A stretch of 64,000 bases of DNA from Thermoplasmatota archaeon (GTDB lineage: Archaea > Thermoplasmatota > E2 > DHVEG-1). Shown here piece by piece: positions 1 to 64,000 of the stretch. How positions within the stretch are numbered: position 1 is the stretch's first letter; every line of letters starts with the position of its first letter. Both the position numbers and the translations under genes were made by a program. The notes below the pieces were generated by a model. The model was not told where the DNA came from. It searched no databases and saw only the letters and a program-made list of their open reading frames with translations. The stretch lies in contig JBFEOQ010000004.1 in the NCBI GenBank assembly GCA_041550515.1, positions 1,190 through 65,189 of the forward strand. The letters run 5' to 3'.

Positions 1-2
1 AA

Positions 3-212
3 TGGCTAGATATTCATTTCTATGAAAAATACGCAAAAAACAATATAAACATTTTAGGTGAATGTTGGTCAAATACTATTACAAGTTTTTTACAAAACTT
101 TACAATTAACTGGTCTGATACTAGTAATAAAGGCGATGCTATCATAGTAAAAAACTGTCAACAATGGTTATTAATCGGTGATCCAAGTTTAAAGATAGGT
201 GGGTACAACTAA
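3..212 (+). CDS. C-terminal fragment (gene begins upstream of the window) of a gingipain-like peptidase C25-family protein
   Basis: The frame is open from the window edge to TAA at 210-212. My translation ends ...NCQQWLLIGDPSLKIGGYN*. This parallels the ...YYGMCLFGDPTLRIFK segment of the 878-aa protein at 10072-12708, which is typical of the end of C25 catalytic domains. Confidence 0.45.
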   Translation, partial: WLDIHFYEKYAKNNINILGECWSNTITSFLQNFTINWSDTSNKGDAIIVKNCQQWLLIGDPSLKIGGYN

Positions 213-245
213 TTTTTTTTAATCTTAATGAGTTAAACCAAAAAA

Positions 246-650
246 TTATTTTTTTAAATTCTTTTTAACTTGAAAAACATAACGGGTTGGGATACGTTTT
301 TTTTTACCCGTCCAATAACCGCAATTGTCACATCTAAACTCTATTGTTACTTCTCCACCCCAGATTGTTAGATTTTTAACATTTTTTAGGTTGTTACTGC
401 ATACTGGACATTTATTCATTGTTTTATGCGGATTACCTTCCCTAGAGTGGATATCTAATTTTATAAAATGACTATTTATGGCAATATTTCTAAGCCTGCT
501 ATTACTAACACCATATTTTTTATTTTTTGTTTTCAGTTCTTTTTCAACAAGATTTTTAAGTTTCAACTGAGAATTAATAGTTCTATGTTTTGTAAATATT
601 TTTTTAAGAGCTTTTCGAACCTGTTCATCTGAAGGTATATGATAACTCAT
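246..650 (-). CDS. hypothetical basic protein with C-terminal zinc-ribbon
   Basis: 134-aa ORF with a Lys/Arg-rich N-terminal half and two CxxC pairs (CPVCSNN and CDNCGYW). No family recognised. Confidence 0.55.
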   Translation of the reverse strand: MSYHIPSDEQVRKALKKIFTKHRTINSQLKLKNLVEKELKTKNKKYGVSNSRLRNIAINSHFIKLDIHSREGNPHKTMNKCPVCSNNLKNVKNLTIWGGEVTIEFRCDNCGYWTGKKKRIPTRYVFQVKKNLKK

Positions 651-687
651 AAATGATGAAAGATATATTTTTTCTATTTATATTGTT

Positions 688-1467
688 TTATAAAGAAATA
701 GTTCTGAGTAAATCTGTTCTACTGATTATTCCAACTATTTTTTCATTTTCAATTAAAGGCAGCATTCCAATATTATTTTTTAACATAATATTTGCTGCTT
801 CATAAGCATATATATTTGGTTGAATCCATATAGCTGGTTTTTTCATAAAATCTTCGATAAGTAATTCTTCAAGCTGATGTTTCTGTCTGCCTAATGGAAA
901 TGAACTTTTGAGATTAGCTAATGCAAAGGCTATCTCATTATCACTTATTATTCCAACAAGTTTTCCATCTTTAAAAACAGGTAATCTTGCAATATTATGG
1001 TCAACCATAATCCGTCTTGCATGAATAACACGTTCATCAGAAGAAACAGTAATAATTTTCTTATTAGCAAGTTCACTTACTTTCTTTTTACTTTTAACAA
1101 AGGGTAATAAATCTGCTTTTGTAATAACTCCTAATAGTTTTGCATTTTCTGTAACACATAACATAGTGGGCCCTGGTTCACCTACTTTTTCAAGTATTTT
1201 TTCAACTTCTGTTTCAGGATGAACACATTCAATGTTTTTATCAGTTACACTTGATGCATGTAGTCTTGATGGAGGTACTCCTTTTTTACGAATTGAGCCA
1301 AGTTTATATGCAATTATATTATCGGTTACTAATCCGACTAACTTTTTTTCTTCTAAAACAGGTATCTTTGTTATTTCATGTTTTTTCATAAGATGTAACA
1401 CATGTTTTAGATTTTCATCTTTATCAACTGCTATAATATCTTTTGTCATAACTTCTTTAACTTTCAT
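688..1467 (-). CDS. CBS-domain protein (four tandem CBS motifs)
   Basis: 259-aa ORF with repeated CBS signatures (GLVTDNIIAYK, GVITKADLL, GIISDNEIAF, GIISRTDLL). Confidence 0.8.
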   Translation of the reverse strand: MKVKEVMTKDIIAVDKDENLKHVLHLMKKHEITKIPVLEEKKLVGLVTDNIIAYKLGSIRKKGVPPSRLHASSVTDKNIECVHPETEVEKILEKVGEPGPTMLCVTENAKLLGVITKADLLPFVKSKKKVSELANKKIITVSSDERVIHARRIMVDHNIARLPVFKDGKLVGIISDNEIAFALANLKSSFPLGRQKHQLEELLIEDFMKKPAIWIQPNIYAYEAANIMLKNNIGMLPLIENEKIVGIISRTDLLRTISL

Positions 1468-1500
1468 GTCTTTTCCCTCTTATTATCAAAACAATTTATA

Positions 1501-2067
1501 TTAGTCATATTTTAAAGAGTCTATACAACTTTCACATAGCAACTTACCATCAACATTTTTAAGATTAGTTGATAGAACTCCACAATCTTCACATTTACCA
1601 GAAAATATCTGATCTTTATAATGTGCTTCATCCCTTACAGTTATATCATGCCACTCTCTTGATATTTCATGGAGAACTGGTGAAATCCTTGAAATGTCTT
1701 TCTGTGTAATAATACCAATTAATTCATTGTTTTCAACAACAGGAAGTCTACGAACATTACATTTACCCATAGTTTTCATTGCTTTTTCAAGAGTAAAAAA
1801 AGAATCAATAATTATTACTGGAGTTGACATAACATCTCTTATTTTAACATCTTTTGGATTTTTTGTTTCTGCAACTACTTTTTTTATTATATCACTCTCT
1901 GTTAGTATACCTATAGGTAGATTTTTTTGTACAACTAATACATTTCCTATTTTTCTTTTTTTCATTAGTTTTGCCGCATCTAAAACTGTTAAACCCGGAT
2001 CAATTATTGCTAGGTTTGTACTCATTGCTTCCTTAACAATTATCTCATGACTCATATTTTTTCCCAC
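1501..2067 (-). CDS. CBS-pair protein with C-terminal Cys4 zinc-ribbon
   Basis: 188-aa ORF with two CBS motifs (GILTESDIIKK, GIITQKDISR) followed by CEDCG...CESC. Confidence 0.8.
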   Translation of the reverse strand: MGKNMSHEIIVKEAMSTNLAIIDPGLTVLDAAKLMKKRKIGNVLVVQKNLPIGILTESDIIKKVVAETKNPKDVKIRDVMSTPVIIIDSFFTLEKAMKTMGKCNVRRLPVVENNELIGIITQKDISRISPVLHEISREWHDITVRDEAHYKDQIFSGKCEDCGVLSTNLKNVDGKLLCESCIDSLKYD

Positions 2068-2124
2068 TCGAACTATTTTTTGATACCAAACATTAATACC
2101 TATTACGGTATTTTATATTTTCAT

Positions 2125-2637
2125 ATGTCTGCAAGTCAATATGAACGTGAACTTAAAGGTATATTTGAAGGAGATACAAAAATTATTTCTAAGATTACAA
2201 AAACTTGTACAACATTTGAAAAAGATAATTATTTAAAAATCTCAACAAAACCATTTGCAGTTATAAGAGCTGCAGGCTCACTTGGAATAGATTTAGTTGC
2301 AGTAAGAGGCGATGTTACTTTTTTAACAGAAGTTAAAACAAGTATCGATAATACCCTTCATTTTAGCAGCAATAGCGGTAAACCACAAAAACAAGCAGAA
2401 AAAATGATTAAAATATGTGAAAATACAAAAACACTACCAATTTATGCATTTAGAACAAAGAATATTAGGGGTGACAGCTGGCGTATATTTACACTTGACT
2501 TTTTTGGTTTAGAAGGTAGACTTAGTGTAGTTCATAATAGGTTACCAAAAATAAAACGTAGTAATAATGGTAATTTTGTTATGAGATGGGAGGAAGGTAT
2601 GCCTCTATCTGATTTTATATCTTATTTATGTAAATAA
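2125..2637 (+). CDS. hjc: Hjc-type Holliday junction resolvase-like nuclease
   Basis: From ATG 2125 the protein reads MSASQYERELKG...AVIRAAGSLGIDLVAV...FLTEVKTS...SWRIF. This matches the ERELxxxL / RSxGS..DLVA / EVK / WRF layout of archaeal Hjc. The track ORF start at 2047 adds a hydrophobic non-homologous extension. About 30 extra residues follow the first helix. Confidence 0.55.
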   Translation: MSASQYERELKGIFEGDTKIISKITKTCTTFEKDNYLKISTKPFAVIRAAGSLGIDLVAVRGDVTFLTEVKTSIDNTLHFSSNSGKPQKQAEKMIKICENTKTLPIYAFRTKNIRGDSWRIFTLDFFGLEGRLSVVHNRLPKIKRSNNGNFVMRWEEGMPLSDFISYLCK

Positions 2638-2645
2638 AAAAAGTT

Positions 2646-3134
2646 ATGGAAACGTTTTTAGCACCTTTCTATATTCATGCTATGCTGATTAAAATGAAAA
2701 AAATGCTTGTTGCATATGATGGATCAGATGCTTCAAAAAAAGCAATTGAATTAGTAAAAAAATGTGCTAACAAAGAAGATGAAATAACACTCCTTACGGT
2801 TGTTCCTGCAGAACTTGCAGAGTCTTCTTTTACAAAAATGCTTCTACCTACAATAGACTTAAGTGATATAGTTAGAAGTGGTAGTTTTAAAGATAAAGCA
2901 AGTGAATCATTATCCAAAGTTGTTAAAGATTTTGAAGATCATGTTTCAAAAGTAAAAGTTGCAGTTGAAGATGGAGATCCAGCTGATGAAATTTTAATAA
3001 CTGCAAAGAAAACAGATGCAGATATTATAGTATTAGGATACAAGGGTTATGGAAAAGAAGGTCGTTTTCTACTTGGTAGTGTTACAGATAAAGTAGTTCG
3101 TCATGCAGCTATATCTGTTCTTGTTGTAAGATAA
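2646..3134 (+). CDS. universal stress protein (UspA family)
   Basis: The LVAYDGSDASKKA N-terminal motif and C-terminal GSVTDKVVRHAAISVLVV are typical of Usp. In-frame ATGs at 2682, 2694 and 2703 are alternative starts. Confidence 0.8.
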   Translation: METFLAPFYIHAMLIKMKKMLVAYDGSDASKKAIELVKKCANKEDEITLLTVVPAELAESSFTKMLLPTIDLSDIVRSGSFKDKASESLSKVVKDFEDHVSKVKVAVEDGDPADEILITAKKTDADIIVLGYKGYGKEGRFLLGSVTDKVVRHAAISVLVVR

Positions 3135-3174
3135 AAACATTAATAACAGCCTTTATTTATCCCATTTTTTATTT

Positions 3175-4371
3175 ATGCATCCTGTAGAAGATATAAGAGG
3201 AGGTAAAAGCCAAATTTTAAAAGGAAAAATAATAATATTAGCAGTAACAGGCAGTATTGCTGCCGTAGAAACAATAAAACTTTCTCGAGAATTAATACGT
3301 CATGGAGCAGAAATAATACCAGTACTCAGTCCTTCTGCAATTAAATTTATCCATCCAGATAGCTTATGGTTTGCAACAGGAAAAAAACCAATCATAGAAC
3401 TTACCGGCGAAACAGAACATGTACGCCATCTTGGTAAAGTAAAAAAACCAGCAGATATGCTTCTTATATGCCCTTGCACTGCAAATACAATATCAAAAAT
3501 TGCAAATGGAATTGATGACACAAATGTTACCACTTTTGCAACAACTGCAATCGGTTCAAAAAAACCAGTTATAATTGTTCCTGCAATGCATTTATCAATG
3601 TACGAACATAAAATAATACAAAAAAACATAAAAAAACTTAAGGAGATAAATATAATTTTCATCGAACCTTTAATCGAAAAAAACAAGGCAAAAATGCCTG
3701 ATATCAACAAAATCGTAGCTAATGTTATTAAAAATATTGGTAAACAAGATTTGTATGATAGAAAAATACTTGTTATTGGTGGACCTACATCTGAAAAAAT
3801 AGATGATATAAGATATATAACTAATCGCAGCTCAGGAAAAACCGCAGTTTCTCTAGGAAAAAATGCTTTTTACAGAGGTGCAGATGTTGAACTATGGTAC
3901 GGTATAGGTTCTGAACCAGTACCAAATTATATTAATAAAACTGATTTTACTTCTATAGATGATATTCTAAAACTTATTAAAAAAAATAACCTGAAAATTT
4001 ATGATTCAATTATAATTTGTGCAGCAATTTCAGATTATATTCCTATAAAACATAAAGGAAAAATTTCATCAGAAAAAGAAAAATTAATAATTAAATTAAA
4101 AAAAGCTCCTAAAATAATATCTTTACTACGTAAAGAATCACCGAATTCAAAAATCATAGGTTTTAAAGTTGAAGATAAAAAAGATAAATTACCTAATAAA
4201 GTAGAGAATCTACTAAAAAATAATAAACTTGATTATGTTATAGGAAACACGATTTCTGGATTTGAAAGCAAGGAAAACGAAATCTGGATTTTTGATAAAA
4301 ATGGTAAAACCTTTTACAAAAAAGGAAAAAAAGATAACCTTACAAACATAATTTTAGATCTTATAAAATAA
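3175..4371 (+). CDS. coaBC: bifunctional phosphopantothenoylcysteine decarboxylase / phosphopantothenate-cysteine ligase
   Basis: 398 aa. The flavoprotein half carries ILAVTGSIAAVETIKL and PCTANTISKIANGIDD. The ligase half carries ITNRSSGKTA and AAISDY. Confidence 0.85.
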   Translation: MHPVEDIRGGKSQILKGKIIILAVTGSIAAVETIKLSRELIRHGAEIIPVLSPSAIKFIHPDSLWFATGKKPIIELTGETEHVRHLGKVKKPADMLLICPCTANTISKIANGIDDTNVTTFATTAIGSKKPVIIVPAMHLSMYEHKIIQKNIKKLKEINIIFIEPLIEKNKAKMPDINKIVANVIKNIGKQDLYDRKILVIGGPTSEKIDDIRYITNRSSGKTAVSLGKNAFYRGADVELWYGIGSEPVPNYINKTDFTSIDDILKLIKKNNLKIYDSIIICAAISDYIPIKHKGKISSEKEKLIIKLKKAPKIISLLRKESPNSKIIGFKVEDKKDKLPNKVENLLKNNKLDYVIGNTISGFESKENEIWIFDKNGKTFYKKGKKDNLTNIILDLIK

Positions 4372-4384
4372 ATTGGAAAAACAT

Positions 4385-5254
4385 ATGATAGCTAAAGCAT
4401 TTGCACCTGGACATATATCTGGTTTTTTTGAACCAGTTTTACATTTTGAAGATTTAATGCATACTGGTTCAAGAGGTGCAGGTTTTAGTATATCTCTTGG
4501 AGCTTTATCAGAAGTAATGGTTGAAGAATCACAATCAAATGATATACAAATTTTTATAAATGGTAAAAGATCATATGCACAAGTTACTAATCTTGCATTA
4601 AAAAATATAATAGGTAATAATTCTTTTAATGTTGTTGTTAAAACCCAACTGGATTTACCTACCGGTCAGGGTTTTGGTATGAGTGCAGCAGGAGCACTTA
4701 GCTCATGTTTAGCTCTATGCAAATGTTTTAACTTTCCTCCCGAACATGCCTTAAAAGCAGCCCATGCCGCAGAAGTTCAACTCAGAACAGGTCTTGGTGA
4801 TGTAGTTAGTAGTTATTTTGGAGGCCTTGAAATTCGGAAAAGTGCAGGTTTACCCCCATGGGGGTTTATCGAACATATTCCTGGTAAATTTGAACTTGTT
4901 TTATGTGTTACTGGTAAAAAAATTGATACAAAAAAAATATTAAATAATCCAAATATTGTAAAAAAAATATCTCAATATGGTAGAATTTGTACTCAAAAAT
5001 TACTTGAAAAACCATCAATTGAAAACTTTTTTTACCAATCTCAATTTTTTACAAAAAAAATATGTCTTGCTGATAAAAAAACTTATCAAGCAATTAACAC
5101 TGTAAAAAACCTTGGTACTGCTAGTATATGTATGCTTGGTAACAGTATTTTTGCGACAGGTAATACAGAAAAACTATGTCGTGTTTTATCAGTTTTTGGA
5201 AAAATATATGTCTGTTGTATTGATGAATATGGAGCTAGAATTATAGAAAAATAA
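4385..5254 (+). CDS. pantoate kinase (archaeal GHMP-kinase-family CoA pathway enzyme)
   Basis: N-terminal FAPGHISGFFEP and a GHMP phosphate loop (PTGQGFGMSAAGALS). It lies directly downstream of coaBC. ATG 4385 is preferred over the TTG at 4373 used in the track. Confidence 0.7.
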   Translation: MIAKAFAPGHISGFFEPVLHFEDLMHTGSRGAGFSISLGALSEVMVEESQSNDIQIFINGKRSYAQVTNLALKNIIGNNSFNVVVKTQLDLPTGQGFGMSAAGALSSCLALCKCFNFPPEHALKAAHAAEVQLRTGLGDVVSSYFGGLEIRKSAGLPPWGFIEHIPGKFELVLCVTGKKIDTKKILNNPNIVKKISQYGRICTQKLLEKPSIENFFYQSQFFTKKICLADKKTYQAINTVKNLGTASICMLGNSIFATGNTEKLCRVLSVFGKIYVCCIDEYGARIIEK

Positions 5255-5449
5255 AATCAGTATTTTTGAATTTTTTCAGGATATTTTTTAATCTAAATTA
5301 CCAAATATGTTTTATATAATAAACAGATTCCAATTGTTTTATCACATTGAAAATTTACCCATTAATATATTTAAAGTTTAATCGAGCTAAATTAAAAAAA
5401 TAAGCCTCTTTCACAAAATTAAGTTTAATAAGTACGCAATGAGGTTAAA

Positions 5450-6382
5450 ATGATAAAAATATATAAAACAATCAACAGAGAACTAAAAGAAATTGATTCT
5501 TATACAAAAGATAGTTGGGTTAATATTACTTACCCTAAAAAAGAAGAAATTGAAAAAATATCAAAAGAATTAGAGATTCCATTAGATTTCTTAACAGATC
5601 CAACAGATATTGATGAACGAGCACGTATAGAAATTGAAAAAAAGACAATCCTAACTGTTTTAAGAATACCTTGTTTTGAAGGAGATGAAGTTGAGATACC
5701 ATTTACTACAGTACCACTTGGTATAATATTCACAGATGATATGGTAATAACAATATGCTTAAAAGATACTGAAGTAATTAATGATTTTATAAAAGATAAA
5801 GTAAGAAATTTCTCTATACTTAATAGAACCAGGTTTTTATTACAAATATTACTTAAAACCTCAATGTTGTATGTGAAATATTTAAAAGAGATTAATCGCA
5901 GAACATCTTCGATAGAAAAAGAGTTACATAAAGCAATGAAAAACGAGGAGTTAATTAAACTTTTAAACATTGAAAAAAGTCTTGTTTCGTTTACTTCATC
6001 ATTAAAGTCAAACGAATTAATGATGGAAAAACTTCAAATTGGAAAGATAATTAAAATAAATCTTGAAGATAAAGATTTTCTTGAGGATATAACTATTGAT
6101 AATAGACAAGCAATTGAAATGTCAAATATATATAGTAATATTTTAAGTGGTATGATGGATGCATTTGCTTCCGTTATTTCCAATAATTTAAATGTCGTCT
6201 TAAAATTTTTAACATCTGTAACTATAATACTAATGATACCTACACTGGTAGCAAGTATTTATGGAATGAATGTTGAATTACCATTTCAACGTTCCCCTCA
6301 AGCTTTTGGTATAACAATGATTATTTCACTAGTTTTCTCTATAATCGGAGTTTTGATCTTTATGAAAAGAAGATGGTTTTAA
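5450..6382 (+). CDS. corA: CorA-family Mg2+/Co2+ transporter
   Basis: 310 aa with two C-terminal TM helices around the YGMNV (GMN) signature. Confidence 0.85.
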   Translation: MIKIYKTINRELKEIDSYTKDSWVNITYPKKEEIEKISKELEIPLDFLTDPTDIDERARIEIEKKTILTVLRIPCFEGDEVEIPFTTVPLGIIFTDDMVITICLKDTEVINDFIKDKVRNFSILNRTRFLLQILLKTSMLYVKYLKEINRRTSSIEKELHKAMKNEELIKLLNIEKSLVSFTSSLKSNELMMEKLQIGKIIKINLEDKDFLEDITIDNRQAIEMSNIYSNILSGMMDAFASVISNNLNVVLKFLTSVTIILMIPTLVASIYGMNVELPFQRSPQAFGITMIISLVFSIIGVLIFMKRRWF

Positions 6383-6398
6383 AACTTGTCCATATTTT

Positions 6399-7304
6399 TT
6401 ATAGATAGCATGTTCTATATCTTTCCCAGATTATATCAGTATTATCTTGAATAGATTTTAAAGTTTTTTCATCCCTAACTGGTGTAAAAAGATGTTTGAA
6501 ACGACCTTGATACTTAATCCATTCTTCAATAGGTTTTGGCTTAATCTTTTTCTCAAGTAAAAGCTTGCTTTTACCATTAAAAGTCATTTTTTCATTTTCA
6601 AATTCATAAAGAGCCCATGCACCAGTTTCAACTGCTAAAACCCCCATTTCAACTGTTTTTTCCATAGGGAAACGCCAACCAGGTGGACATGGTGCAAGAA
6701 TTTCTATATACTTTGAACCTTTGATGCTTTTTGCTTTTTTTAATTTTTTATATAAATCCTCAGGGTAAGATACACATGTTTGAGCAGCATATGGGACATG
6801 ATGAGCACGAATTATATCACCCATTTCTTTACGAATTTCTGTTTTTCCACTAACAGTAGTTGTAGTCCAAGCGCCAAGAGGTGTTGCACCACTACGTTGA
6901 ATACCTGTATTAGAATAAATTTGATTATTATAACAAATATAAATAAAATTTGTTTGACGCTCTATTGCTCCTGAAAGCGCTTGAATACCAATATCATATG
7001 TTCCACCATCACCTGCCCAAGCTACAACCGTGGTATCTTTTTTGCCTTGCATTCTAAGTCCTGCTTCAACACCTGATGCACCAGCTGCGGCTGCTTCAAA
7101 AGCAATATTCATGACAGGTATATCAAAACAAGTTTTAGGATACAAACTTTCAATAACTGCTGTACAACATGCAGGAACGATCATTATAGTATTTTTACCA
7201 AGTGCTTTAAAAACTGTTCTTAATGCCATTGTAGCAGGACAACCCGGGCACGCAGCACTACCTGCTAGAACACACTCAGTATCAGGAATATCTTTAATCG
7301 CCAT
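6399..7304 (-). CDS. porB: 2-oxoacid:ferredoxin oxidoreductase beta subunit (pyruvate/2-ketoisovalerate type)
   Basis: 301 aa with N-terminal Cys motifs (CPGCP, PACC) and TPP-binding WAGDGGTYDIG. It is the last gene of a gamma-delta-alpha-beta operon. Substrate is not determinable from sequence alone. Confidence 0.8.
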   Translation of the reverse strand: MAIKDIPDTECVLAGSAACPGCPATMALRTVFKALGKNTIMIVPACCTAVIESLYPKTCFDIPVMNIAFEAAAAGASGVEAGLRMQGKKDTTVVAWAGDGGTYDIGIQALSGAIERQTNFIYICYNNQIYSNTGIQRSGATPLGAWTTTTVSGKTEIRKEMGDIIRAHHVPYAAQTCVSYPEDLYKKLKKAKSIKGSKYIEILAPCPPGWRFPMEKTVEMGVLAVETGAWALYEFENEKMTFNGKSKLLLEKKIKPKPIEEWIKYQGRFKHLFTPVRDEKTLKSIQDNTDIIWERYRTCYL

Positions 7305-8471
7305 TTATGCTTTCACCTCTTTAAAACCATACCAGATAGTATCTTTGAATTTTCCTTTAATCGATTTTTTATACATATCTATAATATGATTGTAGGTAAC
7401 GTCTTTTCCACCAAGTCCTGCTATAAAACCAGTAACTTTAACATTAGATTTTTTATACAAAGCACTTTTAACTTCTGTGAATAATGCTCCTTCATTACCA
7501 CATGAAATATTTCTATCTATTACAATTAAATCTGCTTTTTTTGCAAGTTTAACTATTTCCTCATTAGGAAATGGTCTAAAAGTTCTAATACGTGCAAGTC
7601 CAATTTTGCATCCTTCTCTTCTGAGGTAATCAATAGCAACTTTACTTTCAGCAGCAATTGCACCCATTGCTAGGAGAATTGTTTCAGCATCTTCACATTT
7701 ATATTTTTCTATTAAATCACCATTAAAACGACCAAATTTGTTTTCCCATTCTTTTGTAATTTTAGGAATAAGTTTTTTTGCATTTTCATGAGCATCTTGC
7801 ATAGCTCGACGTATTTTCTCATAATGTTCAGGCATTATGATATTTCCAAAAGTAATTGGATTTTTTGGATCTACTTTCCATAGAGGTTTGTATCTACCAA
7901 GATAATCATCAATTTCTTTTTGATTTGGGATTTCTGCAGGCATTGATGTATGTGACAAAATAAATGCATTATAACTTATCATTACTGGTAGAGCAACATC
8001 TCTGTTTTCACCTAGTTTAAATGCTTGTATAACGGTATCAAAAATCTCTTGGTTACTACTGCAATAAAACTGTATCCATCCAGTATCTCTCTGACTGATG
8101 CTATCATTTTCATCAGCCCATATATTCCAGCCAGGTCCTATTACACGGTTAATGTTACACATGACAACCGGAAGACGAGCAAGTGCTGCCCAATGAAGCA
8201 TTTCATGCATAAGTAAAAGACCATGTGATGATGTTGCTGTGAATGTTCGTACACCTGTAGCTGCGGCCCCAATACATGCACTCATAGCAGAATGCTCACT
8301 TTCAACACATATGAATTCACCTTTGTATTCACCTGATTTTATAAAACTTGCTATAGCTTCTACAACAGTTGTTTGTGGTGTAATTGGATATGCAGCAACA
8401 ACATCAGGTTTTGCCATAACGGCTGCTTTTGCAGCAATATAATTTCCAGTGTTAATCATAATGTTTTTCAT
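7305..8471 (-). CDS. porA: 2-oxoacid:ferredoxin oxidoreductase alpha subunit
   Basis: 388 aa. N-terminal GNYIAAKAAVMAKPDVVAAYPITPQT is typical of OFOR alpha. It abuts porB with no gap and overlaps porD by 4 nt. Confidence 0.8.
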   Translation of the reverse strand: MKNIMINTGNYIAAKAAVMAKPDVVAAYPITPQTTVVEAIASFIKSGEYKGEFICVESEHSAMSACIGAAATGVRTFTATSSHGLLLMHEMLHWAALARLPVVMCNINRVIGPGWNIWADENDSISQRDTGWIQFYCSSNQEIFDTVIQAFKLGENRDVALPVMISYNAFILSHTSMPAEIPNQKEIDDYLGRYKPLWKVDPKNPITFGNIIMPEHYEKIRRAMQDAHENAKKLIPKITKEWENKFGRFNGDLIEKYKCEDAETILLAMGAIAAESKVAIDYLRREGCKIGLARIRTFRPFPNEEIVKLAKKADLIVIDRNISCGNEGALFTEVKSALYKKSNVKVTGFIAGLGGKDVTYNHIIDMYKKSIKGKFKDTIWYGFKEVKA

Positions 8472-8740
8472 TGTTGTCCCTCTCTTTCCATAGTTATTGC
8501 TTTTACATTACATACATTTGCACATATCCCACATCCTTTACAATAATTCATATCAATTTTTACTGAGCCATCTTTTTTTTTCTTAACAGTACCTTCGGGA
8601 CAAAATATCCAACAACGGAGACATTTAACGCATTTATCTTTATTAAAAATTGGTTTAAATACTCTCCAGCTACCTGTTTTTCCCATTGATCCTTCTTGTG
8701 GATAAGATATGGTTGTTACAACATTGTATTTTTTACTCAA
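8468..8740 (-). CDS. porD: 2-oxoacid:ferredoxin oxidoreductase delta subunit (2x[4Fe-4S] ferredoxin)
   Basis: 90 aa with CVKCLRCWIFCP and CKGCGICANVC motifs. Confidence 0.8.
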   Translation of the reverse strand: MSKKYNVVTTISYPQEGSMGKTGSWRVFKPIFNKDKCVKCLRCWIFCPEGTVKKKKDGSVKIDMNYCKGCGICANVCNVKAITMEREGQQ

Positions 8741-9351
8741 AAATTCACCTCTGTTGAATCATACGCATCTTGTGTTGCTCTTATATTTTGTTTTCCTTGT
8801 TCACCTTTCCATTTTTCTTGTATAACACTTTGTATTGATTTTAAAGTAACTTTATCAAGTACTTTTGGTAATGCTCCAAGAATTGGTGTATTTACAACAG
8901 GTATTCCTCCAACAAGAATATCATATTTTATTGCAACTCCTGTTGCATCAACTGTTGCAACTTTATATTTTTCTGAAAATGGATATTTATCTGGTTTTTT
9001 ACGAGTGTTTATTAATATTTTTCCATCTTTTTTTAATCCTTTTAATACGTCTACAATGTTCATTATACTTTCATCTTGAACTATTACTATGTCTGGGTTA
9101 TATATCTCACTTCGAAGATTTATTTCATCATCTGATATTCTTGCAAATGCACGTACTGGAGCTCCTCTTCTTTCAGCCCCGAAAAAAGGGAATGCTTGTA
9201 CTCCTTTATTTTTATCTTTTAATGCTGCTGCAACTAATAAGTTTGCAGCTGTGACAGAACCTTGTCCTCCACGTCCATGAAACACTATTTCTATTAAATA
9301 TTTTGATGGCACTATAATACACTCCCGAAACTGGGAATATAAATACCACAT
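8737..9351 (-). CDS. porG: 2-oxoacid:ferredoxin oxidoreductase gamma subunit
   Basis: Carries the FHGRGGQGSVTAA motif. The N-terminal 13 residues of the track ORF look non-homologous, so the true start may be the in-frame GTG at 9312. Confidence 0.75.
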   Translation of the reverse strand: MWYLYSQFRECIIVPSKYLIEIVFHGRGGQGSVTAANLLVAAALKDKNKGVQAFPFFGAERRGAPVRAFARISDDEINLRSEIYNPDIVIVQDESIMNIVDVLKGLKKDGKILINTRKKPDKYPFSEKYKVATVDATGVAIKYDILVGGIPVVNTPILGALPKVLDKVTLKSIQSVIQEKWKGEQGKQNIRATQDAYDSTEVNF

Positions 9352-9404
9352 ATAACTGTTTTGAATCTATTTAATATCATGTTAACATCTTAAAAAATTT
9401 GATT

Positions 9405-9959
9405 TTATAATGGATATTTTTGTAAAATATCTGTTTTTGATATTATTCCTATAGCTTTACCATTTTTTACAACTAGTATTGCTGGATATATCTTTAACAT
9501 TTCATTAACAAGTGTTATATTTGTATCTTCTGGAATAGTTGGTAATGCTTCATCCATTATGTCTTTAATTTTTAAATTCTTATTTTTAATTTTATCATAC
9601 TTTTTTATAAATAATTCCTCAGATATACTTCCTACTAATACTTTTTCTTTAAAAACTGGCATTTGTGATATTGCATTTTTAACCATTAAATTCAATGCTT
9701 TATTTATAGTCTGCTCTTCTTGTATTGATATTATTTTTCTTGAAAAAACATCTTTTGCTTTTATTTGATCATGTTTTCCAGCTATTTCTTGTTCAAGTGT
9801 GATTAATATTTTTCTAGCAATTGAATAAGATGGTTCAATCTTTGCATTTTCTATTTTAGTAATTATTGATTGGCTTACACCTGCGAGTTTTGCGAGTTCT
9901 GCTTGTGTTAATCCTAATTTTTGTCTCATTTTTTTTATTTTTTTTAGTTCCTCGAGCAT
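9405..9959 (-). CDS. XRE-type HTH transcriptional regulator fused to a CBS pair
   Basis: 184 aa. The HTH is LGLTQAELAKLAGVSQSIITKIE, followed by two CBS motifs (GSISEELFIKK, GIISKTDILQK). Confidence 0.75.
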   Translation of the reverse strand: MLEELKKIKKMRQKLGLTQAELAKLAGVSQSIITKIENAKIEPSYSIARKILITLEQEIAGKHDQIKAKDVFSRKIISIQEEQTINKALNLMVKNAISQMPVFKEKVLVGSISEELFIKKYDKIKNKNLKIKDIMDEALPTIPEDTNITLVNEMLKIYPAILVVKNGKAIGIISKTDILQKYPL

Positions 9960-10071
9960 GTATATAATAATAATATCTATGTTTTTATTCTTATTGGAAT
10001 AAATATCACATAATAAATTCTAAAAATTTTATATAGAATAAAAACTCCTATAAAGCTATAATATTGAAATT

Positions 10072-12708
10072 TTAAAGAGATTTTTCAAAGAGATATTGTA
10101 ATATCTTTAATAAAATTGAATTTGATTTTATTTTATTTTTTATTACCTTAAACTCCATTATTCCCCAGTCACTTTCTGCACCATTTACATCTTTTAATTT
10201 GGCTTTAATTGTATAAGTTTTTGTTATATTCCAGTTATGGTATTCAGTAATATCTGTACCAGATATATAGGGTCCTTTCCATCCACTGGTGTTACCATCA
10301 CCCCAATCCCAAAAGCAGTAGATTATATTATCCTCAGGATCTTCTATATTGGTAATTTGAAAAGTATATTCTTGTTCAGGTTTACCTGTAATAGGTCCTG
10401 TAATTTCTGGTTTTTTTGGAGAATAGTTATCAAGTTTGAAAATCCTGAGTGTTGGATCTCCAAAGAGACACATACCATAATACCATTCTTGTTCCCAAAG
10501 CTCAAAAGGTGTTTGTTTGTCAAACCATATTTGAAATGCTTCTCCTACTGTGAAGCCTTCTCCAAGTGGTTTTGTAAAATCATTAAAGTTAAGCATACTT
10601 CCAGATTTTGATGATGCAACAGTTATTAATCCATATGTTGTATTAAATATATATGAGCCTGCAAGGTAGTTTTCATCTGTATATCTACCTGGTCCACATG
10701 CAAATAAATTATAAAAGAGTACAGGGGGATCATTGGATTGAATATTAGAGGAGTTCACCCAATCTCCGTTATCAAAAAAGTTACCTATGTTAAAGGGGCA
10801 TCCATTTCCTATTCCTCTTTCCCATTTTCCTAATGTTGCAGGTTCATTTAGACTTGGTTCAACGTTTAATTCTCCATTTAAGTAATCATATGATAGTCTT
10901 GTATTTTGATTTTTATTGACATATGGTCCATTTATCAACCATTTACCAATATGTGTAACTGGATTTGATTCGGGATTATAACTTATACCCTCAATTTTGT
11001 CACCATTTGAATTACATATTTTTGCACTGAAACCAGTATCACCCATCCATTCTGATATTTTAACAAGAAGTCTGTTTTCATCTGGTTGGAGGGTGATATC
11101 TATTTTTTTATAATCTGGGGTAAAATCACCATATTTATTATCATAAAGTATTTGTTTACCATTAAGCCATACTCGTGCTCCATCATCGTATCCTATCCAT
11201 AATTGACATGTTTTTTCTGAATCTGCAATTATTTTTGTAAAAGCATAATATGCTCCATAATCAGCATCATCATAATTACTATTTATATCTATATAGGGAC
11301 TTCCTGAGTTATATAATGTCCATGTTTTTCCACCCATGCTATCTCCTTGATTTGGATTGATATTTGCTTCGATTTTTTTAAGATAATTAGTACTTAGATA
11401 TACCCAAAAATTATCAGATGAATCTTGATGAAAACCATTTAGTAACCAACTGCGAATGTATTCAGCCTCTGTTCCATAATAATTAGGGTTACTTATTTGA
11501 TATATTAGATCATTAAAAGCTGTATTATATGTGTCTGTGATTCGTGCAGAAAATTTATAGTCTCCCCCACCCTGGCTTATTTTTAACAGGAGTTGATTCC
11601 AACCTTCGTTTAAATGTATATTGATTCTAAATTCATCTTTTCTCCATCCAGAATATCTATCTCTTGTAAAAATTTCTTCTTTGTTTAACCAGACTTTTAT
11701 TCCATCGTCAGAGCCTAAAAGAAGTCTAGCATCTCTGTTTATTGGTGAGTAGATATATATATGAGCATATGCAGCTGATTCAGTTGGTCTTGTCCCAAAA
11801 TAATGACCACCTGAGTAACTATGAGCACAAACTTGTACAAAATGGTATCCCAAACTCATTTGATCAAGATAGTCCTGAGCAGTTGTATAAAATCCATTAT
11901 CAAATCTTGTAACATCATCATCATAAATATTATCTATACTTACATCCATATCAAACCAATCTTCTTCAACATATTCCAATCCCCGCCATGGTTGCCAGAG
12001 TTGACCAGTTCTATACTGATTAACTTTTGAAAAATAATCGTTTATCATATTTTTTTCAGAGTCATATTTTAAGGTTGATGCATAAATACGACCTACATAT
12101 ATTTCTGGTCCAGTGTCACCTGTATCAGAAGTATGGAATTCATAATCTCCATCTTTATCATTATCTTGCCAGTTACCATCAAGATCCATATAAAATAAAT
12201 CACATGGAAATACATCCCCAGATACTTCAGCCCAAGCAGCAGTTATGTCACCTATGAAAACTATACCTTTACTACCTTGATTGTATTGTTCTTTTATCCA
12301 ACTTTTTATTTCATCAGGTGTACCATATAAAACCGTTTCTAAATGTACTGAATATCCTTCAACAGTAAGATCATTGATATATTGAGTTATATTTTCAGAA
12401 ATTTTTGGATAAAGTATTTCATCAACTAATAGGGAGATGATATTATTATTTTTTATTGAAACAATGTCTGGTTTAAAAAATTCTGCCGGTTTTAATGGAT
12501 GAGTTTTTATATATTCTTTATAAATTCCAGGTAGTTCACCATTTGGTGAAAACCATTGTAATTTTTTAATATATCTTCCATCTTGAATTTCTGATATTTC
12601 TAATTTTTCATTAATATTTTGATATATTAAATTATGAGCAGGAATTGATGATAATGATAATATTAAAAAAGTTGTTATAATAATATTTGTTATCATGTAT
12701 TTTTTCAT
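10072..12708 (-). CDS. secreted gingipain-like (peptidase C25 family) protein with two PA14-like beta-sandwich repeats and a C-terminal PKD-like domain
   Basis: 878 aa with an N-terminal hydrophobic signal/anchor. C25-like motifs are present: VFIGD, EIYVGRI, the His motif VCAHSYSGGH (His codon 11821-11823), the Cys motif LFACGPGRY (Cys codon 10696-10698) and FGDPTLRI. Two repeats read GxDDGxxVWLN...LLxKIS...FSAxI. The PKD-like segment reads CFWDWGDGNTSGW. Confidence 0.6.
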   Translation of the reverse strand: MKKYMITNIIITTFLILSLSSIPAHNLIYQNINEKLEISEIQDGRYIKKLQWFSPNGELPGIYKEYIKTHPLKPAEFFKPDIVSIKNNNIISLLVDEILYPKISENITQYINDLTVEGYSVHLETVLYGTPDEIKSWIKEQYNQGSKGIVFIGDITAAWAEVSGDVFPCDLFYMDLDGNWQDNDKDGDYEFHTSDTGDTGPEIYVGRIYASTLKYDSEKNMINDYFSKVNQYRTGQLWQPWRGLEYVEEDWFDMDVSIDNIYDDDVTRFDNGFYTTAQDYLDQMSLGYHFVQVCAHSYSGGHYFGTRPTESAAYAHIYIYSPINRDARLLLGSDDGIKVWLNKEEIFTRDRYSGWRKDEFRINIHLNEGWNQLLLKISQGGGDYKFSARITDTYNTAFNDLIYQISNPNYYGTEAEYIRSWLLNGFHQDSSDNFWVYLSTNYLKKIEANINPNQGDSMGGKTWTLYNSGSPYIDINSNYDDADYGAYYAFTKIIADSEKTCQLWIGYDDGARVWLNGKQILYDNKYGDFTPDYKKIDITLQPDENRLLVKISEWMGDTGFSAKICNSNGDKIEGISYNPESNPVTHIGKWLINGPYVNKNQNTRLSYDYLNGELNVEPSLNEPATLGKWERGIGNGCPFNIGNFFDNGDWVNSSNIQSNDPPVLFYNLFACGPGRYTDENYLAGSYIFNTTYGLITVASSKSGSMLNFNDFTKPLGEGFTVGEAFQIWFDKQTPFELWEQEWYYGMCLFGDPTLRIFKLDNYSPKKPEITGPITGKPEQEYTFQITNIEDPEDNIIYCFWDWGDGNTSGWKGPYISGTDITEYHNWNITKTYTIKAKLKDVNGAESDWGIMEFKVIKNKIKSNSILLKILQYLFEKSL

Positions 12709-12834
12709 GTATATTTCTCCAGCGGATTTTTAATTAATACGTTTTATGTTAAATAATAAATTTTAATTAATAAATGTTTTGAACTATTATAACATTAGCA
12801 AAATCAAAATAATACTTACAAAATATTATATTTA

Positions 12835-13536
12835 ATGTATAATCCTATTGAATTATCAAAAAAAACTGAAAAAATTGTAACAAAGAATGACATGAAGAAA
12901 TATTATAGATTCCGTCCAACAGCTTTTTATGGTGGAATAGCAACTGCTGATACTGTTGGTTGTAATTTACGCTGCAAGTTTTGTTGGTCAGTAAAAAGCG
13001 TTTGCAACTCAAAAAATACTGGTGAATTTTATACGCCTGAAAAGGTAGCTTCGATATTAAACATTCTTGCTAAAAAAAATGGTTATCGACAAGTTAGAAT
13101 ATCTGGTGGTGAACCAACTATTGGTAGACATCATTTAATCAAACTTCTAAGAAACATAGATTCTAGTCTATCATTCATTCTTGAAACAAATGGTATTCTT
13201 TTAGGAGAAGATAAAAAATATGTACATAAACTTTATCAATTTCATAATCTTCATTATCGAGTTTGCCTTAAAGGAGTCAACTCAGAAGAATTCTCTTTTT
13301 TAACTGGAGCAAAATTAGGATTTAATTACCAGTTGAAATCTCTAGAAATTTTAAAAGATAAAGGTTTAAATTTCAATATAGCTGTAGTTACTTTAAAAAA
13401 GGATAAAAATGAGTTATATGAAAAATTACAAGAGATGAATCTTGAAAAAATAATGATTGAGGAAGAAGAAATTAAGCTATATCCTCAAGTTGAAAGAAGA
13501 TTAAAAAAAGAGGGTTTACTTAATTATTTTAAATAA
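12835..13536 (+). CDS. radical SAM protein, function unknown
   Basis: 233 aa with CNLRCKFCW (CxxxCxxC) and the ISGGEPT motif. Confidence 0.75.
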   Translation: MYNPIELSKKTEKIVTKNDMKKYYRFRPTAFYGGIATADTVGCNLRCKFCWSVKSVCNSKNTGEFYTPEKVASILNILAKKNGYRQVRISGGEPTIGRHHLIKLLRNIDSSLSFILETNGILLGEDKKYVHKLYQFHNLHYRVCLKGVNSEEFSFLTGAKLGFNYQLKSLEILKDKGLNFNIAVVTLKKDKNELYEKLQEMNLEKIMIEEEEIKLYPQVERRLKKEGLLNYFK

Positions 13537-13632
13537 AAAAAAATCATTTATGTAAATTCGTAATTTAGGTCTTTAATATCTTGATCTTGGGATTTAGATA
13601 AATAAAACAGTAATTTGAAAGATTATTAAAGC

Positions 13633-13785
13633 TTATTTTTTCATAATCGACATATCAGATAATTTTTCCCAAAAACGACTATGACATTCAGGACATAAAA
13701 ACATTGTAGTATCAAGTCCATCAGAAAATTCTTCTGGTATCATAAAATCACTGTTACATTTTTTACAATGATTTATAGTTATCAT
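13633..13785 (-). CDS. possible small zinc-ribbon protein (50 aa), below the ORF-track length cutoff
   Basis: My translation is MITINHCKKCNSDFMIPEEFSDGLDTTMFLCPECHSRFWEKLSDMSIMKK*. It has two CxxC pairs (CKKC, CPEC) and lies in an otherwise unassigned 350-nt gap. Confidence 0.35.
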   Translation of the reverse strand: MITINHCKKCNSDFMIPEEFSDGLDTTMFLCPECHSRFWEKLSDMSIMKK

Positions 13786-13889
13786 TTTTACCCTTCCAAT
13801 TTTTATATATATATTTACTTTATACTTATATAAAAATTTTACTATTAAAAATAAGCATTTTTAGGGTAAAATAGAAAAATTTTATTTTT

Positions 13890-14432
13890 TTACCATTTAT
13901 CATAATGAATTATTTGATCAAGATTTTTTCTCTTTTTACTTTGCGTAATAATCTTAGCTACATTTTCAAAAAAAAGTTCCTTTTCAGCAGGATATCCAAG
14001 AGGCGTTAAAGCAATAACGCGTATATGCTCTGGAATTCCAAGGATTATTTTTACCTTTTTTTCATTGAAACCTCCGATCCAGCAAGTTCCAAGTCCTTTA
14101 TCTGTTGCTGCTAATATTATATGTTCCAATGCAATAGAAACATCCACAATAAAATAATTTATGTTATTTCTCAAACCACTCTGTTTAGGATCACCACATG
14201 CAACAATAACAATAGGGGCTTTTTTTAACCATTGATTTATGATACTTGTTCTTGATAAATCTTTAATGATTTTTTTATCTTTTATTACTATAAACTGCCA
14301 ACATTGTCCATTTCCCCAAGATGGTGCTAATCGTGCAGATTCAAGTACATAATTTATCTTTTCATCTTCAACTTCTTTATTTGAATAAGATCTAATACTC
14401 CTTCTAACTTTTATTATATTTTCAAAATTCAT
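13890..14432 (-). CDS. nitroreductase-family flavoprotein
   Basis: 180 aa with RRSIRSY, APSWGNGQCWQF and a GIPE...PLGYPA layout typical of the nitroreductase fold. Confidence 0.8.
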   Translation of the reverse strand: MNFENIIKVRRSIRSYSNKEVEDEKINYVLESARLAPSWGNGQCWQFIVIKDKKIIKDLSRTSIINQWLKKAPIVIVACGDPKQSGLRNNINYFIVDVSIALEHIILAATDKGLGTCWIGGFNEKKVKIILGIPEHIRVIALTPLGYPAEKELFFENVAKIITQSKKRKNLDQIIHYDKW

Positions 14433-14552
14433 TATAAATCACTTGGTATTAATTTTATAATTGATTTTTCAACTGATTTTAAACAAATTTTATTATTTAA
14501 CATTCGAACTTTAGATAGATGAAATTCAGAGTTTACAAAACATTCTTTATAT

Positions 14553-15419
14553 TTAACTATGAGTCTCTATTAAACCTGCTATATCAGTAGGAAATTTAGC
14601 AATTTTAACATCTGCTTTCTCAAAGGCTTTAATTTTGGATGCTGCTGTTCCTTTTCCCCTTGCTATTATTGCACCGGCATGTCCCATACGTTTTCCAGGT
14701 GGAGCTGTTCTTCCTGCAATAAAAGCAAATACTGGTTTACTAATATGCTCGGTAATATACTCTGCAGCATCTTCTTCAGCAGTACCACCGATTTCACCAA
14801 CTAAAACAATTGCTTTTGTATCTTTATCTTTTTCAAAAGCATTTAGCGCTTCAATAAAATTTGTTCCAATAATTGGATCACCACCAAGACCAACACATGT
14901 ACTTTGTCCAATCCCTTTTTCTTTTAAGGAATTTACAATTTCATATGTTAATGTTCCTGAGCGACTTGCAACACCAACATCTCCTTCTAAAAAGATACTT
15001 CCAGGTAAAATCCCTATTTTTGTTTTTCCTGGACTAGCTATACCTGGACAGTTAGGTCCAATTAATACTGCATCCTTATATTTTGCGTAATGAACAAAAT
15101 CCATCGCATCATGAAAAGGAATATTTTCAGTAATCACTACAACTGTTTTTATTTCTGCATCAAGTGCTTCAAAAACTGCATCTTTTGCAAAACGAGCTGG
15201 AACTAAGACAAGTGATGTGTTTGCACCTGTTTGTTCAACTGCTTTTTTAACACTATTAAAAATTGGTACTCCCTGTACTTCTTCTCCCTCCTTTCCTGGA
15301 GTAACACCTGCTACAACTTTTGTTCCAAAGTTTTTCATTTCACCTATATGAAATACACCTTGGTGACCTGTTGCACCTTGAACAATAACTTTATTTTTCT
15401 CATCAACAAATATTGACAT
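14553..15419 (-). CDS. sucD: succinyl-CoA synthetase alpha subunit
   Basis: 288 aa with GPNCPG, SRSGTLTYE and MGHAGAII (phosphohistidine loop). Confidence 0.9.
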   Translation of the reverse strand: MSIFVDEKNKVIVQGATGHQGVFHIGEMKNFGTKVVAGVTPGKEGEEVQGVPIFNSVKKAVEQTGANTSLVLVPARFAKDAVFEALDAEIKTVVVITENIPFHDAMDFVHYAKYKDAVLIGPNCPGIASPGKTKIGILPGSIFLEGDVGVASRSGTLTYEIVNSLKEKGIGQSTCVGLGGDPIIGTNFIEALNAFEKDKDTKAIVLVGEIGGTAEEDAAEYITEHISKPVFAFIAGRTAPPGKRMGHAGAIIARGKGTAASKIKAFEKADVKIAKFPTDIAGLIETHS

Positions 15420-16526
15420 TTATTCACCTCCTGCCATACCAGATGATCTTTCAGCAGCATCTTGCAATGTTGTTGCAGTGATCAGCCCAGCATCTTTCAA
15501 TATTTCTTTTGCAGCATCTTCATTCATACCTTTTATTCTTGTTATAACTGGACAATCTATTCCTTCCTTTGTTATTACTGATTTAACACCTTTTGCAACT
15601 GTATCACATTTAGTAATCCCACCGAAAAGATTTAAGAAAATCACTTTTGGTTTTGCTTTTTTCATTAATTCAAATGCTTGCTTAACTTTTTCAGGATCGT
15701 CTGTTCCACCTAAATCTAAAAATACTCCACCTCTTCCTTTATAATAAGTGAGAGCATCTAGTGTTGCCATAGTTAGTCCTGCACCATTTGCAATAACACC
15801 GATGTCTCCTTCTAACTGAATAAATGCAATTCCTTTATCTTTTGCATCTTTTTCTAAATCTGTTATATCAACATATTCAGGAAGAATATCAGAATGTCTA
15901 AACATTGAATCATCATTGATTATAACCTTAGAATCTAAAGCTATTGCTTTACCATTTGAACTAATAATAAGTGGATTAATTTCAACAAGTTCACAATCAT
16001 AGTCTCTAAACATTTTATAAATTTTTGAAATAACATTTGCAATCTCTTTTGCCTCTTCTTTTTCTACTTTTAATTTTGAGGTGATATTGCGAATGTTGAA
16101 TGATTGTATTCCAATGAGTGGATTAATCCATTCCTTGAAAATTTTTTCATCAGCAACTGATTCAATATCAATTCCACCTTCTTCACTTATCATTATAAGT
16201 GGCATTCTTTTTGTTCTGTCTAAAGTTATGCTTAAATATAGTTCCTTTTTGATGTCTACTTTTTCTTCTGCATAAACTTTTTTTACTGTAAATCCCTTGA
16301 TGTCCATACCCATAATTTTTGAAAAATGAGTTTTAGCATCATTGATATTCTCAGCAGATTTTATACCACCTGCTTTACCGCGGCCACCAATTGGAACTTG
16401 TGCTTTTAAAACATAAGGAAATTTCAATCCTGTAAGGTCTTTTTCATTATTTACAAGCTTGCCATTTGGAACTGATATGTTATATTTATTAAACAGTTCT
16501 TTCCCCCTATACTCAAAAAGTTTCAT
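15420..16526 (-). CDS. sucC: succinyl-CoA synthetase beta subunit (ATP-grasp)
   Basis: 368 aa with MKLFEYRGKELF, GGRGKAGGI and GIANGAGLTMATLD. It abuts sucD with no gap. Confidence 0.9.
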   Translation of the reverse strand: MKLFEYRGKELFNKYNISVPNGKLVNNEKDLTGLKFPYVLKAQVPIGGRGKAGGIKSAENINDAKTHFSKIMGMDIKGFTVKKVYAEEKVDIKKELYLSITLDRTKRMPLIMISEEGGIDIESVADEKIFKEWINPLIGIQSFNIRNITSKLKVEKEEAKEIANVISKIYKMFRDYDCELVEINPLIISSNGKAIALDSKVIINDDSMFRHSDILPEYVDITDLEKDAKDKGIAFIQLEGDIGVIANGAGLTMATLDALTYYKGRGGVFLDLGGTDDPEKVKQAFELMKKAKPKVIFLNLFGGITKCDTVAKGVKSVITKEGIDCPVITRIKGMNEDAAKEILKDAGLITATTLQDAAERSSGMAGGE

Positions 16527-16544
16527 GGAAACCTGAATACAAAT

Positions 16545-17657
16545 TCACATATTTAATAGCTTTTTCACCCAAAAATCGCAACCTACAATTTTATGAGTGA
16601 TAGGAGCAAACTTGAAATCCTTAATAGAAACCATAGTGGACAGACCATATGTTTTAATCAGCGGATCCTCACCAATCCATTTATTTTCTTTTAAAACTTG
16701 CATGATCCTCATCATATCAGCTTTGTAATCATCATAATCCATGTGAACAGAGATCATAACAGCTTCAAATCTTCTACTGGCAAAAAAAACAGTGGAATCA
16801 CTCATTAATCCCACGGCTTCATCATTATCCATATTGGGTGGATTACGTGGATCAAATTTAATATGATAAAAGACCAATATTTCAAAACCTAATTTATGGA
16901 GATTTGGAAGACTAATTCTCCTCACAAGATTGGTTTTATCAAACCTTCGCCTTAAACGAGAAACAGTATGGCGAGATACACCAATCTCACGACCGATATC
17001 GCTATCAGCCATCTCAGGATAGCTAACCATCATACAGTATACATTCTTCTCTGTATCTGAAAAAACAACGTTTTCAACGTCTTTTAAGCCAAAATCGTGA
17101 ACATCTCTATCGTTTTCGAAATACAAACTGAAACTACTATTCAATAATGGGCTAAAGTCGAAAAATCTATAGATACGACTAATTTCAAAAGGAAAAACAA
17201 CCATATTTGAATACTCCTCTTCTAAAAGACCACGACTACCAAAAGTTTGAGTTCTAATATCATTAATTTTACCAATAGTTGCATAATCACGTGAAAGACT
17301 CAGGGAAAATCCTTTATCTTGTTCACCAACTGAAAAAAATATCTCTTCAAAAACCTCAATTGTTTCACCAGTAATTTCAACTCTTTCTCCTAATGGAATC
17401 AATGGACTAAAATTTGTATAAGTTGCTACAAGCATTTGACAACCCATGTTTTGAAGTCTAGGAATTATAAGCTTTCTAAAATATTCATTGTTATGAAGTC
17501 TGTGTCTGATAGATGTAACCGTTGAATGCTTTAAATTTAGTTTCTCTGAAAGTATTTTGTCGGTGAGATGTGGATACTTCGCAAGTCCATATAGCATTAA
17601 CTTTTCTTTGTCAGTTAATTCAACGTTTTTCATCATTATATGAATGAGCATTTTCAA
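16545..17657 (-). CDS. putative transcriptional regulator with two internally duplicated HTH modules
   Basis: 370 aa. Module 1 reads LTDKEKLMLYGLAKYPHLTDKILSEKLNLKHSTVTSIRHRL...IPRLQNMGCQMLV. Module 2 reads FSDTEKNVYCMMVSYPEMADSDIGREIGVSRHTVSRLRRRF...LPNLHKLGFEILV. It is divergent from the redox block. The start may be Met8 or Met9. Confidence 0.55.
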   Translation of the reverse strand: MKMLIHIMMKNVELTDKEKLMLYGLAKYPHLTDKILSEKLNLKHSTVTSIRHRLHNNEYFRKLIIPRLQNMGCQMLVATYTNFSPLIPLGERVEITGETIEVFEEIFFSVGEQDKGFSLSLSRDYATIGKINDIRTQTFGSRGLLEEEYSNMVVFPFEISRIYRFFDFSPLLNSSFSLYFENDRDVHDFGLKDVENVVFSDTEKNVYCMMVSYPEMADSDIGREIGVSRHTVSRLRRRFDKTNLVRRISLPNLHKLGFEILVFYHIKFDPRNPPNMDNDEAVGLMSDSTVFFASRRFEAVMISVHMDYDDYKADMMRIMQVLKENKWIGEDPLIKTYGLSTMVSIKDFKFAPITHKIVGCDFWVKKLLNM

Positions 17658-17934
17658 TATAAACCTTTTTCTCGTTTTTATAAAAATAACTGTCTTTTTT
17701 ATTAATTAGAGCAACTTTCTTATTAATTCTTATCAAATATACGATTTTTTAGAATCACCTTATTATTATGAGATTTTTCCCAAAAAGTTTATAATATATT
17801 AAATATATATAGTTAATACTTTGGGAGGAGGCCTTTTGGTCCGGCAAATAGTAAAGGATATTATCCATAAAAAGAAAGGATTTACACCATATTTTAAGAG
17901 CGAATTATTTAAGTCATTTTTAAGAGGTTAAAAA

Positions 17935-18690
17935 ATGAGCAAGAAGGAACAGGTTCTATTAGAGGAATCTGAAGTTAAAAAAGCAGAAGATGTTGAAAAA
18001 AAAGCTGGAACTGTTGAAGTTTTTATCATGGGTAAAAGCTACAAAGTTCCTGCAGGTCTTACTATAATGAAGGCTTTGGAATACGCAGGCTATAGATATG
18101 TAAGGGGCTGCGGTTGCAGAGCTGGTTTTTGTGGTGCATGTTCTACGATTTATAGAATTGAAGATGAGCAAAAACTTGGTTTTGATCTAGCTTGTCAAAA
18201 AGTTGTTGAAGATAAAATGTATCTTGTTCAACTTCCTTTTGTTCCTGCAACAAAAGCTGAGTATGATATTGAGAAAATTAAGCCAATAGATAGTATTATT
18301 TTAGAAATATATCCTGAAATTGCTCGATGTGTTTCATGTAACACTTGTTCAAAATCTTGTCCTCAAGATATTGAGGTTATGAAATACATCCAAAGAGCAG
18401 TACGTGGTGAAATTTCAAAATGCGCTGAGATATCTTTTGACTGTATTCAATGTGGCTTGTGTGCTATGCGATGTCCAGCTGATATTAAGCATTATCATGT
18501 TTCTCAACTTGCACGAAGACTTCGGGGTAAATACCTTGATACAAAATCGAAGAACCTTGCAAAAAGACTGAAAGAAATTGACAATAGAAAATATGATGCA
18601 GAAATCGAAAAAATGATAAAAATGGGTAAAAACGATATTACAGAGATTTACAAGAAAAGAAGGATCGAAGCAGAAGAGGGAGGTGCTTAG
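17935..18690 (+). CDS. succinate dehydrogenase/fumarate reductase-type iron-sulfur subunit (2Fe-2S plus two 4-Cys clusters)
   Basis: 251 aa. It has a plant-ferredoxin-like CRAGFCGAC...LAC motif followed by CVSCNTCSKSCP and CIQCGLCAMRCP. It has no CCG domain. Confidence 0.7.
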   Translation: MSKKEQVLLEESEVKKAEDVEKKAGTVEVFIMGKSYKVPAGLTIMKALEYAGYRYVRGCGCRAGFCGACSTIYRIEDEQKLGFDLACQKVVEDKMYLVQLPFVPATKAEYDIEKIKPIDSIILEIYPEIARCVSCNTCSKSCPQDIEVMKYIQRAVRGEISKCAEISFDCIQCGLCAMRCPADIKHYHVSQLARRLRGKYLDTKSKNLAKRLKEIDNRKYDAEIEKMIKMGKNDITEIYKKRRIEAEEGGA

Positions 18691-20338
18691 AGTGAAATTG
18701 ATTGATGGCTACCCTGAATACATGAAGAAATCTATAAAACAGGTTGAGAAGAAACGTGAAAAAAATATGTCTGAACCTGTTAAACCAATGTCTCTTAAAG
18801 ACCGAGAAACGATGCTTACAAAATACCACCCAGATTATATGGAAGGGACTAAAAGAGAACTACGTGTCGGTATCGATAAAGGTCAATTGTTATACAACGG
18901 TCTGGTTGATCTCCTTGAAGCAAAACCCGTTTTAGATCCAAAAGATGTTGATCTTAGTAAAATCGATTATGATGTAGATTTGTTAATTATTGGTGGCGGT
19001 GGTGCTGGTACTGTTGCAGCATTATTTGCTTACGAATCTGGGGTGCTTTTAGACAAAATATTAATTGTTACTAAACTTCGTCATGGCGATGCCAATAGTA
19101 TGATGGCTCAGGGTGGCATTCAAGCAGCAGATCGTCCTGAAGACAACCCAGCTTTACATTATTTGGATATCTATGGTGGAGGGCATTTTACGAATAAACC
19201 TGAGCTTGCTCGTGCACTTGCACTTGATGCACCTGGAATAATTAAATGGCACGAGGAATTAGGAGTTATGTATGATCGCCATGAAGACGGTGAATTCCAA
19301 GAGTTATCTGGCGGTGGTACCTGTCGGAATCGTATGCACAGCTGCAAGGATTATTCTGGTATGGAAATTATGCGAAACATCCGGGATCAAGCTAGAAACT
19401 TGGAAATTCCTACTCTAGAGTTTTCTCCTGTTGCCGAGTTATTATTAGATGATAAAGGACAAGTTGCAGGTGGTATCGCATTCAATCTTGAAACATTTGA
19501 ATATTATGTAATACGCGCAAAAGCAACAATTCTTGCGACTGGTGGTAGTGGCAGATTACATTTAGCAAATTATCCAACAACAAACCACTATGGTGCCACT
19601 GGCGATGGATTAATTATGGCTTATCATGCAGGAGCAAATTTACTTGATTTAGATACAATTCAAATCCATCCAACAGGTGATGCATTTCCAGAACCTCTTG
19701 TTGGAATACTTTCAACAGAAAAAATCAGAGGATTAGGTGCAATACCAATAAACAAAAACGGTGATCCATTTGTTTTCCCACTTGAACCTCGTGATGTTGA
19801 GTCCGCATCTTTTATAAAAGAATGCAAAGAAAATCGTGGTATTGTTACACCAACAGGAATGCCAGGTGTGTGGCTTGATTCACCTATGATTAACATCATT
19901 CATGGTGAAGGAACAATAGAAACAAAACTAGCTGGTGAAGTTCGAAAGTTCAAGCGATTTGGAATCGATATGACAAAACAACCAATTTTGGTTTACCCTA
20001 CACTTCACTATCAGAATGGCGGAATTGAAATAAATGAAAAAACTGAGACAAGATTACCGGGATTGTTTGCAGCTGGAGAAGTTACAGGTGGCGTACATGG
20101 AAAAAACCGATTGATGGGAAATTCCCTGCTTGATTTCAATGTATTTGGTCGAAGATCTGGAATTTATGCGGCTAAATATATCAAAAAAGCTAAAGTTGGA
20201 AAATTAACACTTAATCATCTAGATAAATATAATAAAATGCTTGAGGAAGCAAAAATAAAACCAAAGAAAACAGCGCCGATAATTTTACCTGAATATCGTG
20301 GTGAAAAGACAATTGCTCGAGCATTGGATATATTCTAA
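18683..20338 (+). CDS. succinate dehydrogenase/fumarate reductase-type flavoprotein subunit (soluble)
   Basis: 551-aa ORF with the FAD motif LLIIGGGGAGTVAA, plus IQIHPTG and GLFAAGEVTGGVHGKNRLMGNSLLD. The track start is GTG 18683. The in-frame GTG at 18692 sits 8 nt after GGAGGTG and may be the real start. Confidence 0.8.
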   Translation: MLRVKLIDGYPEYMKKSIKQVEKKREKNMSEPVKPMSLKDRETMLTKYHPDYMEGTKRELRVGIDKGQLLYNGLVDLLEAKPVLDPKDVDLSKIDYDVDLLIIGGGGAGTVAALFAYESGVLLDKILIVTKLRHGDANSMMAQGGIQAADRPEDNPALHYLDIYGGGHFTNKPELARALALDAPGIIKWHEELGVMYDRHEDGEFQELSGGGTCRNRMHSCKDYSGMEIMRNIRDQARNLEIPTLEFSPVAELLLDDKGQVAGGIAFNLETFEYYVIRAKATILATGGSGRLHLANYPTTNHYGATGDGLIMAYHAGANLLDLDTIQIHPTGDAFPEPLVGILSTEKIRGLGAIPINKNGDPFVFPLEPRDVESASFIKECKENRGIVTPTGMPGVWLDSPMINIIHGEGTIETKLAGEVRKFKRFGIDMTKQPILVYPTLHYQNGGIEINEKTETRLPGLFAAGEVTGGVHGKNRLMGNSLLDFNVFGRRSGIYAAKYIKKAKVGKLTLNHLDKYNKMLEEAKIKPKKTAPIILPEYRGEKTIARALDIF

Positions 20339-20353
20339 AAATGGTGTAATAAA

Positions 20354-20614
20354 ATGATTGAAGTAAAAGACGACTGGTGTAAAGGATGCAACATCTGCAT
20401 AGATCGATGTCCCGTCGGTGCTTTGGAAGAATCTGATAGATTAAACAAAAAAGGGATTCGTCCACCTCAATTGAAAAAAGAAAATGAATGTAATTACTGC
20501 AGATACTGTGAGCTCATATGCCCAGATCTAGCACTGGCTGTAGTTGTAGATAAAGAAGTTAAAAAAGTTGAGAAAAAAATTCTACTAAGCCCGTTAGGAG
20601 GGAAAAAGAAATGA
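20354..20614 (+). CDS. korD: 2-oxoglutarate:ferredoxin oxidoreductase delta subunit (2x[4Fe-4S])
   Basis: 86 aa with CKGCNICIDRCP and CNYCRYCELICP. It is the first gene of a delta-alpha-beta-gamma operon. Confidence 0.75.
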   Translation: MIEVKDDWCKGCNICIDRCPVGALEESDRLNKKGIRPPQLKKENECNYCRYCELICPDLALAVVVDKEVKKVEKKILLSPLGGKKK

Positions 20615-21792
20615 AAGTTGAACGAGATCCTAAAAGGATACGCGAAGTTTTAGGAAAAAAAGTACAATTTATTCTAGGAGATATGGCCTGTGTTTATGGA
20701 GGACTTCTTGCAGGAGTCTCATTTTTTGGAGGATATCCAATAACTCCTGCGTCTGAAGTTGCTGAGGGAATGGCACGAAGGCTTCCAAGAATAGGTGGCA
20801 CATATATTCAGATGGAAGACGAAATTGGAAGTATTGCTGCAGTTATTGGTGCTGCATGGGGCGGGGCAAAATCAATGACAGCAACATCGGGTCCAGGTTT
20901 TTCTCTTATGATGGAAAACTATGGGTTTGCCTTTATGACTGAAACTCCTTGCGTAATAGTCAATGTTCAACGAACTGGCCCATCAACTGGACAACCAACA
21001 CTTGGAGCACAAGGTGATATGATGCAAGCTCGATGGGGGACACATGGTGATTATGAAGCCATTGCATTTGCACCAAGTACTGTTCAAGAATGTATGGATT
21101 TTACAATTGACGCATTTAATCTTTCAGAGAAATATCGCACCCCTACATTGGTAATGACTGATGGAGAAGTAGGACACCTTAGGGAGAGAATTGTTATTCC
21201 TGACGAAAAAGACTTGAAAATAATTGATAGAGTAACAGCAACAATTGATAAAAAGAAGTATATTCCATTCACTGAATCTCAAACTCGAAAAAGTAAGGTT
21301 CCTGATTTTGCAACTTTTGGTACAGGTTATCGTACATATGTTACAGGTCTTACTCATAACGAAAAAGGCTTTCCGGCAACGGATAAACAACCAGATCATG
21401 AACGACTTGTTAAAAGGATTACATCAAAAATCACTGATGATGCTGATAAACTTGTCATTGTAGAGACATTGAATCTTGATGATGCAGACATTGCTTTTGT
21501 AACATATGGTGCGACAGCTAGACCAGCGGAGTCAGCAATGGAAATAGGTAGAAAGAATGGTATAAAAGTTGGTCTTTTTCGTCTTAAACTTGTTTGGCCA
21601 TTCCCTGAAAAAGAGATAGCTAAACTGGCAAAAAAAGTAGATAAAATAATTGTGCCAGAAATGAACCTCGGTCAAATAGTCCATCCAGTTCGTGAGGCTG
21701 CTTGTGGTAATTGTGAAGTTATTTCAGCGCCAAAAATTGGTGGAGAAATGCACATTCCAAATGAACTTTTAAAATATCTGGAGGGAAAATAA
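20611..21792 (+). CDS. korA: 2-oxoglutarate:ferredoxin oxidoreductase alpha subunit
   Basis: 393 aa with GGYPITPASEV and MTATSGPGFSLM. The 2-oxoglutarate specificity is inferred from gene order and neighbourhood (Frd-like, SucCD), not proven. Confidence 0.8.
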   Translation: MKVERDPKRIREVLGKKVQFILGDMACVYGGLLAGVSFFGGYPITPASEVAEGMARRLPRIGGTYIQMEDEIGSIAAVIGAAWGGAKSMTATSGPGFSLMMENYGFAFMTETPCVIVNVQRTGPSTGQPTLGAQGDMMQARWGTHGDYEAIAFAPSTVQECMDFTIDAFNLSEKYRTPTLVMTDGEVGHLRERIVIPDEKDLKIIDRVTATIDKKKYIPFTESQTRKSKVPDFATFGTGYRTYVTGLTHNEKGFPATDKQPDHERLVKRITSKITDDADKLVIVETLNLDDADIAFVTYGATARPAESAMEIGRKNGIKVGLFRLKLVWPFPEKEIAKLAKKVDKIIVPEMNLGQIVHPVREAACGNCEVISAPKIGGEMHIPNELLKYLEGK

Positions 21793-21793
21793 G

Positions 21794-22684
21794 ATGGTAG
21801 AAATAAAAACCGCTGAGGAATTAAATAAAAAATTTCTCAGAGAGGGTATGTGGCCTACTATTTTCTGTAATGGTTGCGGCCATGGAGTGGTATTGGAATA
21901 CACTTTCTGGGCATTGGAAGAATTAGGTTGGGATATGAACAAAGTCATCTTTGCTTCAGGTATTGGATGTTCATCTAGGCTTCCGGGTTATATCAACGCA
22001 GATGGTTTGCATACAACACATGGAAGAGCAATTGCTTTTGCAACTGGTATAAAAGCAGCAAATCCTGATTTTAATATTATTGTTTTCACAGGTGATGGTG
22101 ATTGCTCAGGGATTGGTGGTAACCATTTTATTCATGCAGCCAGACGTAACATTGACATAACCGTTATTATGATTAATAATTTCATTTATGGAATGACCGG
22201 TGGTCAATTAGCACCAACAGCACCGCTTGGGAGTATTGCAACAACTGCTCCATATGGAAATATTGAGCATCCTTTTGATATATGTGAACTTGCAAAAGCC
22301 CTTGGTGCAAATTATGTAGCTAGATGGCCTGTTTCTCACCCGTATCAGCCTATAAAATCAGTAAAAGAAGGACTACAAAAGAAAGGTTTTTCCTTATTGG
22401 AGTTCCTTGCACCTTGCCCAACAGCATATGGACGACGAAACAAACTTGGAGATATCAAAAAACATTGGGCTTGGTATGACGATAACACCATCTTGATCGA
22501 GGATTATCAAAAAATTATGAACTATGGATCTGAAAAAGAAAAAGAACAAATAAAAGACAAAATGCAAATCGGTGTTTTCCAAGATATCCAGAAATCTGGA
22601 TTTTTTGAAGAATATGAAAAACTTGTGGATAGATTACAATCAAAAGAAAAAAAATCAGATAAAGCCAAAGGAGATAAAAAATGA
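21794..22684 (+). CDS. korB: 2-oxoglutarate:ferredoxin oxidoreductase beta subunit (TPP)
   Basis: 296 aa with FCNGCGHG and the TPP motif FTGDGDCSGIGGNH. Confidence 0.8.
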   Translation: MVEIKTAEELNKKFLREGMWPTIFCNGCGHGVVLEYTFWALEELGWDMNKVIFASGIGCSSRLPGYINADGLHTTHGRAIAFATGIKAANPDFNIIVFTGDGDCSGIGGNHFIHAARRNIDITVIMINNFIYGMTGGQLAPTAPLGSIATTAPYGNIEHPFDICELAKALGANYVARWPVSHPYQPIKSVKEGLQKKGFSLLEFLAPCPTAYGRRNKLGDIKKHWAWYDDNTILIEDYQKIMNYGSEKEKEQIKDKMQIGVFQDIQKSGFFEEYEKLVDRLQSKEKKSDKAKGDKK

Positions 22685-23223
22685 AAAAAGAAATTAGAAT
22701 CTGCGGTTTCGGAGGACAGGGAGTAATTCTTTCAGGTTTTATTATTGGAAAAGCCGCCTCGGTTTTTATGGATTATAACGCAGTACAGAGCCAATCTTAT
22801 GGGCCAGAAGCTCGTGGCGGAGCTGCTCGATCAGAAGTAATTGTATCTGATGAAAAAATTGGATATCCTCGGCCTCTTGGTGTTGATCTTCTTGTTGCTA
22901 TGTCACAGGAATCGTTTGATTCCTACCGTCATGATGTTACTAAGAATACCAAAATTGTTGTTGATCCAGATCTAGTAAAAAAACATGACATTGGTCAACC
23001 GGTTTACAAAGTTCATGCTCAACAAATAGCTGAAAGCCTGGGAAACAAAATTGTTACAAATATTGTAATGGTAGGAGCATCAATGGCGATATTTGGATTA
23101 TTAGATTTGGAAGCAGTCAAAAAATCTGTTCTTGATAGTGTCCCAAAAAGGTTTATTGATCTTAACGAAAAAGCTTTTGAAAAAGGAGTTGAGGCCGGGA
23201 AGAATGCCCTTAAAGACGTATAA
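22681..23223 (+). CDS. korG: 2-oxoglutarate:ferredoxin oxidoreductase gamma subunit
   Basis: 180 aa with the CGFGGQGVILSG motif. It has a 4-nt ATGA overlap with korB. Confidence 0.8.
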   Translation: MKKEIRICGFGGQGVILSGFIIGKAASVFMDYNAVQSQSYGPEARGGAARSEVIVSDEKIGYPRPLGVDLLVAMSQESFDSYRHDVTKNTKIVVDPDLVKKHDIGQPVYKVHAQQIAESLGNKIVTNIVMVGASMAIFGLLDLEAVKKSVLDSVPKRFIDLNEKAFEKGVEAGKNALKDV

Positions 23224-26200
23224 TAAGAAAATAGACCATGGTCTTGGTATTCCCCTAGAGGATGATTATTTCTATGATGAACCAGAAGAAATTATAGAAA
23301 ACAAAGAAGCACCACAACTTGAAAGTATAATCAAAACTTTAACTCAAAGAGCTGAAAAAGTAAAAAAACGTGTTATTGACACCGATGTTCTTATCGTAGG
23401 AGCCGGAATTTCTGGGATGCAAGCAGCACTTGACATTGCAGACAAGGGATATAAAGTTGTAATAATCGACAAAACATCAACTATTGGCGGAGCGATGGTA
23501 AAACTTGATAAAACATTTCCCACAAATGATTGTTCGATTTGTACAGCTGCACCTAAAATGGTTGAACTTTCACGTCATCCAAATATTGAACTTATCACAT
23601 ATGCAGGAATAAACAGTCTTGATGGTAAGCCTGGTAAATTCAAAGCAAGCATTTGGCGAAAAAGCAAATATGTTGATCCTGATAAATGTACAGGATGTGA
23701 TGACTGTGCAGAAGTTTGTCCGGTTGATGTTGTAAATCCTTTTGATGAAAAACTTTCAACAAGAAAAGCAATCTATATTGAATTTCCACAAGCTGTACCA
23801 ATTATCTACACAATCGATTATGACAACTGTATTGGTTGTGGTTCATGTGACCGAGTCTGCGAACCAGAAGCTATTTCATTTTTAGAAAAATCTGAAGATA
23901 TCCAGGTAAACGCCGGAAGTGTAATTCTTGCAACTGGCTTTGAACTATTTGAACCAATTGAAATGCGCAAGGAATATGGTTACGGAAAATATGACAATGT
24001 AATTACTGCGCTTCAATTCGAGAGAATTCTTTCATCATTTGGTCCTACTGAAGGAAAAGTTAAACGTCCATCAGATGCAAAAACGCCGAAGAGTATCGGT
24101 TGGATTCAATGTGTAGGATCGCGCAGTGAGCAACAAGGTTTTCCATATTGTTCACGAGTATGTTGTATGTATGCAACAAAAGAAGCATCAATTGCTAAAG
24201 AAGCAAACCCGAATATAGATATTAATATCTATTATATGGATATACGCGCGTATGGTAAAGACTTCCAGCAATACTATGATCATGCCAAAGACTTAGGAAT
24301 AAAATACATTCGCGGAAGACCTTCATCTGTTTATGAAAATAAGGATAAAAGCATCACTATTAAATACAAAGATACACTCACAGGGGAAGTAAAAGAAGAT
24401 ACAGTAGATATGCTTGTTTTATCAACTGCGATAAAACCAAATGAGGAAAACAAAAGACTAGGGGAAGCTCTTGGAATTGAAGTAGATGAAAATGGTTTCT
24501 TTAAACAACAAGACCTATTAACTGATCCAATTCAATCTTCCAGAGATGGAGTATTTCTTGCAGGTTGTATTCAAGGTCCAAAGGATATTCCTGATAGCGT
24601 ATCAATGGCTAGCGGGGCTGCAGCAAAAGCAGTAGCACCAATAAAGGATCATGAGAAACACATTGGTAAGGAATTTCCACCAGAAAAAAATGTTGCTGGT
24701 GAGAAACCTCGTATTGGTGTGTTTGTTTGTCATTGTGGTAAAAACATAGCAAATTATCTTGATGTTAAAAAGGTAACTGAGGAGACAAAAAAACTTCCAA
24801 ACGTTGAACATGCTGAGCACATTATGTTTGTTTGTTCTGAGGATAGCTGTAAAAAAATCAAGGAAGCAATTGAACAGAAAAAACTGAACAGAATTATTGT
24901 TGCTGCTTGCTCACCACGTACTCATGGTGGTCTATTTATGGATACTCTCATGGAGGCAGGTTTGAACAAGTATCTTTTTGAAATGGCAAACATCCGTAAT
25001 CATTGTTCATGGGTTCATTCAGATGATTGGGATGCAGCCACAGATAAAGCGATAAAGCTAGTTAGATCATCAGTTGCAAAATCAAGAGGACTGGAAGCAC
25101 TTTCAGAAGAAGAATTTTCAGTTTACCCTGCCACTTTAATTATTGGTGGCGGAATATCTGGAATGAAAGCTTCACTTGCCCTTGCTGATATGGGTATTAA
25201 ATCTATTATTATAGAAAAAGAAAAACAACTTGGTGGGAGACTCACAAATCTTCATTCAATGTTTCCATCTGATAAAAAAACTGAAGACATTCTTAACCCT
25301 ATAATTAACAAAATTAAAAAGAACAAGTTAATCTCGGTTATGACTGACTCAGAGCTTGACGAACTTGAAGGATACATTGGAAATTACAAAGGAAAAATCA
25401 AACAAAAAGGAAAAACCAAAGAAATTGAATTTGGAACAATAATAGTGGCAACAGGTTTTAGAGAAATTGATTTAAAAGGCAGATATGAGTATGGTAAAAA
25501 CGAAAACATACTTTCTCAAACTGAACTTGAAACAAAACTAAAAACTAACAAGTTAAAGGAACCAAAAAATGTAGTAATCATTAACTGTGCAGGCGCAATG
25601 GATGAAGAGCGCCCCTATTGTTGCAGAGTTGGTTGCGGGGTAGCTATAAAAAATGCAAAACTTATAAGCCAAAAATATCCGAAATCCAAAATTTACATGC
25701 TATATCGTGATATGAGAGTTTTTGGAAAAGAGGAAGAAGAATATTATGCTGATGTTTTAAAGAAACATCATGTAACAATGATTCGTTATCCAGGTGATAA
25801 AAAACCTGAGGTAATTCTTAATAAAAAAGATCCTAAAAAGGGTTCTGTATCTGTAATGGTTTATGATGATATTCTCAACGAAGAAATGATACTACCTGCT
25901 GATTTATTGGTTTTAACTGTGAACACTGAAGGCGGAGCAGAAACTGAGAAACTTAAAAATATGTTGAAAGTGCCTGTTGACTCTGCTGGTTTCTTTATAG
26001 AAACACATGCAAAAATCAAACCACTTGATTTCTCAACATCTGGTGTTTACATGTGCGGTGCAGCACATTATCCAAAAAATCTCGTTGATTCAATTGCACA
26101 AGCAGAGGGAGCTGCATCTCGTGCAGCAATTCCAATTGCTCAAGAAAGAATGAAAGGAGAAGGAATTGTCTCAGAGGTTATTGAAGATCTTTGTAGAGGC

Positions 26201-26419
26201 TGTGGACTTTGTGAATCAGCATGTGCTTATTCAGCAATTGAAATGAAGCCTAATCCCAAAGATCCAAGTAGATTAATTGCAGAAGTAAATAGAGCATTGT
26301 GTAAAGGTTGTGGTTCATGTGCAGCAGCATGCTTGTCAAGTGCTATTGAACAAAAGGGTTACAAGAGCAAACAGATAAATGTAATGATTGCAGCACTCTG
26401 TGAAAAGGGAGGCAGCTAG
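23204..26419 (+). CDS. hdrA: tandem-fused double HdrA (two heterodisulfide reductase subunit A-like FAD modules in one polypeptide)
   Basis: About 1071 aa from ATG 23204. The track ORF from 23132 overlaps korG. Module 1 has VLIVGAGISGMQAA, LDKTFPTNDCSIC, CTGCDDCAEVCP/CIGCGSCDRVCEP and CVGSRS..YCSRVCCMYA. Module 2 has IGVFVCHCGKNIA, LIIGGGISGMKASLA, PYCCRVGCG and CRGCGLCESACA/CKGCGSCAAACL. Confidence 0.85.
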   Translation: MPLKTYNKKIDHGLGIPLEDDYFYDEPEEIIENKEAPQLESIIKTLTQRAEKVKKRVIDTDVLIVGAGISGMQAALDIADKGYKVVIIDKTSTIGGAMVKLDKTFPTNDCSICTAAPKMVELSRHPNIELITYAGINSLDGKPGKFKASIWRKSKYVDPDKCTGCDDCAEVCPVDVVNPFDEKLSTRKAIYIEFPQAVPIIYTIDYDNCIGCGSCDRVCEPEAISFLEKSEDIQVNAGSVILATGFELFEPIEMRKEYGYGKYDNVITALQFERILSSFGPTEGKVKRPSDAKTPKSIGWIQCVGSRSEQQGFPYCSRVCCMYATKEASIAKEANPNIDINIYYMDIRAYGKDFQQYYDHAKDLGIKYIRGRPSSVYENKDKSITIKYKDTLTGEVKEDTVDMLVLSTAIKPNEENKRLGEALGIEVDENGFFKQQDLLTDPIQSSRDGVFLAGCIQGPKDIPDSVSMASGAAAKAVAPIKDHEKHIGKEFPPEKNVAGEKPRIGVFVCHCGKNIANYLDVKKVTEETKKLPNVEHAEHIMFVCSEDSCKKIKEAIEQKKLNRIIVAACSPRTHGGLFMDTLMEAGLNKYLFEMANIRNHCSWVHSDDWDAATDKAIKLVRSSVAKSRGLEALSEEEFSVYPATLIIGGGISGMKASLALADMGIKSIIIEKEKQLGGRLTNLHSMFPSDKKTEDILNPIINKIKKNKLISVMTDSELDELEGYIGNYKGKIKQKGKTKEIEFGTIIVATGFREIDLKGRYEYGKNENILSQTELETKLKTNKLKEPKNVVIINCAGAMDEERPYCCRVGCGVAIKNAKLISQKYPKSKIYMLYRDMRVFGKEEEEYYADVLKKHHVTMIRYPGDKKPEVILNKKDPKKGSVSVMVYDDILNEEMILPADLLVLTVNTEGGAETEKLKNMLKVPVDSAGFFIETHAKIKPLDFSTSGVYMCGAAHYPKNLVDSIAQAEGAASRAAIPIAQERMKGEGIVSEVIEDLCRGCGLCESACAYSAIEMKPNPKDPSRLIAEVNRALCKGCGSCAAACLSSAIEQKGYKSKQINVMIAALCEKGGS

Positions 26420-26845
26420 ATGGGTAAAAAAGTGGAAGGGAACCTTGATTTAAAATCACTGCAACTCAAAAAAGGGGAACTCCTTCAAGAAGTGGAAGAT
26501 TTGTGTGGAGAAAATCTTTTTGGTTGCTACCAGTGTGGAACTTGCACCGCTGGTTGCCCATTCATTGATGAAATGGATCTTTCTCCAGATGAAGTAATTA
26601 GATATGTAATATTAGATAGAAAGGAAGTTCTTAACTCAAAGACGATTTGGCTTTGTGCATCATGTTTTACATGTGCTGAGCGTTGCCCTCGTGATATTAA
26701 TATTACAAAGATTATGGAGGCTCTTCGTCAAATTATTCTTAGGAAAAAAATTGATAAAACAGATTTAAAGAAATTCTCAAAAGATGAAAAAGAAACAATA
26801 CCACAAATGGCATTTGTAAGCCTATTTAGAAAAAATATAGGGTAA
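26420..26845 (+). CDS. hdrC: heterodisulfide reductase subunit C
   Basis: 141 aa with CYQCGTCTAGCP and CASCFTCAERCP. The ATG directly follows the hdrA stop. Confidence 0.85.
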   Translation: MGKKVEGNLDLKSLQLKKGELLQEVEDLCGENLFGCYQCGTCTAGCPFIDEMDLSPDEVIRYVILDRKEVLNSKTIWLCASCFTCAERCPRDINITKIMEALRQIILRKKIDKTDLKKFSKDEKETIPQMAFVSLFRKNIG

Positions 26846-26850
26846 AAAAT

Positions 26851-27732
26851 ATGAAACTACTATACTACCCCGGTTGTACCCTCAAGACATCTGCAAAAAA
26901 TCTTGAGAAATCAGCTTTTGCTATAGCAGAAAAACTTGGTCACGAAATGGTTGAAATGGAGGATTGGACCTGCTGTGGCGTAGTTGCATCTTTAACCGAT
27001 GATGATCTGATGCATCATCTTGCACCACTTAGAAACCTGATACATGCTGAAGATGAAGGGGAAGAAACAATTGTTACACTATGTGATATGTGTTGCAACA
27101 CTTTAAAACAAACCAATCTCAGAGTAAAGGAGATTCCTGACGATCTTGAAACATTAAACTTATTCATGGATCGGGAAAATGATTACAAGGGAACAATCAA
27201 AATCATGCATTTCCTAGAGTTCTTACGTGATGAAGTTGGATTTAAAACTATTAAAAAAATGGTAAAAAATCCGCTCAAAGCCATGAAAATAATGCCTTAT
27301 TATGGATGTATGATGCTTCGTCCAAGGGAAGTAGCAATAGATGATGCAGAAGAACCAACAATAATGCAAGATCTTTTAAAGGCTCTTGGTGCAGAAGTAA
27401 TTGATAATCCTTTCAAAATTGAATGTTGTGGTTCATATCATACTATTGAAGACAAAAAACTTGTCTCAAATAGAGCAAATAAGATAACAAATTATGCAAT
27501 TGATCGCGGTAGCGATGCGATAATGCTATCTTGTCCTTTGTGTCGTTTCAATTTGGATGTTCGAGGAAAAGAAGCTGAGAAAATATATAACAATTATAAA
27601 CAGCTTCCGGTCTACTATTACACCCAACTTATAGCAGTTGCGTTGGGCTTGGATCCCAAAGTTTATGGATTTGATGAACATGCGGTGGATCCTGTCCTTT
27701 TGTTAAAGAAAAAGGGGGTATTTGAGAAATAA
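26851..27732 (+). CDS. hdrB: heterodisulfide reductase subunit B (two CCG domains)
   Basis: 293 aa with CCG motifs DWTCCGVV and IECCGSYH, plus YYPGC and YYGCM. Confidence 0.85.
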   Translation: MKLLYYPGCTLKTSAKNLEKSAFAIAEKLGHEMVEMEDWTCCGVVASLTDDDLMHHLAPLRNLIHAEDEGEETIVTLCDMCCNTLKQTNLRVKEIPDDLETLNLFMDRENDYKGTIKIMHFLEFLRDEVGFKTIKKMVKNPLKAMKIMPYYGCMMLRPREVAIDDAEEPTIMQDLLKALGAEVIDNPFKIECCGSYHTIEDKKLVSNRANKITNYAIDRGSDAIMLSCPLCRFNLDVRGKEAEKIYNNYKQLPVYYYTQLIAVALGLDPKVYGFDEHAVDPVLLLKKKGVFEK

Positions 27733-27766
27733 AGTAGATTAAAATCAAATAGAAATTGGTGAATAT

Positions 27767-28777
27767 ATGAGTAAGGAAAAAGGAAAGAAAAAAGAAGCTA
27801 AAAAAAGCAAACTACAAGTTGCATTTTATTGGGCTGCAAGTTGTGGTGGATGTGAAATAGCAGTTCTTGACATTGATGAAAAAATCCTTGATGTAATAGG
27901 TTTAGTTGACATTTTATTTTGGCCTGTTGCAATGGATTTCAAATATAAAGATGTTGAAGCGATGAAAGATAATCATATTGATGTTTGTTTCTTTAATGGA
28001 TCTATTAGAACTGAAGAACAAGAACATATCGCTAAATTACTTCGTCAGAAATCAAAGACTATGGTTGCGTTTGGTGCATGTGCAGTAAACGGAGGTATTC
28101 CTGGTCTAGCAAATGTTGCAGATCGAAAGGATGTCTTTCACACTGCATATATAGAAAATCCATCAACGGATAACCCGAAAAGATTAGTTCCAAAAACATC
28201 GGTCAAAGTAAAAGAGGGCACATTGACACTTCCTGAGTTTTATGATACTGTAAAAACACTGGATCAAACCATTGATGTTGATTACTACTTACCAGGTTGC
28301 CCACCAACACCTGATTTAATAATGACTGCTGTTGCTGCAATTGTTGAAAATAAATTACCTCCTAAAGGCTCTGTTATTGGTCCAATGAAATCAGTATGTG
28401 ATGAATGTCGTTTTGAAAAATCTGAAAAGAAAATAAAGGAAATAAAACGAGTTTATGAACTTGATAAATGGGAAGAAAAATGTCTTCTTGAACAAGGAGT
28501 TGTCTGTTTGGGACCGGCAACTCGTGGTGGATGTGATGCTCGATGTCTCGATGCAAATATGCCATGTACTGGCTGTGGAGGTCCAACACCTAATTCTCTT
28601 GATCAAGGTGCTAAGATGATGTCAGCACTTGCATCAATTCTTGGAATTGAGGGTGAAGAAAATATGAGTGATGAAGAAGTACAAAAATTAATTGATCAAG
28701 TAGTTGACCCAGTAGGTACTTTTTACAAATATGGTCTACCTAGTGCTATTATTAATAGGAAGGTGATAAAAAAATGA
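27767..28777 (+). CDS. mvhG: [NiFe] hydrogenase small subunit, Mvh (group 3c) type
   Basis: 336 aa with AASCGGCEIAVLD, GACAVNGG, LPGCPPTP and distal Cys clusters (CDECR, CLGPATRGGCDARC, CTGCGG). Confidence 0.85.
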   Translation: MSKEKGKKKEAKKSKLQVAFYWAASCGGCEIAVLDIDEKILDVIGLVDILFWPVAMDFKYKDVEAMKDNHIDVCFFNGSIRTEEQEHIAKLLRQKSKTMVAFGACAVNGGIPGLANVADRKDVFHTAYIENPSTDNPKRLVPKTSVKVKEGTLTLPEFYDTVKTLDQTIDVDYYLPGCPPTPDLIMTAVAAIVENKLPPKGSVIGPMKSVCDECRFEKSEKKIKEIKRVYELDKWEEKCLLEQGVVCLGPATRGGCDARCLDANMPCTGCGGPTPNSLDQGAKMMSALASILGIEGEENMSDEEVQKLIDQVVDPVGTFYKYGLPSAIINRKVIKK

Positions 28778-30234
28778 AAACTATAACAATTGATCCCATA
28801 ACTCGACTTGAGGGTCATGGTAAAATTAATATTTTCCTTGATGCAAAGGGCGATGTAGCCAACGCATATTTACAGATTCCAGAATTAAGGGGTTTTGAGC
28901 GTTTTGCGCAAGGGCGAAGAGCTGAGGATATGCCTCAGATTACATCACGTATCTGTGGTGTATGTCCAGTTGCTCATCATTTTGCGTCAACTAAGGCATT
29001 AGATGCAGCATTTAATGTTGATCCACCATCTGCTGCAAAAAAACTCAGAGAATTAATGTACTCTGGATATTACATATACGATCATATCCTTCACTTTTAT
29101 TTTCTTGGTGGACCTGACTTTGTCGTTGGACCAGATGCACCTGCTGCAAAAAGAAACGTTCTTGGGGTTATTGAAAAAGCAGGAGTTGAAATAGGTAAAG
29201 AAGTTATTAAACATCGAGCATATGGTCAGAAAATTACTGCAATTTTGGGTGGTAAAGCAACTCATCCTGTTTGTGGTCTACCAGGTGGTATTTCTAAAGG
29301 ACTTAATAAAGACGAAGTAAAAGACATTGAAAAAATGACGAAATCTTGTATTGATTTTGCTAAATTCTCCTTGAAATTATTTAATGATATTGTATTAGCA
29401 AATAAGAATTATGTTGACTTAATTCTTAGTGATCCTTATCAATTAAAAACCTACAACATGGGACTTGTAGATAAAAACAACAAAGTAAATTTCTACGATG
29501 GTAAGATAAGAGTAACTGATCAACAAGGTAAAGAGAAAGTTAAATTCGATGTAAAAGACTATACAAAACACATTGCAGAACATGTTGAAGAGTGGACATA
29601 CATAAAATTCCCATATCTAAAAAGCGTAGGATGGAATGGAATGAAAGATGGTAAGGATAGCGGAATTTATAGAGTTGGACCACTTGGGAGACTTAATGCC
29701 GCTGATGGTATGGCTACTCCACTTGCAAATAAAGAATATAAGAAAATGTTTGAGATATTAGGTGGTAAAGCTGTGAATTCAACATTAGCATTTCACTGGG
29801 CAAGATTGATCGAACTTTTATATGCTACAGAAAGAACAATGGAATTAGTAAAAGATCCTGAAATAACCTCGACGAAGATTAGAAACCCCGTAGGTGAACC
29901 TGGTGAAGGTATAGGTGTAACTGAAGCTGCTCGAGGAACATTAATTCATCATTATAAACTTGATAAAAATGGACTCATAGATAAAGCTAATTTAATTGTT
30001 GCTACAACCAATAACTCAGGAGCTATAAATATGTCAATAAGAGATGCAGCTAAGGGTATTATTAAGAAAGGTAAGGTTAACGATGGATTGTTAAACATGG
30101 TTGAAATGGCATTCCGTGCGTATGATCCATGTTTTGCTTGTGCAACACATTCACTACCTGGAGGTATGCCTTTAGAAGTTAATATTTACAATAAAGAAAA
30201 AAAATTGTATAAAACCTTTAAACAAAATCTATAG
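28774..30234 (+). CDS. mvhA: [NiFe] hydrogenase large subunit, Mvh (group 3c) type
   Basis: 486 aa. The N-terminal Ni-Fe ligands are RICGVCPVAH and the C-terminal ligands are DPCFACATH, followed by a roughly 27-aa extension expected to be cleaved by the downstream protease. Confidence 0.9.
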   Translation: MKTITIDPITRLEGHGKINIFLDAKGDVANAYLQIPELRGFERFAQGRRAEDMPQITSRICGVCPVAHHFASTKALDAAFNVDPPSAAKKLRELMYSGYYIYDHILHFYFLGGPDFVVGPDAPAAKRNVLGVIEKAGVEIGKEVIKHRAYGQKITAILGGKATHPVCGLPGGISKGLNKDEVKDIEKMTKSCIDFAKFSLKLFNDIVLANKNYVDLILSDPYQLKTYNMGLVDKNNKVNFYDGKIRVTDQQGKEKVKFDVKDYTKHIAEHVEEWTYIKFPYLKSVGWNGMKDGKDSGIYRVGPLGRLNAADGMATPLANKEYKKMFEILGGKAVNSTLAFHWARLIELLYATERTMELVKDPEITSTKIRNPVGEPGEGIGVTEAARGTLIHHYKLDKNGLIDKANLIVATTNNSGAINMSIRDAAKGIIKKGKVNDGLLNMVEMAFRAYDPCFACATHSLPGGMPLEVNIYNKEKKLYKTFKQNL

Positions 30235-30248
30235 AGGAAAAATAGAAA

Positions 30249-30731
30249 ATGAAAACAATCATCCTAGGAGTTGGAAATTTGATATTAGGTGATGATGGAG
30301 TTGGTATCCACGTTGTTAATGAACTTAAAAAACAAATTCAATCACCTAATCCTAATCTTACTATCGATGAAGCTCTCACTGGAGGTATGAACTTATTGGA
30401 GCTAATCCTTGGATATGATAAAGCGATAATAGTTGATGCAGTAAGAACAAAAAATGGGAAAAATGGAGAAGTAAAAAGAATACCTCTCAATGATTTCTCT
30501 ACAGTTCATTCTTGTAATCCTCATGATGTGTCTCTTATAGAGGCTGTTGAAATGGCAAAAAAAATGGGAGAAAATCAAATTCCAAAAGAAATCATTATTA
30601 TAGGAGTAATGATGAAAGAAATACCTTGTGAATTTGGAGAAAATTTAAGTGAAAAAATTGCTGCAGCTGTTCCAAAGGCTGTGAATATGACTCTTAATGA
30701 AAGTAATAAAGATTTGAAAATTTCAAGTTGA
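30249..30731 (+). CDS. hydrogenase maturation endopeptidase (HycI/HybD/FrhD family)
   Basis: 160 aa with the ILGVGNLILGDDGVGIHV motif and later DAV...HD acidic/His residues. Confidence 0.8.
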   Translation: MKTIILGVGNLILGDDGVGIHVVNELKKQIQSPNPNLTIDEALTGGMNLLELILGYDKAIIVDAVRTKNGKNGEVKRIPLNDFSTVHSCNPHDVSLIEAVEMAKKMGENQIPKEIIIIGVMMKEIPCEFGENLSEKIAAAVPKAVNMTLNESNKDLKISS

Positions 30732-30744
30732 GGTGAAAAATAAA

Positions 30745-31167
30745 ATGACAGATAAATTTGAACCAAATATTATAGGTTTTTTATGTAACTGGTGTTCGTA
30801 TGCCGGTGCAGATCTAGCAGGAACAAGCAGGATAAAATATCCTCCAAACATAAAATCGATAAGAGTAATGTGCTCTGGGAGAGTTGATCCTGTTTTTATC
30901 CTTGAGGCATTGAGAAAAGGGGCAGATGGGGTGCTTGTTGCTGGCTGTCACCCAGGTGATTGTCACTATCAATCTGGAAATTACAAGACTAACCGTAGAA
31001 TTAGACTTTTAAAAAAGCTCCTTAGCGAAATGGCAATTGACCCTAACAGAGTTAGATTCGAATATGTTTCTGCTTCTGAAGGTCAAAAATTTGCACAGGT
31101 TGTAACCGACTTTGTGGATGAACTTAAAAAAATGGGACCTAACCCTTTAATAAAATTGAAAGCATGA
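30745..31167 (+). CDS. mvhD: methyl-viologen-reducing hydrogenase delta subunit (MvhD), copy 1
   Basis: Carries FEPNIIGFLCNWCSYAGADLAG and GCHPGDCHY. ATG 30745 is preferred (GAGGTGA lies 9 nt upstream). The track uses GTG 30733. Confidence 0.85.
   Translation: MTDKFEPNIIGFLCNWCSYAGADLAGTSRIKYPPNIKSIRVMCSGRVDPVFILEALRKGADGVLVAGCHPGDCHYQSGNYKTNRRIRLLKKLLSEMAIDPNRVRFEYVSASEGQKFAQVVTDFVDELKKMGPNPLIKLKA
30754..30815 (+). repeat. near-identical 5' coding block shared by the two mvhD copies (partner 31197-31258)
   Basis: There is 1 mismatch in 62 nt (a 50-nt perfect run, 30754-30803 = 31197-31246). Immediately downstream the copies differ at many synonymous positions. Confidence 0.85.
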
Positions 31168-31187
31168 AAAAAATTGGAGGTTAAAAA

Positions 31188-31616
31188 ATGAAAGAAAAAT
31201 TTGAACCAAATATTATAGGTTTTTTATGTAACTGGTGTTCGTATGCTGGTGCAGATCTTGCTGGAACTAGTAGAATTCAATATCCCCCAAATTTAAAAGT
31301 AATCCGAGTAATGTGTTCTGGTAGAGTAAATCCTATTTTTGTAATAAATGCACTTCAGCAAGGTGCAGATGGAGTACTCATTGGTGGTTGTCACCCGGGT
31401 GATTGTCACTATGAACGTGGTAATTATCTAGCAAGACGTCGAATTTCAGTATTAAAAAAACTTTTGGACTACACAGGTATTGATCCTAATAGAGTTAGGA
31501 TGACTTGGGTGTCTGCAGCTGAAGGACATAAATTTGCTGAAGTAGTAAAAGAAGTAACTGAGGATATAAGAAAATTAGGACCAATGCAACATTTCAAGAG
31601 GGGGAACAAATGGTAA
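31188..31616 (+). CDS. mvhD: methyl-viologen-reducing hydrogenase delta subunit (MvhD), copy 2
   Basis: 142 aa with the same motifs as copy 1. GGAGGT lies upstream of the ATG. Confidence 0.85.
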   Translation: MKEKFEPNIIGFLCNWCSYAGADLAGTSRIQYPPNLKVIRVMCSGRVNPIFVINALQQGADGVLIGGCHPGDCHYERGNYLARRRISVLKKLLDYTGIDPNRVRMTWVSAAEGHKFAEVVKEVTEDIRKLGPMQHFKRGNKW

Positions 31617-32593
31617 ACGAAAAAGAACTTCAAGATGCAGTTGAAAAAACTATAAAGAGAGATGATGTAAAATACATTGTTGGTTATGAAAAGGGAACTT
31701 ATGGATTCCAAGTAACCCCATCTTTTGCATATAAACCTGAAGATGCAAAAAAATTCATTTTTACACCATTATGTGTCCATAATTTAACTGTATTTCCCAT
31801 GCTAGAAGAGAAACCTCCACTTCGAAAAGGAGAAGAACCAGATTCACGTAAAGTTGGTGTTGTAGTAAAAGGATGTGACTCTAGAGCAGTTATTCAGATC
31901 ATACAAGAAAAGGGTTTAGATCGCGACAAAGTAGTGATAATTGGCATTCCTTGTACAGGAGTTGTTGATCCAAAGAAAATTGAAGCAAAATTTCCGGGTA
32001 TATCAAAAAATGCAGATGTAAAGGATGATGGCGATAAATTCATTATTTCACTAGATGGAAAAACTCACAAAATTGTCAAAGATGAATTAATGCCTGATAA
32101 ATGTAAAACATGCGAATATCCTACACCAATTCTCTATGATATACTTATAGGACAAGAAATTAAAAGCACGAAAAAAGAAGATTACAAAAATGTAAAAGAT
32201 TTTGAAAATACATCAATGAAAAACAAATGGGAATACTGGGAAAAACAATTTGATAAATGTATTCGTTGTTACGCCTGTAGAAATGCTTGTCCTCTTTGTT
32301 ATTGTAAAGAATGTATAGTTGATCAATTGGAACCTCAATGGGTACGTCGATCTGTAGATGTTTCTGAAAATACTGTTTGGAATCTTATACGTGCATTTCA
32401 CTTAGCGGGTAGATGTATTGGGTGTGGTCAGTGTGAACGCGTTTGTCCAATGGATTTACCTTTAATGGAACTTAACAAAAAACTTGAAAAAGATATCAAA
32501 GAGATGTTCGAATATATCCCAGGAATTAATGCCGAGGAAAAACCTCTTCTTGCAATGTTTAAACCTGATGATCCGGAGGAATTTATTTTGTGA
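31610..32593 (+). CDS. iron-sulfur protein, FlxC-like (2x[4Fe-4S] with extra Cys)
   Basis: 327 aa with VVKGCDSRAV, CIRCYACRNACPLCYCKEC and CIGCGQCERVCP. It sits between mvhD and the AsrA/AsrB-like pair, as in flxDCBA-type arrangements. Confidence 0.55.
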   Translation: MVNEKELQDAVEKTIKRDDVKYIVGYEKGTYGFQVTPSFAYKPEDAKKFIFTPLCVHNLTVFPMLEEKPPLRKGEEPDSRKVGVVVKGCDSRAVIQIIQEKGLDRDKVVIIGIPCTGVVDPKKIEAKFPGISKNADVKDDGDKFIISLDGKTHKIVKDELMPDKCKTCEYPTPILYDILIGQEIKSTKKEDYKNVKDFENTSMKNKWEYWEKQFDKCIRCYACRNACPLCYCKECIVDQLEPQWVRRSVDVSENTVWNLIRAFHLAGRCIGCGQCERVCPMDLPLMELNKKLEKDIKEMFEYIPGINAEEKPLLAMFKPDDPEEFIL

Positions 32594-32604
32594 GGTGAAA
32601 AAAG

Positions 32605-33627
32605 ATGGATAAATTAGTTTTATCAAAGGATGATCTTCAAAAATTTATTGATGAATTGTTAAAGAAAGATACAATTTATGCACCTGTTGAAGATAATGGA
32701 ACGGTTATATTTAATCAAATCAAGAAATCAAATGAACCAAATTTCAATTATCAAAACTCTAAATTCCCACCTAAAGCATTAATTTTTAACCAGACTGAAA
32801 CTTTATTTAAATTTAAACCAGGCCCAAAGGGCGATATTGAACCAATTAAAATTGATGAGAAAAAAATTATTTTTGGATTAAGACCATGTGATGCAAAAAG
32901 CCTTGCAATTCTTGATCATGCTTTTACTGGCGACTATAAGGATCCTTATTTCTTAAAAAGACGAGATAATTCAATCCTTATTGGCCTTGCTTGCATAAAA
33001 CCTGGTGTAAATTGTTTTTGTACCTCTCTTGATGATAGCCCAGCATCTTCAAAATATGTTGATATATTATTTACAGATATCGGTGATAAATACTATGTCG
33101 AAGTTATAACTGATAAAGGTAAACAAATTATAAAAAATGTAAGTAAATTCTTCAAACCTGCTAAAGAAAAAGATACTAAAAATAAAAAAGAAATAGAGAA
33201 ACGATCTATTAATTCAATTAAAAGAAGTCAAAAAACTGAGAAAATCGTTGAAAAATTAGATAAAATATTTGAAAACAAATTTTGGAAGGAAGTTGCAGAT
33301 AGATGTATTGGATGTGGAACTTGTACTTATTTATGTCCGACTTGTCATTGTTTTGATATCCAGGATGAATCAACGCTTACAAAAGGAGCACGTATTCGTG
33401 TTTGGGATACATGTATGAATCCAGAATATACTGTGCATGCATCAGGTTATAATCCACGACCTGCAAGAACAAATCGTGTTAGAAACCGAGTTTATCATAA
33501 ATACAACTACTACCCAAAAAATTTTGATATAATTGCATGTGTTGGATGCGGTCGTTGTATTGATTTATGCCCTGTAAATATCGATATAATTGATGTTGTT
33601 ACTCGTGCGGGGGAGGTGAAACCATGA
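32605..33627 (+). CDS. iron-sulfur protein of the AsrA / sulfhydrogenase beta (HydB) / FlxB type
   Basis: 340 aa with GLRPCDAKS, CIGCGTCTYLCPTCHCFD and CVGCGRCIDLCP. Confidence 0.65.
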   Translation: MDKLVLSKDDLQKFIDELLKKDTIYAPVEDNGTVIFNQIKKSNEPNFNYQNSKFPPKALIFNQTETLFKFKPGPKGDIEPIKIDEKKIIFGLRPCDAKSLAILDHAFTGDYKDPYFLKRRDNSILIGLACIKPGVNCFCTSLDDSPASSKYVDILFTDIGDKYYVEVITDKGKQIIKNVSKFFKPAKEKDTKNKKEIEKRSINSIKRSQKTEKIVEKLDKIFENKFWKEVADRCIGCGTCTYLCPTCHCFDIQDESTLTKGARIRVWDTCMNPEYTVHASGYNPRPARTNRVRNRVYHKYNYYPKNFDIIACVGCGRCIDLCPVNIDIIDVVTRAGEVKP

Positions 33628-34463
33628 AGGAAAATCCTTATGAACCTTGGCTTGCAACTGTCGAAGAAATAAGAAAGGAAGCCGGTGGTCAAAGGCCAAT
33701 AAAAACGTTTAAACTGAAATTCAAAGATAAAAAAATTCAAGAAAATTTCTCATATGTTCCTGGACAATGTGCAATGGTTAGTCTACTTGGTATGGGAGAA
33801 TGTTTCTTTGCAATATCTTCTTCTCCAACTAAAAAAGATTTTATTGAAGTAAGTGTAATGAAACTCGGTAAGGTAACCACTGCATTGCATGAATTAGAAC
33901 CTGGTGATACAGTAGGTGTTAGAGGTCCTTATGGTAATTACTTTGATGTCAATGGTTGGAAAGGTAAGAACCTTATTTTTATAGGAGGTGGTATAGGTCA
34001 AGCACCTCTTAGGTCTCTTATCCAATACGTTGTCGATAAGAGAAAAGACTATGGTAAACTTGATATAATTTACGGTGCTCGTACATCAAAAGATATCAGT
34101 TACAAAAAAGAATTTGAAGAACTTGAGAAACGCAAAGATGTAAATGTTCATCTTTCAATTGATGTAAAAGAGAACGGTTGGAAAAAGTTTGTTGGATTCG
34201 TACCAGATAATCTATTAAAAGTTAAACCATCACCAAAGAATTCTATTGCAATCACCTGTGGTCCACCAATTATGATTAAGTTTGTAATTCAAAATTTAGA
34301 GAAGTTAGGTTTTACCGAAGATCAAATTTTTACAACTCTTGAAATGAGAATGAAATGTGGAATTGGAAAATGTGGTAGATGTAATATTGGGAATCTTTAT
34401 GTATGTAAAGATGGCCCAGTGTTTTCATACAAACAATTGAAAAATATTTATGGAGAAAGATAG
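33624..34463 (+). CDS. FAD/NAD(P)H-binding 2Fe-2S flavoprotein of the AsrB / sulfhydrogenase gamma (HydG) / FlxA type
   Basis: 279 aa with the ferredoxin-NADP-reductase-like layout (PGQCAMVS, IGGGIGQAPLRS) and C-terminal CGIGKCGRCNIG...VCKDGPVF. Confidence 0.75.
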   Translation: MKENPYEPWLATVEEIRKEAGGQRPIKTFKLKFKDKKIQENFSYVPGQCAMVSLLGMGECFFAISSSPTKKDFIEVSVMKLGKVTTALHELEPGDTVGVRGPYGNYFDVNGWKGKNLIFIGGGIGQAPLRSLIQYVVDKRKDYGKLDIIYGARTSKDISYKKEFEELEKRKDVNVHLSIDVKENGWKKFVGFVPDNLLKVKPSPKNSIAITCGPPIMIKFVIQNLEKLGFTEDQIFTTLEMRMKCGIGKCGRCNIGNLYVCKDGPVFSYKQLKNIYGER

Positions 34464-34472
34464 GTGATACCT

Positions 34473-36416
34473 ATGAAAATAGGAGTTTATGTTTGTCAAT
34501 GTGGAATTAACATTGCGCATACAGTAGACACTGAACGGGTTGTAGATCTTGTAAAGAATCTGCCAAATGTTGAAATTGCTCGTGACTATAAGTATATGTG
34601 CTCTGATCCTGGTCAAGAGCTAATAAAAAAGGATATCAATGAGATCAATCTTGATCGAGTTGTTGTTGCAAGTTGTTCTCCACGTATGCATGAGCCGACA
34701 TTTCGAAAAGTTCTTGAAGAATCAGGAATGAATCCATATTTTTTTGAAATGGTAAATTTAAGAGAGCAATGCTCATGGGTACATGAAGATAAAGAACAAG
34801 CTACTCTTAAATCAGTTGACCTTATTTCTGGAGCTGTTACACGTGCAACATTTTTGGAACCTCTCGAGAAGAAAAAAGTAAGTGTCATTCCAAAGGCACT
34901 TGTAATAGGTGGAGGTATTGCAGGTATTCAAGCAGCTTTGGGGATTGCAGATAAAGGTTTCAAGACATATCTAGTTGAGCGTAGCCCTAGTATTGGTGGT
35001 CGTATGGCTCAACTTGATAAAACATTTCCCACTCTTGATTGCTCTGCCTGTATTCTAACTCCTAAAATGGTTGATGTTGCTCGTCATCCAAATATTGAAC
35101 TTATGACCTATTCTGAAATAGAGAGTGTTGATGGATATATTGGTAATTTTAAAGTAAAAATAAAGAAGAAACCTAGATACATTGACATAGAAAAATGTGT
35201 GGGTTGCGGTAATTGTGCTGAAGCTTGTAGACTTCATGCTAGAATTCAAAATGAATTTGATATGAATCTGAGTAAACGTAGTGCAATTTATGTTCCATTT
35301 CCGCAGGCGGTACCCCTAAAATATACGATTGATCCTGATAAGTGCATTACTTTAAAAACTGGTAAATGTGGCGATCATGCTTTATGTATCGAAGCCTGTG
35401 ATAGAGATGCAATTAATTTTGATCAAAAAGAAGAAATTATAGAAATCGAAGTTGGAACAATTGTTGTAGCAACTGGTTTTGATTTATTTGATGCCAAAGA
35501 AAAACCAGAGTATGGTTATGGCAAGTATGAGAATGTGATTACTGGTTTAGAATTTGAAAGACTTGTTTCTGCATCAGGACCTACAAGTGGACACGTTGAA
35601 ATTAATGGTAAAGAACCTAAAAATGTTGTTTTCATCCAATGTGTTGGATCACGTGATAAAAAAACTAACGAATATTGCTCTCGTGTTTGTTGTATGTACA
35701 CAGCAAAACAGGCACATATGATTAAAGAAAAATTACCTAATGCAAATTTAATAATTTACTATACGGATGTTAGAGCTTTTGGTAAAGGTTTTGAAGAGTT
35801 TTATAACAGAGTACAAGGTGAAGGTATCATTTATAGACGTAGAGAGCTTGATGATTTAATTCAAATTAATAAGAAAGGGGATAAAACTATTATAAAAGCT
35901 GAAGGTCATCCTGATATCGAAGCTGATCTTGTTATTCTTGCAACAGGTATTATCCCACGTAAAGATTCAAAGGACTTCGCTAGAATTTTAAATATTAATC
36001 AAAGTGCTGATGGATTCTTTTTAGAGGCTCATCCAAAACTTAGACCAGTTGACACATTTACTGAAGGTATTTTCCTTGCAGGTTGTTGTCAGAGTCCTAA
36101 AGATATACCTGATGCTGTTGCTCAAGCGAGTGGGGCAGCGATTAGAGCATCTGAACCACTTGCAGCAGGAGAGGTTGAAGTAGAAGCGATTTCATCATAT
36201 ATCGATGAAGAATTATGTAGTGGTTGTAGAATTTGTGAAGATCTTTGTGCATACAATGCCTTGGAGTTTGATCTGAAAGAAAAAGTGATGCGAGTAAATG
36301 ATGTTATGTGTAAAGGTTGTGGAAGTTGTGCATCAGCTTGTCCAACTGGTGCTATTTCGATGAGACATTTCAATCTGAAACAAATACTCGCACAAATAGG
36401 AGGATTGACAAAATGA
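34473..36416 (+). CDS. hdrA: heterodisulfide reductase subunit A (canonical single-module form)
   Basis: 647 aa from ATG 34473 (AGGTGA lies upstream; the track uses GTG 34464). It has IGVYVCQCGINIA, LVIGGGIAGIQAA, LDKTFPTLDCSAC, an inserted Fd domain (CVGCGNCAEAC...CIEACD), CVGSRD..YCSRVCCMYT and a C-terminal CSGCRICEDLC/CKGCGSCASACP. Confidence 0.9.
   Translation: MKIGVYVCQCGINIAHTVDTERVVDLVKNLPNVEIARDYKYMCSDPGQELIKKDINEINLDRVVVASCSPRMHEPTFRKVLEESGMNPYFFEMVNLREQCSWVHEDKEQATLKSVDLISGAVTRATFLEPLEKKKVSVIPKALVIGGGIAGIQAALGIADKGFKTYLVERSPSIGGRMAQLDKTFPTLDCSACILTPKMVDVARHPNIELMTYSEIESVDGYIGNFKVKIKKKPRYIDIEKCVGCGNCAEACRLHARIQNEFDMNLSKRSAIYVPFPQAVPLKYTIDPDKCITLKTGKCGDHALCIEACDRDAINFDQKEEIIEIEVGTIVVATGFDLFDAKEKPEYGYGKYENVITGLEFERLVSASGPTSGHVEINGKEPKNVVFIQCVGSRDKKTNEYCSRVCCMYTAKQAHMIKEKLPNANLIIYYTDVRAFGKGFEEFYNRVQGEGIIYRRRELDDLIQINKKGDKTIIKAEGHPDIEADLVILATGIIPRKDSKDFARILNINQSADGFFLEAHPKLRPVDTFTEGIFLAGCCQSPKDIPDAVAQASGAAIRASEPLAAGEVEVEAISSYIDEELCSGCRICEDLCAYNALEFDLKEKVMRVNDVMCKGCGSCASACPTGAISMRHFNLKQILAQIGGLTK
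34588..34741 (+). repeat. near-identical nucleotide block shared by the two adjacent hdrA genes (partner 36527-36680)
   Basis: By hand alignment at constant offset 1939 there are 4 mismatches in 154 nt, and 34648-34741 is a 94-nt perfect match to 36587-36680. Confidence 0.85.
34986..35093 (+). repeat. near-identical nucleotide block shared by the two adjacent hdrA genes (partner 36925-37032)
   Basis: By hand alignment at offset 1939 there are 2 mismatches in 108 nt. Confidence 0.85.
35531..35701 (+). repeat. near-identical nucleotide block shared by the two adjacent hdrA genes (partner 39148-39318)
   Basis: By hand alignment at offset 3617 there are 6 mismatches in 171 nt, including perfect runs of 63 and 71 nt. 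Confidence 0.85.
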
Positions 36417-39400
36417 AGGTAGGTGTTTATGTCTGTGAGTGTGGAATTAATATTGCATCTACTGTTGACGTTAAAAAAGTTGCAGAACGTGCAAAATCTC
36501 TTCCAAATGTTGCAGTTAGCCGTTTTTATAAGTATATGTGCTCTGATCCTGGACAGGAGCTTATAAAAAAGGATATCAATGAGATGAATCTTGATCGAGT
36601 TGTTGTTGCAAGTTGTTCTCCACGTATGCATGAGCCGACATTTCGAAAAGTTCTTGAAGAATCAGGAATGAATCCATATTGCCTTGAAATGATAAACATT
36701 AGAGAACAGTGTTCATGGGTTCATAAAGACCGAGAGATGGCTACTGAAAAAGCATTTGATCTTGTAAAAAGTGCTGTTCTTCATGCATCTCTTTTAAAAC
36801 CATTAGATAAGAAAGCTGTTGATGTCACTCCTGCAGCTTTAGTTATTGGTGGTGGTATTGCTGGTATACAAACAGCACTTGACATCGGACAAATGGGTTT
36901 TAAAACTTATCTTGTTGAAAAAACCCCTAGTATTGGTGGTCGTATGGCTCAACTTGATAAAACATTTCCCACTCTTGATTGCTCTGCCTGTATTTTAACT
37001 CCTAAAATGGTTGATGTCGCTCGTCATCCAAACGTTGAGCTTCTTACATATTCAGAGATTGTTGGAATCGACGGTTATGTAGGTAATTTTAATGTTAAAA
37101 TTAAAAAGAAACCACGCTACATTGATGTAGATAAATGTACTGGCTGTGGTGAATGTTTCAATGGTTGTCCGGTAGAATTGCCGAATGAGTTTGATATGGA
37201 TAAGGCCATAAGACATGCTATATATACGCCATTTCCACAAGCAGTCCCACTTAAGGCAACTATTGATAAACGTGGTATACATCCTTGTAGAGATGCCTGT
37301 CCAGCAGGAGTTGGAGCACCTGGTTATGTTACTCTTATTGGACGAGGTAAATTCTATGAGGCACTTCGAGTAATTAAAGAACGTTTGCCGTTTCCTTCTG
37401 TTTGTGGAAGAGTATGCCATAGACCATGTGAGAAAACTTGTACACGTAAAGATATTGATGAGCCTCTTGGGATAGCTCACCTAAAAAGATTTGTTGGTGA
37501 TTTAGAACTTAATATACCAGCTATGGAAGTTCCTCCAATTGAAACTAAAGCAGAAAGTGTTGCGATTATTGGTGGTGGACCTGCAGGTCTTACTGCTGCT
37601 CATGACCTTGCATTAAAAGGATATCACGCAACAGTTTTTGAAGCAGCACCAGTACTTGGCGGTATGATGAGATGGGGTATTCCTGCTTTTCGTTTACCTA
37701 AAGAAATCATTGAACGTGAGATATCTGATATTCTAGCTCTTGGTGTAAGAGTTCAACTTAACACAAAGCTTGGGAGAGATTTCACTATTCCGGATTTATT
37801 TAAACGTGGTCATAAAGCTATTTTCCTTGCTGTTGGAGCACAACTTGGTAAAAAAATGACTATTCCCGGTGAGGAATTAAATGGTGTATTTCAAGCAATT
37901 GACTTTTTAAAGGAATTAAATCTTGGAAAGATAATCTCAACACCAATTGCAGAAATTGATGATGATCTTTGTATCGGGTGTGGAAAATGCGCAGAAGTAT
38001 GTTACTATGGAATAATTCATTTAATACCAGATGAACTTGATCCTAACAAGAAATATCCCACAATTCATAAGAAATACTTATGTAAAGGTTGTGGTAAATG
38101 CGCCTTTGTTTGTCCATCAAAAGCAATTAAATTAAGTGGGTTCAAAAATATTGCTCCAAAAATTGGAAAGAAAGTAATGGTTATAGGTGGAGGAAACGCT
38201 GCACTTGACACTGCAAGATCTGCATTACGTTTAGGCGCAGATGATGTTGCTATTTTATATCGCCGATCACGTGAAGAAATGCCTGCAGAACCTGATTGGG
38301 AGATTGATGAAACTCAAGCTGAAGGCGTACGACTTGTTTATCTTATTGCTCCAACAAAAATCGTAAGTGATGATAAAGGAAATGTTAAAGGAATTGAATG
38401 CATCAGAATGGAGTTGTTAGATGAGCTTGATAATAGTGGTAGACGAAAAATAAAATCAATTCCTAAATCTGAGTTTATTATCAATTGTGATAGTGTAATT
38501 CTTGCTATTGGCCAAGAGGTAGACACAGATATATTATCAAAGGATGTAAAATTAGAAGTGACACCCTGGAGTTCAAAGAGAGTTGATCCTCTTTCATTTC
38601 CGAAAAATGGGTTTGATGATATAGAATTAACTCCTTGGAGTACAATTCACGCTGATTCATTGACATTGGAAACCAATATTAAAGGTGTTTTTTCAGGTGG
38701 TGATGCAGTATGGGGTGCTGGAACCATAATAGAAGCTATTAGTGCTGGAAAAGAAGCCGCAGAATCAATTGATAGATATCTATCTGGTAAAGATCTGAGA
38801 GAAGGTCGTGAAGAGAAACCCGAAATTGCAGAACCATCTATAGAGGGTGTAAAAAAGAAAGTAAAAATTCCTATGAAATATATAGATCTTAAAGATAGAA
38901 AAAACAATTTCAAAGAAGTTGAATTAGGTTATTCTGAAGAAGAAGCAATTGAAGAGGCTAGACGTTGTTTAGATTGTGGTGGTTGCTCTGAATGTTTTGA
39001 ATGTGTTCAGACCTGTGAAGCTGGTGCAATTGATCATAATGCAAAACCTGAGATAATTGATGTAAAAGTTGGAGCTATTGTTGTTGCAACAGGTTTTGAT
39101 CTTTTTGATCCACTAGCAAAACCAGAATATGGATATGGTAAATACAAGAATGTGATTACTGGTTTAGAATTTGAAAGACTTGTTTCTGCATCAGGACCTA
39201 CAAGTGGACATATTGAGATTAAAGGTAAAGAACCTAAAAATGTTGTTTTCATCCAATGTGTTGGATCACGTGATAAAAAAACTAACGAATATTGTTCTCG
39301 TGTTTGTTGTATGTATACTGCTAAACAAGCTCATCTTGTTAAAGAGAAAATACCTGATTCAAATCTAGTTTTGTATTATACTGATATGAGAGCTTTTGGT

Positions 39401-40051
39401 AAAGGTTTTGAAGAGTTTTATAACAGAGTAAAAGGTGAAGGTATTACTTATAGACGTAGAAATCTTGATGATCCAATTGAAGTAAAGATGATAGATGGAA
39501 AGACTATAGTTAAAGCTAAAGGTCATCCTGATGTGCAAGCTGATCTTGTTATTCTTGCAACAGGTATTATCCCACGTAAAGATTCAAAAGATTTAGCAAG
39601 ATTACTGAATATTAATCAAAGTTCAGATGGTTTTCTTTTAGAGGCTCATCCAAAGCTTAAACCAGTTGATACATTTACCGATGGTATTTTCCTTGCAGGT
39701 TGTTGTCAAAGTCCAAAGGATGTACCAGATACTGTTGCACAAGCCAGTGGTGCTGCATCTAGAGCATGTGATATTATTTCTAAAAAACAGTTATTAATTG
39801 AAGCAACGATTGCAAATGTTAATGAGGATTTATGCCGTGGCTGCGGCATTTGTGTTGAGTCATGTCCATATAAAGCAATTGAATTAAAAGAAGTTGATCG
39901 CAATGGACATAAGATACTTATAGTTACTGTAAATGAAGCTTTATGTAAAGGATGTGGTTCTTGTTCCGCTGCATGTTTGAATAGTGCAATTGGTCATCTA
40001 GGTTTTACCGATAGTCAAATCCTTGCTATGATCAAGGCTTTAGGAGAATGA
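36413..40051 (+). CDS. HdrA with a nested GltD/NfnB-like NAD(P)H:FAD oxidoreductase module (HdrL-like)
   Basis: 1212 aa from ATG 36413, in a 4-nt ATGA overlap with the preceding hdrA stop (the track ORF from 36317 is an out-of-context extension). HdrA motifs flank a roughly 560-aa insert carrying PFPSVCGRVCHRPCEKTC, VAIIGGGPAGLTAAHDL, VMVIGGGNAALDTA and GVFSGGDAVWG. Confidence 0.85.
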   Translation: MKVGVYVCECGINIASTVDVKKVAERAKSLPNVAVSRFYKYMCSDPGQELIKKDINEMNLDRVVVASCSPRMHEPTFRKVLEESGMNPYCLEMINIREQCSWVHKDREMATEKAFDLVKSAVLHASLLKPLDKKAVDVTPAALVIGGGIAGIQTALDIGQMGFKTYLVEKTPSIGGRMAQLDKTFPTLDCSACILTPKMVDVARHPNVELLTYSEIVGIDGYVGNFNVKIKKKPRYIDVDKCTGCGECFNGCPVELPNEFDMDKAIRHAIYTPFPQAVPLKATIDKRGIHPCRDACPAGVGAPGYVTLIGRGKFYEALRVIKERLPFPSVCGRVCHRPCEKTCTRKDIDEPLGIAHLKRFVGDLELNIPAMEVPPIETKAESVAIIGGGPAGLTAAHDLALKGYHATVFEAAPVLGGMMRWGIPAFRLPKEIIEREISDILALGVRVQLNTKLGRDFTIPDLFKRGHKAIFLAVGAQLGKKMTIPGEELNGVFQAIDFLKELNLGKIISTPIAEIDDDLCIGCGKCAEVCYYGIIHLIPDELDPNKKYPTIHKKYLCKGCGKCAFVCPSKAIKLSGFKNIAPKIGKKVMVIGGGNAALDTARSALRLGADDVAILYRRSREEMPAEPDWEIDETQAEGVRLVYLIAPTKIVSDDKGNVKGIECIRMELLDELDNSGRRKIKSIPKSEFIINCDSVILAIGQEVDTDILSKDVKLEVTPWSSKRVDPLSFPKNGFDDIELTPWSTIHADSLTLETNIKGVFSGGDAVWGAGTIIEAISAGKEAAESIDRYLSGKDLREGREEKPEIAEPSIEGVKKKVKIPMKYIDLKDRKNNFKEVELGYSEEEAIEEARRCLDCGGCSECFECVQTCEAGAIDHNAKPEIIDVKVGAIVVATGFDLFDPLAKPEYGYGKYKNVITGLEFERLVSASGPTSGHIEIKGKEPKNVVFIQCVGSRDKKTNEYCSRVCCMYTAKQAHLVKEKIPDSNLVLYYTDMRAFGKGFEEFYNRVKGEGITYRRRNLDDPIEVKMIDGKTIVKAKGHPDVQADLVILATGIIPRKDSKDLARLLNINQSSDGFLLEAHPKLKPVDTFTDGIFLAGCCQSPKDVPDTVAQASGAASRACDIISKKQLLIEATIANVNEDLCRGCGICVESCPYKAIELKEVDRNGHKILIVTVNEALCKGCGSCSAACLNSAIGHLGFTDSQILAMIKALGE

Positions 40052-40074
40052 AATAAAAAAGGAGGTATTGAAAA

Positions 40075-40554
40075 ATGGGTATTGATTTTAATGCAGATGA
40101 AGTTTTTGAAATGGCCGAACAAATCGAAAGAAATGGTGCAAAATTCTACAGATCAACAGCTGAAAAAATTAAAGAAACTAATAAAAAACAACTTTTAGCA
40201 AATCTAGCAAAAATGGAGGATGAACATGAAAAAACATTTAGAGTATTAAGATCTGAACTTTCCACTGATGAAAAAATTCAAACAACTTTTGATCCTGAAG
40301 GAGATTCAGAACGTTATCTACGTGCGCTTGCAGATACTAGGGTTTTTTATGAAAAAGAGGTTATCCCTACATCGTTGGAAGATATTCTCAAATTTGCTAT
40401 TACCATCGAAAAGGATTCAATAGTTTTCTACTTAGGTTTAAAAGATATTGTTCCAGTGCATCTTGGTAAACAAAAACTTGATGATATTATAAAAGAAGAA
40501 ATGGGTCATATTCGCCTTCTTAGTAAGGAATTAATCGAACTCAATAAATATTGA
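40075..40554 (+). CDS. rubrerythrin/ferritin-like di-iron four-helix-bundle protein
   Basis: 159 aa with two ExxH motifs (MEDEHEKTF, KEEMGHIRL) and paired upstream Glu residues (MAEQIERNGAKFY, IEKDSIVFY). Confidence 0.65.
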   Translation: MGIDFNADEVFEMAEQIERNGAKFYRSTAEKIKETNKKQLLANLAKMEDEHEKTFRVLRSELSTDEKIQTTFDPEGDSERYLRALADTRVFYEKEVIPTSLEDILKFAITIEKDSIVFYLGLKDIVPVHLGKQKLDDIIKEEMGHIRLLSKELIELNKY

Positions 40555-40602
40555 TTTAATAGGAAAATTTAGGTAATAATAAAATAATATGATGTATGAA
40601 TT

Positions 40603-42030
40603 ATGTTAAAAGAAATGTTAAAAGATTTGAAAAAGTTGAATGGAGAGAATTTCAAAACAGATACAGCTGTATGTTATTCTTATTCTTCAGATGCAAGTAT
40701 TTACCGACATTTACCTGATGCAGTTGTACGTCCAAAGAATACAAAAAATATTGTTGATATTGTTAGACTTGCGAATAAATATAAGATACCATTAATCCCT
40801 AGAGGTGGAGGTACTGGACTTTGTGGAGGTGCTGTTGCTATAAACGGAGGCATCATTATTGATATGCAGTACATGAATAAAGTAAAAGAAATTCAACCTG
40901 AAAATTTATATTGTATAGTCGAACCAGGTGTTATATATGACGAATTAAATCGCCAATTAAAAAACTATAAATATACATTTCCAGGATCTCCAGGTAGTGG
41001 AGAAGCAGCAACTATTGGAGGTATGGTTGCAACTAATGCATCAGGTATGCGAGCTGTAAAATATGGTGCTACTCGTGATTATGTTCTTGGTTTGGAAATT
41101 GTCCTTCCTACAGGAGAAATTATGAAATGTGGTACGCATACCTTGAAAAACAGTAGTGGTTATCAAATTGAAAAGTTAATAGTTGGTTCTGAAGGTACTT
41201 TGGGAATAATCACAGAAATTACCTTAAAAATCATTCCATTACCAAAGAGCCAGATAACTGCACTTGTAACATTTGATGAATTGGTATCTGCAGGTCAAGC
41301 AATCTCAAATATTATTGCATATCCAATTATTCCATCTTCAATGGAGATAATGGATAGTTTGAGTATTGTTGCAGTAAACAAAGGAACTGATGCAAAACTT
41401 CCAGATGTTGAAGCAATACTTATTATCGAGTGTGATGGACCCATCGAAGAAGTTCGTCGAGAAATGTCTATTGTCGAAAAAATATGTAGAGAAAGTGGAG
41501 CGAGAGATATAACTATATCTGAAAAACCAGAAGTATTTAATAAATGGCATAAAGCACGAAAATCTGTTTTACCTGCATTAGGAAAATATCGCCCGGATTT
41601 GAAGATTGTTTCTTTAGTCGATGACATGGCAGTTCCAATTTCAAAGATTGCCCAGTTGATTATAGCTATTAAGAAGATAAGTAAAAATAACAATATTCTA
41701 ATCACTACATATGGACATGCAAGTGACGGTAACCTTCATTCAAAAGTCTTACTCGATCCAACCAATAAAGATGATTGGAAACGAGCTGAAATAACCGTTA
41801 AACAAGTATATGATGCTGTTTTGAAATTAGATGGCACAGTTTCTGGTGAACATGGTGTGGGGATATCAAAAGCTCCCTTTATGATAAAAGAAAGGAAAAA
41901 TGCTATAGGTACTATGAAAGCAATAAAAAAAGTATTTGATCCAAATAATATTATGAATCCCGGGAAAACGTTTGAATGGGATAAAGAATATATTATTACA
42001 AATCTTCGATATCCTGCAAAGGTGGACTAA
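40603..42030 (+). CDS. FAD-linked oxidase, GlcD / D-lactate dehydrogenase family
   Basis: 475 aa with PRGGGTGLCGGAV and the C-terminal GTVSGEHGVGISK...DPNNIMNPGK. Confidence 0.85.
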   Translation: MLKEMLKDLKKLNGENFKTDTAVCYSYSSDASIYRHLPDAVVRPKNTKNIVDIVRLANKYKIPLIPRGGGTGLCGGAVAINGGIIIDMQYMNKVKEIQPENLYCIVEPGVIYDELNRQLKNYKYTFPGSPGSGEAATIGGMVATNASGMRAVKYGATRDYVLGLEIVLPTGEIMKCGTHTLKNSSGYQIEKLIVGSEGTLGIITEITLKIIPLPKSQITALVTFDELVSAGQAISNIIAYPIIPSSMEIMDSLSIVAVNKGTDAKLPDVEAILIIECDGPIEEVRREMSIVEKICRESGARDITISEKPEVFNKWHKARKSVLPALGKYRPDLKIVSLVDDMAVPISKIAQLIIAIKKISKNNNILITTYGHASDGNLHSKVLLDPTNKDDWKRAEITVKQVYDAVLKLDGTVSGEHGVGISKAPFMIKERKNAIGTMKAIKKVFDPNNIMNPGKTFEWDKEYIITNLRYPAKVD

Positions 42031-42031
42031 C

Positions 42032-43213
42032 ATGGTTCCAAATATTAAAGGTGATAAGTTAAAAGAGTTTTTTGATCAAACGATGTTATGCACCTCGTGT
42101 GGATATTGTAAGTCGGTTTGTCCAACCTTCAAATCAACTCTTTGGGAAAATAATTCTGCACGCTCAAAAATTATGTTAGCCTATGGTCTTATTAAGGGAG
42201 AAATTAAACCTGATGATTCAATAGTTCAATCCATTTTTGAATGTACAGGATGCGAAGATTGCATGAGAAGATGCCCATCGAAAGTAGAAACTATTAAAAT
42301 AATTATGGCGACTAGAAGCGAGCTTGCTAACCTAAATTTAATACCTGATAATATAAGAATTGCTTTAGATAATATAAAAAAATCAGGTAATCCATTAGGG
42401 GAACTAAAAGAAAAACGCATTGATTTTATTCCAGAAAAAGCTAAAAAAAGAATTGGAAAAGGCGCTGAAGTTTTACTTTACCTTGGGTGTACAACCTCAT
42501 TCCAAGAAATGAAAATGGCAAAAAGTATCTTTGAAGTTATGGAACGTAGTGGTATTGATTATACATTTTTAGGGAAAGAAGAACCATGTTGCGGATTCTT
42601 GAATTATCTTTCAGGATATAATATAATGGAATTTGGTAAACAAATGATAAAAGCAATGAATACACTTAAACTAAAACCAAAAACAATTGTGACATCATGC
42701 CCAGGATGTTTTAGAACATTTAATATTATTTATCCGAAAGAAGGTGTATACTTAGATGTTAATGTTAAACATATTACTGAATTCCTTAAAGAACTTATAG
42801 AAAATGGAAATCTCATCGTAAGTAAAAAATTGGAAGGTAAAGTATTATATCATGATCCTTGTGATCTTGGAAGAAATTGTAATTATTATGATCAACCAAG
42901 AAAATTATTATCCCATTTCACTGATGTCCAGGAATTTGAATACAATAGAGATGAGGCGCATTGCTGTGGTGGTGGAGGAGGTCTTCAATCAACAAATTAT
43001 GCATTAACAACCGATATTGCTAAAAAAAGAATAAAAGAAGCATTAGATTTGAACGCGGATATGATTGTAACAGCTTGTCCTGCATGTAAATCAACATTAT
43101 TAAATGCAGCATTTGAGATGAGGGCAGAGTTTGGAAAAAAGATAAAAATAAAAGATATAGTTGAGATTGTTGAACGAAATACTATTAAAAAGGATTCTGC
43201 CTTTTCTACTTGA
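42032..43213 (+). CDS. Fe-S oxidoreductase, GlcF / HdrD-like (2x[4Fe-4S] plus two CCG domains)
   Basis: 393 aa from ATG 42032, 1 nt after the glcD-like stop. It has CTSCGYCKSVCP and CTGCEDCMRRCP, with CCG motifs EPCCGFLN and AHCCGGGGGLQ. Confidence 0.85.
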   Translation: MVPNIKGDKLKEFFDQTMLCTSCGYCKSVCPTFKSTLWENNSARSKIMLAYGLIKGEIKPDDSIVQSIFECTGCEDCMRRCPSKVETIKIIMATRSELANLNLIPDNIRIALDNIKKSGNPLGELKEKRIDFIPEKAKKRIGKGAEVLLYLGCTTSFQEMKMAKSIFEVMERSGIDYTFLGKEEPCCGFLNYLSGYNIMEFGKQMIKAMNTLKLKPKTIVTSCPGCFRTFNIIYPKEGVYLDVNVKHITEFLKELIENGNLIVSKKLEGKVLYHDPCDLGRNCNYYDQPRKLLSHFTDVQEFEYNRDEAHCCGGGGGLQSTNYALTTDIAKKRIKEALDLNADMIVTACPACKSTLLNAAFEMRAEFGKKIKIKDIVEIVERNTIKKDSAFST

Positions 43214-43405
43214 TTAATTATATGTAATGTCTATTGGAAGAAATAATTATTCTTTCTATCAGGAAGCTTAAAACCAAAGTTTTTTGTTTTAGACTATTAA
43301 ATTTAAAGCTTTCTTCGGAGGAGTTTTTCATATTTAAAATATGTATATTTTCTAAAAATAAATTTATTAATAAGAAGAAAAAGTTATTTATTTAATTATT
43401 GCGTT

Positions 43406-44101
43406 TTATAGGTCTCTAGAAAAAGCTCCTGTTAACATCGCATATTCTTCAAAATCTTCAACCCAGTCAAAATCCTTATCGATTTCACTCTCGTCCATTT
43501 TCTTTGCACTTTCAGCAAGATGCTTCTGCTGTTCTTCGATTAATTTTTCAAGAGAGGCAAATCGTTTAGCTTTGATTACAGGGTAAAGTAAAATCGTGTC
43601 TGGTCCTTCAAGGCTCCGAATCTTATTTCTTACAAAATCCATAGCAGTTTGTTTACTATCTGCAGCGATATTCATTACAATATCTTCATCTCCAAGAGAA
43701 TAAGAGATATATATTGGGAATAGATTATTTGGATATTTATATTTAATCAAATAATCATAAATATTTTTATAATATTTGGCATGTGTATAAATACGAATTA
43801 CATATCGTTGAATATTTTTTGGTCTATTTTTAGGAATTGGAAAAAATATTGGTTTCATTAATGAAATTGTACTAGAGTGATGGCATTCTTCACAATTAGA
43901 GAGACTTTCTGTGACGAAATGAGCGATGTCATCTACTTCTTTCACATCAAAAATAATTGCTACACTCATCATACCTTCTGCTTGTGTTGCATACAAAGGT
44001 GTTACATATTTAGTAGTTTCTTCTTTTATTACGTTTTTTTCAACAAAATCCCATATTTTACTAAGATCACTTTTTGGGGCTAATCTCACAATAATCATCA
44101 T
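43406..44101 (-). CDS. hypothetical protein, possibly two AsnC/RAM-like small-ligand-binding domains plus an acidic tail
   Basis: 231-aa ORF with GGAGGT upstream. There are two roughly 80-aa beta-alpha-like halves (IIVRLAP...VAIIFDV...; YVIRIYT...VMNIAAD...). The domain call is by eye only. Confidence 0.4.
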   Translation of the reverse strand: MMIIVRLAPKSDLSKIWDFVEKNVIKEETTKYVTPLYATQAEGMMSVAIIFDVKEVDDIAHFVTESLSNCEECHHSSTISLMKPIFFPIPKNRPKNIQRYVIRIYTHAKYYKNIYDYLIKYKYPNNLFPIYISYSLGDEDIVMNIAADSKQTAMDFVRNKIRSLEGPDTILLYPVIKAKRFASLEKLIEEQQKHLAESAKKMDESEIDKDFDWVEDFEEYAMLTGAFSRDL

Positions 44102-44263
44102 AGAATATAACCTCCGAATTTCCCTATAAATTGATTTAATCCGTATTAGTAATTATAATATAAGTAGTTTTTGTAAAAACAATAAAGAATTCTCCCTATA
44201 AAAAGTATTTTTTAAAAACAAACATTTTGATAAAAAATTTATAAATTTTAAAAATGATTCAAT

Positions 44264-44638
44264 TTAAATAATGGATTGTTTTTTTATTGTTTTTGTTGCA
44301 ACAATATCAACATCACTATTTAAAACATTTTTAATAATAATCTGACCTGATGCTACAGGAGCATTAATTGTAATTTTTTTAATTTGTCTAAGAATCGGAA
44401 ATAATTTATCCTTTGGTACTGGTCTAGTACTTTTTACACTAACTAGAGGCCATTCTCCACCTTTTACTAATACCGATGTTGTTAACATTCTCCTCGGATC
44501 AAGAGCTTCACTTTTTGCATATTCAATCCCTTTTTTACATATATTTTCCTCTGTTACTATAATTTGCTTTCCATCTATTTTTACGAATATCTTGCAACCA
44601 ATTGGACATATTATACAAGTGATTTTATTTTCATCCAT
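44264..44638 (-). CDS. DUF1667-family small Cys protein (third subunit of G3P-dehydrogenase-like modules)
   Basis: 124 aa with N-terminal CIICPIGC. It has an 8-nt overlap with the upstream oxidoreductase gene. Confidence 0.7.
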   Translation of the reverse strand: MDENKITCIICPIGCKIFVKIDGKQIIVTEENICKKGIEYAKSEALDPRRMLTTSVLVKGGEWPLVSVKSTRPVPKDKLFPILRQIKKITINAPVASGQIIIKNVLNSDVDIVATKTIKKQSII

Positions 44639-45890
44639 CGAGTTTAACCTCTAAATTATCTGACGATTTTATTAAATTTTTATCTATTATAAAATTAAAT
44701 TTAATCATATTAGAAGGAGTTACATACCGAAACTTTTTCTTAAAAATTTCTTTATCTAAATTAATTATACGTAATGTAGTATTCTTTTTAGGTTTTTCAA
44801 CTCTTAATCTGAAATTTACTTTACCAGATTTGGTTACTCTTTGAGGAATTAAATATCTAATTCCCTTGCCTGGAATGATTTTTATATATTTACCATTATC
44901 AGGTATTTTCTTTTTTTTTGAAATTGCATATTCTGCAGCATACGAACCAGTTTTTTTAGAATCTCTTGATAGAGAATCAACGATATCATACACATGAAGA
45001 CAATTACCACAAGCAAAAACTCCTGATAACGAAGTTTCAAAAAATTGATTGACTACCGGACCACCTGTTATATCATCAATTATAATTCCAACATTTTTTG
45101 ATAATTCATTTTCAGGTATCAAACCAAGTGAAAGAAGAAGAGTGTCACATTTAATTTTTTTTTCAGTTCCAGGAATAATTCTCGTTTTTTCATCTACTTG
45201 CGAGACAGTAACACTTTCAAGTCGTTCTTTTCCCTGTATTAGCACAATAGTATGATTCAACATAAGAGATATACCATAATCATCAAGACATTGGACAATA
45301 TTTCTTGGAAGACCACTTGGATTAGGTAAAAATTCTATAACACCTAAAACGTTTGCACCTTCTAATTTTAAACGACGTGCCATGATTAATCCTACATCGC
45401 CAGATCCAAGAACAACTATATTTCTTCCAACCATTACATTATAAAGATTAATGAACGCCTGTGCTACACCAGCTGTGTAAATACCACTAGGTCTATCACC
45501 TGGAATCATAGCAGCCCATCTTGTTTTTTCTCGACAACCCATAGCAAGAACAATAGCTTTAGCTTTGATTTTATGCAATCCTTTTTTATTAATAGCAGTT
45601 ATTTCTTTTTTATTATTAAAATTAAAAACCATTGTTTCATTCAAAAGTTGTATATCTTTTTTTTCGGCTTTTTTAATGTAAAGTTCTGCGTATTCAGGAC
45701 CAGTTATTGATTTTCCAGTTTCCTCAACACCAAAACCGTCATGAATACATTGTGGAAGAATACCTCCCAACCAATTATTTCTATCGATAACTATAACGTA
45801 TTTAGCACCGTTTTCTTTTGCAGATATCGCTGCAGATAAACCTGCTGGTCCCCCACCGATAACGGCGACATCCACATCCCAATCACTCAT
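44631..45890 (-). CDS. FAD-dependent pyridine nucleotide-disulfide oxidoreductase
   Basis: Starts at ATG 45890 (GAGAGGT upstream) with MSDWDVDVAVIGGGPAGLSAA. A second Rossmann motif is VVLGSGDVGLIMA, and GVFACGN lies near the C-terminus. Confidence 0.8.
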   Translation of the reverse strand: MSDWDVDVAVIGGGPAGLSAAISAKENGAKYVIVIDRNNWLGGILPQCIHDGFGVEETGKSITGPEYAELYIKKAEKKDIQLLNETMVFNFNNKKEITAINKKGLHKIKAKAIVLAMGCREKTRWAAMIPGDRPSGIYTAGVAQAFINLYNVMVGRNIVVLGSGDVGLIMARRLKLEGANVLGVIEFLPNPSGLPRNIVQCLDDYGISLMLNHTIVLIQGKERLESVTVSQVDEKTRIIPGTEKKIKCDTLLLSLGLIPENELSKNVGIIIDDITGGPVVNQFFETSLSGVFACGNCLHVYDIVDSLSRDSKKTGSYAAEYAISKKKKIPDNGKYIKIIPGKGIRYLIPQRVTKSGKVNFRLRVEKPKKNTTLRIINLDKEIFKKKFRYVTPSNMIKFNFIIDKNLIKSSDNLEVKLDG

Positions 45891-47349
45891 CTTTAACCTC
45901 TCTAGTTCGACCATTAAATAGATTAGAATTAGGTGATCGAAGTTTTATATCATTGATATTCATACCAAACTTCTTTTCCATAATTTTTATAATATGCTGG
46001 GCACAAAATCCCCCTTGACATCTACCCATACCTGCTCGACAACGATATTTAATAGATGAAATTGTTTTTGCACCAAGCGGATTTGAAAGAGCTTGAATTA
46101 CTTCCATCTCTGTAACATTTTCACATCTGCAAATTATTCGTCCCCATCTATCGTCTTTTTTAATTAATATTGCCTGTTTTTGTTCAGATATTTCAGAGAA
46201 ATGTTTTCTTTTTTTTGTTTTCATTATATATGTTTTTTTATATTCTAGATTAATATGTTTGGATATCATTTGTACTGTCTTTTTTGCTATGGCAGGAGCC
46301 GCGGTTAGACCAGGTGATTCAATTCCTAATAGATTTATTAAACCCGGTGTTTTTTTACTTTCTTCGATTCTATAATCTGCCCATCCTCCTTCTTCTTTAG
46401 ATGCGAGTTTACAACGAATTCCAGCATATGCATTTATAACTGCGTTATTCGGTAAATTTGGAATAATCTTTTTTGCTTCCTTGAATAAAGTCTTCATGGT
46501 TTTTCTTGTGGTTTTTTTATCATTAATATCATCTATGAATTCAGCACTTGGACCTACTAGAATATTTCCTTTAATAGTAGGGGTGAGATGAATTCCTAAA
46601 AATCCACTATTCTTTTCAGGAATGGGGTATATCATTGATTTTATCAAAGAACGATAATTTTTATCTAATACTAAATATTCTCCCCGACAGGGATATATAT
46701 TAAAATCAGGTTCTTCGAGCATTGCTACAATTTCTCTACAGTTTAACCCTGCTGCATTCACTAATAATTTAGTCTGATATTCACCTTTGTTAGTTTTTAT
46801 TAAAAAATTATGTTTTTGTTTCTTTAACCCAGAAACTTTAGTTTCAAGTAAAAATTTTACATTATTCTCTGCAGCATTCTCGGCAAGGGCAATAGTTAAC
46901 TCATATGGCTCTATTATACCAGCAGATGGAACCCACAAAGCTGCATGACATTTAACATTTGGTTCTTTTGATTTTATAGATGATTTATCTATTATTTCAA
47001 GATATGGAACTTTATTTTTCTCACCTATTTTTTTAATATATTTGAGTTCTTTAACTTCTTCATCGTTTTTAGCAATAACATATTTTCCAATCCAATTCAC
47101 TTGGACACCTAGCTGATTAGCTAATAATTTAAACATTTGATTTCCTTCAACACAAAAATGAGCTTTTAGTGAGGAGGGAGTAGAATTTAATCCACTATGT
47201 ATTACACCACTATTTGCTTTACTAGTTCCAGATGCAACGTCGCTTCCTTTCTCAAATACAACGACATCAATATTATATTTTGAAATCTCCCAAGCAATTG
47301 CAGAACCGATAACTCCTCCACCAACAATAGCAACTTGGAAGTTTTTCAT
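45883..47349 (-). CDS. FAD-dependent oxidoreductase of the GlpA / glycerol-3-phosphate dehydrogenase type with a BFD-like [2Fe-2S] domain
   Basis: 488 aa with VAIVGGGVIGSAIA and C-terminal ICRCENVTEMEV...RCRAGMGRCQGGFC. Confidence 0.75.
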   Translation of the reverse strand: MKNFQVAIVGGGVIGSAIAWEISKYNIDVVVFEKGSDVASGTSKANSGVIHSGLNSTPSSLKAHFCVEGNQMFKLLANQLGVQVNWIGKYVIAKNDEEVKELKYIKKIGEKNKVPYLEIIDKSSIKSKEPNVKCHAALWVPSAGIIEPYELTIALAENAAENNVKFLLETKVSGLKKQKHNFLIKTNKGEYQTKLLVNAAGLNCREIVAMLEEPDFNIYPCRGEYLVLDKNYRSLIKSMIYPIPEKNSGFLGIHLTPTIKGNILVGPSAEFIDDINDKKTTRKTMKTLFKEAKKIIPNLPNNAVINAYAGIRCKLASKEEGGWADYRIEESKKTPGLINLLGIESPGLTAAPAIAKKTVQMISKHINLEYKKTYIMKTKKRKHFSEISEQKQAILIKKDDRWGRIICRCENVTEMEVIQALSNPLGAKTISSIKYRCRAGMGRCQGGFCAQHIIKIMEKKFGMNINDIKLRSPNSNLFNGRTREVKDE

Positions 47350-47439
47350 CTGATTCGTTGAATATCAAGACTTATATAAATATATTAGTTGTTTACTTAT
47401 TTACTTTATATCATAAAAAAATTGAGCTGAGGAAAATAA

Positions 47440-48696
47440 ATGAAGGTAAATATTCCTTATGGAAGCAAATATATCAATGTTACAATACCTAAACCTTTTC
47501 ATATGTTAGTTCCTAACAAAGTAATGATAAAGAACCAAGAAAAACTAATAGATAAGGCTTTAGAAAAGCCTTTAGGTTTTAACTCTTATGATGATTTTGC
47601 TGAAGATGCTGATAGATTACTTGTTATTATTAATGATGCGACAAGACCTACTCCAACATCTAAAATTTTAAAATATCTTTTACCAGTTCTCTCATCTCAT
47701 CCTGACGTAAAGTTTCTTGTTGCGACTGGTGTTCATCGTGCGCCCACAGAAGAAGAATATAGATATATTTTTGGAAACACATATGAAATTTTTAGAAGAA
47801 AAGTTTATGCTCATGATGCAAGAAAAGATAATGATATGATCTACTTAGGTAAATCAAAGAATGGAACTGAAATGTATATAAATAAGTTAGTTCCAGAATA
47901 TAAAAATATTCTTGTTATCGGTAGTGTTGAACCGCATTATTTTGCAGGTTATACTGGAGGAAGAAAATCTTTCCTACCTGGAGTTGCCTCATATAAAACT
48001 ATTGAAATGAATCATAAACTTGCATTAAGTGATAAAGCATGTTCTCTTGCCCTTGAAGGAAATCCTGTGCATGAAGATATGGCTGACGCAATGCAGGTGC
48101 TTAAAGATCTTAAAGTTTTTTCTATACAAACAGTACTTACAGGTGATCATAAATTATATGCAGTTACCGCTGGTGATTTACATCAATCATTCGATGCGGC
48201 AATAGAATTTTCTAAACAAGTTTTTTGTGTACCTTTAAGAGGAAAAGGTAACTTAGTTATAACTGCCGCCCCTTATCCTATGGATATTGACTTATATCAA
48301 TCGCAAAAAGCTCTTGACAATGGTAAATTAGCTCTTGAGGATGGAGGAGTTATAATTCTTGTATCTAAATGTCGTGATGGTATAGGTGAAGATGCATTTC
48401 TTGAACTTTTAGGAAAAGCTAATTCTCCTAAAAAAATAATGGAAATACTTGGGGATGAATACAAGCTAGGATACCATAAAGCAGCAAAAATGGCTCAAAT
48501 TGGAATAAGAGCAGATATGTGGGCTGTTACTGATCTTGATGATAAAATTATTAAAAAGTCACAATTGAAACCTTATTCAACTATTCAAGTTGCAATAGAT
48601 GACGCAGTTAAACTTATTAAGAAAAAAGGTAAAAAACCAAAAACTATTGTTATGCCATATGGAAGTCTAACAGTTCCCCTAATTGGAGAAAAATAA
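47440..48696 (+). CDS. larA: nickel-dependent lactate racemase (LarA family)
   Basis: 418 aa with INDATRPTP, ATGVHRAPT and EPHYFAGYTGGRKS. Confidence 0.75.
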   Translation: MKVNIPYGSKYINVTIPKPFHMLVPNKVMIKNQEKLIDKALEKPLGFNSYDDFAEDADRLLVIINDATRPTPTSKILKYLLPVLSSHPDVKFLVATGVHRAPTEEEYRYIFGNTYEIFRRKVYAHDARKDNDMIYLGKSKNGTEMYINKLVPEYKNILVIGSVEPHYFAGYTGGRKSFLPGVASYKTIEMNHKLALSDKACSLALEGNPVHEDMADAMQVLKDLKVFSIQTVLTGDHKLYAVTAGDLHQSFDAAIEFSKQVFCVPLRGKGNLVITAAPYPMDIDLYQSQKALDNGKLALEDGGVIILVSKCRDGIGEDAFLELLGKANSPKKIMEILGDEYKLGYHKAAKMAQIGIRADMWAVTDLDDKIIKKSQLKPYSTIQVAIDDAVKLIKKKGKKPKTIVMPYGSLTVPLIGEK

Positions 48697-49083
48697 ATGG
48701 ATTTTAGATTATTGCATTATCTTTATCTTTTTGTATTAATATAAAGATCTTATAATAGTATTTGTTTTCACAAAACATGCAATATATTTCAAAATACTCT
48801 AATACGTCTAATAGTATATTTTTAAAATAATCAAAAGCGTTATAGTTTTTATCTATTTATTTATTGAATTTTATTGAATTTCACAACAAATTTTTCTATA
48901 ATTCTTCTATTAAATGGATTAATAAAATAAATATCCTGATATCCCTCTTTTCTATTTTAAAATAGACTTCATAAATATTTTATAACAAATAAACTTAAAT
49001 TTATAGATAATGATATAAAATTAAATAAGAAGAAAAAACTAAAAACATAATTACTATTCATTTTGACAAAGGAGCGTGATTTT

Positions 49084-49944
49084 ATGGATGAAACAAGTTT
49101 CGAAGACGGTATAGTTTCTCTAATTAGAAAAGCTGAAACTGAATTACCACAGGATGTCATTAGAGCTCTAAAGAAAGCATGTGATTTTGAAAAAGGAATT
49201 GCGAAAACTCAAATTGAAACTATTCTAAAAAATGTAGAGTTAGCTAAATCATCAAAACGCCCTATGTGTCAGGATACCGGTATTCAGACATTTTTTGTTC
49301 AGATTGGTATTGATTATCCAAAAATTAAGGATCTAGAAGGCTGGATCATAAAAGGAGTTAAAAGAGCAACAAAGGAAATACCATTAAGGCCAAATACCGT
49401 TGATCCATTCTCGGGGAAAAACCATGGTGATAATGTCGGAGAAAATATTCCATATATAACTTGGGAATTTATGGATGGAGATAAGATATTAATAACTGCA
49501 TTACCAAAGGGTGGCGGTAGTGAAAACATGAGTAAACTTGGGATGTTAAAACCTGGAGTTGGTATCGAGGGAGTAAAGGCTTTTGTAGTTGATGAAATGA
49601 TTAAGGCTGGAGGAAATCCATGTCCACCAACCGTTGTAGGTATAGGTATCGGGGGAGGCGCTGATCTTAGCTTAAAACTTGGAAAAAAAGCCTTATTAAG
49701 ACCCATTGGAATAAGACATCGAGATAAAATGATAGCATCTATAGAATTAGAACTAATTGAGCGCATAAATGCTAGTGGTATTGGACCTATGGGACTTGGT
49801 GGTAAAACAACAGTTTTAGATGTACATATAGAAAAAGCTCATCGTCATCCTGCTAGCCTTCCTGTCGGAATTGCTGTTCAATGTTGGGCTGATAGACGAG
49901 CCCATCTAACTATTAATTCAGATGGAACATGGGAGGTATCATAA
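49084..49944 (+). CDS. class I (Fe-S) fumarate hydratase / tartrate dehydratase alpha subunit
   Basis: Carries the PMCQDTG motif and PKGGGSEN. ATG 49084 lies 9 nt after AAGGAG. The track uses TTG 49063. Confidence 0.85.
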   Translation: MDETSFEDGIVSLIRKAETELPQDVIRALKKACDFEKGIAKTQIETILKNVELAKSSKRPMCQDTGIQTFFVQIGIDYPKIKDLEGWIIKGVKRATKEIPLRPNTVDPFSGKNHGDNVGENIPYITWEFMDGDKILITALPKGGGSENMSKLGMLKPGVGIEGVKAFVVDEMIKAGGNPCPPTVVGIGIGGGADLSLKLGKKALLRPIGIRHRDKMIASIELELIERINASGIGPMGLGGKTTVLDVHIEKAHRHPASLPVGIAVQCWADRRAHLTINSDGTWEVS

Positions 49945-50484
49945 ATGAAGTATCATTTTAATCTACCAGTAAACATTGATGATATACAGAAACTTAAGGT
50001 TGGAGATATATTATATGTTTCAGGTGAAATCTTCACCGCTCGAGATGAAGCACATCATAAGATGTTAAATATAGAAGAAAACAAATTGCCATTTACTCCT
50101 TCAAATATGGCACTTTTTCACTGTGGACCACTCATGAAAAAAGAACATGGTAGTTGGAAAGTAGTTTCTGCTGGTCCAACAACTAGTAGCCGTATGGAAC
50201 TTTTTGAGGATCAATTCATTGAAAAATTTGGTATTAATATCATAATCGGAAAAGGAGGAATGGGTAAACGTACGGAAACTGCTTTAAAAAAGTTTGGTGG
50301 TATTTATACTGCGTATACTGGAGGTGCAGGAGCACTTGCAGCCGATTGTGTGAAGAATGTAAACGCAATATATTGGCTTGAAGAACTTGGAATGCCAGAA
50401 GCAGTATGGATATTTGAAGTAGAAAAATTCGGTCCACTAGTTGTCGCTATGGATTCGTATGGAAATTCATTTTATAAAAAATAA
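49945..50484 (+). CDS. class I fumarate hydratase / tartrate dehydratase beta subunit
   Basis: 179 aa with GEIFTARDEAH and IGKGGMG. It abuts the alpha subunit with no gap. Confidence 0.85.
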   Translation: MKYHFNLPVNIDDIQKLKVGDILYVSGEIFTARDEAHHKMLNIEENKLPFTPSNMALFHCGPLMKKEHGSWKVVSAGPTTSSRMELFEDQFIEKFGINIIIGKGGMGKRTETALKKFGGIYTAYTGGAGALAADCVKNVNAIYWLEELGMPEAVWIFEVEKFGPLVVAMDSYGNSFYKK

Positions 50485-50521
50485 TTTATAAGATTAAAAA
50501 ATATGATATATCAGAATATAG

Positions 50522-51574
50522 ATGGAAAAATATGATGTAGTCATCATTGGTGCAGGCCCAGCTGGGACATCGGCTGCTAAAATTCTTGAATCTAAAAGAC
50601 ATAACTACCTCATTTTAGATAAAATGTTGTTTCCCAGAAACAAACCATGTGCGGGTGTACTATCTCCAAAAGTTAATTCTATACTTAAAATTCCAAGAAA
50701 TATACGTGAACGTCCTCTTTATGGTTACCGTGTTTTTTCTCCATCTGGTAATATTGTAGAATCACCTTTCCCTGAACCTGGTTCTATAGTCAAAAGAGAT
50801 ATTTTTGATATGTTTCTTGTTGAATCCCTAATAAAAAAACCTACGCATGTAGATGTTACGAAAATATATAAAGATGATTATGGTATGGTAATTGTTGGGA
50901 ATAATTGGAAATGTAAAGCTAAAAGTATAATTGGAGCCGATGGAGCTAATTCAATTGTAAAAAAGTATTGTAAAATCTCATCAAAGAAAATTGCAATAAC
51001 CGCCCAATATACCATTTCTCTTCCATTTAATATTATAAATAAATTTATTGGTAATTGGTTTGAAGTGTATTATACTCTTAGATATGGATATGGATGGATT
51101 AGCCCTAATAAACAAAGTTTAAAAATCGGTGTTGGTATCCTCTCAAATTACCTAAAAATGAATATATGGGATGTATTAAATAATTTCATGAACCATCCAA
51201 TAGTAAAAGGAAAATCTAAGGATGGAAAAATTATTGGAAAAGAAACTCATATTATTCCTATGTCCGGACCGTTGGATAGACTTGTAGGTAATAAATGCAT
51301 ATTAGTTGGGGATGCAGGGGGTTTTGTATATCCTGGAACAGGAGAGGGTATATTTTATTCTATTAAAACAGGTCAAATAGCGGCAAGAGTAATTGATCAA
51401 GCAATAATAGATGACGATTATCATAATATTTCTATTGAAAAAAATTATTTAAAAGAATTAGATAAAAATGGAATTTTATGTCTTCGTAATATTGATTTCG
51501 TGGAAAAAATTCTGTCAAGCAGTGAAAAAATTGAAAAATATGTTAAGCGGTTAAGATATTTAAACAGAAACTAA
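50522..51574 (+). CDS. geranylgeranyl-reductase-family FAD flavoprotein
   Basis: 350 aa with YDVVIIGAGPAGTSAA and LVGDAGGFVYPGTGEGI. Its 3' end overlaps the convergent lplA-DUF116 gene by 4 nt. Confidence 0.75.
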   Translation: MEKYDVVIIGAGPAGTSAAKILESKRHNYLILDKMLFPRNKPCAGVLSPKVNSILKIPRNIRERPLYGYRVFSPSGNIVESPFPEPGSIVKRDIFDMFLVESLIKKPTHVDVTKIYKDDYGMVIVGNNWKCKAKSIIGADGANSIVKKYCKISSKKIAITAQYTISLPFNIINKFIGNWFEVYYTLRYGYGWISPNKQSLKIGVGILSNYLKMNIWDVLNNFMNHPIVKGKSKDGKIIGKETHIIPMSGPLDRLVGNKCILVGDAGGFVYPGTGEGIFYSIKTGQIAARVIDQAIIDDDYHNISIEKNYLKELDKNGILCLRNIDFVEKILSSSEKIEKYVKRLRYLNRN

Positions 51575-53133
51575 TTTGTTATTTTTAAATAATCAACTAC
51601 TTTTTTGATTAAATCTACGCGTAGATTGGTAAGATTTTCAAAGTTACCGTCATATGCATCTTTTTCCTCCCCAAGATCATAACATGTTTGATTATCAATA
51701 TCGATTAGAATACCTGGTAATCCAGCATTTTGGAAATCGTCTATATGTTTTGTATAGAATGCTTCACAGCAACTTCCAATAAATGATTTAATGCCCTTTT
51801 GTTTCAAATCATTTAAAGTTCGAATAAGATCTTTAAAGTTTAAAATGGTAATAGGAGTTAAGTTATTTTCTATGGCATATTTATAGATATCACCTACTGT
51901 ACATTTACCACAAAGAATACATCCCTTTTCTTGTCGGTATTTACATTCAGGTAATTTTGAACAATAGGGAATTAAAATTACTGATGATTCTCTAATATTA
52001 TCAATTGATTCAATAACTGTGAATATATTATTTACATTTTCAAGAGAAATTCCAAGTTTTAGATATTCAATTTTTTCCAATGATTTATATATTGCTTTTA
52101 TAAAATCAATAGGCTTAATACCAGGAATATCAACTTGTCTCTCATTAAAGAATTGTATAATTTTTTCTTTAATTTTAATTTTATCGATTGTACTATCTTT
52201 TAATAGTGCTTCAAGATCAAAAATTGTACGTTTTGGATGTATAAAAAAATCTCCTGTTATAAGAGCTGCCTGGATACGTTTATTTGGTATATCAACAATG
52301 AGAGATATGCGAATTAGGCCACCTGGAGTTTTATAAACTGATCTTAAAACCTGCCTTTGTTCAATTTTTTGTCGAACTCCATAAATCCATTCATTTGACT
52401 GATAATATTTAATTTTTTCATTAAATAATTTTATTTCTTTTCCAGTTAATTTACGTTCTATAGGATCAATATTTAAAACTTCGATAAATCCTTCTATTAA
52501 TGCCTTTTTAATGATTTTTAATCTTGGTAAATATCCTAGTTCCCATTTTAAGCATGTGACACGTTCCTTGACAGATTCTATTTCTTTATCTTTTAATTTT
52601 TCAATTGGAATTTTAAGTGATCGTATCATAGTGTTGACATCAAAATCGGTAAGAAGGGTTCCTTGAAAGAGAAATGCTTTTCCTTCAAACGCTCCTCCAG
52701 TTCCTGAAATCTTACGACCGTTAACCTCAATATCGTTTTTTGGACGGAATTCAGCTTTTATCCCTAAACGCTTTAATCCCCCTATTGAGCATTCACAAAT
52801 CTTTTTGTATATTTTCTCCATGTCTTTTGGAATTATTGGATTATTTCTATTTACAATTAGTTCCCATCCTAATTGAGGTTCATCTATGTAAATTGCTCCA
52901 CCACCAGTAATCCGTCGATTAATCTCTATGTTATGATTTTTACAGTAATCAACTCTAATTTCTTGTTCAACATTTTGATGAAAACCAACAAGGACATTGT
53001 TTGGTGAAAACTGTAGAAATCTAATTGTATTTGGAATATAATTCTTATTTCTACACAAAAGAAGAACTTCATCAAGAGTTATATTCTCTGCAGCATTTCT
53101 AATTCCAGTATCAAGAATAGACCAATCTTTCAT
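51571..53133 (-). CDS. lipoate-protein ligase (LplA/LipB-fold) fused to a C-terminal Cys-rich DUF116-like domain
   Basis: 520 aa. The ligase half has NRRITGGGAIYID and GRKISGTGGAFEG. The C-terminal roughly 150 aa carry CSKLPECKYRQEKGCILCGKC and GSCCEAF. Confidence 0.7.
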   Translation of the reverse strand: MKDWSILDTGIRNAAENITLDEVLLLCRNKNYIPNTIRFLQFSPNNVLVGFHQNVEQEIRVDYCKNHNIEINRRITGGGAIYIDEPQLGWELIVNRNNPIIPKDMEKIYKKICECSIGGLKRLGIKAEFRPKNDIEVNGRKISGTGGAFEGKAFLFQGTLLTDFDVNTMIRSLKIPIEKLKDKEIESVKERVTCLKWELGYLPRLKIIKKALIEGFIEVLNIDPIERKLTGKEIKLFNEKIKYYQSNEWIYGVRQKIEQRQVLRSVYKTPGGLIRISLIVDIPNKRIQAALITGDFFIHPKRTIFDLEALLKDSTIDKIKIKEKIIQFFNERQVDIPGIKPIDFIKAIYKSLEKIEYLKLGISLENVNNIFTVIESIDNIRESSVILIPYCSKLPECKYRQEKGCILCGKCTVGDIYKYAIENNLTPITILNFKDLIRTLNDLKQKGIKSFIGSCCEAFYTKHIDDFQNAGLPGILIDIDNQTCYDLGEEKDAYDGNFENLTNLRVDLIKKVVDYLKITN

Positions 53134-53228
53134 TTTTTCACTTTTAAATTCAATTAATTCTATATTCTAAATCTAAATATTTATAATCTTTTTAAAGAAA
53201 TGTATATTTATTTTGATATTTCTTCAAA

Positions 53229-54260
53229 TCACGAGTAGTTAAACAACTGCTTTTGAATTATTTCAATATCTGATTGTTCTGGTTTAAAAGCATAATTTCT
53301 AATTGGATGAGATGGACGTTCATTACCATAAGGCCGATTACATGCAACAAATCCATCACTCCCAGAACATCCTGATGTCATAAATGCATATCCAGATTTG
53401 ACTACAGGTTCAATATCTACTCCAAACTCTATTATCTGGTTTTTATTGTTAAAAACCATTTTTTCAAATCTACTTATTCCTTCATTTATGAGATAACGTG
53501 CAAGTTGAATTCTACGATAATTTCCATAAGTTGGCTGTGGGTATTTCTCCATTTTACTACCTAGTTCAGGATAAAATGAGAATAACTGACCCTTAGCACC
53601 CATATCTTCAGCTCTTTGTATTATTTCAGCCATTTCCTTCTCTGATTCATTCAAACCAACTATTAGATGTATACCAACCTTTCCCTTTCCAAAATATTCA
53701 ACTGACCACTTAACAATCTGCCAATAATGATCCCATTTATGAGGACCATTAACACCTTTACCGCGCAATTTATCAAATATTTCAGGAGTTACGGCATCTA
53801 ATGCTATTCCAATCATATCTGCTCCTGCCTGCTTTATTCTCAATAAATCATTTTTTTTTATTAAAGTTGGGGAAATCAGTCCACTAATTAAAAGATTTGT
53901 TTCATCACGAAATTTTTGTATTATATTACACATATCATCAAAAGCATTTGGATGTGTTATCATAGAAATGCAAACTCTTTTAAGATTTTTACCATATTTA
54001 TTTGTTCTTTTAATCACATCATCGGTTTTCAATATTGGCCAATCAACCCTGATAAATGTCTTTTTATTGATATCCCGCGATTTTGAGAGACCACAATATG
54101 CGCATCTTGCAATACATCCATCTTCATAATTTAAAAGAAGATTCAATGCTTTTAGATGTTCGCCTCTATTAAATTTCCCAGGAAAAAACTTAAGTGTCAT
54201 TGCTGCAGCTGTACTAATCTTAACATATTCAGGGCTTTCTTTTTTATTCATCTTCTTCAA
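53229..54260 (-). CDS. radical SAM protein, biotin-synthase/lipoyl-synthase-related (candidate LipS-type)
   Basis: 343 aa with CIARCAYCGL (CxxxCxxC). It is embedded between the lipoate ligase and gcvH-like genes. Confidence 0.7.
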   Translation of the reverse strand: MKKMNKKESPEYVKISTAAAMTLKFFPGKFNRGEHLKALNLLLNYEDGCIARCAYCGLSKSRDINKKTFIRVDWPILKTDDVIKRTNKYGKNLKRVCISMITHPNAFDDMCNIIQKFRDETNLLISGLISPTLIKKNDLLRIKQAGADMIGIALDAVTPEIFDKLRGKGVNGPHKWDHYWQIVKWSVEYFGKGKVGIHLIVGLNESEKEMAEIIQRAEDMGAKGQLFSFYPELGSKMEKYPQPTYGNYRRIQLARYLINEGISRFEKMVFNNKNQIIEFGVDIEPVVKSGYAFMTSGCSGSDGFVACNRPYGNERPSHPIRNYAFKPEQSDIEIIQKQLFNYS

Positions 54261-54684
54261 CTCTTTGAATTTCTGCAGATATCCAATTTCTTATGTCTTC
54301 TTCTTTTTCTATAATATATCTAGTATCAACCTTCATATTTTTAGGTTTTATAATAACTATCCACGATTCATATGGATTATCATTTATTAAACTTGGATTA
54401 TTGATTACTTCTTTATTTATAGATACAATCTCCCCGTCTATTGGAGAGTAAAATCTGCTAACAAACTTTGCTGATTCGAAGCTCCCTATTGGTTCTCCAT
54501 TTTTTACTTTATTTTTGGTAATTTTAAGATATGTTAAAAAACCAACTATTTCTGCGGCAAATGCATCCATACCAATCTTATAATAGTTATTATCTTCTTT
54601 TAGCCATATGTGTGCTCCATCTTTTATATAATATTTTCTATCTAATGGAAATTTCATGCCATTTATTTCAAACAATAAATACAC
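54244..54684 (-). CDS. GcvH-like lipoyl carrier protein
   Basis: Has the H-protein layout: HIW, IGMDAFAAEIVG, lipoyl-lysine context GSFESAKFVSRFYSPIDGEIV, then NPYESW. The start is uncertain (GTG 54684 in the track, TTG 54675, or ATG 54657). Confidence 0.8.
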   Translation of the reverse strand: MYLLFEINGMKFPLDRKYYIKDGAHIWLKEDNNYYKIGMDAFAAEIVGFLTYLKITKNKVKNGEPIGSFESAKFVSRFYSPIDGEIVSINKEVINNPSLINDNPYESWIVIIKPKNMKVDTRYIIEKEEDIRNWISAEIQRVEEDE

Positions 54685-54688
54685 CTCC

Positions 54689-55693
54689 TTAATTTTCTTT
54701 TTTAAATATACTCATAATTTTATTATTAACCATATTTCTATTATATTCCAAACCTTCCAATTCATTCATTAAATTCTGTTGATTTTCAGAAAACAATGGA
54801 GAGGAATTTAAAAATAATACATTTTTGATTTTATTTTCCTTTATCTCACATATTATTTTCTGAACCCAGTTGGATAAATTTAATTCTTTATAAAAAAGTA
54901 GAACTCCTTCTCTTATTTTAATTTCACGACCAGTTGGTTTTTCCCCCTTTTGATATAACCAAGATTTTGAAGTGTAGTATTTATTAAGCTCAATCATTTT
55001 TGTGTTTATTTTTTTATCTAATCTTTCTTTTTTCATTGGTCCTAATATTTTAATAAAATTTGAAGAAAGAATTTTATAAATCTTTTTTTTTGGAGGGACA
55101 TTATCACCTAATTCTTGTTTAAGTGTAGTTAAATTATCTTTCATTAGTTCTAGGTATCTTTTTCTTAAAATTTCTGTTAATTGTAATGCATTTGCCATTG
55201 TATTATAGTCAAAGTCAAATAAAATGCTTCCTCCTAAAATTTTACATTCACCAACCTCGCCTCCTCCATTTCCTGAAATTTTTTTTTCATTTACAATTAA
55301 ATCACACAATGGTTGATATTCAGCTGAAATTCCGATATCATGATATGTGTGAATAACTGGTTGGAGGAATTTTTTAAAAAAATTTTGTGGAATTCGTGGA
55401 ACTTCAGGATTATTTCGATTTATGATTAAATGATAAAAAATCTGATTTTTATCTAACAAAACTGTTCCACCCCCTATTTCCCTTCTAAATATACCTATAT
55501 TGTTTTCTTTACAATATTTTAAATCTATCTCATCATTTGGATTCTGATGTAAACCTATGCATATATATTTTCCGGTAGATGAATGTAAAACCAGACTCTC
55601 GATATTCATGTAAGCTAGAGCATGATAAATCAATTGTGAATCTATCCATTGAAGTTTGTCTAATATGAATAGTTTCATTAAGTTAGCCTCCAC
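54689..55693 (-). CDS. lplA: lipoate-protein ligase (LplA family)
   Basis: 334 aa with FRREIGGGTVLLD and KKISGNGGGEVG (ligase lysine context). Confidence 0.75.
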   Translation of the reverse strand: MEANLMKLFILDKLQWIDSQLIYHALAYMNIESLVLHSSTGKYICIGLHQNPNDEIDLKYCKENNIGIFRREIGGGTVLLDKNQIFYHLIINRNNPEVPRIPQNFFKKFLQPVIHTYHDIGISAEYQPLCDLIVNEKKISGNGGGEVGECKILGGSILFDFDYNTMANALQLTEILRKRYLELMKDNLTTLKQELGDNVPPKKKIYKILSSNFIKILGPMKKERLDKKINTKMIELNKYYTSKSWLYQKGEKPTGREIKIREGVLLFYKELNLSNWVQKIICEIKENKIKNVLFLNSSPLFSENQQNLMNELEGLEYNRNMVNNKIMSIFKKEN

Positions 55694-56015
55694 TTTTAGA
55701 AAGATATTTAATTAGGTAATATTACTAAAATAATAATATAATTTTCGAAATTCGTTAATTTGTAATTTTGTTATAATTAAAAAATCCTTACTATATTTTA
55801 TAAAATTGTTAATAAAAATTATATTTTTATTCTATTCATTACTAAAACAGTCTATAGCCTATAATCTATCAAATATTCCTACTTAATAAATTTCTTCTTT
55901 AGCTTTCGAAAGTTATATATTATTAGGCAAATTAGGCAGTAATAACCTCCTCTACAATCGCTACCACATTTATAGGGTTTGTACGACATTCTTCTCACTA
56001 TAAGTTATCTATTAA

Positions 56016-56900
56016 TTATATAAAAGAATTAACAATTGTATGAAAAATTATTCCAATGTTAATCATAAATATTGAAAACATTACAAGACCTAAAGATCGA
56101 CCAAGATTTACAGGTTTAAAGTTCTTTCTTATAGATATTTGACTATATAATAAAGATATCCCTCCAATTAATGAAAATATTAGAAATATGATACTATTAT
56201 CAAGAAGGAAAAACATCCAAATAATAGTGATAAATGTAGCTATTGCAAATAATAACCCAATTTTAACAAATTTTTCTCGACCAAAAAATACTGCAAAAGT
56301 TTGTGGATGAATTTTTATATCTCCTTCATAGTGTAAAATGTTTTCAGGGACATCCAATGTTAACTCCCAAAAAAATAATAAAAGAAATAATGCAAGTGGT
56401 ATGAAATTAATTGATGCAAAAGCAATCCATACAGCAACTGGTATTAAACCAGCACCTAAACCAAGTAATAAATTATTTTTATATTTAGAGGAGTAAATGG
56501 CTATAAGAACTATGCATATTATTTGTATCAAAGAACTGACAATGTTATAAAAACTAAACCACCATAAGAAGATTCCAAGTAAAATAAATATAAGTGAAAT
56601 AATTAATGCTATATTTTTTTTTATTCTTCCCGAAGGAAGTGGACGTTTTGGATTAACAATTTCATCTTCTTTTAAACCTACTATATCATTAAATACATAA
56701 ATGCCTACTATTGATGCCCAATAAGCAAAAGCCCATATTAATGTTTTAATTTGGAAAAATTCATCTAATGAACCATTTACCCAAAATATAGCTAACATAC
56801 CGGGAGTTAATCCTATAAAAAAGCATGCAAGCCACCAACCTGGTCGTAATACTTCGATATATGCTATGTTTTTGGTTTTGTTTTTTATCATTTTCATCAT
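56016..56900 (-). CDS. UbiA-family prenyltransferase (polytopic membrane protein)
   Basis: 294 aa and multi-TM. The first motif is NDIVGLKEDEI (the second Asp of NDxxDxxxD is replaced by Gly). The second acidic motif is LDVPENILHYEGD. Confidence 0.75.
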   Translation of the reverse strand: MMKMIKNKTKNIAYIEVLRPGWWLACFFIGLTPGMLAIFWVNGSLDEFFQIKTLIWAFAYWASIVGIYVFNDIVGLKEDEIVNPKRPLPSGRIKKNIALIISLIFILLGIFLWWFSFYNIVSSLIQIICIVLIAIYSSKYKNNLLLGLGAGLIPVAVWIAFASINFIPLALFLLLFFWELTLDVPENILHYEGDIKIHPQTFAVFFGREKFVKIGLLFAIATFITIIWMFFLLDNSIIFLIFSLIGGISLLYSQISIRKNFKPVNLGRSLGLVMFSIFMINIGIIFHTIVNSFI

Positions 56901-56994
56901 TTTATTACTTATTTAATTTCATAATATTGAGAATATTTTAAGACATAACAAAAAATATTAATAAATTTACGATTTTTTAAAATACAGAAGATGT

Positions 56995-57969
56995 CTATGG
57001 AATAGATAAAAAACCTGCATTGTATAAGAGTACTAAGCTTTGTCCAAATGTAACTAAAAGTGAAAAAGATAAGATTGCATAATATCCTCCAGTAAAATCT
57101 TGTTTTCTTAAAAAGTACCAATAAGAAAAAATTTCAGCAATAATTATTGGCCAGACGAAAAATAAGAAACTAGTGGTAATGATATAATTTAGTATACCCA
57201 TTAATACAATTATTGAGTTTGATATAATTACACAAGCCAATCCTAAATAAAAAACTTTTTTTTTCTCAAGAAATGTTGCTATTGTTCTTAATCCTTCTTT
57301 GATATCAGGTTCGTAGTCTATAATCGTTGTTGGAATGTATATTGCACCAACACCAAAAAAACCTAACAATCCCCATAAAATAGGAAATTCAGTTATTGGT
57401 TTTACTAAAATCCAACCTGCTAATGAACAAATCACACCACTGCCAAAGGCATTTGTAATAAAATCTAAACCAGGTCTCTCTTTAAATCTCATTGGTGGTG
57501 AAGAATATGAAATAGAAAGAATTATACAAATAGTAATAAGTATAACGAACCATAAAGAAATAAATAAAGCAGATAAGAATGCTAGGAAAAAGAGAAATAT
57601 TGATACAAATAAAACAGATTTTGGCTTTATTATACCTCCTATCAAAGGAAGATATTTTTTCCTCCTGCTATCAAAATCAGTATATCTGTCAAAATAATCA
57701 TTAAAAAGAATTGTTGCACCGCCTAAAAGAGGACCTATTGATATTATTCCAATTATAAACAAAAAAAACTCTTGATAAATATTATATACAGGGGAAGGAT
57801 CAGTGAGTAAAAAAACCTTTGCTATATATGTAGGATAAATCTTGTTAGATGCAAGTGACCAACCCATGTAAAATGGTAGAATTGAAACCCCCCAAAACAG
57901 AGGAGCCATTTGTTTTAAAAAATGTCGAATTATTAGAAATGGTGCAAGTATTGAATCATTATTATTCAT
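56995..57969 (-). CDS. UbiA-family prenyltransferase (polytopic membrane protein)
   Basis: 324 aa and multi-TM, with a canonical NDYFDRYTD first motif and DYEPD second motif. Confidence 0.75.
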   Translation of the reverse strand: MNNNDSILAPFLIIRHFLKQMAPLFWGVSILPFYMGWSLASNKIYPTYIAKVFLLTDPSPVYNIYQEFFLFIIGIISIGPLLGGATILFNDYFDRYTDFDSRRKKYLPLIGGIIKPKSVLFVSIFLFFLAFLSALFISLWFVILITICIILSISYSSPPMRFKERPGLDFITNAFGSGVICSLAGWILVKPITEFPILWGLLGFFGVGAIYIPTTIIDYEPDIKEGLRTIATFLEKKKVFYLGLACVIISNSIIVLMGILNYIITTSFLFFVWPIIIAEIFSYWYFLRKQDFTGGYYAILSFSLLVTFGQSLVLLYNAGFLSIP

Positions 57970-57992
57970 AATTCATCAAACTCTATCATTAT

Positions 57993-59294
57993 TTATAGAG
58001 ACTTGGCAGCAATATCAATTACATCCATTACTTTCATTTTGAAATCCTGCTCCATTTCTTTCATTTGTTCCTTTTTTATCTTAATAGCATTTCCTATCGA
58101 ACCTTTACAATTTGGACACGCAGATACAATAGTTTTTGCCCCTAAATCATAAGCTTCATTGATTTTCCTAATTGTAATATCTGTTGTTAAATCATAATTA
58201 ACAGCTTTTAAACCTCCACCACCACCGCAGCAGATACTATCCATACGATTATTAGGGAATTCAAGAATTTCATTAATACCAGGGATATTTTTTAATATAT
58301 AACGAGGAGCATCAAAAATACCCCTACCTTCATATTCAGATATTCTTCCTAATTCACAAGGATCATGATAAATAATTGGAAGATTTTTCTCATTAAATTC
58401 TTTTGTAAATTTTAATTTTCCATCTTCAATTGCTTTTGCAATCAATTCAGTTATATGTAAAAGTTCAAATTTGAAATTAGCGAATTTTTTATATTTTTTA
58501 ATAGCCCTATAACATCCAGGACACCCCGTTATTACCTTTGTTGCACCTCTTTTTTTAATTTGTTTTAAGTTATATTCTGCAATATCTTTAAAATTACTCC
58601 ATTGCCCTGACATAGTATTAATAGCACCACAACACATCTCATCTGTTCCTAATGTAGTAAAATCTATTTTGGCACTTGTAAGAATTTTTAAAGCATTCAA
58701 TAATGTTTGATACTCATGATAAGATGTCACACAACCAACAAAATATACAATATCTGCTTTTTTAGGGAGTTTATACTCATCACGATACCATTCATCTCTT
58801 TTTGATAAAGGTTCCATAAATGGATTCTTAAATTCTTTATTGGCAATGTTATTATACATATCAATTGTATTTTTTGGGGGTATAATTTTATTTTCAACCA
58901 TCCATTCTCTGATTTCTTCCCAATATTTATGAAAATCAATGTCAACATGACAAATTGTTTCACATCGGCTACAAAGTGTACATGTATATATTTTTGTCAT
59001 CGCTTCTTCAAGAGATATTTGTCCTCTACTGGTAAGGAAATCCGTTATCTTTTTTCCTAGTATCTTATCCAAAAAACTATCCTTAGCAATAAGATGCTTC
59101 AAAAGATATACTTTCCCTCTTGGAGTTAGAGATTCCCATCCTGTCTCTCTATATACAGGACAAACAGATTTACAATAACCACATTGCAAACAAGCGTATA
59201 CATCATCTAAATGAGGAGGCTTGTTTCGTACAAGGTTTTTCTTATCTATGCTTTTTGATTTTTTCTTTTCATCTTTTTTATTTCTTTTTCTCAT
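57993..59294 (-). CDS. Fe-S oxidoreductase, GlcF / HdrD-like (2x[4Fe-4S] plus two CCG domains), paralog 2
   Basis: 433 aa with CLQCGYCKSVCP and CTLCSRCETICH, and CCG motifs EMCCGAIN and SICCGGGGGLK. Confidence 0.85.
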   Translation of the reverse strand: MRKRNKKDEKKKSKSIDKKNLVRNKPPHLDDVYACLQCGYCKSVCPVYRETGWESLTPRGKVYLLKHLIAKDSFLDKILGKKITDFLTSRGQISLEEAMTKIYTCTLCSRCETICHVDIDFHKYWEEIREWMVENKIIPPKNTIDMYNNIANKEFKNPFMEPLSKRDEWYRDEYKLPKKADIVYFVGCVTSYHEYQTLLNALKILTSAKIDFTTLGTDEMCCGAINTMSGQWSNFKDIAEYNLKQIKKRGATKVITGCPGCYRAIKKYKKFANFKFELLHITELIAKAIEDGKLKFTKEFNEKNLPIIYHDPCELGRISEYEGRGIFDAPRYILKNIPGINEILEFPNNRMDSICCGGGGGLKAVNYDLTTDITIRKINEAYDLGAKTIVSACPNCKGSIGNAIKIKKEQMKEMEQDFKMKVMDVIDIAAKSL

Positions 59295-60846
59295 ATTTAT
59301 TTATCCTAATCTTATCCGCCGGCATTATTTGTTTTAATATAGCTAAAAAATTTAAGCCAAAATTCATAACAAAACCTGGAATAGGGATTCCAAAACGTGT
59401 TGAACTCTCTATTAGTTTTCCGGGATTCATTATATAATGAGGATCTATAGTGGATTTGATATCATCCATGACTAGAACGCCTTTACCATGTATTTTTTTT
59501 AGATTTCCACTAAAAAGAAGACCAAAACCACCAGGTCTTCCACCAACTTTGAATACTTCATCTGTTAATTTTTTTATTAATGCCATAGATGCCATATTTT
59601 TTATAAGTTTTTGTTCATTTGAAAGAGCATATGTCATAAATAACGCTGTATTTGGATCTGATATATAACCCACCACTGCTCCTTTCATCTTTAACTTTTT
59701 TAATATCTCTTTTGATCTTTTAGTCATGATAGTAAATTTTGATAAAGGACAGAATCCTTCTCCTACTATTAATCCTGGTCCAAGACGACGTGCTCTTGAT
59801 TCGAAAAATCGCTCATCCCATTCATGTTTTGCAAATTCTTTAGTTTCTTTTTTGCCACCATTTTTTATCATTATATCTTCTGCTTTTTGTTCCTCAAGAT
59901 CAATAATATTGCTATCTCCGCTAAAGATAATATTGACTACAGCTCCAATCTTTTGAGATTTTCTATCAAGCTTTTGTAATATATCATAGTGTGCGCCATC
60001 AGTAAATGCTATGTGATAAGGATTTATGTTTGATCGTGTTAGTTTATATATTGCTTTACTAGCGTCTTCTAGATTTGAAAAAACATATGATGTAGGTCGT
60101 ATTTCTAAAGGTGCAGGTAAAACTTTTAAAGTTACTTTTGTAATAATTCCCAATGTTCCTTCAGAGCCTACAAATAAATCTATTAGATTATAACCCGATG
60201 AATTATTTACTATTTTTTTATTACCTGTGTTAATAATACTTCCATCTGGTAAAACTACTTCTATTGACCGAATCAGTTTATCAATTCCGCCATATTTATA
60301 TGATCCAATTCCAACACCTCCAGTATTTATCCAACCACCAATAGTTGCTCCGGGGGCACTACTTGGATAAGCTCCAATAAGAAGGTTTTTACTTAATAGG
60401 GTGTCATAAAGATGTTTCCAATTCACTCCGGGTTCAACTGTTACATATAAGTTATCTTCATTTATCTCCAAAATCTCTTGCATACTACCCATATCTAAAA
60501 TAATGCCACCAAAAGCAGGAACTACTCCCCCAAATGCCCATGAAGAACCTCCTCTTGGTATAATCGGAACATTATTTTTAACAGCATATTTCATTATTTT
60601 TGACACATCTTCGACATTACGTGGCTTAACTACTATATCTGGAATTGTTTTAAATACAAGAGACATTTCTTTAGGTAATGGAGCTAAATCATGGCTGTAT
60701 AAGAGCCGATCAATGTTACTTTCACTGATATTACCCTCTCCGACTATATCTGCTAACTTTTTATAAATCTCTGAATTTGTAAATTGTTTTTTTGGAAAAT
60801 CGGAGTCATTATTCGTTTCATTTATTTTTTCACTCAATTCTATCAC
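59278..60846 (-). CDS. FAD-linked oxidase, GlcD family, paralog 2
   Basis: 522 aa with PRGGSSWAFGGVV and the C-terminal DPHYIMNPGK. It has a 17-nt overlap with the downstream HdrD-like gene. Confidence 0.85.
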   Translation of the reverse strand: MIELSEKINETNNDSDFPKKQFTNSEIYKKLADIVGEGNISESNIDRLLYSHDLAPLPKEMSLVFKTIPDIVVKPRNVEDVSKIMKYAVKNNVPIIPRGGSSWAFGGVVPAFGGIILDMGSMQEILEINEDNLYVTVEPGVNWKHLYDTLLSKNLLIGAYPSSAPGATIGGWINTGGVGIGSYKYGGIDKLIRSIEVVLPDGSIINTGNKKIVNNSSGYNLIDLFVGSEGTLGIITKVTLKVLPAPLEIRPTSYVFSNLEDASKAIYKLTRSNINPYHIAFTDGAHYDILQKLDRKSQKIGAVVNIIFSGDSNIIDLEEQKAEDIMIKNGGKKETKEFAKHEWDERFFESRARRLGPGLIVGEGFCPLSKFTIMTKRSKEILKKLKMKGAVVGYISDPNTALFMTYALSNEQKLIKNMASMALIKKLTDEVFKVGGRPGGFGLLFSGNLKKIHGKGVLVMDDIKSTIDPHYIMNPGKLIESSTRFGIPIPGFVMNFGLNFLAILKQIMPADKIRINKYEKKK

Positions 60847-60996
60847 CTTGCGAAATTAGAAAAACTCCTTTCAATATTAACTTTTTCATATTTAATATAT
60901 AATATTTAAAATTACAGGTAATTTATGTCTAATTTTGTAATAATTAAAATATTTAAAAAAATTGGACATTTTGAATTTTTTCCCAAATTAATCGCA

Positions 60997-61431
60997 TTAT
61001 TTATTGATTAAAGCTTTTTTCTCTTCAATTTCTTTCTTCATCCATTTCTCAAAATCTGGCCCAATTTTCATCAATTTATTTAACTCTGCATCTAAATTGT
61101 CAGAAGAAATTTTTAATATCCAACCTTCACCATATGGATCAGTATTACAAAGCGTAGGGTCATCTTCAACATCTTCATTAATCTCAGAAATCTCTCCACT
61201 TACTGGAGCATATAGTTTACCAGTCCATTTTCCACTACTCATTGTTCCAAATGGTTTATCCTGACTTACTTCATCGTCTTCTTCAAGTGTTACAATACGT
61301 TTAATTGTTCCAGCCAATTTTTGCGTAAAATCAGTTATACCAATTTTTACCTGGTCATCTTCAACTCGAGCCCACATATGCTCTTTGTGATAGTATAATC
61401 CTTCGGGAAATTCATATTCGTCTATTTTCAT
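60997..61431 (-). CDS. GcvH-like lipoyl carrier protein, divergent lipoylation motif
   Basis: 144 aa with HMW, IGITDFTQKLAG, GTMSSGKWTGKLYAPVSGEI and DPYGEGW. The lysine is aligned with the canonical ESVK lysine. Confidence 0.75.
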   Translation of the reverse strand: MKIDEYEFPEGLYYHKEHMWARVEDDQVKIGITDFTQKLAGTIKRIVTLEEDDEVSQDKPFGTMSSGKWTGKLYAPVSGEISEINEDVEDDPTLCNTDPYGEGWILKISSDNLDAELNKLMKIGPDFEKWMKKEIEEKKALINK

Positions 61432-61669
61432 ATAAAATTCTCCAATATAATGGTAATATAAAAAGTTAGTAATATATACTTTTCGTTAAAATATTTTATA
61501 AAGCAATATAGATAAAAATTATTATAATTTTTTAAAAACTTTGGAAACTTTTAAATCTTTGATATATATTAATTTTAAAAAATGAAATGTTTAAATTTAT
61601 CATTTTCGTATCCAAATAAAAAAAAAAACATTAATTTATTTAATAAAAACTAAAGGCTGGATGTAGTAT

Positions 61670-63139
61670 ATGGATCTTTTATACTCTACAATTGTATTAT
61701 TGATTTTATCAATAATTTGGGCGGTAATAATTTTTCTAGTATTTAGGAGAATGATTGGAAAACAAACAAAAAAAGATAAAATAATGCTTTTTGGTGGTTT
61801 TCTTATTTTTGTGGGTTTAGCCGCTATTGTAATAGCAGGAACGATTACATTTGAGTATATTGAAAGTCCTAAATTTTGTGGAACATCTTGTCATGTTATG
61901 GAGCCTTTTTATAATTCTTTTAAGTTTCCAGGCAATAACCAAATGATGGATATTCATTTAAATGAAAAAATAAGTTGTTCCAACTGTCATAATAACCCTG
62001 GTATTGTTGGAACTATTGAAGGTTTTTTATCTGCTATTCCAGAGGCATATATATATTTTACAAATACTTATGATATTAATGATTTACACGGAGATATTTC
62101 ACGTGAAGCTTGTCTAAAATGTCATGAGGAAGGTATTGCTAAATTACCTGGAGAGATTAATGCATTAGATGATATTGTTGTTAATCCTCATGATGATGAA
62201 ACTAAGTGTGATGCATGTCACGATCCTCATGAAAATGGATTTGGTCTAACTCAATATGCTTGTCCTATTTGTCATGGAATTTATTTAGATAATTTTGAAA
62301 TTCGATTATTAAATCATTCTGAAAGAGTTAAATTAAATTGTGCGGATTGTCATAATAGAAAACATCCAGATAATGCAAAAATCTTTTTCTCTGAATATCC
62401 CTCACTTATAAATACTGATTTTTGCTCAGATTGTCACGTTGAAGAAATTGAAAGTCTTAATAGAGGAGTGCATAAATCAATTAGTTGTATTATCTGTCAT
62501 AATGAACATAAATCTTTGAGTATAAATTTTGATAAATGTAATGAACCTTGTCATAATCCACCTTCGGATCATAATAAGTTTACTTCAAATTGTATTATAT
62601 GTCATGATACTACAAGAATACATTCTATATCTACTTCTAGTGTTGAACACGATGTAACTTTCTCTGATATTGTATGTTCAACATGCCACAAATTGGAAAA
62701 TTCTGCATATGAATATAGTTTTACTCCCTCTTCTTTAGAAATTTATGGAGATAATGGATGTATTGACTGTCATCCGAATCATAATACTACATTTTATCCT
62801 CATATTATAATATCTCCATTCAATAATTGTAGCAGTTGCCATCCAACCTATAATACATCAGTTACAATACATGATCGTACAGCAACAAAATATCTTGGAT
62901 TTTTAAATATTACAAGCGATTTCTGTTCAGATTGCCATGAGAGTGAAGTTAAAAAATTTAATTTAGGGATACATTACGAATATGAATGTATTGACTGTCA
63001 TGAAGAACACTTAATCGTGAAGATAAATTTTGATAGCTGTAATAATCCTATATGTCATATTACTCCTTCCTATCATAACAATTATCTGAGAAATTGTTTA
63101 GATCCAATTTGTCATACTGATATTTCAAGTATTCATTAG
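61670..63139 (+). CDS. membrane-anchored multihaem cytochrome c
   Basis: 489 aa with two N-terminal hydrophobic helices. I count 13 canonical CxxCH motifs plus CGTSCH and CNEPCH (CX3CH) and CNNPICH and CLDPICH (CX4CH). Confidence 0.85.
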   Translation: MDLLYSTIVLLILSIIWAVIIFLVFRRMIGKQTKKDKIMLFGGFLIFVGLAAIVIAGTITFEYIESPKFCGTSCHVMEPFYNSFKFPGNNQMMDIHLNEKISCSNCHNNPGIVGTIEGFLSAIPEAYIYFTNTYDINDLHGDISREACLKCHEEGIAKLPGEINALDDIVVNPHDDETKCDACHDPHENGFGLTQYACPICHGIYLDNFEIRLLNHSERVKLNCADCHNRKHPDNAKIFFSEYPSLINTDFCSDCHVEEIESLNRGVHKSISCIICHNEHKSLSINFDKCNEPCHNPPSDHNKFTSNCIICHDTTRIHSISTSSVEHDVTFSDIVCSTCHKLENSAYEYSFTPSSLEIYGDNGCIDCHPNHNTTFYPHIIISPFNNCSSCHPTYNTSVTIHDRTATKYLGFLNITSDFCSDCHESEVKKFNLGIHYEYECIDCHEEHLIVKINFDSCNNPICHITPSYHNNYLRNCLDPICHTDISSIH

Positions 63140-63308
63140 TAAAAAATTACTTAAAAAGAGGAGTATAAAATTTGAAAAATAAAATATTATACAAAGAAAT
63201 AAACATTAGAAAACCAGTTGATAAAAAATTAAAATTTTTAAAGAAATTTTCAGGTATATTTAATATAGGTTGATATATTTCTTTTTAAAAATAGAATAGA
63301 AATGATAG

Positions 63309-64000
63309 ATGGCTATGGAAAAAGATATGAAATCAAAAAATAAGGAATTGAGAAAAAATTCAGAAAAAAATAATCTCTCAAAAAATGTAGATAATAATGA
63401 TATTAATAATAAACTAAAAAAAATTATACAATCGTATAATAAAATTCAAATTTATCATCCAATCACAGTTGTTGAAATATGGGCTTTTACAATAGTTCTA
63501 GGAGTCATGGTAATTTCAGGACTGCTGCTAATTAGAGATTGGCTTTTTTTAAATTTTGGAGTTTATGGTAGGGTATTTATTCCAACTCCAAAAATTACAT
63601 TAAATATACATATATGGTTTGGTTTTTTATTGATAATTTTGGGATTTTTTCATTTAGTTATTCATCTTTTATCAAAAAATAAAAAGGATATTTTACCAAA
63701 ACGAACATCTAATGATTTTAAGTCTTTTTTACACTCGGGCATGTATTTAATTGGACTTGCTCGACGTGAGACTTATGAGAAATCTATTAAATTCAATGGA
63801 AGACAACGAATTGTATATACTGCCCAGGTTTATATTATTGGTTTAACTATTATAACTGGATTTATTTTTTATATAAATTACATTTCAGATGACTTAGCAC
63901 TTGTTCATGTTATTCCAGCTGGTTTTACTATAATGGTTCTCTTATTTCATGTTTTAATTACAATTAGAAATCATGATTCAATTGCTTTAAAAGCTGCTTT
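63309..64000 (+). CDS. b-type cytochrome membrane subunit (FdnI / Ni-Fe hydrogenase cytochrome b family-like), 3' end beyond the window
   Basis: I translated the frame by hand from ATG 63309 to the window end without a stop (absent from the ORF track). After a Lys/Asn-rich N-terminus there are at least 4 hydrophobic helices with His in or near them (YHPITVVEIW, NIHIWFGFLLIILGFFHLVIH, VHVIPAGFTIMVLLFH). Confidence 0.6.
   Translation, partial: MAMEKDMKSKNKELRKNSEKNNLSKNVDNNDINNKLKKIIQSYNKIQIYHPITVVEIWAFTIVLGVMVISGLLLIRDWLFLNFGVYGRVFIPTPKITLNIHIWFGFLLIILGFFHLVIHLLSKNKKDILPKRTSNDFKSFLHSGMYLIGLARRETYEKSIKFNGRQRIVYTAQVYIIGLTIITGFIFYINYISDDLALVHVIPAGFTIMVLLFHVLITIRNHDSIALKAA

Follow-up and report, generated by a model that had tools for sequence, protein, structure and literature searches.

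The HdrA-based systems of methanogens use CoM-S-S-CoB, a heterodisulfide, as acceptor. For Culexarchaeia, an alternative substrate of Hdr has been proposed in GcvH (PMC9723716), and in Mnemosynellales a thiol:fumarate reductase in synteny with an Hdr-like complex has been interpreted as a thiol cycle (PMC9635834). Tandem and GltD-inserted HdrA types have already been catalogued (PMC12054007), and in situ the top transcripts of Thermoprofundales MAGs include those for HdrA (GltD-like), HdrA, the alpha subunit of 2-oxoglutarate synthase, and hydrogenase (PMC6461988). Here we describe a 25-kb array from an uncultured, sediment-dwelling MBG-D/Thermoprofundales-like Thermoplasmatota archaeon, located in a 64,000-nucleotide stretch of DNA (the window), in which such modules adjoin a fumarate-reductase-like pair (Table 1).

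The array consists of 22 consecutive plus-strand genes (17935-43213). The ORF listing and a junction script agree with the original prediction that the widest in-cluster gap is 48 nt, and the ATGA overlaps it named (20611, 22681, 28774, 33624 and 36413) and the TAGATG at 26417-26422 are each present exactly as claimed. The start of g07 was refined to ATG 23204, which overlaps g06 by 20 nt and agrees with the public gene call in locus L001 and with the N-termini of relatives, and that of g22 to ATG 42032, 1 nt past the g21 stop. With these starts, successive gaps measure -8, 15, -4, 1, -4, -20, 0, 5, 34, -4 and 14 nt from g01/g02 to g11/g12, and 1, 20, -7, 11, -4, 0, -4, 23, 48 and 1 nt from g12/g13 to g21/g22. 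GGAGG-type ribosome-binding sites precede most cluster genes. Directons across the window hold 3, 5, 5, 1, 4, 22, 4, 4, 9 and 1 genes, and the per-junction same-strand probability of 0.75 gives 0.75^21 ~ 0.002. Outside the cluster, 59% of same-strand gaps in the window are ≤48 nt (0.59^21 ~ 2e-5 for 21 successive gaps). Tight co-directional packing thus exceeds chance within the window.

Table 1. Features of the array and its surroundings, in window coordinates.
Feature	Position	Strand	Basis
Succinyl-CoA synthetase alpha, divergent	14553-15419	-	Pfam
Succinyl-CoA synthetase beta, divergent	15420-16526	-	Pfam
TrmB/HTH-like regulator, divergent	16545-17657	-	Pfam
Promoter-like block CCAAAAAGTTTATAATATATTA (BRE/TATA-like), then GGGAGGAG	17779-17831	+	conserved in alignment with L166, L167
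Possible 31-codon leader ORF	17836-17931	+	TTG start after strong SD; read from sequence
g01, SdhB/FrdB-like Fe-S protein	17935-18690	+	Pfam Fer2/Fer4; weak TfrB N-terminus match
g02, fumarate-reductase-family flavoprotein	18683-20338	+	FAD_binding_2 219 bits; TfrA model 311 bits
g03, KorD	20354-20614	+	Pfam
g04, KorA	20611-21792	+	Pfam
g05, KorB	21794-22684	+	Pfam
g06, KorG	22681-23223	+	Pfam
g07, tandem 'type II' HdrA, 1071 aa	23204-26419	+	NCBIfam HdrA2 1010 bits, 3 stretches
g08, HdrC-like	26420-26845	+	NCBIfam HdrC 86 bits, below cut-off
g09, HdrB-like	26851-27732	+	NCBIfam HdrB 167 bits, MFR SdhE 148 bits, both below cut-offs
g10, MvhG/VhuG small subunit	27767-28777	+	Pfam/NCBIfam
g11, MvhA-type [NiFe] large subunit	28774-30234	+	motifs RICGVCPVAH, DPCFACATH; C-terminal extension
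g12, HycI-type maturation protease	30249-30731	+	Pfam/NCBIfam
g13, MvhD1	30733-31167	+	Pfam FlpD
g14, MvhD2	31188-31616	+	Pfam FlpD
g15, FlxC-like, FrhB_C + 4Fe-4S	31610-32593	+	Pfam/NCBIfam
g16, FlxB-like / sulfhydrogenase beta-like	32605-33627	+	sulfhydrogenase I beta 9NEZ_B, 189 bits
g17, FlxA-like / sulfhydrogenase gamma-like FAD-NAD(P)H-2Fe2S protein	33624-34463	+	Pfam/NCBIfam
g18, canonical 'type I' HdrA, 650 aa	34464-36416	+	~800 bits end to end vs 8RVU, 5ODC
g19, 'type III' HdrA, 1212 aa	36413-40051	+	NCBIfam HdrA2 876 bits; GltD-type models 373-488 bits
g20, small rubrerythrin/ferritin-like di-iron protein	40075-40554	+	Pfam Rubrerythrin 42.7 bits
g21, FAD-linked D-lactate/2-hydroxyacid dehydrogenase, GlcD/LctD-like	40603-42030	+	glcD 436 bits, below 568 cut-off
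g22, HdrD-like Fe-S protein, 2x4Fe-4S + 2 CCG	42032-43213	+	TfrB C-terminal part 157 bits
Oligo-T tract TTTTTTGTTTT, first intergenic one past g22	43280-43290	+	sequence
LarA lactate racemase	47440-48696	+	Pfam
Class I fumarase alpha + beta	49063-50484	+	Pfam

Upstream, the CCAAAAAGTTTATAATATATTA/GGGAGGAG block lies in a 277-nt AT-rich divergent intergenic region and is a candidate promoter. The leader ORF stops 3 nt ahead of the g01 ATG; loci L166 and L167 have ORFs at this position (40 and 43 codons, one ending in ATGA with g01), the three share little amino-acid conservation, and it is uncertain that this is a real leader ORF. The divergent layout of succinyl-CoA synthetase, regulator and g01 recurs in L166, and L167 shows the regulator alone. 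Elsewhere in the window are a second 2-oxoacid oxidoreductase (6.4-9.4 kb) and, at 51.5-61.4 kb, two GcvH-like proteins, two lipoate-protein ligases and one radical-SAM gene.

The g02-g13 order is found in at least eight species-level Thermoplasmatota MAGs that are MBG-D/Thermoprofundales-like, and two of these relatives are complete chromosomes (CP070836 and CP070724). Genes g14-g20 come next in at least five relatives, and g21-g22 are the variable part, present in L162 and L163 and missing at the same position in L164 and L165. A module of Mvh, Flx, HdrA and HdrA::GltD stands by itself in L027, L029 and L035; some relatives carry GlcD-like and Fer4-MvhD genes inserted between g13 and g14, and others have a different Hdr module in place of g14-g19. 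The cluster is a genuine lineage-conserved array, and recurrence of the juxtaposition in many independent assemblies, including both chromosomes, rules out an assembly chimera. The original prediction called the arrangement modular and unusual. The first term is borne out by this shuffling, insertion and swapping at the predicted borders, whereas the second applies against textbook systems and not within the host archaeal lineage, where the arrangement is the norm.

This remodelling at module borders, the possible absence of g21-g22 and the occurrence of g01-g02 alone in L167 would also suit several independent operons, with internal promoters and separately regulated Frd, KOR, Mvh-Hdr, Flx-Hdr and lactate dehydrogenase units that do not converge physically. 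The 34- and 48-nt gaps coincide with module borders, and archaeal promoters can sit within upstream coding sequence. However, about 15 of the 21 junctions overlap or are ≤5 nt, including several between modules (g06/g07, -20; g12/g13, +1; g17/g18, 0; g18/g19, -4), and the g02-Kor-HdrA-HdrCB-Mvh order is kept across these borders at 72-94% protein identity in at least eight species. Runs of five or more T's are absent from all in-cluster intergenic gaps, and the first intergenic oligo-T tract lies past g22 at 43280-43285, where TTTTTTGTTTT may act as an archaeal terminator. We consider separate operons unlikely and infer a single transcript.

The family names of the original prediction are upheld by Pfam and NCBIfam; several NCBIfam scores lie below model cut-offs. 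Its four HdrA modules amount to three proteins (g07, g18 and g19). Alignment with g18 and g19 reveals FAD, a DCSxC motif and the inserted ferredoxin domain in the N-half of g07, and the N-terminal Cys domain, FAD and C-terminal ferredoxin domain in its C-half; with this complementary domain loss, the two halves together would mimic the usual HdrA dimer. All four HdrA domains occur in g18. In g19, a GltD/NfnB-like FAD and NAD(P)H module sits within the inserted-ferredoxin domain, and the protein carries an additional 2x[4Fe-4S] ferredoxin (residues ~513-576) that 'Heimdall'- and Chloroflexi-labelled homologues lack. These HdrAs most probably form two dimer-equivalents, tandem g07 and g18 with g19.

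KorDABG (Pfam POR_N, PFOR_II, TPP_enzyme_C and POR) is probably a four-subunit 2-oxoacid:ferredoxin oxidoreductase acting on 2-oxoglutarate: the alpha subunit passes NCBIfam PRK08659 (558 against 411), and 2-oxoglutarate-specific models match beta and delta best, yet below cut-offs. The original prediction makes this enzyme ferredoxin-consuming, but it may run in either direction. KOR also adjoins HdrA in L157. The best PDB matches of g11 are 7T2R_D (388 bits) and MvhA 5ODC_F (381 bits). The FlpD scores of g13 and g14 are 194 and 196 bits; g13 moves with MvhGA and the protease and g14 with Flx-like genes (L027, L029, L035, L112 and L146), which makes g14 the FlxD equivalent. Two distinct NAD(P)H modules are present, FlxA-like g17 and the GltD insert of g19. 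The g20 protein has E...ExxH twice and no rubredoxin domain; it always follows g19 in Thermoplasmatota relatives (L162-L165), and a homologue bears the name 'rubrerythrin [Thermoplasmatales archaeon SG8-52-3]'. At the 3' end, g21 matches LctD 7QH2 with 289 bits, and g22 is nearer HdrD and the C-terminal two thirds of TfrB (157 bits) than GlcF (71 bits).

At the 5' end, g01 has 2Fe-2S and two CxxCxxCxxxCP [4Fe-4S] motifs, with cysteines kept in L166, L146 and L068; no CCG domain was detected by Pfam or NCBIfam. Its partner g02 reaches the cut-off of none of the curated Frd/Tfr models (TfrA cut-off, 718) and has a shortened C-terminus and a conserved N-terminal extension of ~95 aa, which is rare (267 representatives of 1.84e9). 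Alignment to SdhA (7D6V and 1NEK) shows that the catalytic His/Arg set is retained (motifs HPTG, TEKxR, EPRD, HYQNGG and NRLMGNSL). The covalent-FAD His is Asn in g02, as in L166, L146 and L068. SQR/QFR enzymes that lose the covalent link to FAD can no longer oxidise succinate but still reduce fumarate.

HdrB-like g09 aligns with PDB HdrB over its full length (143 bits) and scores nearly alike against HdrB and the type-E fumarate-reductase subunit SdhE, below both cut-offs. Among loci retrieved by MvhA or HdrA queries, a sample chosen for hydrogenase or Hdr genes, g01/g02 accompany an HdrB ≥40% identical to g09 in 14 of 21 cases; the remaining 7 loci end before the expected g01/g02 position. 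With HdrBs <40% identical, the pair is found in 0 of 45 loci. Locus L167 has g01 and a truncated g02 with no Hdr nearby. In the window, KOR and HdrA stand between g01-g02 and HdrCB, whereas direct adjacency was counted in four other lineages. HdrC-HdrB-g01-g02 are contiguous in L068, L069 and L071 (with HdrA-MvhDGA), in L137 and L155, and in L146, where a KorDABG-MvhD-FlxCBA-HdrA-HdrCB-g01-g02 operon is complete in itself. Co-occurrence and adjacency point to a physical partnership, and these sequence comparisons indicate that g01-g02 are the specific partner of the g09-type HdrCB subfamily. The original prediction was right to place a Frd-like enzyme in the cluster, but not in treating it as one more appended enzyme.

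We tentatively propose, as the best of the readings considered though slightly less likely than not to be correct, that HdrA bifurcation driven by H2 or NAD(P)H uses fumarate as high-potential acceptor and that ferredoxin feeds KOR. The cluster would encode two HdrA-based bifurcating (or confurcating) assemblies plus enzymes that use their outputs. In the first (g07-g13 with g01-g02), H2 electrons would pass from the Mvh-type [NiFe] hydrogenase through MvhD1 to tandem HdrA. One branch would reduce ferredoxin; the other would run from HdrC and HdrB through g01 to g02, with its non-covalent FAD, and reduce fumarate to succinate, so that fumarate would replace the CoM-S-S-CoB of methanogens. HdrCB-g01-g02 would in effect be a 'split thiol:fumarate reductase' with an electrical connection to HdrA. 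The divergent succinyl-CoA synthetase could turn succinate into succinyl-CoA, which KorDABG could carboxylate to 2-oxoglutarate, spending ferredoxin. The second assembly (g14-g20, with MvhD2/FlxD, FlxCBA-like proteins, canonical and GltD-inserted HdrA and di-iron g20) would connect NAD(P)H with this same economy of H2, ferredoxin and fumarate, and g21-g22 would be a variable added D-lactate/2-hydroxyacid input.

HdrB retains both CCG motifs and all 10 Cys, the residues that disulfide chemistry requires. Its true substrate may therefore still be a thiol/disulfide carrier, as in methanogens or the systems of sHdr and DsrC, for instance a low-molecular-weight thiol or a protein of the lipoyl-GcvH/LbpA-like kind, and the Frd-like pair and KOR would then be ordinary TCA-branch enzymes linked through diffusible carriers only. 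The full-length alignment with HdrB structures, the GcvH-like, lipoate-protein ligase and radical-SAM genes and the Culexarchaeia and Mnemosynellales precedents favour this arrangement. Yet the GcvH/lipoate genes lie 8-18 kb downstream on the opposite strand, and neither L164 nor L165 showed them linked to the cluster. TfrB uses a CCG domain that g01 lacks, and g09 supplies two intact CCG motifs; g01-g02 alone therefore cannot oxidise thiols as TfrB does. The strict co-occurrence and adjacency of g01-g02 with the HdrB subfamily also speak for physical contact, and we regard this alternative as rather improbable.

MBG-D archaea are regarded as fermenting peptides, a lifestyle with an oxidative KOR and a hydrogenase that could evolve H2, and this counts against the fumarate-linked proposal. 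KOR would then oxidise amino-acid-derived 2-oxoglutarate to yield reduced ferredoxin, the HdrA assemblies would combine electrons from ferredoxin with those from NAD(P)H (or lactate) for H2 formation at Mvh, and fumarate reduction would be at most a side sink. Thermoprofundales have been portrayed as degrading peptides and obtaining reduced ferredoxin from Kor, Por and Ior (PMC6461988). The adjoining succinyl-CoA synthetase would yield ATP, and the second 2-oxoacid oxidoreductase fits this direction, as do the nearest solved homologues of g21 (LctD of a confurcating lactate dehydrogenase) and g11 (the reversible bifurcating NiFe hydrogenase 7T2R). However, confurcation leaves unexplained why HdrCB should be tied to a flavoprotein of fumarate-reducing type, with Asn for the covalent His, and why fumarase is nearby, both in the window and beside the Mvh-Hdr-g01-g02 operon of L068. 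We find this direction of flow rather improbable; it differs from the fumarate-linked bifurcation proposed above less in architecture than in direction, and most of that proposal can stand beside it.

The new element is the tie of g01-g02 to HdrCB, which gives the cluster a better-defined mechanism than that of a general hub and suggests fumarate as the substitute for the heterodisulfide. If this is true, both outputs of one bifurcation would supply successive steps of the reductive TCA branch.

An ORF listing of the window, which is AT-rich (GC about 30%), places 22 plus-strand genes in direct succession (g01 through g22, numbered 5' to 3'; see the table), and the directons across the window comprise 3, 5, 5, 1, 4, 22, 4, 4, 9 and 1 genes. 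A script applied to the gene junctions recovered every ATGA overlap listed in the original prediction (at 20611, 22681, 28774, 33624 and 36413) and the stop codon followed immediately by ATG (TAGATG at 26417-26422). The largest gap of ~48 nt claimed there also holds, with gaps that span -20 to +48 nt once starts are refined. For example, the start of g07 was refined to the ATG at 23204, which creates a 20-nt overlap with g06 and matches both the N-termini of relatives and the public gene call on L001, one of the homologous loci (L001 through L167) fetched from other genomes and MAGs. Likewise, g22 was refined to start with the ATG at 42032, and the g21 stop codon lies 1 nt before it. Most of the cluster genes are preceded by GGAGG-like ribosome-binding sites found by script. 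The packing of the cluster is exceptional for this genome, because only 59% of the same-strand gaps outside the cluster in the window are 48 nt or shorter.

No run of five or more T nucleotides was found when all intergenic gaps within the cluster were scanned, and an intergenic oligo-T tract first occurs at 43280, 3' of g22. Together with the spacing, the common strand and the synteny described below, this is consistent with a single transcript carrying all 22 genes. The competing explanation, in which the array comprises several separately transcribed operons, seems unlikely. The small ORF immediately upstream of g01 could be either a leader ORF with a regulatory role or an additional, 23rd gene of small size. 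Two other loci carry ORFs of 40 and 43 codons at this same place (L166 and L167), one of which overlaps g01 via ATGA, and the peptides are poorly conserved among the three loci. The cluster has a GC content of 0.32-0.385 compared with 0.25-0.33 for its flanks, with a steadily positive GC skew, and the amino-acid composition of Fe-S proteins and flavoproteins would explain the raised GC content as well as horizontal transfer would. Searches of the window for tRNA genes and for Rfam matches yielded none.

Genes of the redox cluster and neighboring features in the window.
Feature	Coordinates	Strand	Assignment	Basis or detail
Cluster g01-g22	17935-43213	+	22 consecutive ORFs	ORF listing
Upstream ORF	17836-17931		31 codons	TTG start after strong SD (GGGAGGAG); ends 3 nt 5' of the g01 ATG
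g01	17935-18690	+	SdhB-like; 2Fe-2S + 2x4Fe-4S	Pfam/NCBIfam
g02	18683-20338	+	Frd/Sdh-family flavoprotein	Best curated model TfrA, 311 bits, below cut-off
g03-g06		+	KorDABG	Pfam/NCBIfam
g07	start 23204	+	Tandem HdrA	Pfam/NCBIfam
g08, g09		+	HdrC, HdrB	Pfam/NCBIfam
g10, g11		+	MvhG, MvhA	Pfam/NCBIfam
g12		+	HycI-type protease	Pfam/NCBIfam
g13, g14		+	Two MvhD	FlpD, ~195 bits each
g15		+	FrhB_C/4Fe-4S protein	Flx C-like
g16, g17		+	Sulfhydrogenase beta- and gamma-like	With g15, Flx C/B/A-like
g18		+	HdrA	Pfam/NCBIfam
g19		+	HdrA with GltD-like insert	Pfam/NCBIfam
g20		+	Small rubrerythrin-like di-iron protein	Pfam/NCBIfam
g21		+	GlcD-like FAD dehydrogenase	glcD model, 436 bits
g22	start 42032	+	HdrD-like	2x4Fe-4S + 2 CCG
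Second 2-oxoacid:ferredoxin oxidoreductase	6399-9351	-	POR/VOR-type alpha, beta, gamma	265-nt internal gap may hide a delta subunit
878-aa ORF	10072-12708	-		No Pfam match at E<=1e-5
231-aa ORF (orf231)	43406-44101	-		No Pfam match at E<=1e-5
DAO/BFD + Pyr_redox_2 + DUF1667 trio	44264-47349	-	Like anaerobic glycerol-3-phosphate or proline dehydrogenase	
Lipoate-assembly neighborhood	50522-55693		GG-reductase-like FAD protein, LplA+DUF116, radical-SAM protein, GcvH-like protein, second LplA	
Two UbiA prenyltransferases	56016-57969			Before the second GlcD-HdrD-like pair
Second GlcD-HdrD-like pair	57993-60846	-	GlcD-like FAD oxidase + HdrD-like	4Fe-4S + 2 CCG in the HdrD-like protein
Second GcvH-like gene	60997-61431			
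Multihaem cytochrome c	61670-63139	+		Beyond the second GcvH-like gene

Genes were assigned with Pfam and NCBIfam profiles and then compared with solved structures in the PDB. Because the profile assignments and structural comparisons agree, the gene identities listed in the original prediction were correct. The hydrogenase large subunit g11 carries the Ni-Fe ligand motifs RICGVCPVAH and DPCFACATH, followed in its translation by a 26-residue C-terminal tail, as expected from the RxCGxCxxxH and DPCxxCxxH motifs and cleavable extension of group 3c large subunits, and the protease gene (g12) adjoins it. Its best NCBIfam model is VhuA (429 bits against an equivalog cut-off of 800), and its top PDB matches are a bifurcating NiFe hydrogenase (7T2R_D, 388 bits) and MvhA (5ODC_F, 381 bits), with scores that far exceed those for NiFe structures of groups 3a, 3b and 1. 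The small subunit g10 matches VhuG (219 bits), and HdrCB genes are located directly 5' of it, as is typical of the group 3c neighborhood. The MvhAGD-HdrABC complex of methanogens (5ODC, 8RVU, 7BKB) likewise includes Mvh large and small subunits, MvhD, a protease, HdrC and a two-CCG HdrB. In contrast, the host examined here is non-methanogenic, its HdrA beside HdrCB is a tandem of two fused HdrA units, each lacking domains that the other retains, its HdrB comes from a subfamily linked with the Frd-like pair g01-g02, and the NCBIfam equivalog cut-offs are not reached.

The domain make-up of g14 through g17 corresponds to that of FlxABCD (FlxA with FAD, NAD(P)H and 2Fe-2S sites, Fe-S proteins FlxB and FlxC, and an MvhD-like FlxD), and an hdrA gene (g18) lies directly 3'. 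The closest curated NCBIfam matches of these Flx-like genes are sulfhydrogenase beta and gamma and AsrAB, and the closest solved structure for g16 is sulfhydrogenase beta. Ramos and colleagues, as cited in PMC12054007, reportedly described in 2015 the FlxABCD-HdrABC NADH dehydrogenase/heterodisulfide reductase of Desulfovibrio. By domain make-up the window is similar, with MvhD-like g14, Fe-S proteins g15 and g16, and the FAD/NAD(P)H/2Fe-2S protein g17 beside hdrA. However, the genes here are ordered D-C-B-A, with a pair of HdrA genes after them (the second carrying a GltD insert) and no HdrBC of their own, and in L027, L029 and L035 the Flx-like module sits directly on MvhGA.

All four KOR subunits, of the 2-oxoacid:acceptor oxidoreductase family, are present according to Pfam (delta ferredoxin, alpha, beta TPP and gamma). 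The alpha subunit passes PRK08659 (558 against 411), and 2-oxoglutarate-type models are the best matches for the beta and delta subunits but score below their cut-offs (280 against 364, and 53.5 against 125). Succinyl-CoA synthetase genes adjoin the cluster divergently, upstream of g01. At the other end, the solved structure closest to g21 is LctD of LctBCD (7QH2, 289 bits), and a lactate racemase gene is found 4 kb 3' of the cluster. The g21-g22 pair resembles GlcD/Dld-II with an HdrD-like subunit, although unlike LctBCD it includes no Etf subunits, no other part of the array is so poorly conserved, and relatives carry a paralogous GlcD and a Fer4-MvhD fusion in mid-cluster instead.

We aligned g18, g19 and both halves of g07 to map their HdrA domains. 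The g18 protein has the full HdrA set (N-terminal Cys, FAD, inserted ferredoxin and C-terminal ferredoxin domains) and matches the HdrA structures 8RVU and 5ODC end to end with about 800 bits. The N-terminal half of g07 retains FAD, DCSxC and the inserted ferredoxin domain and lacks the N-terminal Cys and C-terminal ferredoxin domains. In a complementary manner, its C-terminal half retains the N-terminal Cys, FAD and C-terminal ferredoxin domains and lacks DCSxC and the inserted ferredoxin domain. One complete domain set is therefore spread over two flavin modules (GAGISG at 66 and GGGISG at 648), as expected if g07 is a fused, sub-functionalized equivalent of an HdrA dimer. Because g07 is one tandem chain, the four HdrA modules counted in the original prediction reduce to three proteins, which most probably make up two equivalents of an HdrA dimer, one of g07 acting with HdrCB and Mvh and the other of g18 plus g19 acting with MvhD2 (g14) and the Flx-like proteins.

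In g19, a GltD/NfnB-like unit with the FAD motif GGGPAG sits inside the inserted ferredoxin domain, between CTGCGECFNGC and CSECFECVQTC. Thus g07, with two thioredoxin-reductase-like FAD domains, and g19, with GltD at the ferredoxin-reducing inserted domain, correspond to the type II and type III HdrA proteins catalogued in 2025 in methane- and alkane-metabolizing archaea, without biochemistry (PMC12054007). They differ from those examples in that the host is a non-methane-metabolizing member of the Thermoplasmatota, both types occur in one predicted operon with a type I protein, the nucleotide motif of g19 is GGGNAA (GxGxxA) rather than the GxGxxG reported for methanogen examples, and g19 carries an extra 2x[4Fe-4S] insert. 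Alignment shows this last stretch to be missing from Heimdall- and Chloroflexi-labelled homologues.

The original prediction had allowed that this juxtaposition might be unique to the contig, for example as an assembly chimera. Instead, the arrangement recurs in relatives. MvhA is identical, and its neighbors the same, on a 12-kb contig of GCA_041556475.1, and a scan with one genome per species found the nearest relatives (75-94% identity) among uncultured Thermoplasmatales/Thermoplasmatota MAGs. A g20 homologue with 81% identity is named from Thermoplasmatales archaeon SG8-52-3, whose genome has been treated as a Thermoprofundales (MBG-D) MAG (PMC6461988). Homologues were also retrieved by a scan with an HdrA::GltD alignment, and a metagenome scan with g21 alone as the query gave no matches. 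When all 22 proteins were compared with the fetched loci by tblastn, g02 through g13 were found to be colinear at 72-94% identity in L002, L004, L009, L010, L011, L014, L015 and L033, and g14 through g19 come next in L002, L006, L010, L011 and L062. L010 and L011 are complete chromosomes (CP070836 and CP070724), and an assembly chimera is ruled out by this synteny in independent relatives. The whole 5' side is reproduced in L166, where succinyl-CoA synthetase and a TrmB-like regulator on the opposite strand are followed by g01, g02, KorDABG, tandem HdrA, HdrC, HdrB and MvhG. L164 and L165 reproduce the 3' side (MvhD2, Flx-like C/B/A, HdrA, a 1212-aa HdrA::GltD and the rubrerythrin-like gene, then unrelated genes), and g21-g22 is limited to the species of the window (L162 and L163). 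Since the synteny recurs in relatives, the juxtaposition is a lineage-conserved trait rather than an assembly artefact.

Relatives differ precisely at module borders. A paralogous GlcD (about 46% identity) and a Fer4-MvhD fusion lie between g13 and g14 in L002, L006, L010, L011, L164 and L165, and genes resembling GlcD, HdrD, HdrC, HdrB and HdrA::GltD take the place of g14-g19 in L005, L009, L012, L015 and L016. A 2-hydroxyacid dehydrogenase is thus a recurrent member of the cluster, supplied by non-orthologous genes. Three Heimdallarchaeota-labelled loci (L027, L029 and L035) have the order MvhG-MvhA-MvhD2-FlxCBA-HdrA-HdrA::GltD-protease-MvhD1 without HdrBC, and in L112 g14-g18 adjoin MvhD1-MvhG-MvhA. 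From these layouts, MvhD1 is a companion of the hydrogenase, and the Flx-like genes are accompanied by MvhD2.

Six loci with the Heimdallarchaeota label (L026, L027, L028, L029, L035 and L066) encode an MvhA that shares ~80% identity with its Thermoplasmatota counterpart and is joined to the Flx/HdrA/HdrA::GltD module, which suggests either recent inter-phylum transfer or mis-binned contigs. In L165, a four-gene group-3b-like sulfhydrogenase (alpha, delta, gamma, beta; 10482-14397 on the minus strand) converges on the cluster end after the rubrerythrin-like gene, and LplA, HdrC-like, HdrB-like and giant HdrA::GltD-like (1478 aa) genes lie further downstream. In L162 4558-4930 (GCA_975851925.1, with an identical g20), the GG-reductase-like gene is present almost directly after g22. 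The window has a ~7-kb stretch between the two (43214-50521), with orf231, the DUF1667/Pyr_redox_2/DAO-BFD trio, LarA and fumarase, which in L162 is therefore missing or lies elsewhere. Strain-level indel variation could account for this difference, as could poor assembly, given the truncated look of many genes in L162.

Within the array, the Frd-like genes g01-g02 are the most informative. Aligned to structures of FrdA and SdhA (the latter 1NEK and 7D6V), g02 keeps the HPTG and TE motifs, the Arg that serves as proton donor, and the dicarboxylate-site His and Arg, and these catalytic residues are invariant in four distant homologues. An Asn, also kept in homologues, aligns with the covalent-FAD His45 of E. 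coli SdhA and its mycobacterial equivalent, such that the residue for a covalent 8-alpha-histidyl FAD is missing. Complex II enzymes without the covalent flavin link retain fumarate reduction and lose succinate oxidation. The protein also has an N-terminal extension of ~95 residues and a shortened C-terminus, and its features are conserved, together with the g01 cysteines, in the homologues from L166, L146 and L068. As a query, the extension finds only 267 representatives among 1.84 billion, and thus g02 belongs to a narrow, distinct subfamily. Residues 96-522 align to positions 6-426 of the 546-position TfrA model NF004900, with a score of 311 bits that falls short of the equivalog cut-off of 718. 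An assignment as L-aspartate oxidase is less likely given the lower scores of NadB models (231 versus 311 bits), and is also disfavored by translational coupling to an SdhB-like Fe-S subunit. An AprAB/Qmo reading was considered because in that system a FAD_binding_2 protein is accompanied by HdrA-like proteins, and no AprA model was among the top matches.

Whereas TfrB of Methanothermobacter fuses an SdhB-like N-terminus to HdrB-like CCG domains, with which methanogens oxidize thiols, g01 (251 aa) has its 2Fe-2S and 2x4Fe-4S sites without CCG, and CCG domains sit on the separate proteins g09 and g22. The g01 protein matches the N-terminus of TfrB, and the middle and C-terminal parts of TfrB are matched by HdrC, HdrB and g22 of the window. 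Compared with TfrAB, therefore, TfrB functions are split over g01, HdrC and HdrB, g02 is extended and truncated, all scores fall far below the Tfr cut-offs, and the pair has HdrA, Mvh and Flx genes in its neighborhood. All 10 cluster Cys residues of HdrB 9SFI_C are kept in the full-length alignment with g09, in which Pfam CCG matches two stretches, and g08 carries Fer4_8/Fer4_17 matches. The curated equivalog cut-offs are not reached by g09 (167 against 345 for HdrB) or g08 (86 against 160 for HdrC), and g09 scores nearly alike on HdrB and on SdhE (148 bits), a subunit of the type-E/MFR fumarate reductases (SdhABE).

The HdrCB partner recurs with g01-g02 outside this array. The order HdrA-MvhD-MvhG-MvhA-HdrC-HdrB-g01-g02, with fumarase adjoining, is present in three Methanofastidiosa- or Thermococci-labelled MAGs (L068, L069 and L071), L146 has a self-contained operon KorDABG-MvhD-FlxCBA-HdrA-HdrC-HdrB-g01-g02, and L137 and L155 have HdrC-HdrB-g01(-g02). 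Among the 21 loci whose HdrB is at least 40% identical to g09, 14 carry g01/g02 and the other seven end before its expected position. None of the 45 loci with a more distant HdrB carries the pair. All of these loci were retrieved via Mvh or HdrA queries, and so this shows that the HdrB subfamily goes with g01-g02, not the converse; L167 has g01 and a truncated g02 with no Hdr. The literature treats this lineage as non-methanogenic, and because the HdrB subfamily is tied to the Frd-like pair, the acceptor is probably not CoM-S-S-CoB. The frdAB genes were reported not found in Thermoprofundales genomes (PMC6461988), and a pair of the g01-g02 type was therefore apparently overlooked.

It is also conceivable, if doubtful, that HdrB reduces some disulfide, such as a lipoyl-GcvH-type carrier, and that Frd and KOR are mere operon companions. 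Two GcvH-like genes and lipoate ligases downstream of the cluster speak for this, and the co-occurrence of the HdrB subfamily with g01-g02 speaks against it. The lipoate-assembly neighborhood resembles the LbpA/lipoate gene sets of sulfur-oxidizing Hdr-like systems and might be the source of a disulfide carrier for HdrB or HdrD.

Two electron pairs are consumed in converting fumarate to 2-oxoglutarate, a high-potential pair in the step from fumarate to succinate and a low-potential ferredoxin pair in the reductive carboxylation of succinyl-CoA. A bifurcation fed by H2 or NAD(P)H delivers precisely these two kinds of pair. In methanogens, this branch operates via Tfr, Hdr/Mvh and KOR with diffusible CoM-S-S-CoB and ferredoxin. 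In the window, a class I fumarase and the lactate racemase are located 4-7 kb downstream of the cluster, and KOR also adjoins HdrA in L146 and L157. Related gene neighborhoods have been noted elsewhere: a thiol:fumarate reductase is syntenic with an Hdr-like complex in Mnemosynellales (PMC9635834), and SdhA and GcvH adjoin HdrBC in Culexarchaeia (PMC9723716). No paper using the phrase 'bifurcating fumarate reductase' was found in the literature searched. In metatranscriptomes, an HdrA (annotated GltD-like), another HdrA, 2-oxoglutarate synthase alpha and hydrogenase are among the most expressed genes of Thermoprofundales MAGs (PMC6461988).

We tentatively favor, at slightly less than even confidence, a reading in which two HdrA assemblies operate, the first ending at fumarate and ferredoxin and the second coupling NAD(P)H. 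In the first, H2 electrons would enter the tandem HdrA via Mvh and MvhD1, with a high-potential branch that would run from HdrC through HdrB and g01-g02 to fumarate and a low-potential branch to ferredoxin, possibly straight to KOR. The second would couple NAD(P)H, through FlxA-like g17 and the GltD insert of g19, to the same pools, and g21-g22 may supply extra input from lactate or another 2-hydroxyacid. Operation in the fermentative, H2-evolving direction is a somewhat unlikely alternative that concerns direction and leaves this architecture as it is.

A more ambitious version of the two-assembly reading is a physical Mvh-Hdr-Frd-Kor supercomplex, in which one H2-driven bifurcation would serve fumarate and, via KorD, the reductive carboxylation of succinyl-CoA. 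We consider this quite improbable. Hdr-Mvh/Vhu-Fwd(Fmd) supercomplexes follow the same logic, in that a ferredoxin-dependent CO2-fixing enzyme is held with a bifurcating Hdr and low-potential electrons are used at once (PMC13518236, PMC13580544). However, the candidate client here is KOR rather than formylmethanofuran dehydrogenase, and the link is genomic only (the predicted operon here, L146 and L157). If such a supercomplex exists, two consecutive reductive TCA redox steps would be powered by a single bifurcation without free carriers, making it a carbon-assimilation analogue of the methanogen Hdr-Mvh-Fwd supercomplex and the first fumarate-dependent HdrABC.

Every component of the array is a known family, as tandem and GltD-inserted HdrA proteins and Flx-Hdr, Mvh-Hdr and GlcD-HdrD pairs have all been described, and the cluster is present, unremarked, in many public MAGs. 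We found no description of the specific, conserved link between a distinct Frd-like subfamily and a distinct HdrCB subfamily, of the repeated inclusion of KOR, or of the joining of both to inputs of the Mvh and Flx type in an archaeon abundant in sediments. MBG-D/Thermoprofundales rank with the most abundant archaea of marine sediments. For these genomes, g01-g02 apparently correct the published statement that frdAB is absent (PMC6461988). From genomic context alone, the strict link between the HdrCB subfamily and the Frd-type pair makes fumarate a concrete, testable candidate for the substrate of soluble Hdr complexes in organisms that lack CoM and CoB. If the proposed model is true, it would add a new high-potential acceptor for HdrA-based electron bifurcation and would reveal how energy-limited archaea of sediments keep H2, NAD(P)H, ferredoxin and a TCA branch in balance.

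Follow-up and report, generated by a model that had tools for sequence, protein, structure and literature searches.

A type III-like archaeal HdrA whose inserted ferredoxin domain carries a GltD-type module with a further ferredoxin insert

Fusions of HdrA with a GltD-type module are already known: type III HdrA (2025), ANME-1 HdrA9-11 (2022), HdrL (2009) and the HdrA of Moorella. In type III HdrA (HdrA9/10/11; ANME-1, Bathyarchaeota; PMC9012536, PMC12054007), a GltD/NfnB-like FAD/NAD(P)H module of ~500 aa splits the inserted ferredoxin domain, and the genes often lie in tandem with other hdrA genes and with mvh. The module was proposed to block the ferredoxin site and to pass electrons from NAD(P)H to the HdrA FAD (PMC12054007). 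In Moorella thermoacetica (MetFV-HdrABC-MvhD; PMC9430772, PMC5861303), a GltD domain, binding [4Fe-4S], FAD and NAD(P)H, likewise splits the TrxR-like domain of HdrA. This HdrA, placed in the fusion family by its published domain description, is the only member with a measured activity (190 U/mg NADH:benzyl viologen), and its complex contains two FAD per HdrA. For HdrL of Desulfobacterium autotrophicum HRM2, a large protein, Strittmatter 2009 (PMC2702500) gives the description ‘heterodisulfide reductase/glutamate synthase fusion’, an NADH-binding site and a co-located mvhD, directly after the gene; HdrL1 and HdrL3 are selenoproteins, and HdrL3 also has a fumarate-reductase-like region.

The fusion analyzed here lies in a window of 64,000 nucleotides (the whole stretch of DNA analyzed) from an MBG-D-like Thermoplasmatota archaeon, a non-methane-metabolizing host unlike those of published type III HdrAs. 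The resemblance to HdrL that a preliminary description of this DNA suggested fits this published account. It is a known design for HdrA to carry an NADPH-binding module within its ferredoxin-docking domain, and the architecture is less novel than that description assumed, since the basic fusion had already been published. The additions seen here, an extra Fe-S domain inside the module and a rearranged module order, appear not to have been described before.

The HdrA core and the insertion site

The gene divides as follows:

36413..40051, + strand: whole gene, a continuous ORF for an HdrA of 1212 aa in which a GltD-type module, itself bearing a ferredoxin insert, is nested
36413..37273, + strand: HdrA aa 1-287 (5odc_A residues 5-291, 437 bits)
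37274..38983, + strand: 570-aa GltD-type cassette, aa 288-857 (alignments to 5odc_A and PDB chains)
38984..40048, + strand: resumed C-terminal portion of HdrA (5odc_A residues 293-647, 343 bits)

The HdrA2 model matched the protein at E = 1.9e-263, with the match split into N and C parts, and the protein scores below the cut-offs of the NCBIfam HdrA models. Alignment to M. thermolithotrophicus HdrA (5odc_A) pairs aa 2-287 with residues 5-291 and aa 858-1208 with residues 293-647. Because this alignment fixes both junctions, the insert can be delimited as aa 288-857 (nt 37274-38983); it replaces one canonical HdrA residue, just ahead of the second Cys motif of the inserted ferredoxin domain. 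The N-terminal part comprises the N-terminal Fe-S domain and the first part of the TrxR-like FAD domain (GGGIAG), with C190/C193 and with Cys motif 1 of the inserted ferredoxin domain (C242, C245, C248, C252). With aa 288-857 taken out, the remainder shares 69% identity with the neighboring HdrA over 651 aa. A size shift between these two genes had been reported as ~437 nt replaced by ~2115 nt; the difference of ~1680 nt stands, but the lengths between the anchors are 117 nt in the neighbor and 1800 nt in the fusion.

At the C-terminal junction, six cysteines follow in close succession, C852-x2-C855-GG-C858-x2-C861-x2-C864-x3-C868 (CLDCGGCSECFECVQTC, aa 852-868), and these, together with all other cluster cysteines, are invariant in 52 diverse sequences. 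The entire stretch had been taken for the second half of the HdrA ferredoxin domain. This holds for the last four cysteines (C858, C861, C864, C868), but C852 and C855 belong to the GltD module.

The core has the four domains, all the cluster cysteines and the E/K flavin signature of the canonical HdrA of MvhADG-HdrABC (5odc_A), and mvhADG and hdrBC are also encoded in the same gene array. It differs in the 570-aa insert that caps the ferredoxin-docking domain, and in coming from an organism that is not a methanogen. The published signature of the bifurcating HdrA flavin, E356/K409, corresponds in our alignment to E921/K971, both invariant. Because the signature maps to these residues, the HdrA flavin is, as judged from sequence, of the bifurcating type and the core bifurcation-competent.

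An ORF of this length is unusual for HdrA, and GC content is slightly raised over 36000-38000 (0.38-0.39, versus 0.33-0.36 in the flanks), as might be seen if separate hdrA and gltD/nfnB genes had been artificially joined or if the ORF were a decaying pseudogene. The chance of either is vanishingly small. The frame stays open over 1212 codons, beginning with the ATG at 36413 and closing at 40051, with no internal stop; its start codon shares bases with the TGA of the upstream hdrA (ATGA) and has GGAGGA 8 nt ahead of it. A further 29 clusters at 90% identity (P0002-P0030; 1212-1213 aa, 79-92% identity) come from independent assemblies at JGI, ENA and NCBI, and the fusion junctions are conserved in relatives across phyla. 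The same-length independent clusters and conserved junctions rule out an assembly or annotation artifact joining two genes, a risk raised in the preliminary description. The HdrA halves, if separated, would moreover be non-functional. An AlphaFold model of the whole chain, built without cofactors, is confident (mean pLDDT 83.7, pTM 0.71); it matches HdrA along its whole length (TM-score 0.82, normalized to target length), and its insert resembles the GltD-like domains of NfnABC, StnC and NfnB. We consider it probable that 36413-40051 encodes a functional ‘type III’ HdrA.

The GltD-type cassette and its extra ferredoxin

The cassette is composed of five parts:

37274..37546, + strand: cassette Fe-S region (Pfam Fer4_20)
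37547..37942, + strand: FAD-binding Rossmann domain (GGGPAG; R427; Pfam and alignments)
37943..38161, + strand: 73-aa 2x[4Fe-4S] ferredoxin domain at the FAD/NADPH-domain junction (Fer4 dicluster and alignment)
38162..38812, + strand: NAD(P)H-binding domain (GGGNAA, YRRSRE), after which the chain re-enters the FAD domain (GGDAV) (Pfam, alignments and model)
38855..38983, + strand: permuted segment (KKVKIPMK...EARRCLDC), matching the NfnB N-terminus (NfnB alignment)

Domain annotation recovered the GltD/NfnB-type module previously read from the sequence (PRK12771, E = 4.5e-146; gltA, E = 1.5e-111; Pfam Fer4_20 at aa 290-365, Fer4 dicluster at aa 512-575 and Pyr_redox_2 at aa 584-725). Every motif quoted for it was located in the translation: the Fe-S motif PFPSVCGRVCHRPCEKTC at aa 326 (nt 37388-37441), the FAD motif VAIIGGGPAGLTAAHDL at aa 383, the NAD(P)H motif VMVIGGGNAALDTA at aa 588 and GVFSGGDAVWG at aa 758. 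A loop in the NAD(P)H-binding region (aa 706-735) is modeled with low confidence. Domain searches, alignments and the model also agree on the proposed three-level nesting, in which a 2x[4Fe-4S] unit sits within a GltD-type module, the module within the inserted ferredoxin domain, and that domain within HdrA.

The best PDB matches of the cassette are 9bov_A (386 bits), 9n5u_A (359), 4ylf_B (335) and 8oh5_C (315). The cassette belongs to the GltD superfamily. The GltD-like domain of StnC and of the NfnABC subunit NfnA (8oh5_C, 9bov_A, 9n5u_A; Bfu-family transhydrogenases) gives the best matches in sequence and structure. It runs colinear with the cassette through the permuted segment, in an identical permuted order that starts with PC..ACP and ends with RCLxC, shares the Lys ligand of the proximal cluster and the NADPH-type motifs, and is likewise a cassette inserted into a host Fe-S protein. 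That host, however, is NuoG/FdhF-like with NuoE/F-like partners, none of which is encoded in the window, bifurcation occurs at a distant FMN site, and the FAD/NADPH junction lacks a ferredoxin insert. NfnB (4ylf_B, 5jca_L) has the common fold, two [4Fe-4S] clusters, FAD, an NADPH site (YRRT-type) and the Arg near flavin N5, but it is not permuted, with its N-terminal helix and CxxC coming first, and it is a free-standing subunit with NfnA whose flavin is the bifurcation site.

T. maritima NfnB residues 2-42 align past the C-terminal end of the module, and the permuted segment is found in all architecture classes and in stand-alone relatives, contributing C852 and C855 to the distal cluster. 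By alignment, then, the cassette is circularly permuted relative to NfnB. Because of this permutation both of its ends would meet at the distal [4Fe-4S] cluster, which would in turn be bound two residues from the Cys motif of HdrA. Transferring ligands by alignment from NfnABC A7 (Cys108, Cys147, Cys151, Lys170), we infer C296, C335, C339 and K358 for the proximal cluster and C292 and C343, plus C852 and C855, for the distal one. K358 aligns to Lys170 and is Lys in 51/52 sequences. In the non-bifurcating StnC/NfnABC domain, Lys170 is a ligand of the flavin-proximal cluster, and NfnB uses Glu instead; this Lys-versus-Glu rule is drawn from only a few solved enzymes. These sequence features place the cassette nearer to the StnC/NfnABC type of GltD domain, permuted and with a Lys ligand, than to NfnB or true GltD. 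The passages on type III HdrA that describe its module make no mention of a permutation or of a Lys ligand (PMC9012536, PMC12054007).

A preference for NADP(H) over NAD(H) is predicted, since GGGNAA and YRRSRE are as in the NADPH-binding NfnB and StnC. The published type III HdrAs are reported to have GxGxxG (NADH-type; PMC12054007) in place of the GxGxxA and YRRS seen here, and the Moorella enzyme uses NADH; cofactor preference differs within the fusion family.

The ferredoxin insert (CIGCGKCAEVC / CKGCGKCAFVCP; aa 520-567, nt 37970-38116) has eight cysteines (C520, C523, C526, C530, C557, C560, C563, C567) and stands in place of ~8 residues of NfnB and 2 of StnC. It distinguishes the protein from type III HdrA as described in the sources above, and no such domain is described for Moorella HdrA. 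Desulfobacteraceae MAG loci encode HdrA-GltD fusions of ~1110 aa that share 50-55% identity with the target, precede mvhD and lack the insert. The insert is limited to one clade, where 77/79 sequences carry it, and is by this distribution a lineage-specific addition. Its best single-domain PDB match is the C-terminal ferredoxin domain of HdrA, from which it is probably derived.

Absence from most of the family, including the characterized Moorella-type proteins, apparent loss in two nested clade members, and a pLDDT (68-86) below that of the surrounding domains would all suit a neutral structural decoration with no part in electron transfer. We regard this as rather unlikely: all eight cluster-binding cysteines are 100% conserved in 84 copies, among sequences whose overall identity falls to ~55-60%, and the insert is kept in both single-HdrA and fused-HdrA architectures. 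More probably, the extra ferredoxin serves as an added Fe-S relay or a partner docking point.

Gene neighborhood and a possible electron path

The fusion is part of a same-strand array:

23132..27732, + strand: double-TrxR (type II-like) HdrA, HdrC and HdrB, upstream
27767..30731, + strand: MvhG, MvhA ([NiFe] hydrogenase) and maturation protease
30733..31616, + strand: two tandem MvhD genes (30733-31167, 31188-31616; NCBIfam VhuD and HdrA2 C-terminal region)
31610..34463, + strand: FrhB-like Fe-S, HydB/AsrA-like Fe-S and HydG/AsrB-like FAD/NAD(P)H proteins
34473..36416, + strand: plain HdrA, 647 aa, likely heterodimer partner (69% identical to the target core)
40075..43213, + strand: rubrerythrin-like protein, GlcD-like FAD-linked 2-hydroxyacid dehydrogenase and HdrD-like Fe-S/CCG protein

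The plain HdrA likely forms a heterodimer with the fusion, because it adjoins the fusion both here and in relatives and because the two are joined in one chain in class D proteins. Moorella HdrA (1487 aa), fused to a second HdrA, matches class D, whereas the second HdrA of the present locus has a gene of its own beside the fusion. Both paralogs are complete, so that heterodimer formation is not forced by complementary domain losses, unlike in the class D and ANME proteins. The rubrerythrin-like gene keeps its place downstream of the fusion in relatives, and the FrhB-like/HydB-like/HydG-like block follows HdrA in many phyla. One relative (L084) has a more distant GlcD-like gene (44% identical) inside the cluster, and a class A relative (L081) has the fusion beside MvhD, MetV and MetF. 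Because partner genes vary in this way (GlcD/HdrD versus MetFV), the physiological reaction is uncertain.

Most likely, the cassette wires NADP(H) into an HdrA/HdrA' heterodimer that carries out bifurcation. It would fill the site where soluble ferredoxin normally docks, and its FAD would be reduced by NADPH. Electrons would then move in one-electron steps from the Lys-liganded proximal cluster to the distal cluster, the two clusters of the inserted ferredoxin domain and the HdrA flavin, or in reverse. The wiring of NAD(P)H into the HdrA flavin proposed earlier survives in this scheme, but not as a direct link: at least four [4Fe-4S] clusters would intervene, one pair from the GltD module and one pair from the inserted ferredoxin domain. 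The cassette flavin would do no more than convert between 2e- and 1e- transfer, as it does in StnC/NfnABC, and would not be a second bifurcation site. Paired with the adjacent plain HdrA and joined by MvhD, the fusion could couple NADP(H) to a ~-200 mV couple (HdrBC or HdrD/GlcD here, MetFV in the relative) and to a low-potential partner, either ferredoxin or Mvh hydrogenase.

Two bifurcation sites in one polypeptide, as Chadwick et al. suggested for ANME-1 HdrA-NfnB fusions (PMC9012536), seem unlikely here. An NfnB-like cassette FAD would bifurcate NADPH electrons, sending one along the [4Fe-4S] chain to HdrA and the other to a second outlet; the obvious candidate for that outlet would be the extra 2x[4Fe-4S] insert, in the role of the NfnA [2Fe-2S]. 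By sequence (335 bits) and by fold (37% identity in the Foldseek alignment) the module is indeed near T. maritima NfnB, R427, which corresponds to the Arg beside flavin N5, is invariant, the strictly conserved eight-Cys ferredoxin sits at the FAD/NADPH-domain hinge, and a PyrK/NfnA-family (HydG-like) protein is encoded two genes upstream. The proximal-cluster Lys and the permuted topology, however, are those of the non-bifurcating StnC/NfnABC domains, and a second outlet is not a general feature, because most family members lack the extra ferredoxin. The HydG-like protein (NAD_binding_1, FAD_binding_6, [2Fe-2S]) is much nearer to sulfhydrogenase gamma (223 bits) than to NfnA (54 bits), and also accompanies plain HdrA in other phyla.

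We see only a slight chance of an Nfn-like transhydrogenase within the Hdr complex, in which the HydG-like protein (putative NAD(H) site) and the GltD cassette (NADP(H) site) would let NADH, NADPH and ferredoxin exchange reducing equivalents, with the HdrA flavin as the coupling site. One gene array does encode these two separate pyridine-nucleotide modules, and they belong to the families that compose NfnAB. Yet the HydB/HydG-like pair joins plain HdrA in loci without the cassette, and cassette-bearing HdrAs occur without the pair, as in L081 with MetFV; since each occurs without the other, the pair and the cassette are independent.

Domain anatomy and authenticity of the fusion

The fusion ORF is listed as 36317-40051 (+), and its best start is the ATG at 36413, giving a protein of 1212 aa. 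A GGAGGA motif precedes this ATG, which shares bases with the stop codon (TGA) of the hdrA gene before it, and the first residues of the resulting protein align to residue 5 of the solved HdrA of M. thermolithotrophicus. Searches against Pfam and NCBIfam recovered a split HdrA, a GltD-type module between its parts and a dicluster within that module. This is the nesting proposed in the preliminary description, which is confirmed as a whole: all of the motifs it quoted lie where it had placed them, and its interpretation was essentially right. HdrA occupies two pieces, aa 2-298 and 851-1210 (HdrA2 model, E = 1.9e-263), and the module between them matches PRK12771 (E = 4.5e-146).

Domains within the inserted module (Pfam/NCBIfam search)
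aa 290-365, Fer4_20
aa 382 onward, FAD Rossmann domain
aa 512-575, 2x[4Fe-4S] dicluster inside the module
aa 584-725, Pyr_redox_2

Without the insert, identity to the neighboring 647-aa HdrA is 69%. Against M. thermolithotrophicus HdrA (5odc_A), aa 2-287 align with residues 5-291 and aa 858-1208 with residues 293-647; aa 288-857 (nt 37274-38983), a cassette of 570 residues, therefore stand in for one HdrA residue. That residue directly precedes the first Cys of motif 2 in the inserted ferredoxin domain. The preliminary description had set 437 nt in the neighbor against 2115 nt here; the size of the difference holds, but the lengths between the anchors it named are 117 and 1800 nt.

The HdrA part itself has the complete four-domain layout, with N-terminal, TrxR-like FAD, inserted ferredoxin and C-terminal ferredoxin domains, and all of its cluster Cys are present and invariant. 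Glu356 and Lys409 (M. thermolithotrophicus numbering) serve as a signature for recognizing bifurcating HdrA flavins; they correspond to E921 and K971, which are invariant in 52/52 sequences. Cut-offs of the methanogen CoB-CoM HdrA equivalogs were missed (HdrA2, 876 bits vs 1100; HdrA, 626 vs 1400), and on these scores the protein is an HdrA homolog and not the methanogen enzyme. The neighboring HdrA (34473-36416) carries the same core motifs. Its inserted ferredoxin domain has two irregularities: motif 1 ends in CR, not CP, and motif 2 (aa ~288-311) reads C-x8-C-x5-C-x3-C, not CxxCxxCxxxC.

An assembly artifact could in principle create an ORF of this kind, and this reading fails. Proteins of the same length form 29 other clusters at 90% identity (P0002-P0030; 1212-1213 aa, 79-92% identical), which come from separate JGI, ENA and NCBI contigs. 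In an alignment of 52 diverse relatives, the string that spans the second junction, C852-x2-C855-x2-C858-x2-C861-x2-C864-x3-C868, is invariant. An AlphaFold model of residues 1-1200 has a mean pLDDT of 83.7 and a pTM of 0.71. Searched with Foldseek, HdrA structures match the whole chain with a gap of ~560 residues (TM-score 0.82, normalized to the length of the fusion), and NfnABC, StnC and NfnB are matched over the insert. We also considered and rejected a selenocysteine or frameshift, as the ORF contains 0 in-frame stops. A separate irregularity lies at aa 706-735 (window 38528-38617), where LEVTPWSSKRVDP and IELTPWSTIHADS resemble a small internal duplication of a cassette hairpin; this region has a pLDDT <50 and is ~24 aa shorter in the 1188-aa homologs.

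Segment order and cluster ligands of the cassette

We compared the cassette with T. maritima NfnB using phmmer. NfnB residues 45-462 align with aa 290-793, and NfnB residues 2-42, ending in RCLQC, align with aa 815-855, ending in RRCLDC, past the C-terminal end of the module. Aligned in this way, the module is circularly permuted relative to NfnB, a feature that the preliminary description had missed, and both HdrA/module junctions therefore lie between NfnB Cys43 and His45. Consequently, CLDCGGCSECFECVQTC, which had been presented as the second half of the HdrA inserted ferredoxin domain, is a composite: its last four Cys (CxxCxxCxxxC) do belong to HdrA, and its first two belong to the module. 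Identity as an NfnB was rejected, as the native order, with the N-terminal helix and CxxC before the rest of the Fe-S domain, is not kept.

GltD-like domains that run colinear with the insert through the RCLxC segment occur in StnC (8oh5_C) and in NfnA, a subunit of NfnABC (9bov_A, 9n5u_A). Bit scores to the insert are 386 for 9bov_A, 359 for 9n5u_A, 335 for T. maritima NfnB (4ylf_B) and 315 for 8oh5_C. In a HMMER search of 1.84 billion representatives, almost all of the best 150 matches have the segment placed after the C-terminal end, and among them are stand-alone proteins of 490-590 aa running from 'SPC..ACP' to 'RCLRC'. By these alignments, the permuted order is not confined to HdrA fusions. 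According to the Stn paper, the GltD domain of StnC is embedded in a NuoG-like host. Since StnC/NfnABC and stand-alone relatives also have the permuted order, the cassette appears to be a plug-in that can be reused, with both of its ends at its terminal cluster.

The ligands point to the same relatives. In the NfnABC structure paper, the flavin-proximal cluster A7 is held by Cys108, Cys147, Cys151 and Lys170; the Stn paper reports that StnC has the same Lys (K170), that NfnB has Glu there and that the StnC flavin is non-bifurcating. Transferred through sequence alignments whose numbering reproduces the published C114, K170 and R239, the proximal-cluster ligands become C296, C335, C339 and K358, leaving C292, C343, C852 and C855 as the predicted ligands of the distal cluster. 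Position 358 is Lys in 51/52 relatives, and T. maritima NfnB has Glu where the fusion has K358. [quoted passage not shown] The Lys ligand therefore makes the cassette, on present knowledge, like a non-bifurcating NADPH-input domain and unlike NfnB.

The cassette carries the dinucleotide motif GGGNAA (GxGxxA) followed by YRRSRE, which matches the motifs of NfnB (YRRT) and StnC (YRRT), both of which bind NADPH. In Rossmann folds generally, an acidic residue at the position following strand 2 of the NAD(P) domain is expected to favor NADH. Seven clusters of the same family (P0091, P0096, P0098-P0102; ~1117 aa, lacking the extra ferredoxin) have LETRD for YRRSR at this point, which suggests specificity for NADH and not NADPH in those fusions.

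Other flavoprotein families were considered and set aside. A true GltD, the glutamate synthase small subunit, is excluded by scores below the cut-offs (TIGR01317, 217 vs 447.7; TIGR01318, 266 vs 483), and a GltB large-subunit partner is not encoded in the window. Membership in NfnAB was rejected, as segment order and proximal-cluster ligand both differ from NfnB. The PyrK-family protein encoded two genes upstream scores 223 bits to sulfhydrogenase gamma vs 54 bits to NfnA. Bfu-type transhydrogenases (StnC/NfnABC) have the permuted, Lys-liganded cassette in common with the fusion, but their host is NuoG/FdhF-like, with NuoE/NuoF-like partner subunits, and here it is HdrA; NuoE, NuoF and NuoG domains were found in none of the annotated ORFs of the window.

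An extra ferredoxin domain inside the cassette

The dicluster domain lies at the crossover from the FAD to the NADPH domain, where ~73 residues replace ~8 in NfnB and 2 in StnC/NfnABC. We sorted the 120 closest homologs into four architecture classes. The insert is carried by class A (1184-1215 aa), to which the present fusion belongs, and by many members of class D (1500-1580 aa), which combine a fusion shortened at its N-terminus with a second HdrA in one chain; within these 120 it is missing from classes B (~1100-1130 aa) and C (~1287 aa). Members of class C (P0068-P0078, P0081, P0084, P0090; ~1247-1292 aa) contain the NAD(P)H-binding domain twice and have no ferredoxin insert. We left the insert columns out of the cassette alignment and built a neighbor-joining tree; in it, the 77 sequences that bear the insert all belong to one clade of 79, whose two insert-free members are probable losses.

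The subfamily with the extra ferredoxin thus comprises at least 77 clusters at 90% identity. The domain was absent from the best 150 of the 1.84 billion representatives searched with HMMER. It was also absent from the ~50 fusion loci among the matches listed in species-representative genomes, a scan with patterns generic to HdrA that speaks to breadth, is no census and does not have the source lineage's own class A genes among its listed matches. We found no description of the insert in the portions of the literature on HdrA-GltD fusions that were accessible to us.

All eight Cys of the extra ferredoxin are 100% conserved across 84 copies. Among single domains in the PDB, the C-terminal ferredoxin of HdrA matches it best (5odc_A residues 575-640, 52 bits), and the same region is matched in four other HdrA structures; NuoI and PsaC score 33 and 31 bits. 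Within the family, it is 40-45% identical to the HdrA C-terminal ferredoxin domain. From these similarities, it is reasonable to infer that the extra ferredoxin arose by duplication of that domain, and it may act as a relay or as a docking site for a partner.

A more far-reaching reading, which we consider unlikely, is that the duplicated domain is the MvhD-docking one and provides the cassette FAD with a second route by which single electrons leave or enter. On this reading, the cassette would truly bifurcate or confurcate as a second site, or it would let a further MvhD/hydrogenase branch dock, and two flavins working in tandem in the MBG-D complex would couple H2, NADPH, ferredoxin and a 2-hydroxyacid or disulfide couple. 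The Lys-type ligand, as mapped from the alignments, argues against a second bifurcation site in the cassette. If such a second outlet were real, it would be a wiring not seen in any characterized bifurcating enzyme, and a new wiring type for electron bifurcation.

Gene neighborhood, known relatives and a proposed electron path

The fusion is part of an array of same-strand genes that extends from 20611 to 43213.

Genes of the array, in order
20611-23223 (+), pyruvate:ferredoxin oxidoreductase (POR) subunits
23132-27732 (+), double-TrxR (type II-like) HdrA, then HdrC and HdrB
26420-26845 (+), HdrC
26851-27732 (+), HdrB, directly upstream of mvhGA
After HdrB (+), MvhG, MvhA and a maturation protease
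30733-31167 and 31188-31616 (+), two tandem MvhD genes
Between MvhD and the plain HdrA (+), FrhB-like Fe-S, HydB/AsrA-like and HydG/AsrB-like FAD/NAD(P)H proteins
34473-36416 and 36413-40051 (+), plain HdrA, then the fusion
40075-40554 (+), rubrerythrin/ferritin-like small protein, directly downstream of the fusion
End of the array, to 43213 (+), GlcD-like FAD-linked dehydrogenase and HdrD-like CCG protein

The type II-like HdrA is 1095 aa from its listed start, which overlaps the POR gamma gene, and contains two TrxR-like domains; a pattern search of it did not find the LExER motif. The two MvhD genes equal in number the two HdrA paralogs downstream of them. Only the first ~70 residues of the 40075-40554 product match the rubrerythrin model.

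Gene context was drawn from P0006 and P0067, which are close relatives. One relative, 88% identical, keeps the order MvhD, FrhB-like, HydB-like, HydG-like, plain HdrA, fusion and rubrerythrin-like, with a more distant GlcD-like gene (44% identical) within the cluster. In a 63%-identical class A relative, the plain HdrA and the fusion are followed by MvhD, MetV and MetF. Three FlpD-domain genes lie in the 88%-identical locus (L084), and in one of these the domain is fused to an Fe-S protein; the rubrerythrin-like gene keeps its position in close relatives, at 80% identity in L084 and L085. The MvhD/FrhB-like/HydB-like/HydG-like block also adjoins plain HdrA in Heimdallarchaeota, Bacillota and others, which makes it independent of the cassette; it resembles a separate partner module of HdrA that would supply NAD(P)H. 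This block (here, window 31188-34463) stands beside HdrA with or without the GltD cassette in Heimdallarchaeota, Hadarchaeota, Bacillota, Dehalococcoidia and others (loci L003, L008, L041, L044, L049, L051, L053-L057, L061, L062 and L075).

Elsewhere in the window are a second POR operon (6399-9351, -), a LarA-family nickel-dependent 2-hydroxyacid racemase (47440-48696, +), a second GlcD-like/HdrD-like pair (57993-60846, -) and a protein with an NrfH-like multiheme region (61670-63139, +). Together with the first POR operon, these point to 2-hydroxyacid and pyruvate metabolism around the Hdr array. An 878-aa ORF (window 10072-12708, -) has no Pfam or NCBIfam match, and tRNA and Rfam scans of the 64-kb window found none.

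Similar fusions have been described. HdrL fuses heterodisulfide reductase to glutamate synthase and has an NADH site (Strittmatter 2009, PMC2702500), and the likeness to it named in the preliminary description stands when compared by description, as the present protein fits the published account of a large Hdr/glutamate-synthase fusion with an NAD(P)H site. HdrL-type architecture occurs in four Desulfobacteraceae loci (L011, L017, L020, L024). There are also differences: HdrL has mvhD immediately downstream, whereas here the mvhD genes are upstream and a rubrerythrin-like gene is downstream, and HdrL1 and HdrL3 of D. autotrophicum contain selenocysteine, whereas our ORF has no in-frame TGA. 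A 2025 survey (PMC12054007) names a 'type III HdrA' and argues, on the basis of predicted structures, that its GltD domain shuts ferredoxin out and passes NAD(P)H electrons to the FAD. Type III HdrA carries its GltD-type FAD/NAD(P)H module in the inserted ferredoxin domain, as does the present fusion, between Cys motifs 1 and 2; the motif reported for the published members is GxGxxG (NAD-type), in place of which we find GxGxxA. The Moorella HdrA, whose TrxR-like domain is interrupted by a GltD domain and which is fused to a second HdrA, holds two FAD and oxidizes NADH at 190 U/mg with benzyl viologen (PMC9430772, PMC5861303); matched by this description alone, it fits class D. The architecture is thus a lineage-specific variant of a published kind and not new in kind. 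What appears unreported, in the parts of the HdrA-fusion literature available to us, is the extra ferredoxin clade, the permutation common to Bfu-type and stand-alone relatives, and the Lys-type ligand.

The housekeeping protein SucC shares 80-82% identity with proteins of Thermoplasmatales archaeon SG8-52-1, SG8-52-3, SCGC AB-540-F20 and M9B1D, a partial homolog of the fusion (77% identical) is found in SCGC AB-539-N05, and archaeal Hjc and PorA models also match in the window. We take all five of these genomes to be MBG-D/Thermoprofundales, so the window would come from an archaeon of that group. Members of this lineage are among the most abundant archaea of marine sediment, and their energy metabolism is known from genomes alone. 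They have a distinct, well-populated HdrA-fusion subfamily that is NADPH-type by motif, with one Fe-S domain beyond any described relative.

With anatomy, junctions, conserved ligands and family relationships in hand, a path for electrons can be proposed. NADPH would reduce the cassette FAD, and single electrons would then pass through the Lys-liganded cluster, the distal cluster and the two inserted-ferredoxin clusters to the HdrA flavin, or in reverse. Because only two residues separate C855 from C858, close contact between the distal cluster of the cassette and the HdrA cluster is very likely. The capped protomer would pair with the adjacent plain HdrA, whose ferredoxin site is still free, and with MvhD, in a complex coupling NADP(H) (about -320 mV), a couple near -200 mV and a low-potential carrier (textbook potentials). 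Ferredoxin from the upstream-encoded POR could be the carrier, as could H2 by way of Mvh; the couple near -200 mV could be a 2-hydroxyacid via GlcD/HdrD or a disulfide via HdrBC, and in the relative with MetFV it could be methylene-THF. HdrA-based bifurcating complexes set the energetic limits of many anaerobes, and the biochemistry of NAD(P)H wiring into them comes from Moorella only. The residue map provides targets for mutagenesis and structure determination: K358, C852/C855 and the eight Cys of the insert.

The HdrA-GltD fusion is widespread, with loci among the matches listed in Desulfobacteraceae, Dehalococcoidia, Bathyarchaeia, Hadarchaeota, Thorarchaeota, Aminicenantes, Acetothermia and others, and the inserted ferredoxin domain of HdrA seems to be a favored site for the insertion of NAD(P)H modules. 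In a Thermoplasmata MAG (CAZTGJ010000056.1; L041:244-5141), a different NADH module parts the HdrA halves at the same position. There, an HdrA N-part is fused to a NuoE-like [2Fe-2S] domain (244-1497) and ends at an in-frame TGA (1495-1497) that may be a stop, a selenocysteine codon or a sequencing error; a NuoF-like FMN/NADH protein (1498-3366) follows, then a NuoG-N-terminal-like domain fused to the HdrA C-part (3363-5141), with MvhD, FrhB-like, HydB-like, HydG-like, MvhG and MvhA genes downstream.

Follow-up and report, generated by a model that had tools for sequence, protein, structure and literature searches.

Layout of the locus

The DNA analysed is a 64-kb window from an uncultured Thermoplasmatota archaeon (GCA_041550515.1, contig JBFEOQ010000004.1, positions 1,190-65,189), and the coordinates below are those of this window. 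Every open reading frame (ORF) of at least 100 aa was scanned against Pfam, and proteins of the cluster at 50522-61431 were also compared with NCBIfam. The original prediction had placed lipoyl carriers and lipoylation enzymes among Hdr-like redox genes here, and its ORF coordinates and domain calls in the cluster all hold. The features are as follows:

6399-9351 and 20611-23223: 2-oxoacid oxidoreductase sets, POR/TPP ferredoxin type (Pfam)
12835-13536: small activase-like radical SAM protein, not LipS-type
23132-40051, + strand: HdrA/HdrC/HdrB, MvhG/A/D and Flx-like block (Pfam)
40603-43213, + strand: second GlcD-like and Fer4/CCG pair with complete CCG units, lacking a carrier gene (Pfam)
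50522-51574, + strand: GG-reductase-family flavoprotein (TIGR02032), convergent with and overlapping the ligase-DUF116 gene
51571-53133, - strand: two-domain Lpl(AB) ligase with DUF116 (LplA-B_cat, LplB-like C-terminal domain, DUF116 at aa 363-486)
53229-54260, - strand: predicted LipS2-clade radical SAM protein (NF053743)
54244-54684, - strand: carrier A, GcvH-fold (GCV_H 92.1 bits; motif FESAKFVSR)
54689-55693, - strand: LplA-type lipoate/octanoate:protein ligase adjoining carrier A (LplA-B_cat)
56016-56900, - strand: UbiA-family membrane prenyltransferase 1 (UbiA 93.1 bits)
56995-57969, - strand: UbiA-family membrane prenyltransferase 2 (UbiA 96.4 bits)
57993-59294, - strand: HdrD/TfrB-like iron-sulfur protein (Fer4 and CCG x2)
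59278-60846, - strand: GlcD-like FAD flavoprotein, VAO/PCMH family (FAD_binding_4 and FAD-oxidase_C)
60997-61431, - strand: carrier B, GcvH-fold 'GKW' subfamily (GCV_H 118.7 bits; motif SSGKWTGK, Lys68)

The Hdr/Mvh/Flx block that had been reported about 7 kb away is real, and the end of this block together with the second GlcD/CCG pair lies ~7.3 kb from the lipoylation cluster. A multihaem cytochrome c gene is divergently adjacent to the cluster, with cytochrome b and Ccm genes just past the window, and the surrounding genes include those for Mvh hydrogenase, ferredoxin-dependent OFORs, fumarase and LarA.

Genes for lipoate assembly

The best NCBIfam family for the radical SAM protein at 53229-54260 is LipS2 (NF053743; 233.4 bits against a cutoff of 270), with the next family at 52 bits; LipS2-like orthologs encoded beside cutoff-passing LipS1 proteins score 206-227 bits against the same profile. 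Invariant residues comprise a CxxxCxxC motif plus C97, C298 and C307. Profile score and gene context together place the protein in the LipS2 clade, and not with BioB or LipA, a choice that the original prediction had left to profile searches. It is the only LipS-type radical SAM protein in the window (Pfam/NCBIfam) and is predicted to be a sulfur insertase forming one half of a two-protein lipoyl synthase. The other half, LipS1, is absent from the 64-kb window and was found only in relatives, where it is adjacent to the cluster (L018 and L096/L097), 30 kb off on the same contig (L094), or adjoining HdrA (L178) or UbiA (L179).

Both proteins described earlier as LplA-fold ligases are genuine two-domain LplA-type enzymes by NCBIfam profiles and, for the fusion protein, superposition of an AF2 model. 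The ligase at 54689-55693 covers positions 34-309 of TIGR00545, a model of 328 positions, and is paralogous to the catalytic portion of the DUF116-fused ligase, with 38% identity; its type is always found directly beside a non-canonical carrier, be it in archaea, bacteria or metagenome loci. The model of the fusion protein has a mean pLDDT of 84.7, and residues 1 to ~360 superpose on solved LplA structures. Its C-terminal DUF116 domain (~aa 356-520) carries eight invariant cysteines (C391, C397, C405, C408, C411, C455, C456, C484) and one invariant histidine (H463). There are 3397 homologs of the ligase-DUF116 protein, the top 120 all being fused; DUF116 modelled alone (pLDDT 85) gave no significant fold match in the PDB.

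The GG-reductase-like protein passes the TIGR02032 cutoff (185.8 against 158.8 bits), and its gene occupies the same convergent position in seven Thermoplasmatota loci. It is 29% identical to a Moorella protein, also TIGR02032, encoded between Lpl(AB)-DUF116 and LipS2. As the profiles do not separate the two, it may be a LipT candidate or a prenyl reductase; it shares the locus with two UbiA genes. By its predicted proteins, the cluster is a LipS1/LipS2-type lipoate assembly module, an already known pathway. The match drawn earlier to the LbpA/sLpl(AB)/LipS1-LipS2/LipT set is upheld for LipS2 and the ligases; it fails for LipS1, which is absent from the window, and for the carriers, which lack the two cysteines of LbpA.

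The two GcvH-like carriers

Carrier A is embedded in the assembly operon and contains no cysteine. Its lysine aligns with the lipoyl-lysine, and the motif FESAKFVSR is kept in 24 orthologs from Thermoplasmatota, Hydrothermarchaeota and Pyrohabitans, those of the latter two lineages residing in LipS1-Lpl-GcvH-LipS2 operons with no CCG neighbour. Carrier B is encoded by the first gene of the GlcD/HdrD unit; Lys68 aligns with the lipoyl-lysine of solved H-proteins, and its motif is common to carriers beside CCG/Hdr genes in five lineages. The lysine lies in an invariant SGKW context in 13/13 aligned GKW carriers and in 38 GKW cluster representatives.

Against the GcvH subfamily cutoff of 117 bits (PRK01202, NCBIfam), which is loose, carrier A scores 81.7 bits and carrier B 122.2 bits, just above it. 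Both lack the canonical ES[VA]K[AT]xxD motif and fall under the gcvH equivalog cutoff, and the two conserved cysteines of LbpA are present in neither. By motif and profile score both carriers are thus non-canonical, and on these sequence criteria neither is predicted to be a glycine cleavage H-protein.

The window is also free of the usual lipoate-dependent enzymes, as earlier claimed: among ORFs of at least 100 aa in the 64 kb, Pfam detected no GDC-P, GCV_T, 2-oxoacid_dh or biotin_lipoyl domain and no E3 with its dimerisation domain, and hence no gcvP, gcvT, lpd or E2. Both 2-oxoacid oxidoreductases are of the lipoate-independent ferredoxin type, again in line with the original prediction. 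Its statement that sulfur-transfer proteins are missing is likewise borne out, with no DsrE in the six-frame translation of the window, no TusA-sized ORF in its intergenic gaps and no rhodanese anywhere in the 64 kb.

The GlcD/HdrD-like pair and the UbiA genes

The 3′ end of the GlcD-like gene overlaps the HdrD-like gene. The GlcD-like protein, which resembles 2-hydroxyacid dehydrogenases, scores 218.7 bits against TIGR00387 (glcD), far under the cutoff of 567.9. Two ferredoxin motifs (CxxCxxCxxxC) are present in the HdrD-like protein, along with a pair of complete, HdrB-like CCG units whose spacing is C-x32-CC-x35-CxxC and C-x41-CC-x36-CxxC. In NCBIfam it matches TfrB best (thiol:fumarate reductase subunit B; 157.6 bits against 385), an enzyme that uses thiols as substrate, and its other scores are also under the equivalog cutoffs (DsrK, 76 against 400; GlcF, 71.9 against 333). 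The gene for UbiA prenyltransferase 2, a protein with about eight hydrophobic segments, starts 23 bp past the HdrD-like gene and is conserved at this place in six relatives (L014, L015, L017, L080, L096, L179). UbiA 1 is conserved in L014 and L015, and UbiB is added in L017.

In one natural fusion protein (P0361) a single polypeptide joins three GCV_H domains, a GlcD domain and a Fer4/CCG x2 module. All three GcvH-like domains are without the lipoyl lysine; therefore the GcvH fold can pair with GlcD/HdrD without lipoate.

Conservation of the gene association

The core order LplA-carrier A-LipS2-Lpl(AB)/DUF116 recurs in 11 other species-level Thermoplasmatota genomes, and for this reason the arrangement is not attributed to chance. 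A CCG protein is encoded within 10 kb of the core cluster in eight of these 11 relatives. The HdrD-like gene is directly upstream of the core in L018, L021 and L080, carrier B-GlcD-HdrD is near it in L014 and L017, and HdrC-HdrB(-C-B)-HdrA genes are directly 3′ of the ligase-DUF116 gene in L017, L019 and L024. Among bacteria, the GKW-type carrier, GlcD, HdrD and LipS genes cluster together in Syntrophomonas (L075, L087) and a Clostridia MAG (L086); in Moorella (L081) the carrier, HdrCBA and MvhD precede the LipS cluster, and Chloroflexota (L039, L045) have the same kind of linkage. Syntrophomonas additionally encodes a canonical E2, a LipB/M-like protein and a LipA-like radical SAM protein beside its separate GKW-carrier and LipS set.

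A metagenome survey anchored on generic GcvH motifs yielded 32 GKW-type and 35 canonical GcvH loci. A CCG protein was found within 3 kb at 20/32 GKW loci versus 1/35 canonical loci (Fisher p = 8e-8), and an LplA-like ligase within the same distance at 11/32 versus none of 35. In unsupervised clustering of the neighbours, canonical loci had GcvP (11/35), GcvT (11/35) and Lpd-like proteins (6/35), whereas none of these was recovered at any of the 32 GKW loci. GKW-type carriers are statistically linked to CCG/Hdr-like enzymes and travel with these, not with the glycine cleavage system. Co-occurrence of the cluster with Hdr-like genes, which the original prediction had put forward for testing, is therefore conserved both in relatives and in unrelated phyla. 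What it had listed as counter-evidence was not encountered in the class of the radical SAM protein, the carrier motifs or the Hdr linkage.

A putative redox shuttle of protein-bound lipoate

Given the domain identities and the conserved arrangement, it is considered marginally probable that the region forms a self-contained system for a redox shuttle of protein-bound lipoate, with CCG proteins acting on a lipoyl carrier. The gene content would be best read as a protein-borne dithiol/disulfide shuttle of LbpA/sHdr-like kind that operates without sulfur transferases. Here, the two LplA-type ligases would load octanoate or lipoate onto the two dedicated GcvH-fold carriers, and the LipS2-clade protein would insert two sulfurs in partnership with a LipS1 whose gene would lie at another genomic site. 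The DUF116 domain and the GG-reductase-like flavoprotein would be accessory, possibly giving an Fe-S cluster or sulfur and electrons. In use, carrier B would present its lipoyl arm as a dithiol/disulfide substrate to the CCG active site in the HdrD/TfrB-like subunit, a role suggested by gene association; from this subunit, two [4Fe-4S] clusters would make the connection to FAD in the GlcD-like subunit. From such wiring it is proposed that the pair couples 2-hydroxyacid/2-oxoacid to the lipoyl/dihydrolipoyl carrier. Oxidation of a 2-hydroxyacid with lipoate as acceptor is uphill, because the textbook potentials are about -290 mV for lipoamide and about -190 mV for pyruvate/lactate; the downhill direction on standard potentials would be from dihydrolipoyl to 2-oxoacid. 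The carrier may then be recycled by the nearby HdrABC-Mvh/Flx-type complexes. It would do for this organism what CoM-S-S-CoB does for methanogens, DsrC for sulfate reducers and LbpA for sulfur oxidisers with sHdr. Carrier A could likewise act as a shuttle, or else serve as the platform for lipoate synthesis. Protein-bound lipoate would be a testable candidate for the long-unknown disulfide substrate of Hdr-like enzymes.

The original proposal that protein-bound lipoate serves the CCG proteins gains from the LipS2 class, the non-canonical carriers and the Hdr linkage, but the lysine-less GcvH domains of P0361 tell against it. A further counterpoint is that the second GlcD/CCG pair has no carrier gene; GlcD/CCG pairs are ordinary D-lactate/glycolate dehydrogenase types, for which a carrier is not needed. 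The uphill oxidation of 2-hydroxyacids by lipoate, the carrier A orthologs without CCG neighbours, the PRK01202 score of carrier B and the detection of LipS1 in relatives only count against it as well. The two UbiA genes between the HdrD-like and lipoylation genes, with UbiB in L017, hint at a quinone link instead. Developed in full, this link would make GlcD/HdrD a D-lactate/glycolate:quinone oxidoreductase with a structural or regulatory carrier B and only carrier A lipoylated, the UbiA/UbiB and GG-reductase-like proteins making or modifying a quinone and electrons passing to cytochrome b and the multihaem cytochrome c. The 23-bp spacing, the retention of UbiA in several relatives, the neighbouring cytochrome and Ccm genes, P0361 and NCBIfam matches to the quinone-dependent LdhH and GlpC agree with such an enzyme, which is nevertheless distinctly unlikely: the SGKW lysine is kept in all the aligned carriers and cluster representatives, a dedicated LplA-type ligase is adjacent in 11/32 loci, UbiA genes are absent from the bacterial GKW-GlcD-HdrD loci, and GKW carriers are found with HdrCBA-MvhD as well, which is soluble and not linked to quinones.

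It is rather unlikely that the genes merely do housekeeping, that is, a general LipS1/LipS2 pathway with its H-protein(s) serving a glycine cleavage system or another lipoate enzyme encoded elsewhere, next to an unrelated lactate/quinone island of GlcD/HdrD, UbiA and Hdr genes. LipS1/S2 pathways are widespread in archaea, with sHdr in just 8% of the archaea that contain them (PMC10332631), and the Thermococcus pathway serves an H-protein. Carrier B passes PRK01202, carrier A orthologs occur in operons without a CCG gene, LarA and the second GlcD/CCG pair would fit plain lactate metabolism, and the absence of gcv and E2 genes covers the 64-kb window. The motif and equivalog results for both carriers speak against housekeeping, however, as do the survey, where gcvP/T adjoin canonical but never GKW carriers and CCG proteins show the opposite pattern, the recurrence of the GKW-CCG linkage in three bacterial phyla, and the separate lipoate genes of Syntrophomonas. 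Genuine sHdr-LbpA sulfur oxidation or trafficking, in which the carriers, like those of Hyphomicrobium and Thioalkalivibrio, bind sulfane sulfur and pass it on to Hdr-like complexes, with the transferases encoded outside the window, is very unlikely. The gene set does resemble lipS1-slpl(AB)-lipT-lipS2 with lbpA, GKW carriers are directly beside DsrE-family and Hdr genes in Moorella L081, L129, L152 and L103, a GKW-type carrier is found in the LipS cluster of the sulfur-oxidiser genus Sulfobacillus, and HdrC-B-C-B-A in L017 recalls sHdrC1B1...C2B2. Yet DsrE, TusA and rhodanese, reported to accompany sHdr-LbpA systems in all cases (10.1101/2023.12.18.572138), have no gene in the 64 kb, the LbpA cysteines are missing, the immediate partner is a GlcD-like dehydrogenase, and Mvh hydrogenase, ferredoxin-dependent OFORs, fumarase and LarA point to an anaerobic fermentative/respiratory lifestyle.

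Comparison with known systems

The CCG proteins HdrD, TfrB and DsrK act on CoM-S-S-CoB or on the DsrC protein disulfide/trisulfide, the thiol/disulfide being handled at noncubane [4Fe-4S] clusters (Wagner et al. 2017, as cited in PMC6067878). The HdrD-like protein shares their two ferredoxin-type clusters and two CCG units, and DsrC shows that such a substrate can be borne by a protein. The HdrD-like protein differs in scoring far under every equivalog cutoff and in having a GlcD-like flavoprotein partner, not TfrA or a membrane cytochrome.

One of the systems most like the locus is LbpA/sHdr with sLpl(AB)-LipS1/LipS2-LipT assembly (Cao et al. 2018, PMC6067878; Tanabe et al. 2023, PMC10332631). 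Shared features are GcvH-fold carriers distinct from glycine-cleavage H-proteins, an LplA-type ligase dedicated to the carrier and encoded beside it, LipS2 (plus LipS1) as radical SAM lipoyl synthase, a clustered flavoprotein of the GG-reductase family, linkage to CCG-domain proteins and a presumed swinging-arm dithiol role of lipoate. Apart from the missing transferases and LbpA cysteines, the present locus is distinguished by GlcD-like and HdrD/TfrB-like partners in place of sHdrC1B1AHC2B2, two ligase paralogs (one DUF116-fused), no LipS1 in the cluster, two embedded UbiA genes and an anaerobic Thermoplasmatota host with Mvh/Hdr/Flx. In the LipS1/LipS2 and Lpl pathway of Thermococcus kodakarensis (PMC9585515; summarised in PMC10332631), an LplA-type ligase and two BioB-like radical SAM proteins likewise produce lipoate from octanoate on the protein, and ligase and LipS genes share one archaeal operon; that pathway modifies the glycine-cleavage H-protein and typically has the gene order lipS2-lplA-lplB-lipS1, whereas the locus described here has its own non-canonical carrier, a second ligase, DUF116 and the CCG linkage.

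The lipoyl-disulfide/CCG idea was already floated for Culexarchaeia (Kohtz et al. 2022, PMC9723716), where GcvH lies in an Ehe/HdrA2B2C2 cluster and an interaction of lipoyl disulfide with HdrB was suggested. Alike are the GcvH gene within an HdrB-containing cluster and a non-methanogenic archaeal host, which in Culexarchaeia lacks full CoM/CoB biosynthesis; that case consists of a one-sentence speculation on a single cluster, with neither lipoylation genes nor a comparative test behind it, and the partner is a membrane [NiFe]-hydrogenase/HdrBC complex. Lastly, GlcDEF glycolate oxidase and D-lactate dehydrogenase with a GlcF/GlpC-like Fe-S subunit also have a Fer4 and CCG x2 subunit coming after a GlcD-like FAD subunit, but the unit described here scores well below the glcD and GlcF cutoffs and is headed by a GKW-type carrier gene.

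Organization of the cluster

The window has a low GC content (~30%), and its archaeal character is evident from a Hjc resolvase (2047-2637) and a TrmB-type regulator. Near-identical contigs occur in the metagenome-assembled genomes (MAGs) GCA_975957175.1, GCA_975970665.1, GCA_975851925.1 and GCA_041556475.1, and the closest named relatives are uncultured Thermoplasmata/Thermoplasmatota. All open reading frames (ORFs) named in the original prediction are present and their domain calls hold (ORF check, Pfam/NCBIfam). From 61431 down to 51571 every gene lies on the minus strand, and the Hdr/Mvh/Flx block reported near the cluster is real and lies ~7 kb away.

Genes of the cluster and the neighbouring Hdr regions (coordinates, strand, description)
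60997-61431, minus, carrier B (GcvH-fold protein); upstream of the GlcD-like gene across a 150-bp gap
59278-60846, minus, GlcD-like gene; overlaps the HdrD-like gene
57993-59294, minus, HdrD-like gene; 23 bp to the next UbiA gene
56995-57969, minus, UbiA gene; 94 bp to the second UbiA gene
56016-56900, minus, second UbiA gene; 322 bp to the LplA-type ligase
54689-55693, minus, LplA-type ligase; 4 bp to carrier A
54244-54684, minus, carrier A (GcvH-fold protein); directly downstream of the ligase, overlaps the LipS2-like gene
53229-54260, minus, LipS2-like radical SAM protein; 95 bp to Lpl(AB)-DUF116
51571-53133, minus, Lpl(AB)-DUF116 ligase fusion; its end is overlapped by the convergent gene
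50522-51574, plus, GG-reductase-family gene; convergent with Lpl(AB)-DUF116
40603-43213, plus, second GlcD/CCG pair (Pfam)
23132-40051, plus, Hdr/Mvh/Flx block (Pfam); includes HdrB at 26851-27732

A Pfam scan of all ORFs of 100 aa or more in the 64-kb window detected no GcvP, GcvT, E2, lipoyl-domain protein or classical E3, and both 2-oxoacid oxidoreductases are of the ferredoxin/TPP type; the absence of lipoate-dependent enzymes claimed from the sequence is thereby borne out for the window. DsrE was absent both from a six-frame phmmer search with a DsrE query and from the Pfam scan, and no TusA-sized ORF was seen among the small ORFs inspected in the intergenic gaps. The sulfur transferases that accompany LbpA, the lipoate-binding protein of sulfur-oxidising sHdr systems, namely DsrE, TusA and rhodanese, are thus all missing from these 64 kb.

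The two predicted lipoyl carriers

Both carriers possess a lysine that aligns with the lipoyl-lysine of solved H-proteins and is invariant among orthologs, a feature shared with LbpA. In a search of the PDB, which holds no LbpA structure, they match only H-proteins. The sequence around the lysine is FESAKFVSR in carrier A (the ESAKF type) and SSGKWTGK in carrier B (the GKW type, Lys68), as against ESVKAVSD in canonical GcvH (35 canonical loci). Both lack the canonical lipoylation motif ES[VA]K[AT]xxD; in each, the lysine is followed by an aromatic residue, and position +4 is basic. Against the TIGR00527 gcvH equivalog (cutoff 115.85) carrier B scores 106.6 and carrier A 75.1; the only cutoff that carrier B clears is the looser one of the PRK01202 subfamily (122.2 vs 117). 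These non-canonical motifs and sub-cutoff scores set both proteins apart from the canonical H-protein, as originally proposed, and judged in this way neither carrier would be an H-protein of glycine cleavage.

The motifs are well conserved. That of carrier A is kept in 24 orthologs from Thermoplasmatota, Hydrothermarchaeota and Pyrohabitans, in all of which the order ligase, carrier A, LipS2 is constant. SGKW is shared without variation by 13 carriers from Thermoplasmatota, Syntrophomonas, Clostridia, Moorella and Chloroflexota, and 38 of the best 150 cluster representatives of a full HMMER search have it. Two further features of LbpA, an hdr-like (CCG) neighbourhood and a dedicated LplA-like ligase, are found here and kept in relatives, with carrier B located 150 bp upstream of the GlcD/HdrD-like genes and carrier A 4 bp downstream of its ligase. 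LbpA also carries two strictly conserved cysteines near its N- and C-termini, some archaeal LbpAs excepted (PMC6067878). These are lacking in both proteins, carrier A having no cysteine and carrier B a single non-conserved one.

Lipoate assembly genes

The best family for the radical SAM protein at 53229-54260 is NF053743 (LipS2), with 233.4 bits against a curated cutoff of 270; the runner-up reaches 52 bits, and no BioB or LipA signal was obtained with NCBIfam profiles. LipS2 is by far the best match among the candidates originally considered (LipS1/LipS2, BioB and LipA). LipS2 orthologs located beside a cutoff-passing LipS1 in Moorella, Sulfobacillus and Pyrohabitans (loci L081, L177 and L012) score lower still (206-227 bits), which indicates that the whole clade falls below the cutoff; the assignment to the LipS2 family, a prediction confirmed by context, therefore stands.

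The predicted radical SAM content stood in part, in that a LipS2-like protein is present and is the only LipS-type radical SAM protein in the window; no LipS1 was detected in the 64 kb (Pfam/NCBIfam on ORFs). Among relatives LipS1 passes its cutoff (233-245 vs 230), and in some of them it lies inside the same cluster, as in L096/L097, where it belongs to a carrier B-GlcD-HdrD-UbiA-LipS1 cluster. It adjoins the cluster in L018, lies 30 kb from it on the same 307-kb contig in L094 (the L010 contig), and adjoins a giant HdrA in L178 and UbiA in L179. A mono-thiol 8-mercaptooctanoyl arm made by LipS2 only, which would resemble coenzyme B, was considered and rejected as unlikely because LipS1 occurs in the lineage, with cutoff-passing copies in close relatives. 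Assembly by a ligase with LipS1/LipS2 and possibly LipT, its archaeal origin and its wide distribution beyond sulfur oxidisers have been documented (PMC10332631; PMC9585515), and the lipoylation half of the cluster is this established pathway in an unusual configuration.

The two ligases are full-length LplA-type paralogs with 38% identity. The alignment of 54689-55693 covers positions 34-309 of the 328-position TIGR00545 model. The product of 51571-53133 combines the catalytic and accessory (LplB) domains of the pathway's LplA-type ligase (LplA-B_cat and Lip_prot_lig_C/LplB; Pfam, NCBIfam), and the first ~360 residues of its AF2 model (pLDDT 84.7) superpose on two-domain LplA structures. The remainder is a DUF116 domain (51571-52068, aa ~356-520) with eight invariant cysteines and one invariant histidine (alignments A4 and A5) in the pattern C-x5-C-x7-C-x2-C-x2-C ... 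CC ... H ... C. Modelled alone it gives a confident alpha/beta domain (pLDDT 85, pTM 0.82), for which a fold search of the PDB returned no significant neighbour.

Homologs of Lpl(AB)-DUF116 number 3397; the best 120 are all fused, are at least 51% identical, and span Thermoplasmatota, Heimdallarchaeota, Chloroflexota and Actinomycetota. In ~55 bacterial LipS1/LipS2 clusters the ligase normally takes this fused form, and the usual order there is Lpl(AB)-DUF116, GG-reductase-like (GGR-like) protein, LipS2, LipS1. A literature search found nothing that links DUF116 to lipoate and nothing on the fusion; this widespread protein is flagged here as a candidate component of LipS1/LipS2 lipoate synthesis. 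The GG-reductase-family protein at 50522-51574, the LipT candidate, keeps its position convergent to the assembly genes in seven Thermoplasmatota loci. It is only 29% identical to the in-operon bacterial counterpart and falls in TIGR02032, a family that includes true prenyl reductases; profile and pairwise identity are compatible with LipT and true GG reductase alike, and UbiA genes lie nearby.

Association of the carriers with CCG proteins

The core operon is found in 11 other species-level Thermoplasmatota genomes, and in 8 of the 11 an Hdr-like protein with CCG domains (CCG protein) is encoded within 10 kb. L018, L021 and L080 have an HdrD-like gene directly upstream, L014 and L017 the entire carrier B-GlcD-HdrD-UbiA unit, and L015 a truncated Fer4-only HdrD-like remnant (gene at L010 551-1144). 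HdrC-HdrB(-C-B)-HdrA genes follow immediately downstream in L017, L019 and L024. No gcvT, gcvP or lpd was found in the window or within 10 kb of the cluster in these relatives.

The linkage recurs in unrelated phyla, where the cluster again has Hdr-like neighbours. In Syntrophomonas (L075, L087) a GKW carrier, GlcD and HdrD are followed by a ligase, a second GKW carrier, Lpl(AB), GGR, LipS2 and LipS1. A Clostridia MAG (L086) has GlcD, HdrD, carrier, Lpl(AB)/DUF116, GGR, LipS2 and LipS1; Moorella (L081) has DsrE, carrier, HdrC, HdrB, HdrA, MvhD, Lpl(AB)/DUF116, GGR, LipS2 and LipS1; and similar linkage is seen in Chloroflexota (L039, L045).

Several of these loci have additional features. The Syntrophomonas set is preceded by a canonical E2, a LipB/M-like protein and a LipA-like radical SAM protein, which in Syntrophomonas sp. 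DTU018 (L087, 3-3400) lie directly upstream of the GKW-carrier-GlcD-HdrD genes; here two lipoylation systems stand side by side, each apparently serving targets of its own, with a DUF6506 protein between them. The DsrE-family protein of Moorella naiadis (L081, 1510-1986) is directly upstream of the GKW-carrier-HdrCBA-MvhD and LipS genes, an arrangement resembling an sHdr-like cluster, in a genus of acetogens that is not known to oxidise sulfur; DsrE also lies beside a GKW carrier in L129, L152, L103 and L026. In Thermoplasmata bin33 (L017/L008, CP070751.1; 3620-8396 and 12848-14213), whose chromosome, at 5.16 Mb, is very large for this group, the two UbiA genes are accompanied by a UbiB/ABC1 kinase and a DUF8155 protein, and two proteins without Pfam match separate Lpl(AB)-DUF116 from the HdrC-B-C-B-A set. 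The near-identical MAG GCA_975851925.1 (L003) has its GlcD, HdrD, UbiA and ligase genes split into many short ORFs, with both carriers and LipS2 intact; the breaks are due either to misassembly or to decay of these partners.

A metagenome scan with a six-sequence carrier alignment and generic GcvH motifs also returned canonical carriers, which serve as built-in controls. The survey yielded 32 GKW-type, 35 canonical and 14 other carriers. A CCG protein is encoded within 3 kb of 20 of the 32 GKW carriers and of 1 of the 35 canonical ones (Fisher p = 8e-8, with no phylogenetic correction), many of the CCG-negative GKW loci being very short contigs, and an LplA-like ligase within the same distance of 11/32 and 0/35, respectively. 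In an unsupervised clustering of neighbours, checked with Pfam, GcvP (11/35), GcvT (11/35) and Lpd-like proteins (6/35) accompany canonical carriers and never GKW carriers, and clusters of CCG proteins (20), ligase (8), HdrA (6) and GlcD (6) occur only around GKW carriers. The carrier B type travels with CCG proteins.

The best-scoring representative in the HMMER search, P0361 (1391 aa), contains three GCV_H domains, FAD_binding_4/FAD-oxidase_C, Fer4 and two CCG domains in one chain, and so joins counterparts of carrier B, the GlcD-like and the HdrD-like proteins of the window. All three of its GcvH-like domains are without the lipoyl lysine, so that the fusion argues for physical association and not for lipoyl chemistry. 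A further protein, P0438, is a fusion of a response-regulator receiver, a GcvH-like and an HdrC-like domain.

Proposed role of the carriers and alternative explanations

Two complete CCG units, spaced as in HdrB (C-x32-CC-x35-CxxC and C-x41-CC-x36-CxxC; Pfam CCG x2), are present in the HdrD-like protein together with two CxxCxxCxxxC ferredoxin motifs. Its profile scores fall below the equivalog cutoffs, the best being TfrB (157.6 vs 385), with DsrK at 76 vs 400. TfrB is the thiol-oxidising subunit of thiol:fumarate reductase. In place of the cognate partners HdrE, TfrA or DsrM, the partner here is the GlcD-like protein.

On the most economical reading, lipoyl-carrier B would dock at the CCG site and exchange two electrons with the GlcD flavin by way of [4Fe-4S] clusters. 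By textbook potentials, transfer from dihydrolipoyl to a 2-oxoacid is downhill and from a 2-hydroxyacid to lipoyl uphill. The carrier may also be used by soluble HdrABC-type complexes, which are encoded 7 kb off here and directly adjacent in relatives. The pairing of carrier B with the HdrD-like CCG site would parallel that of CoM-S-S-CoB with HdrD/TfrB, of DsrC with DsrK and of LbpA with sHdr. Carrier A could be a second shuttle, or the scaffold of a lipoyl relay, a role described for GcvH in Bacillus (PMC6067878). The original suggestion that protein-bound lipoate may be the substrate of the CCG proteins is supported in part, strongly at the level of gene association and not yet at that of chemistry.

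Among known systems, LbpA/sHdr with sLpl(AB)-LipS1/S2-LipT comes closest, and this locus shares its logic. A true sHdr-LbpA sulfur system is nevertheless disfavoured, as the LbpA cysteines are absent from the carriers, the sulfur transferases are absent from the window, and the redox partner differs. In its favour, GKW carriers stand beside DsrE and Hdr in a few loci and one belongs to a Sulfobacillus LipS cluster, from which it follows that LbpA may represent one branch of the carrier family that includes the GKW type. Housekeeping lipoylation for a glycine cleavage system encoded outside the 64 kb covered here is a less likely alternative; it would leave the non-canonical carrier motifs and the linkage of carrier B to CCG proteins unexplained. 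The UbiA/UbiB genes, the cytochromes next to the cluster and the lysine-less P0361 fusion point to another alternative, a quinone-linked dehydrogenase whose GcvH-like subunit is non-catalytic; the invariant lysine of the carriers and the dedicated ligases speak against it.

Anaerobes that synthesise neither coenzyme M nor coenzyme B are rich in Hdr-like CCG proteins and HdrABC/Mvh/Flx complexes. What these proteins and complexes act on is a long-standing question, answered to our knowledge only by DsrC in sulfate reducers and by LbpA in sHdr sulfur oxidisers. The locus and its relatives single out as a candidate substrate the subfamily of GcvH-like lipoyl carriers with the motif xSGKWxG[KR], which are automatically annotated as 'glycine cleavage H protein' yet lie beside CCG proteins and their own ligases, and never beside gcvP/T. 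In such genomes a GcvH annotation should not be taken to indicate glycine cleavage or a reductive glycine pathway. A single earlier suggestion that the HdrB of a non-methanogen could be served by a GcvH concerns Culexarchaeia (PMC9723716); a literature search turned up no systematic account of the GKW carriers as a class or of their linkage to GlcD/HdrD. It is possible, if somewhat doubtful, that lipoylated GcvH-like carriers whose lysine precedes an aromatic residue (GKW and the related ESAKF) are the general protein-borne equivalent of the heterodisulfide in non-methanogenic anaerobes. In Thermoplasmatota, Firmicutes, Chloroflexota and others, many orphan complexes of the HdrD-like, HdrABC-MvhD and Flx types would then have such a carrier as their physiological dithiol/disulfide substrate. 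Each carrier would be served by a ligase of its own and a LipS1/LipS2 synthase, and sHdr-LbpA sulfur oxidation would be a specialised offshoot of a wider lipoate-based electron-shuttle family. Whether lipoyl carriers are the substrate is directly testable with a handful of recombinant proteins.

Other genes in and around the window

A multihaem cytochrome c of 489 aa (61670-63139, plus strand) divergently adjoins carrier B in every close relative. Past it, outside the window (L001, 1-9763), come a cytochrome b (Ni_hydr_CYTB), a CBS protein and the complete Ccm system for cytochrome c maturation, a set that is unusual respiratory equipment for a Thermoplasmatota archaeon. Three ORFs have no Pfam match: 10072-12708 (minus, 878 aa), 43406-44101 (minus, 231 aa) and 246-650 (minus, 134 aa).

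Giant HdrA-like fusions of 1095 and 1244 aa are encoded on the plus strand at 23132-26419 and 34464-40051. In the latter region a 650-aa HdrA-like ORF (34464-36416) overlaps the 1244-aa ORF (36317-40051) by ~100 bp, which could be due to a frameshift, a recoded stop (selenocysteine) or a mis-called start.

Redox and organic-acid genes surround the cluster at 44264-48696 and 17935-20338. They include a trio of a GlpA-like DAO/BFD protein, a Pyr_redox_2 protein and DUF1667, as well as the lactate racemase LarA, a class I fumarase, and a Fer4 protein with an SdhA/TfrA-like flavoprotein; a thiol:fumarate-reductase-like reaction using the carrier is conceivable.
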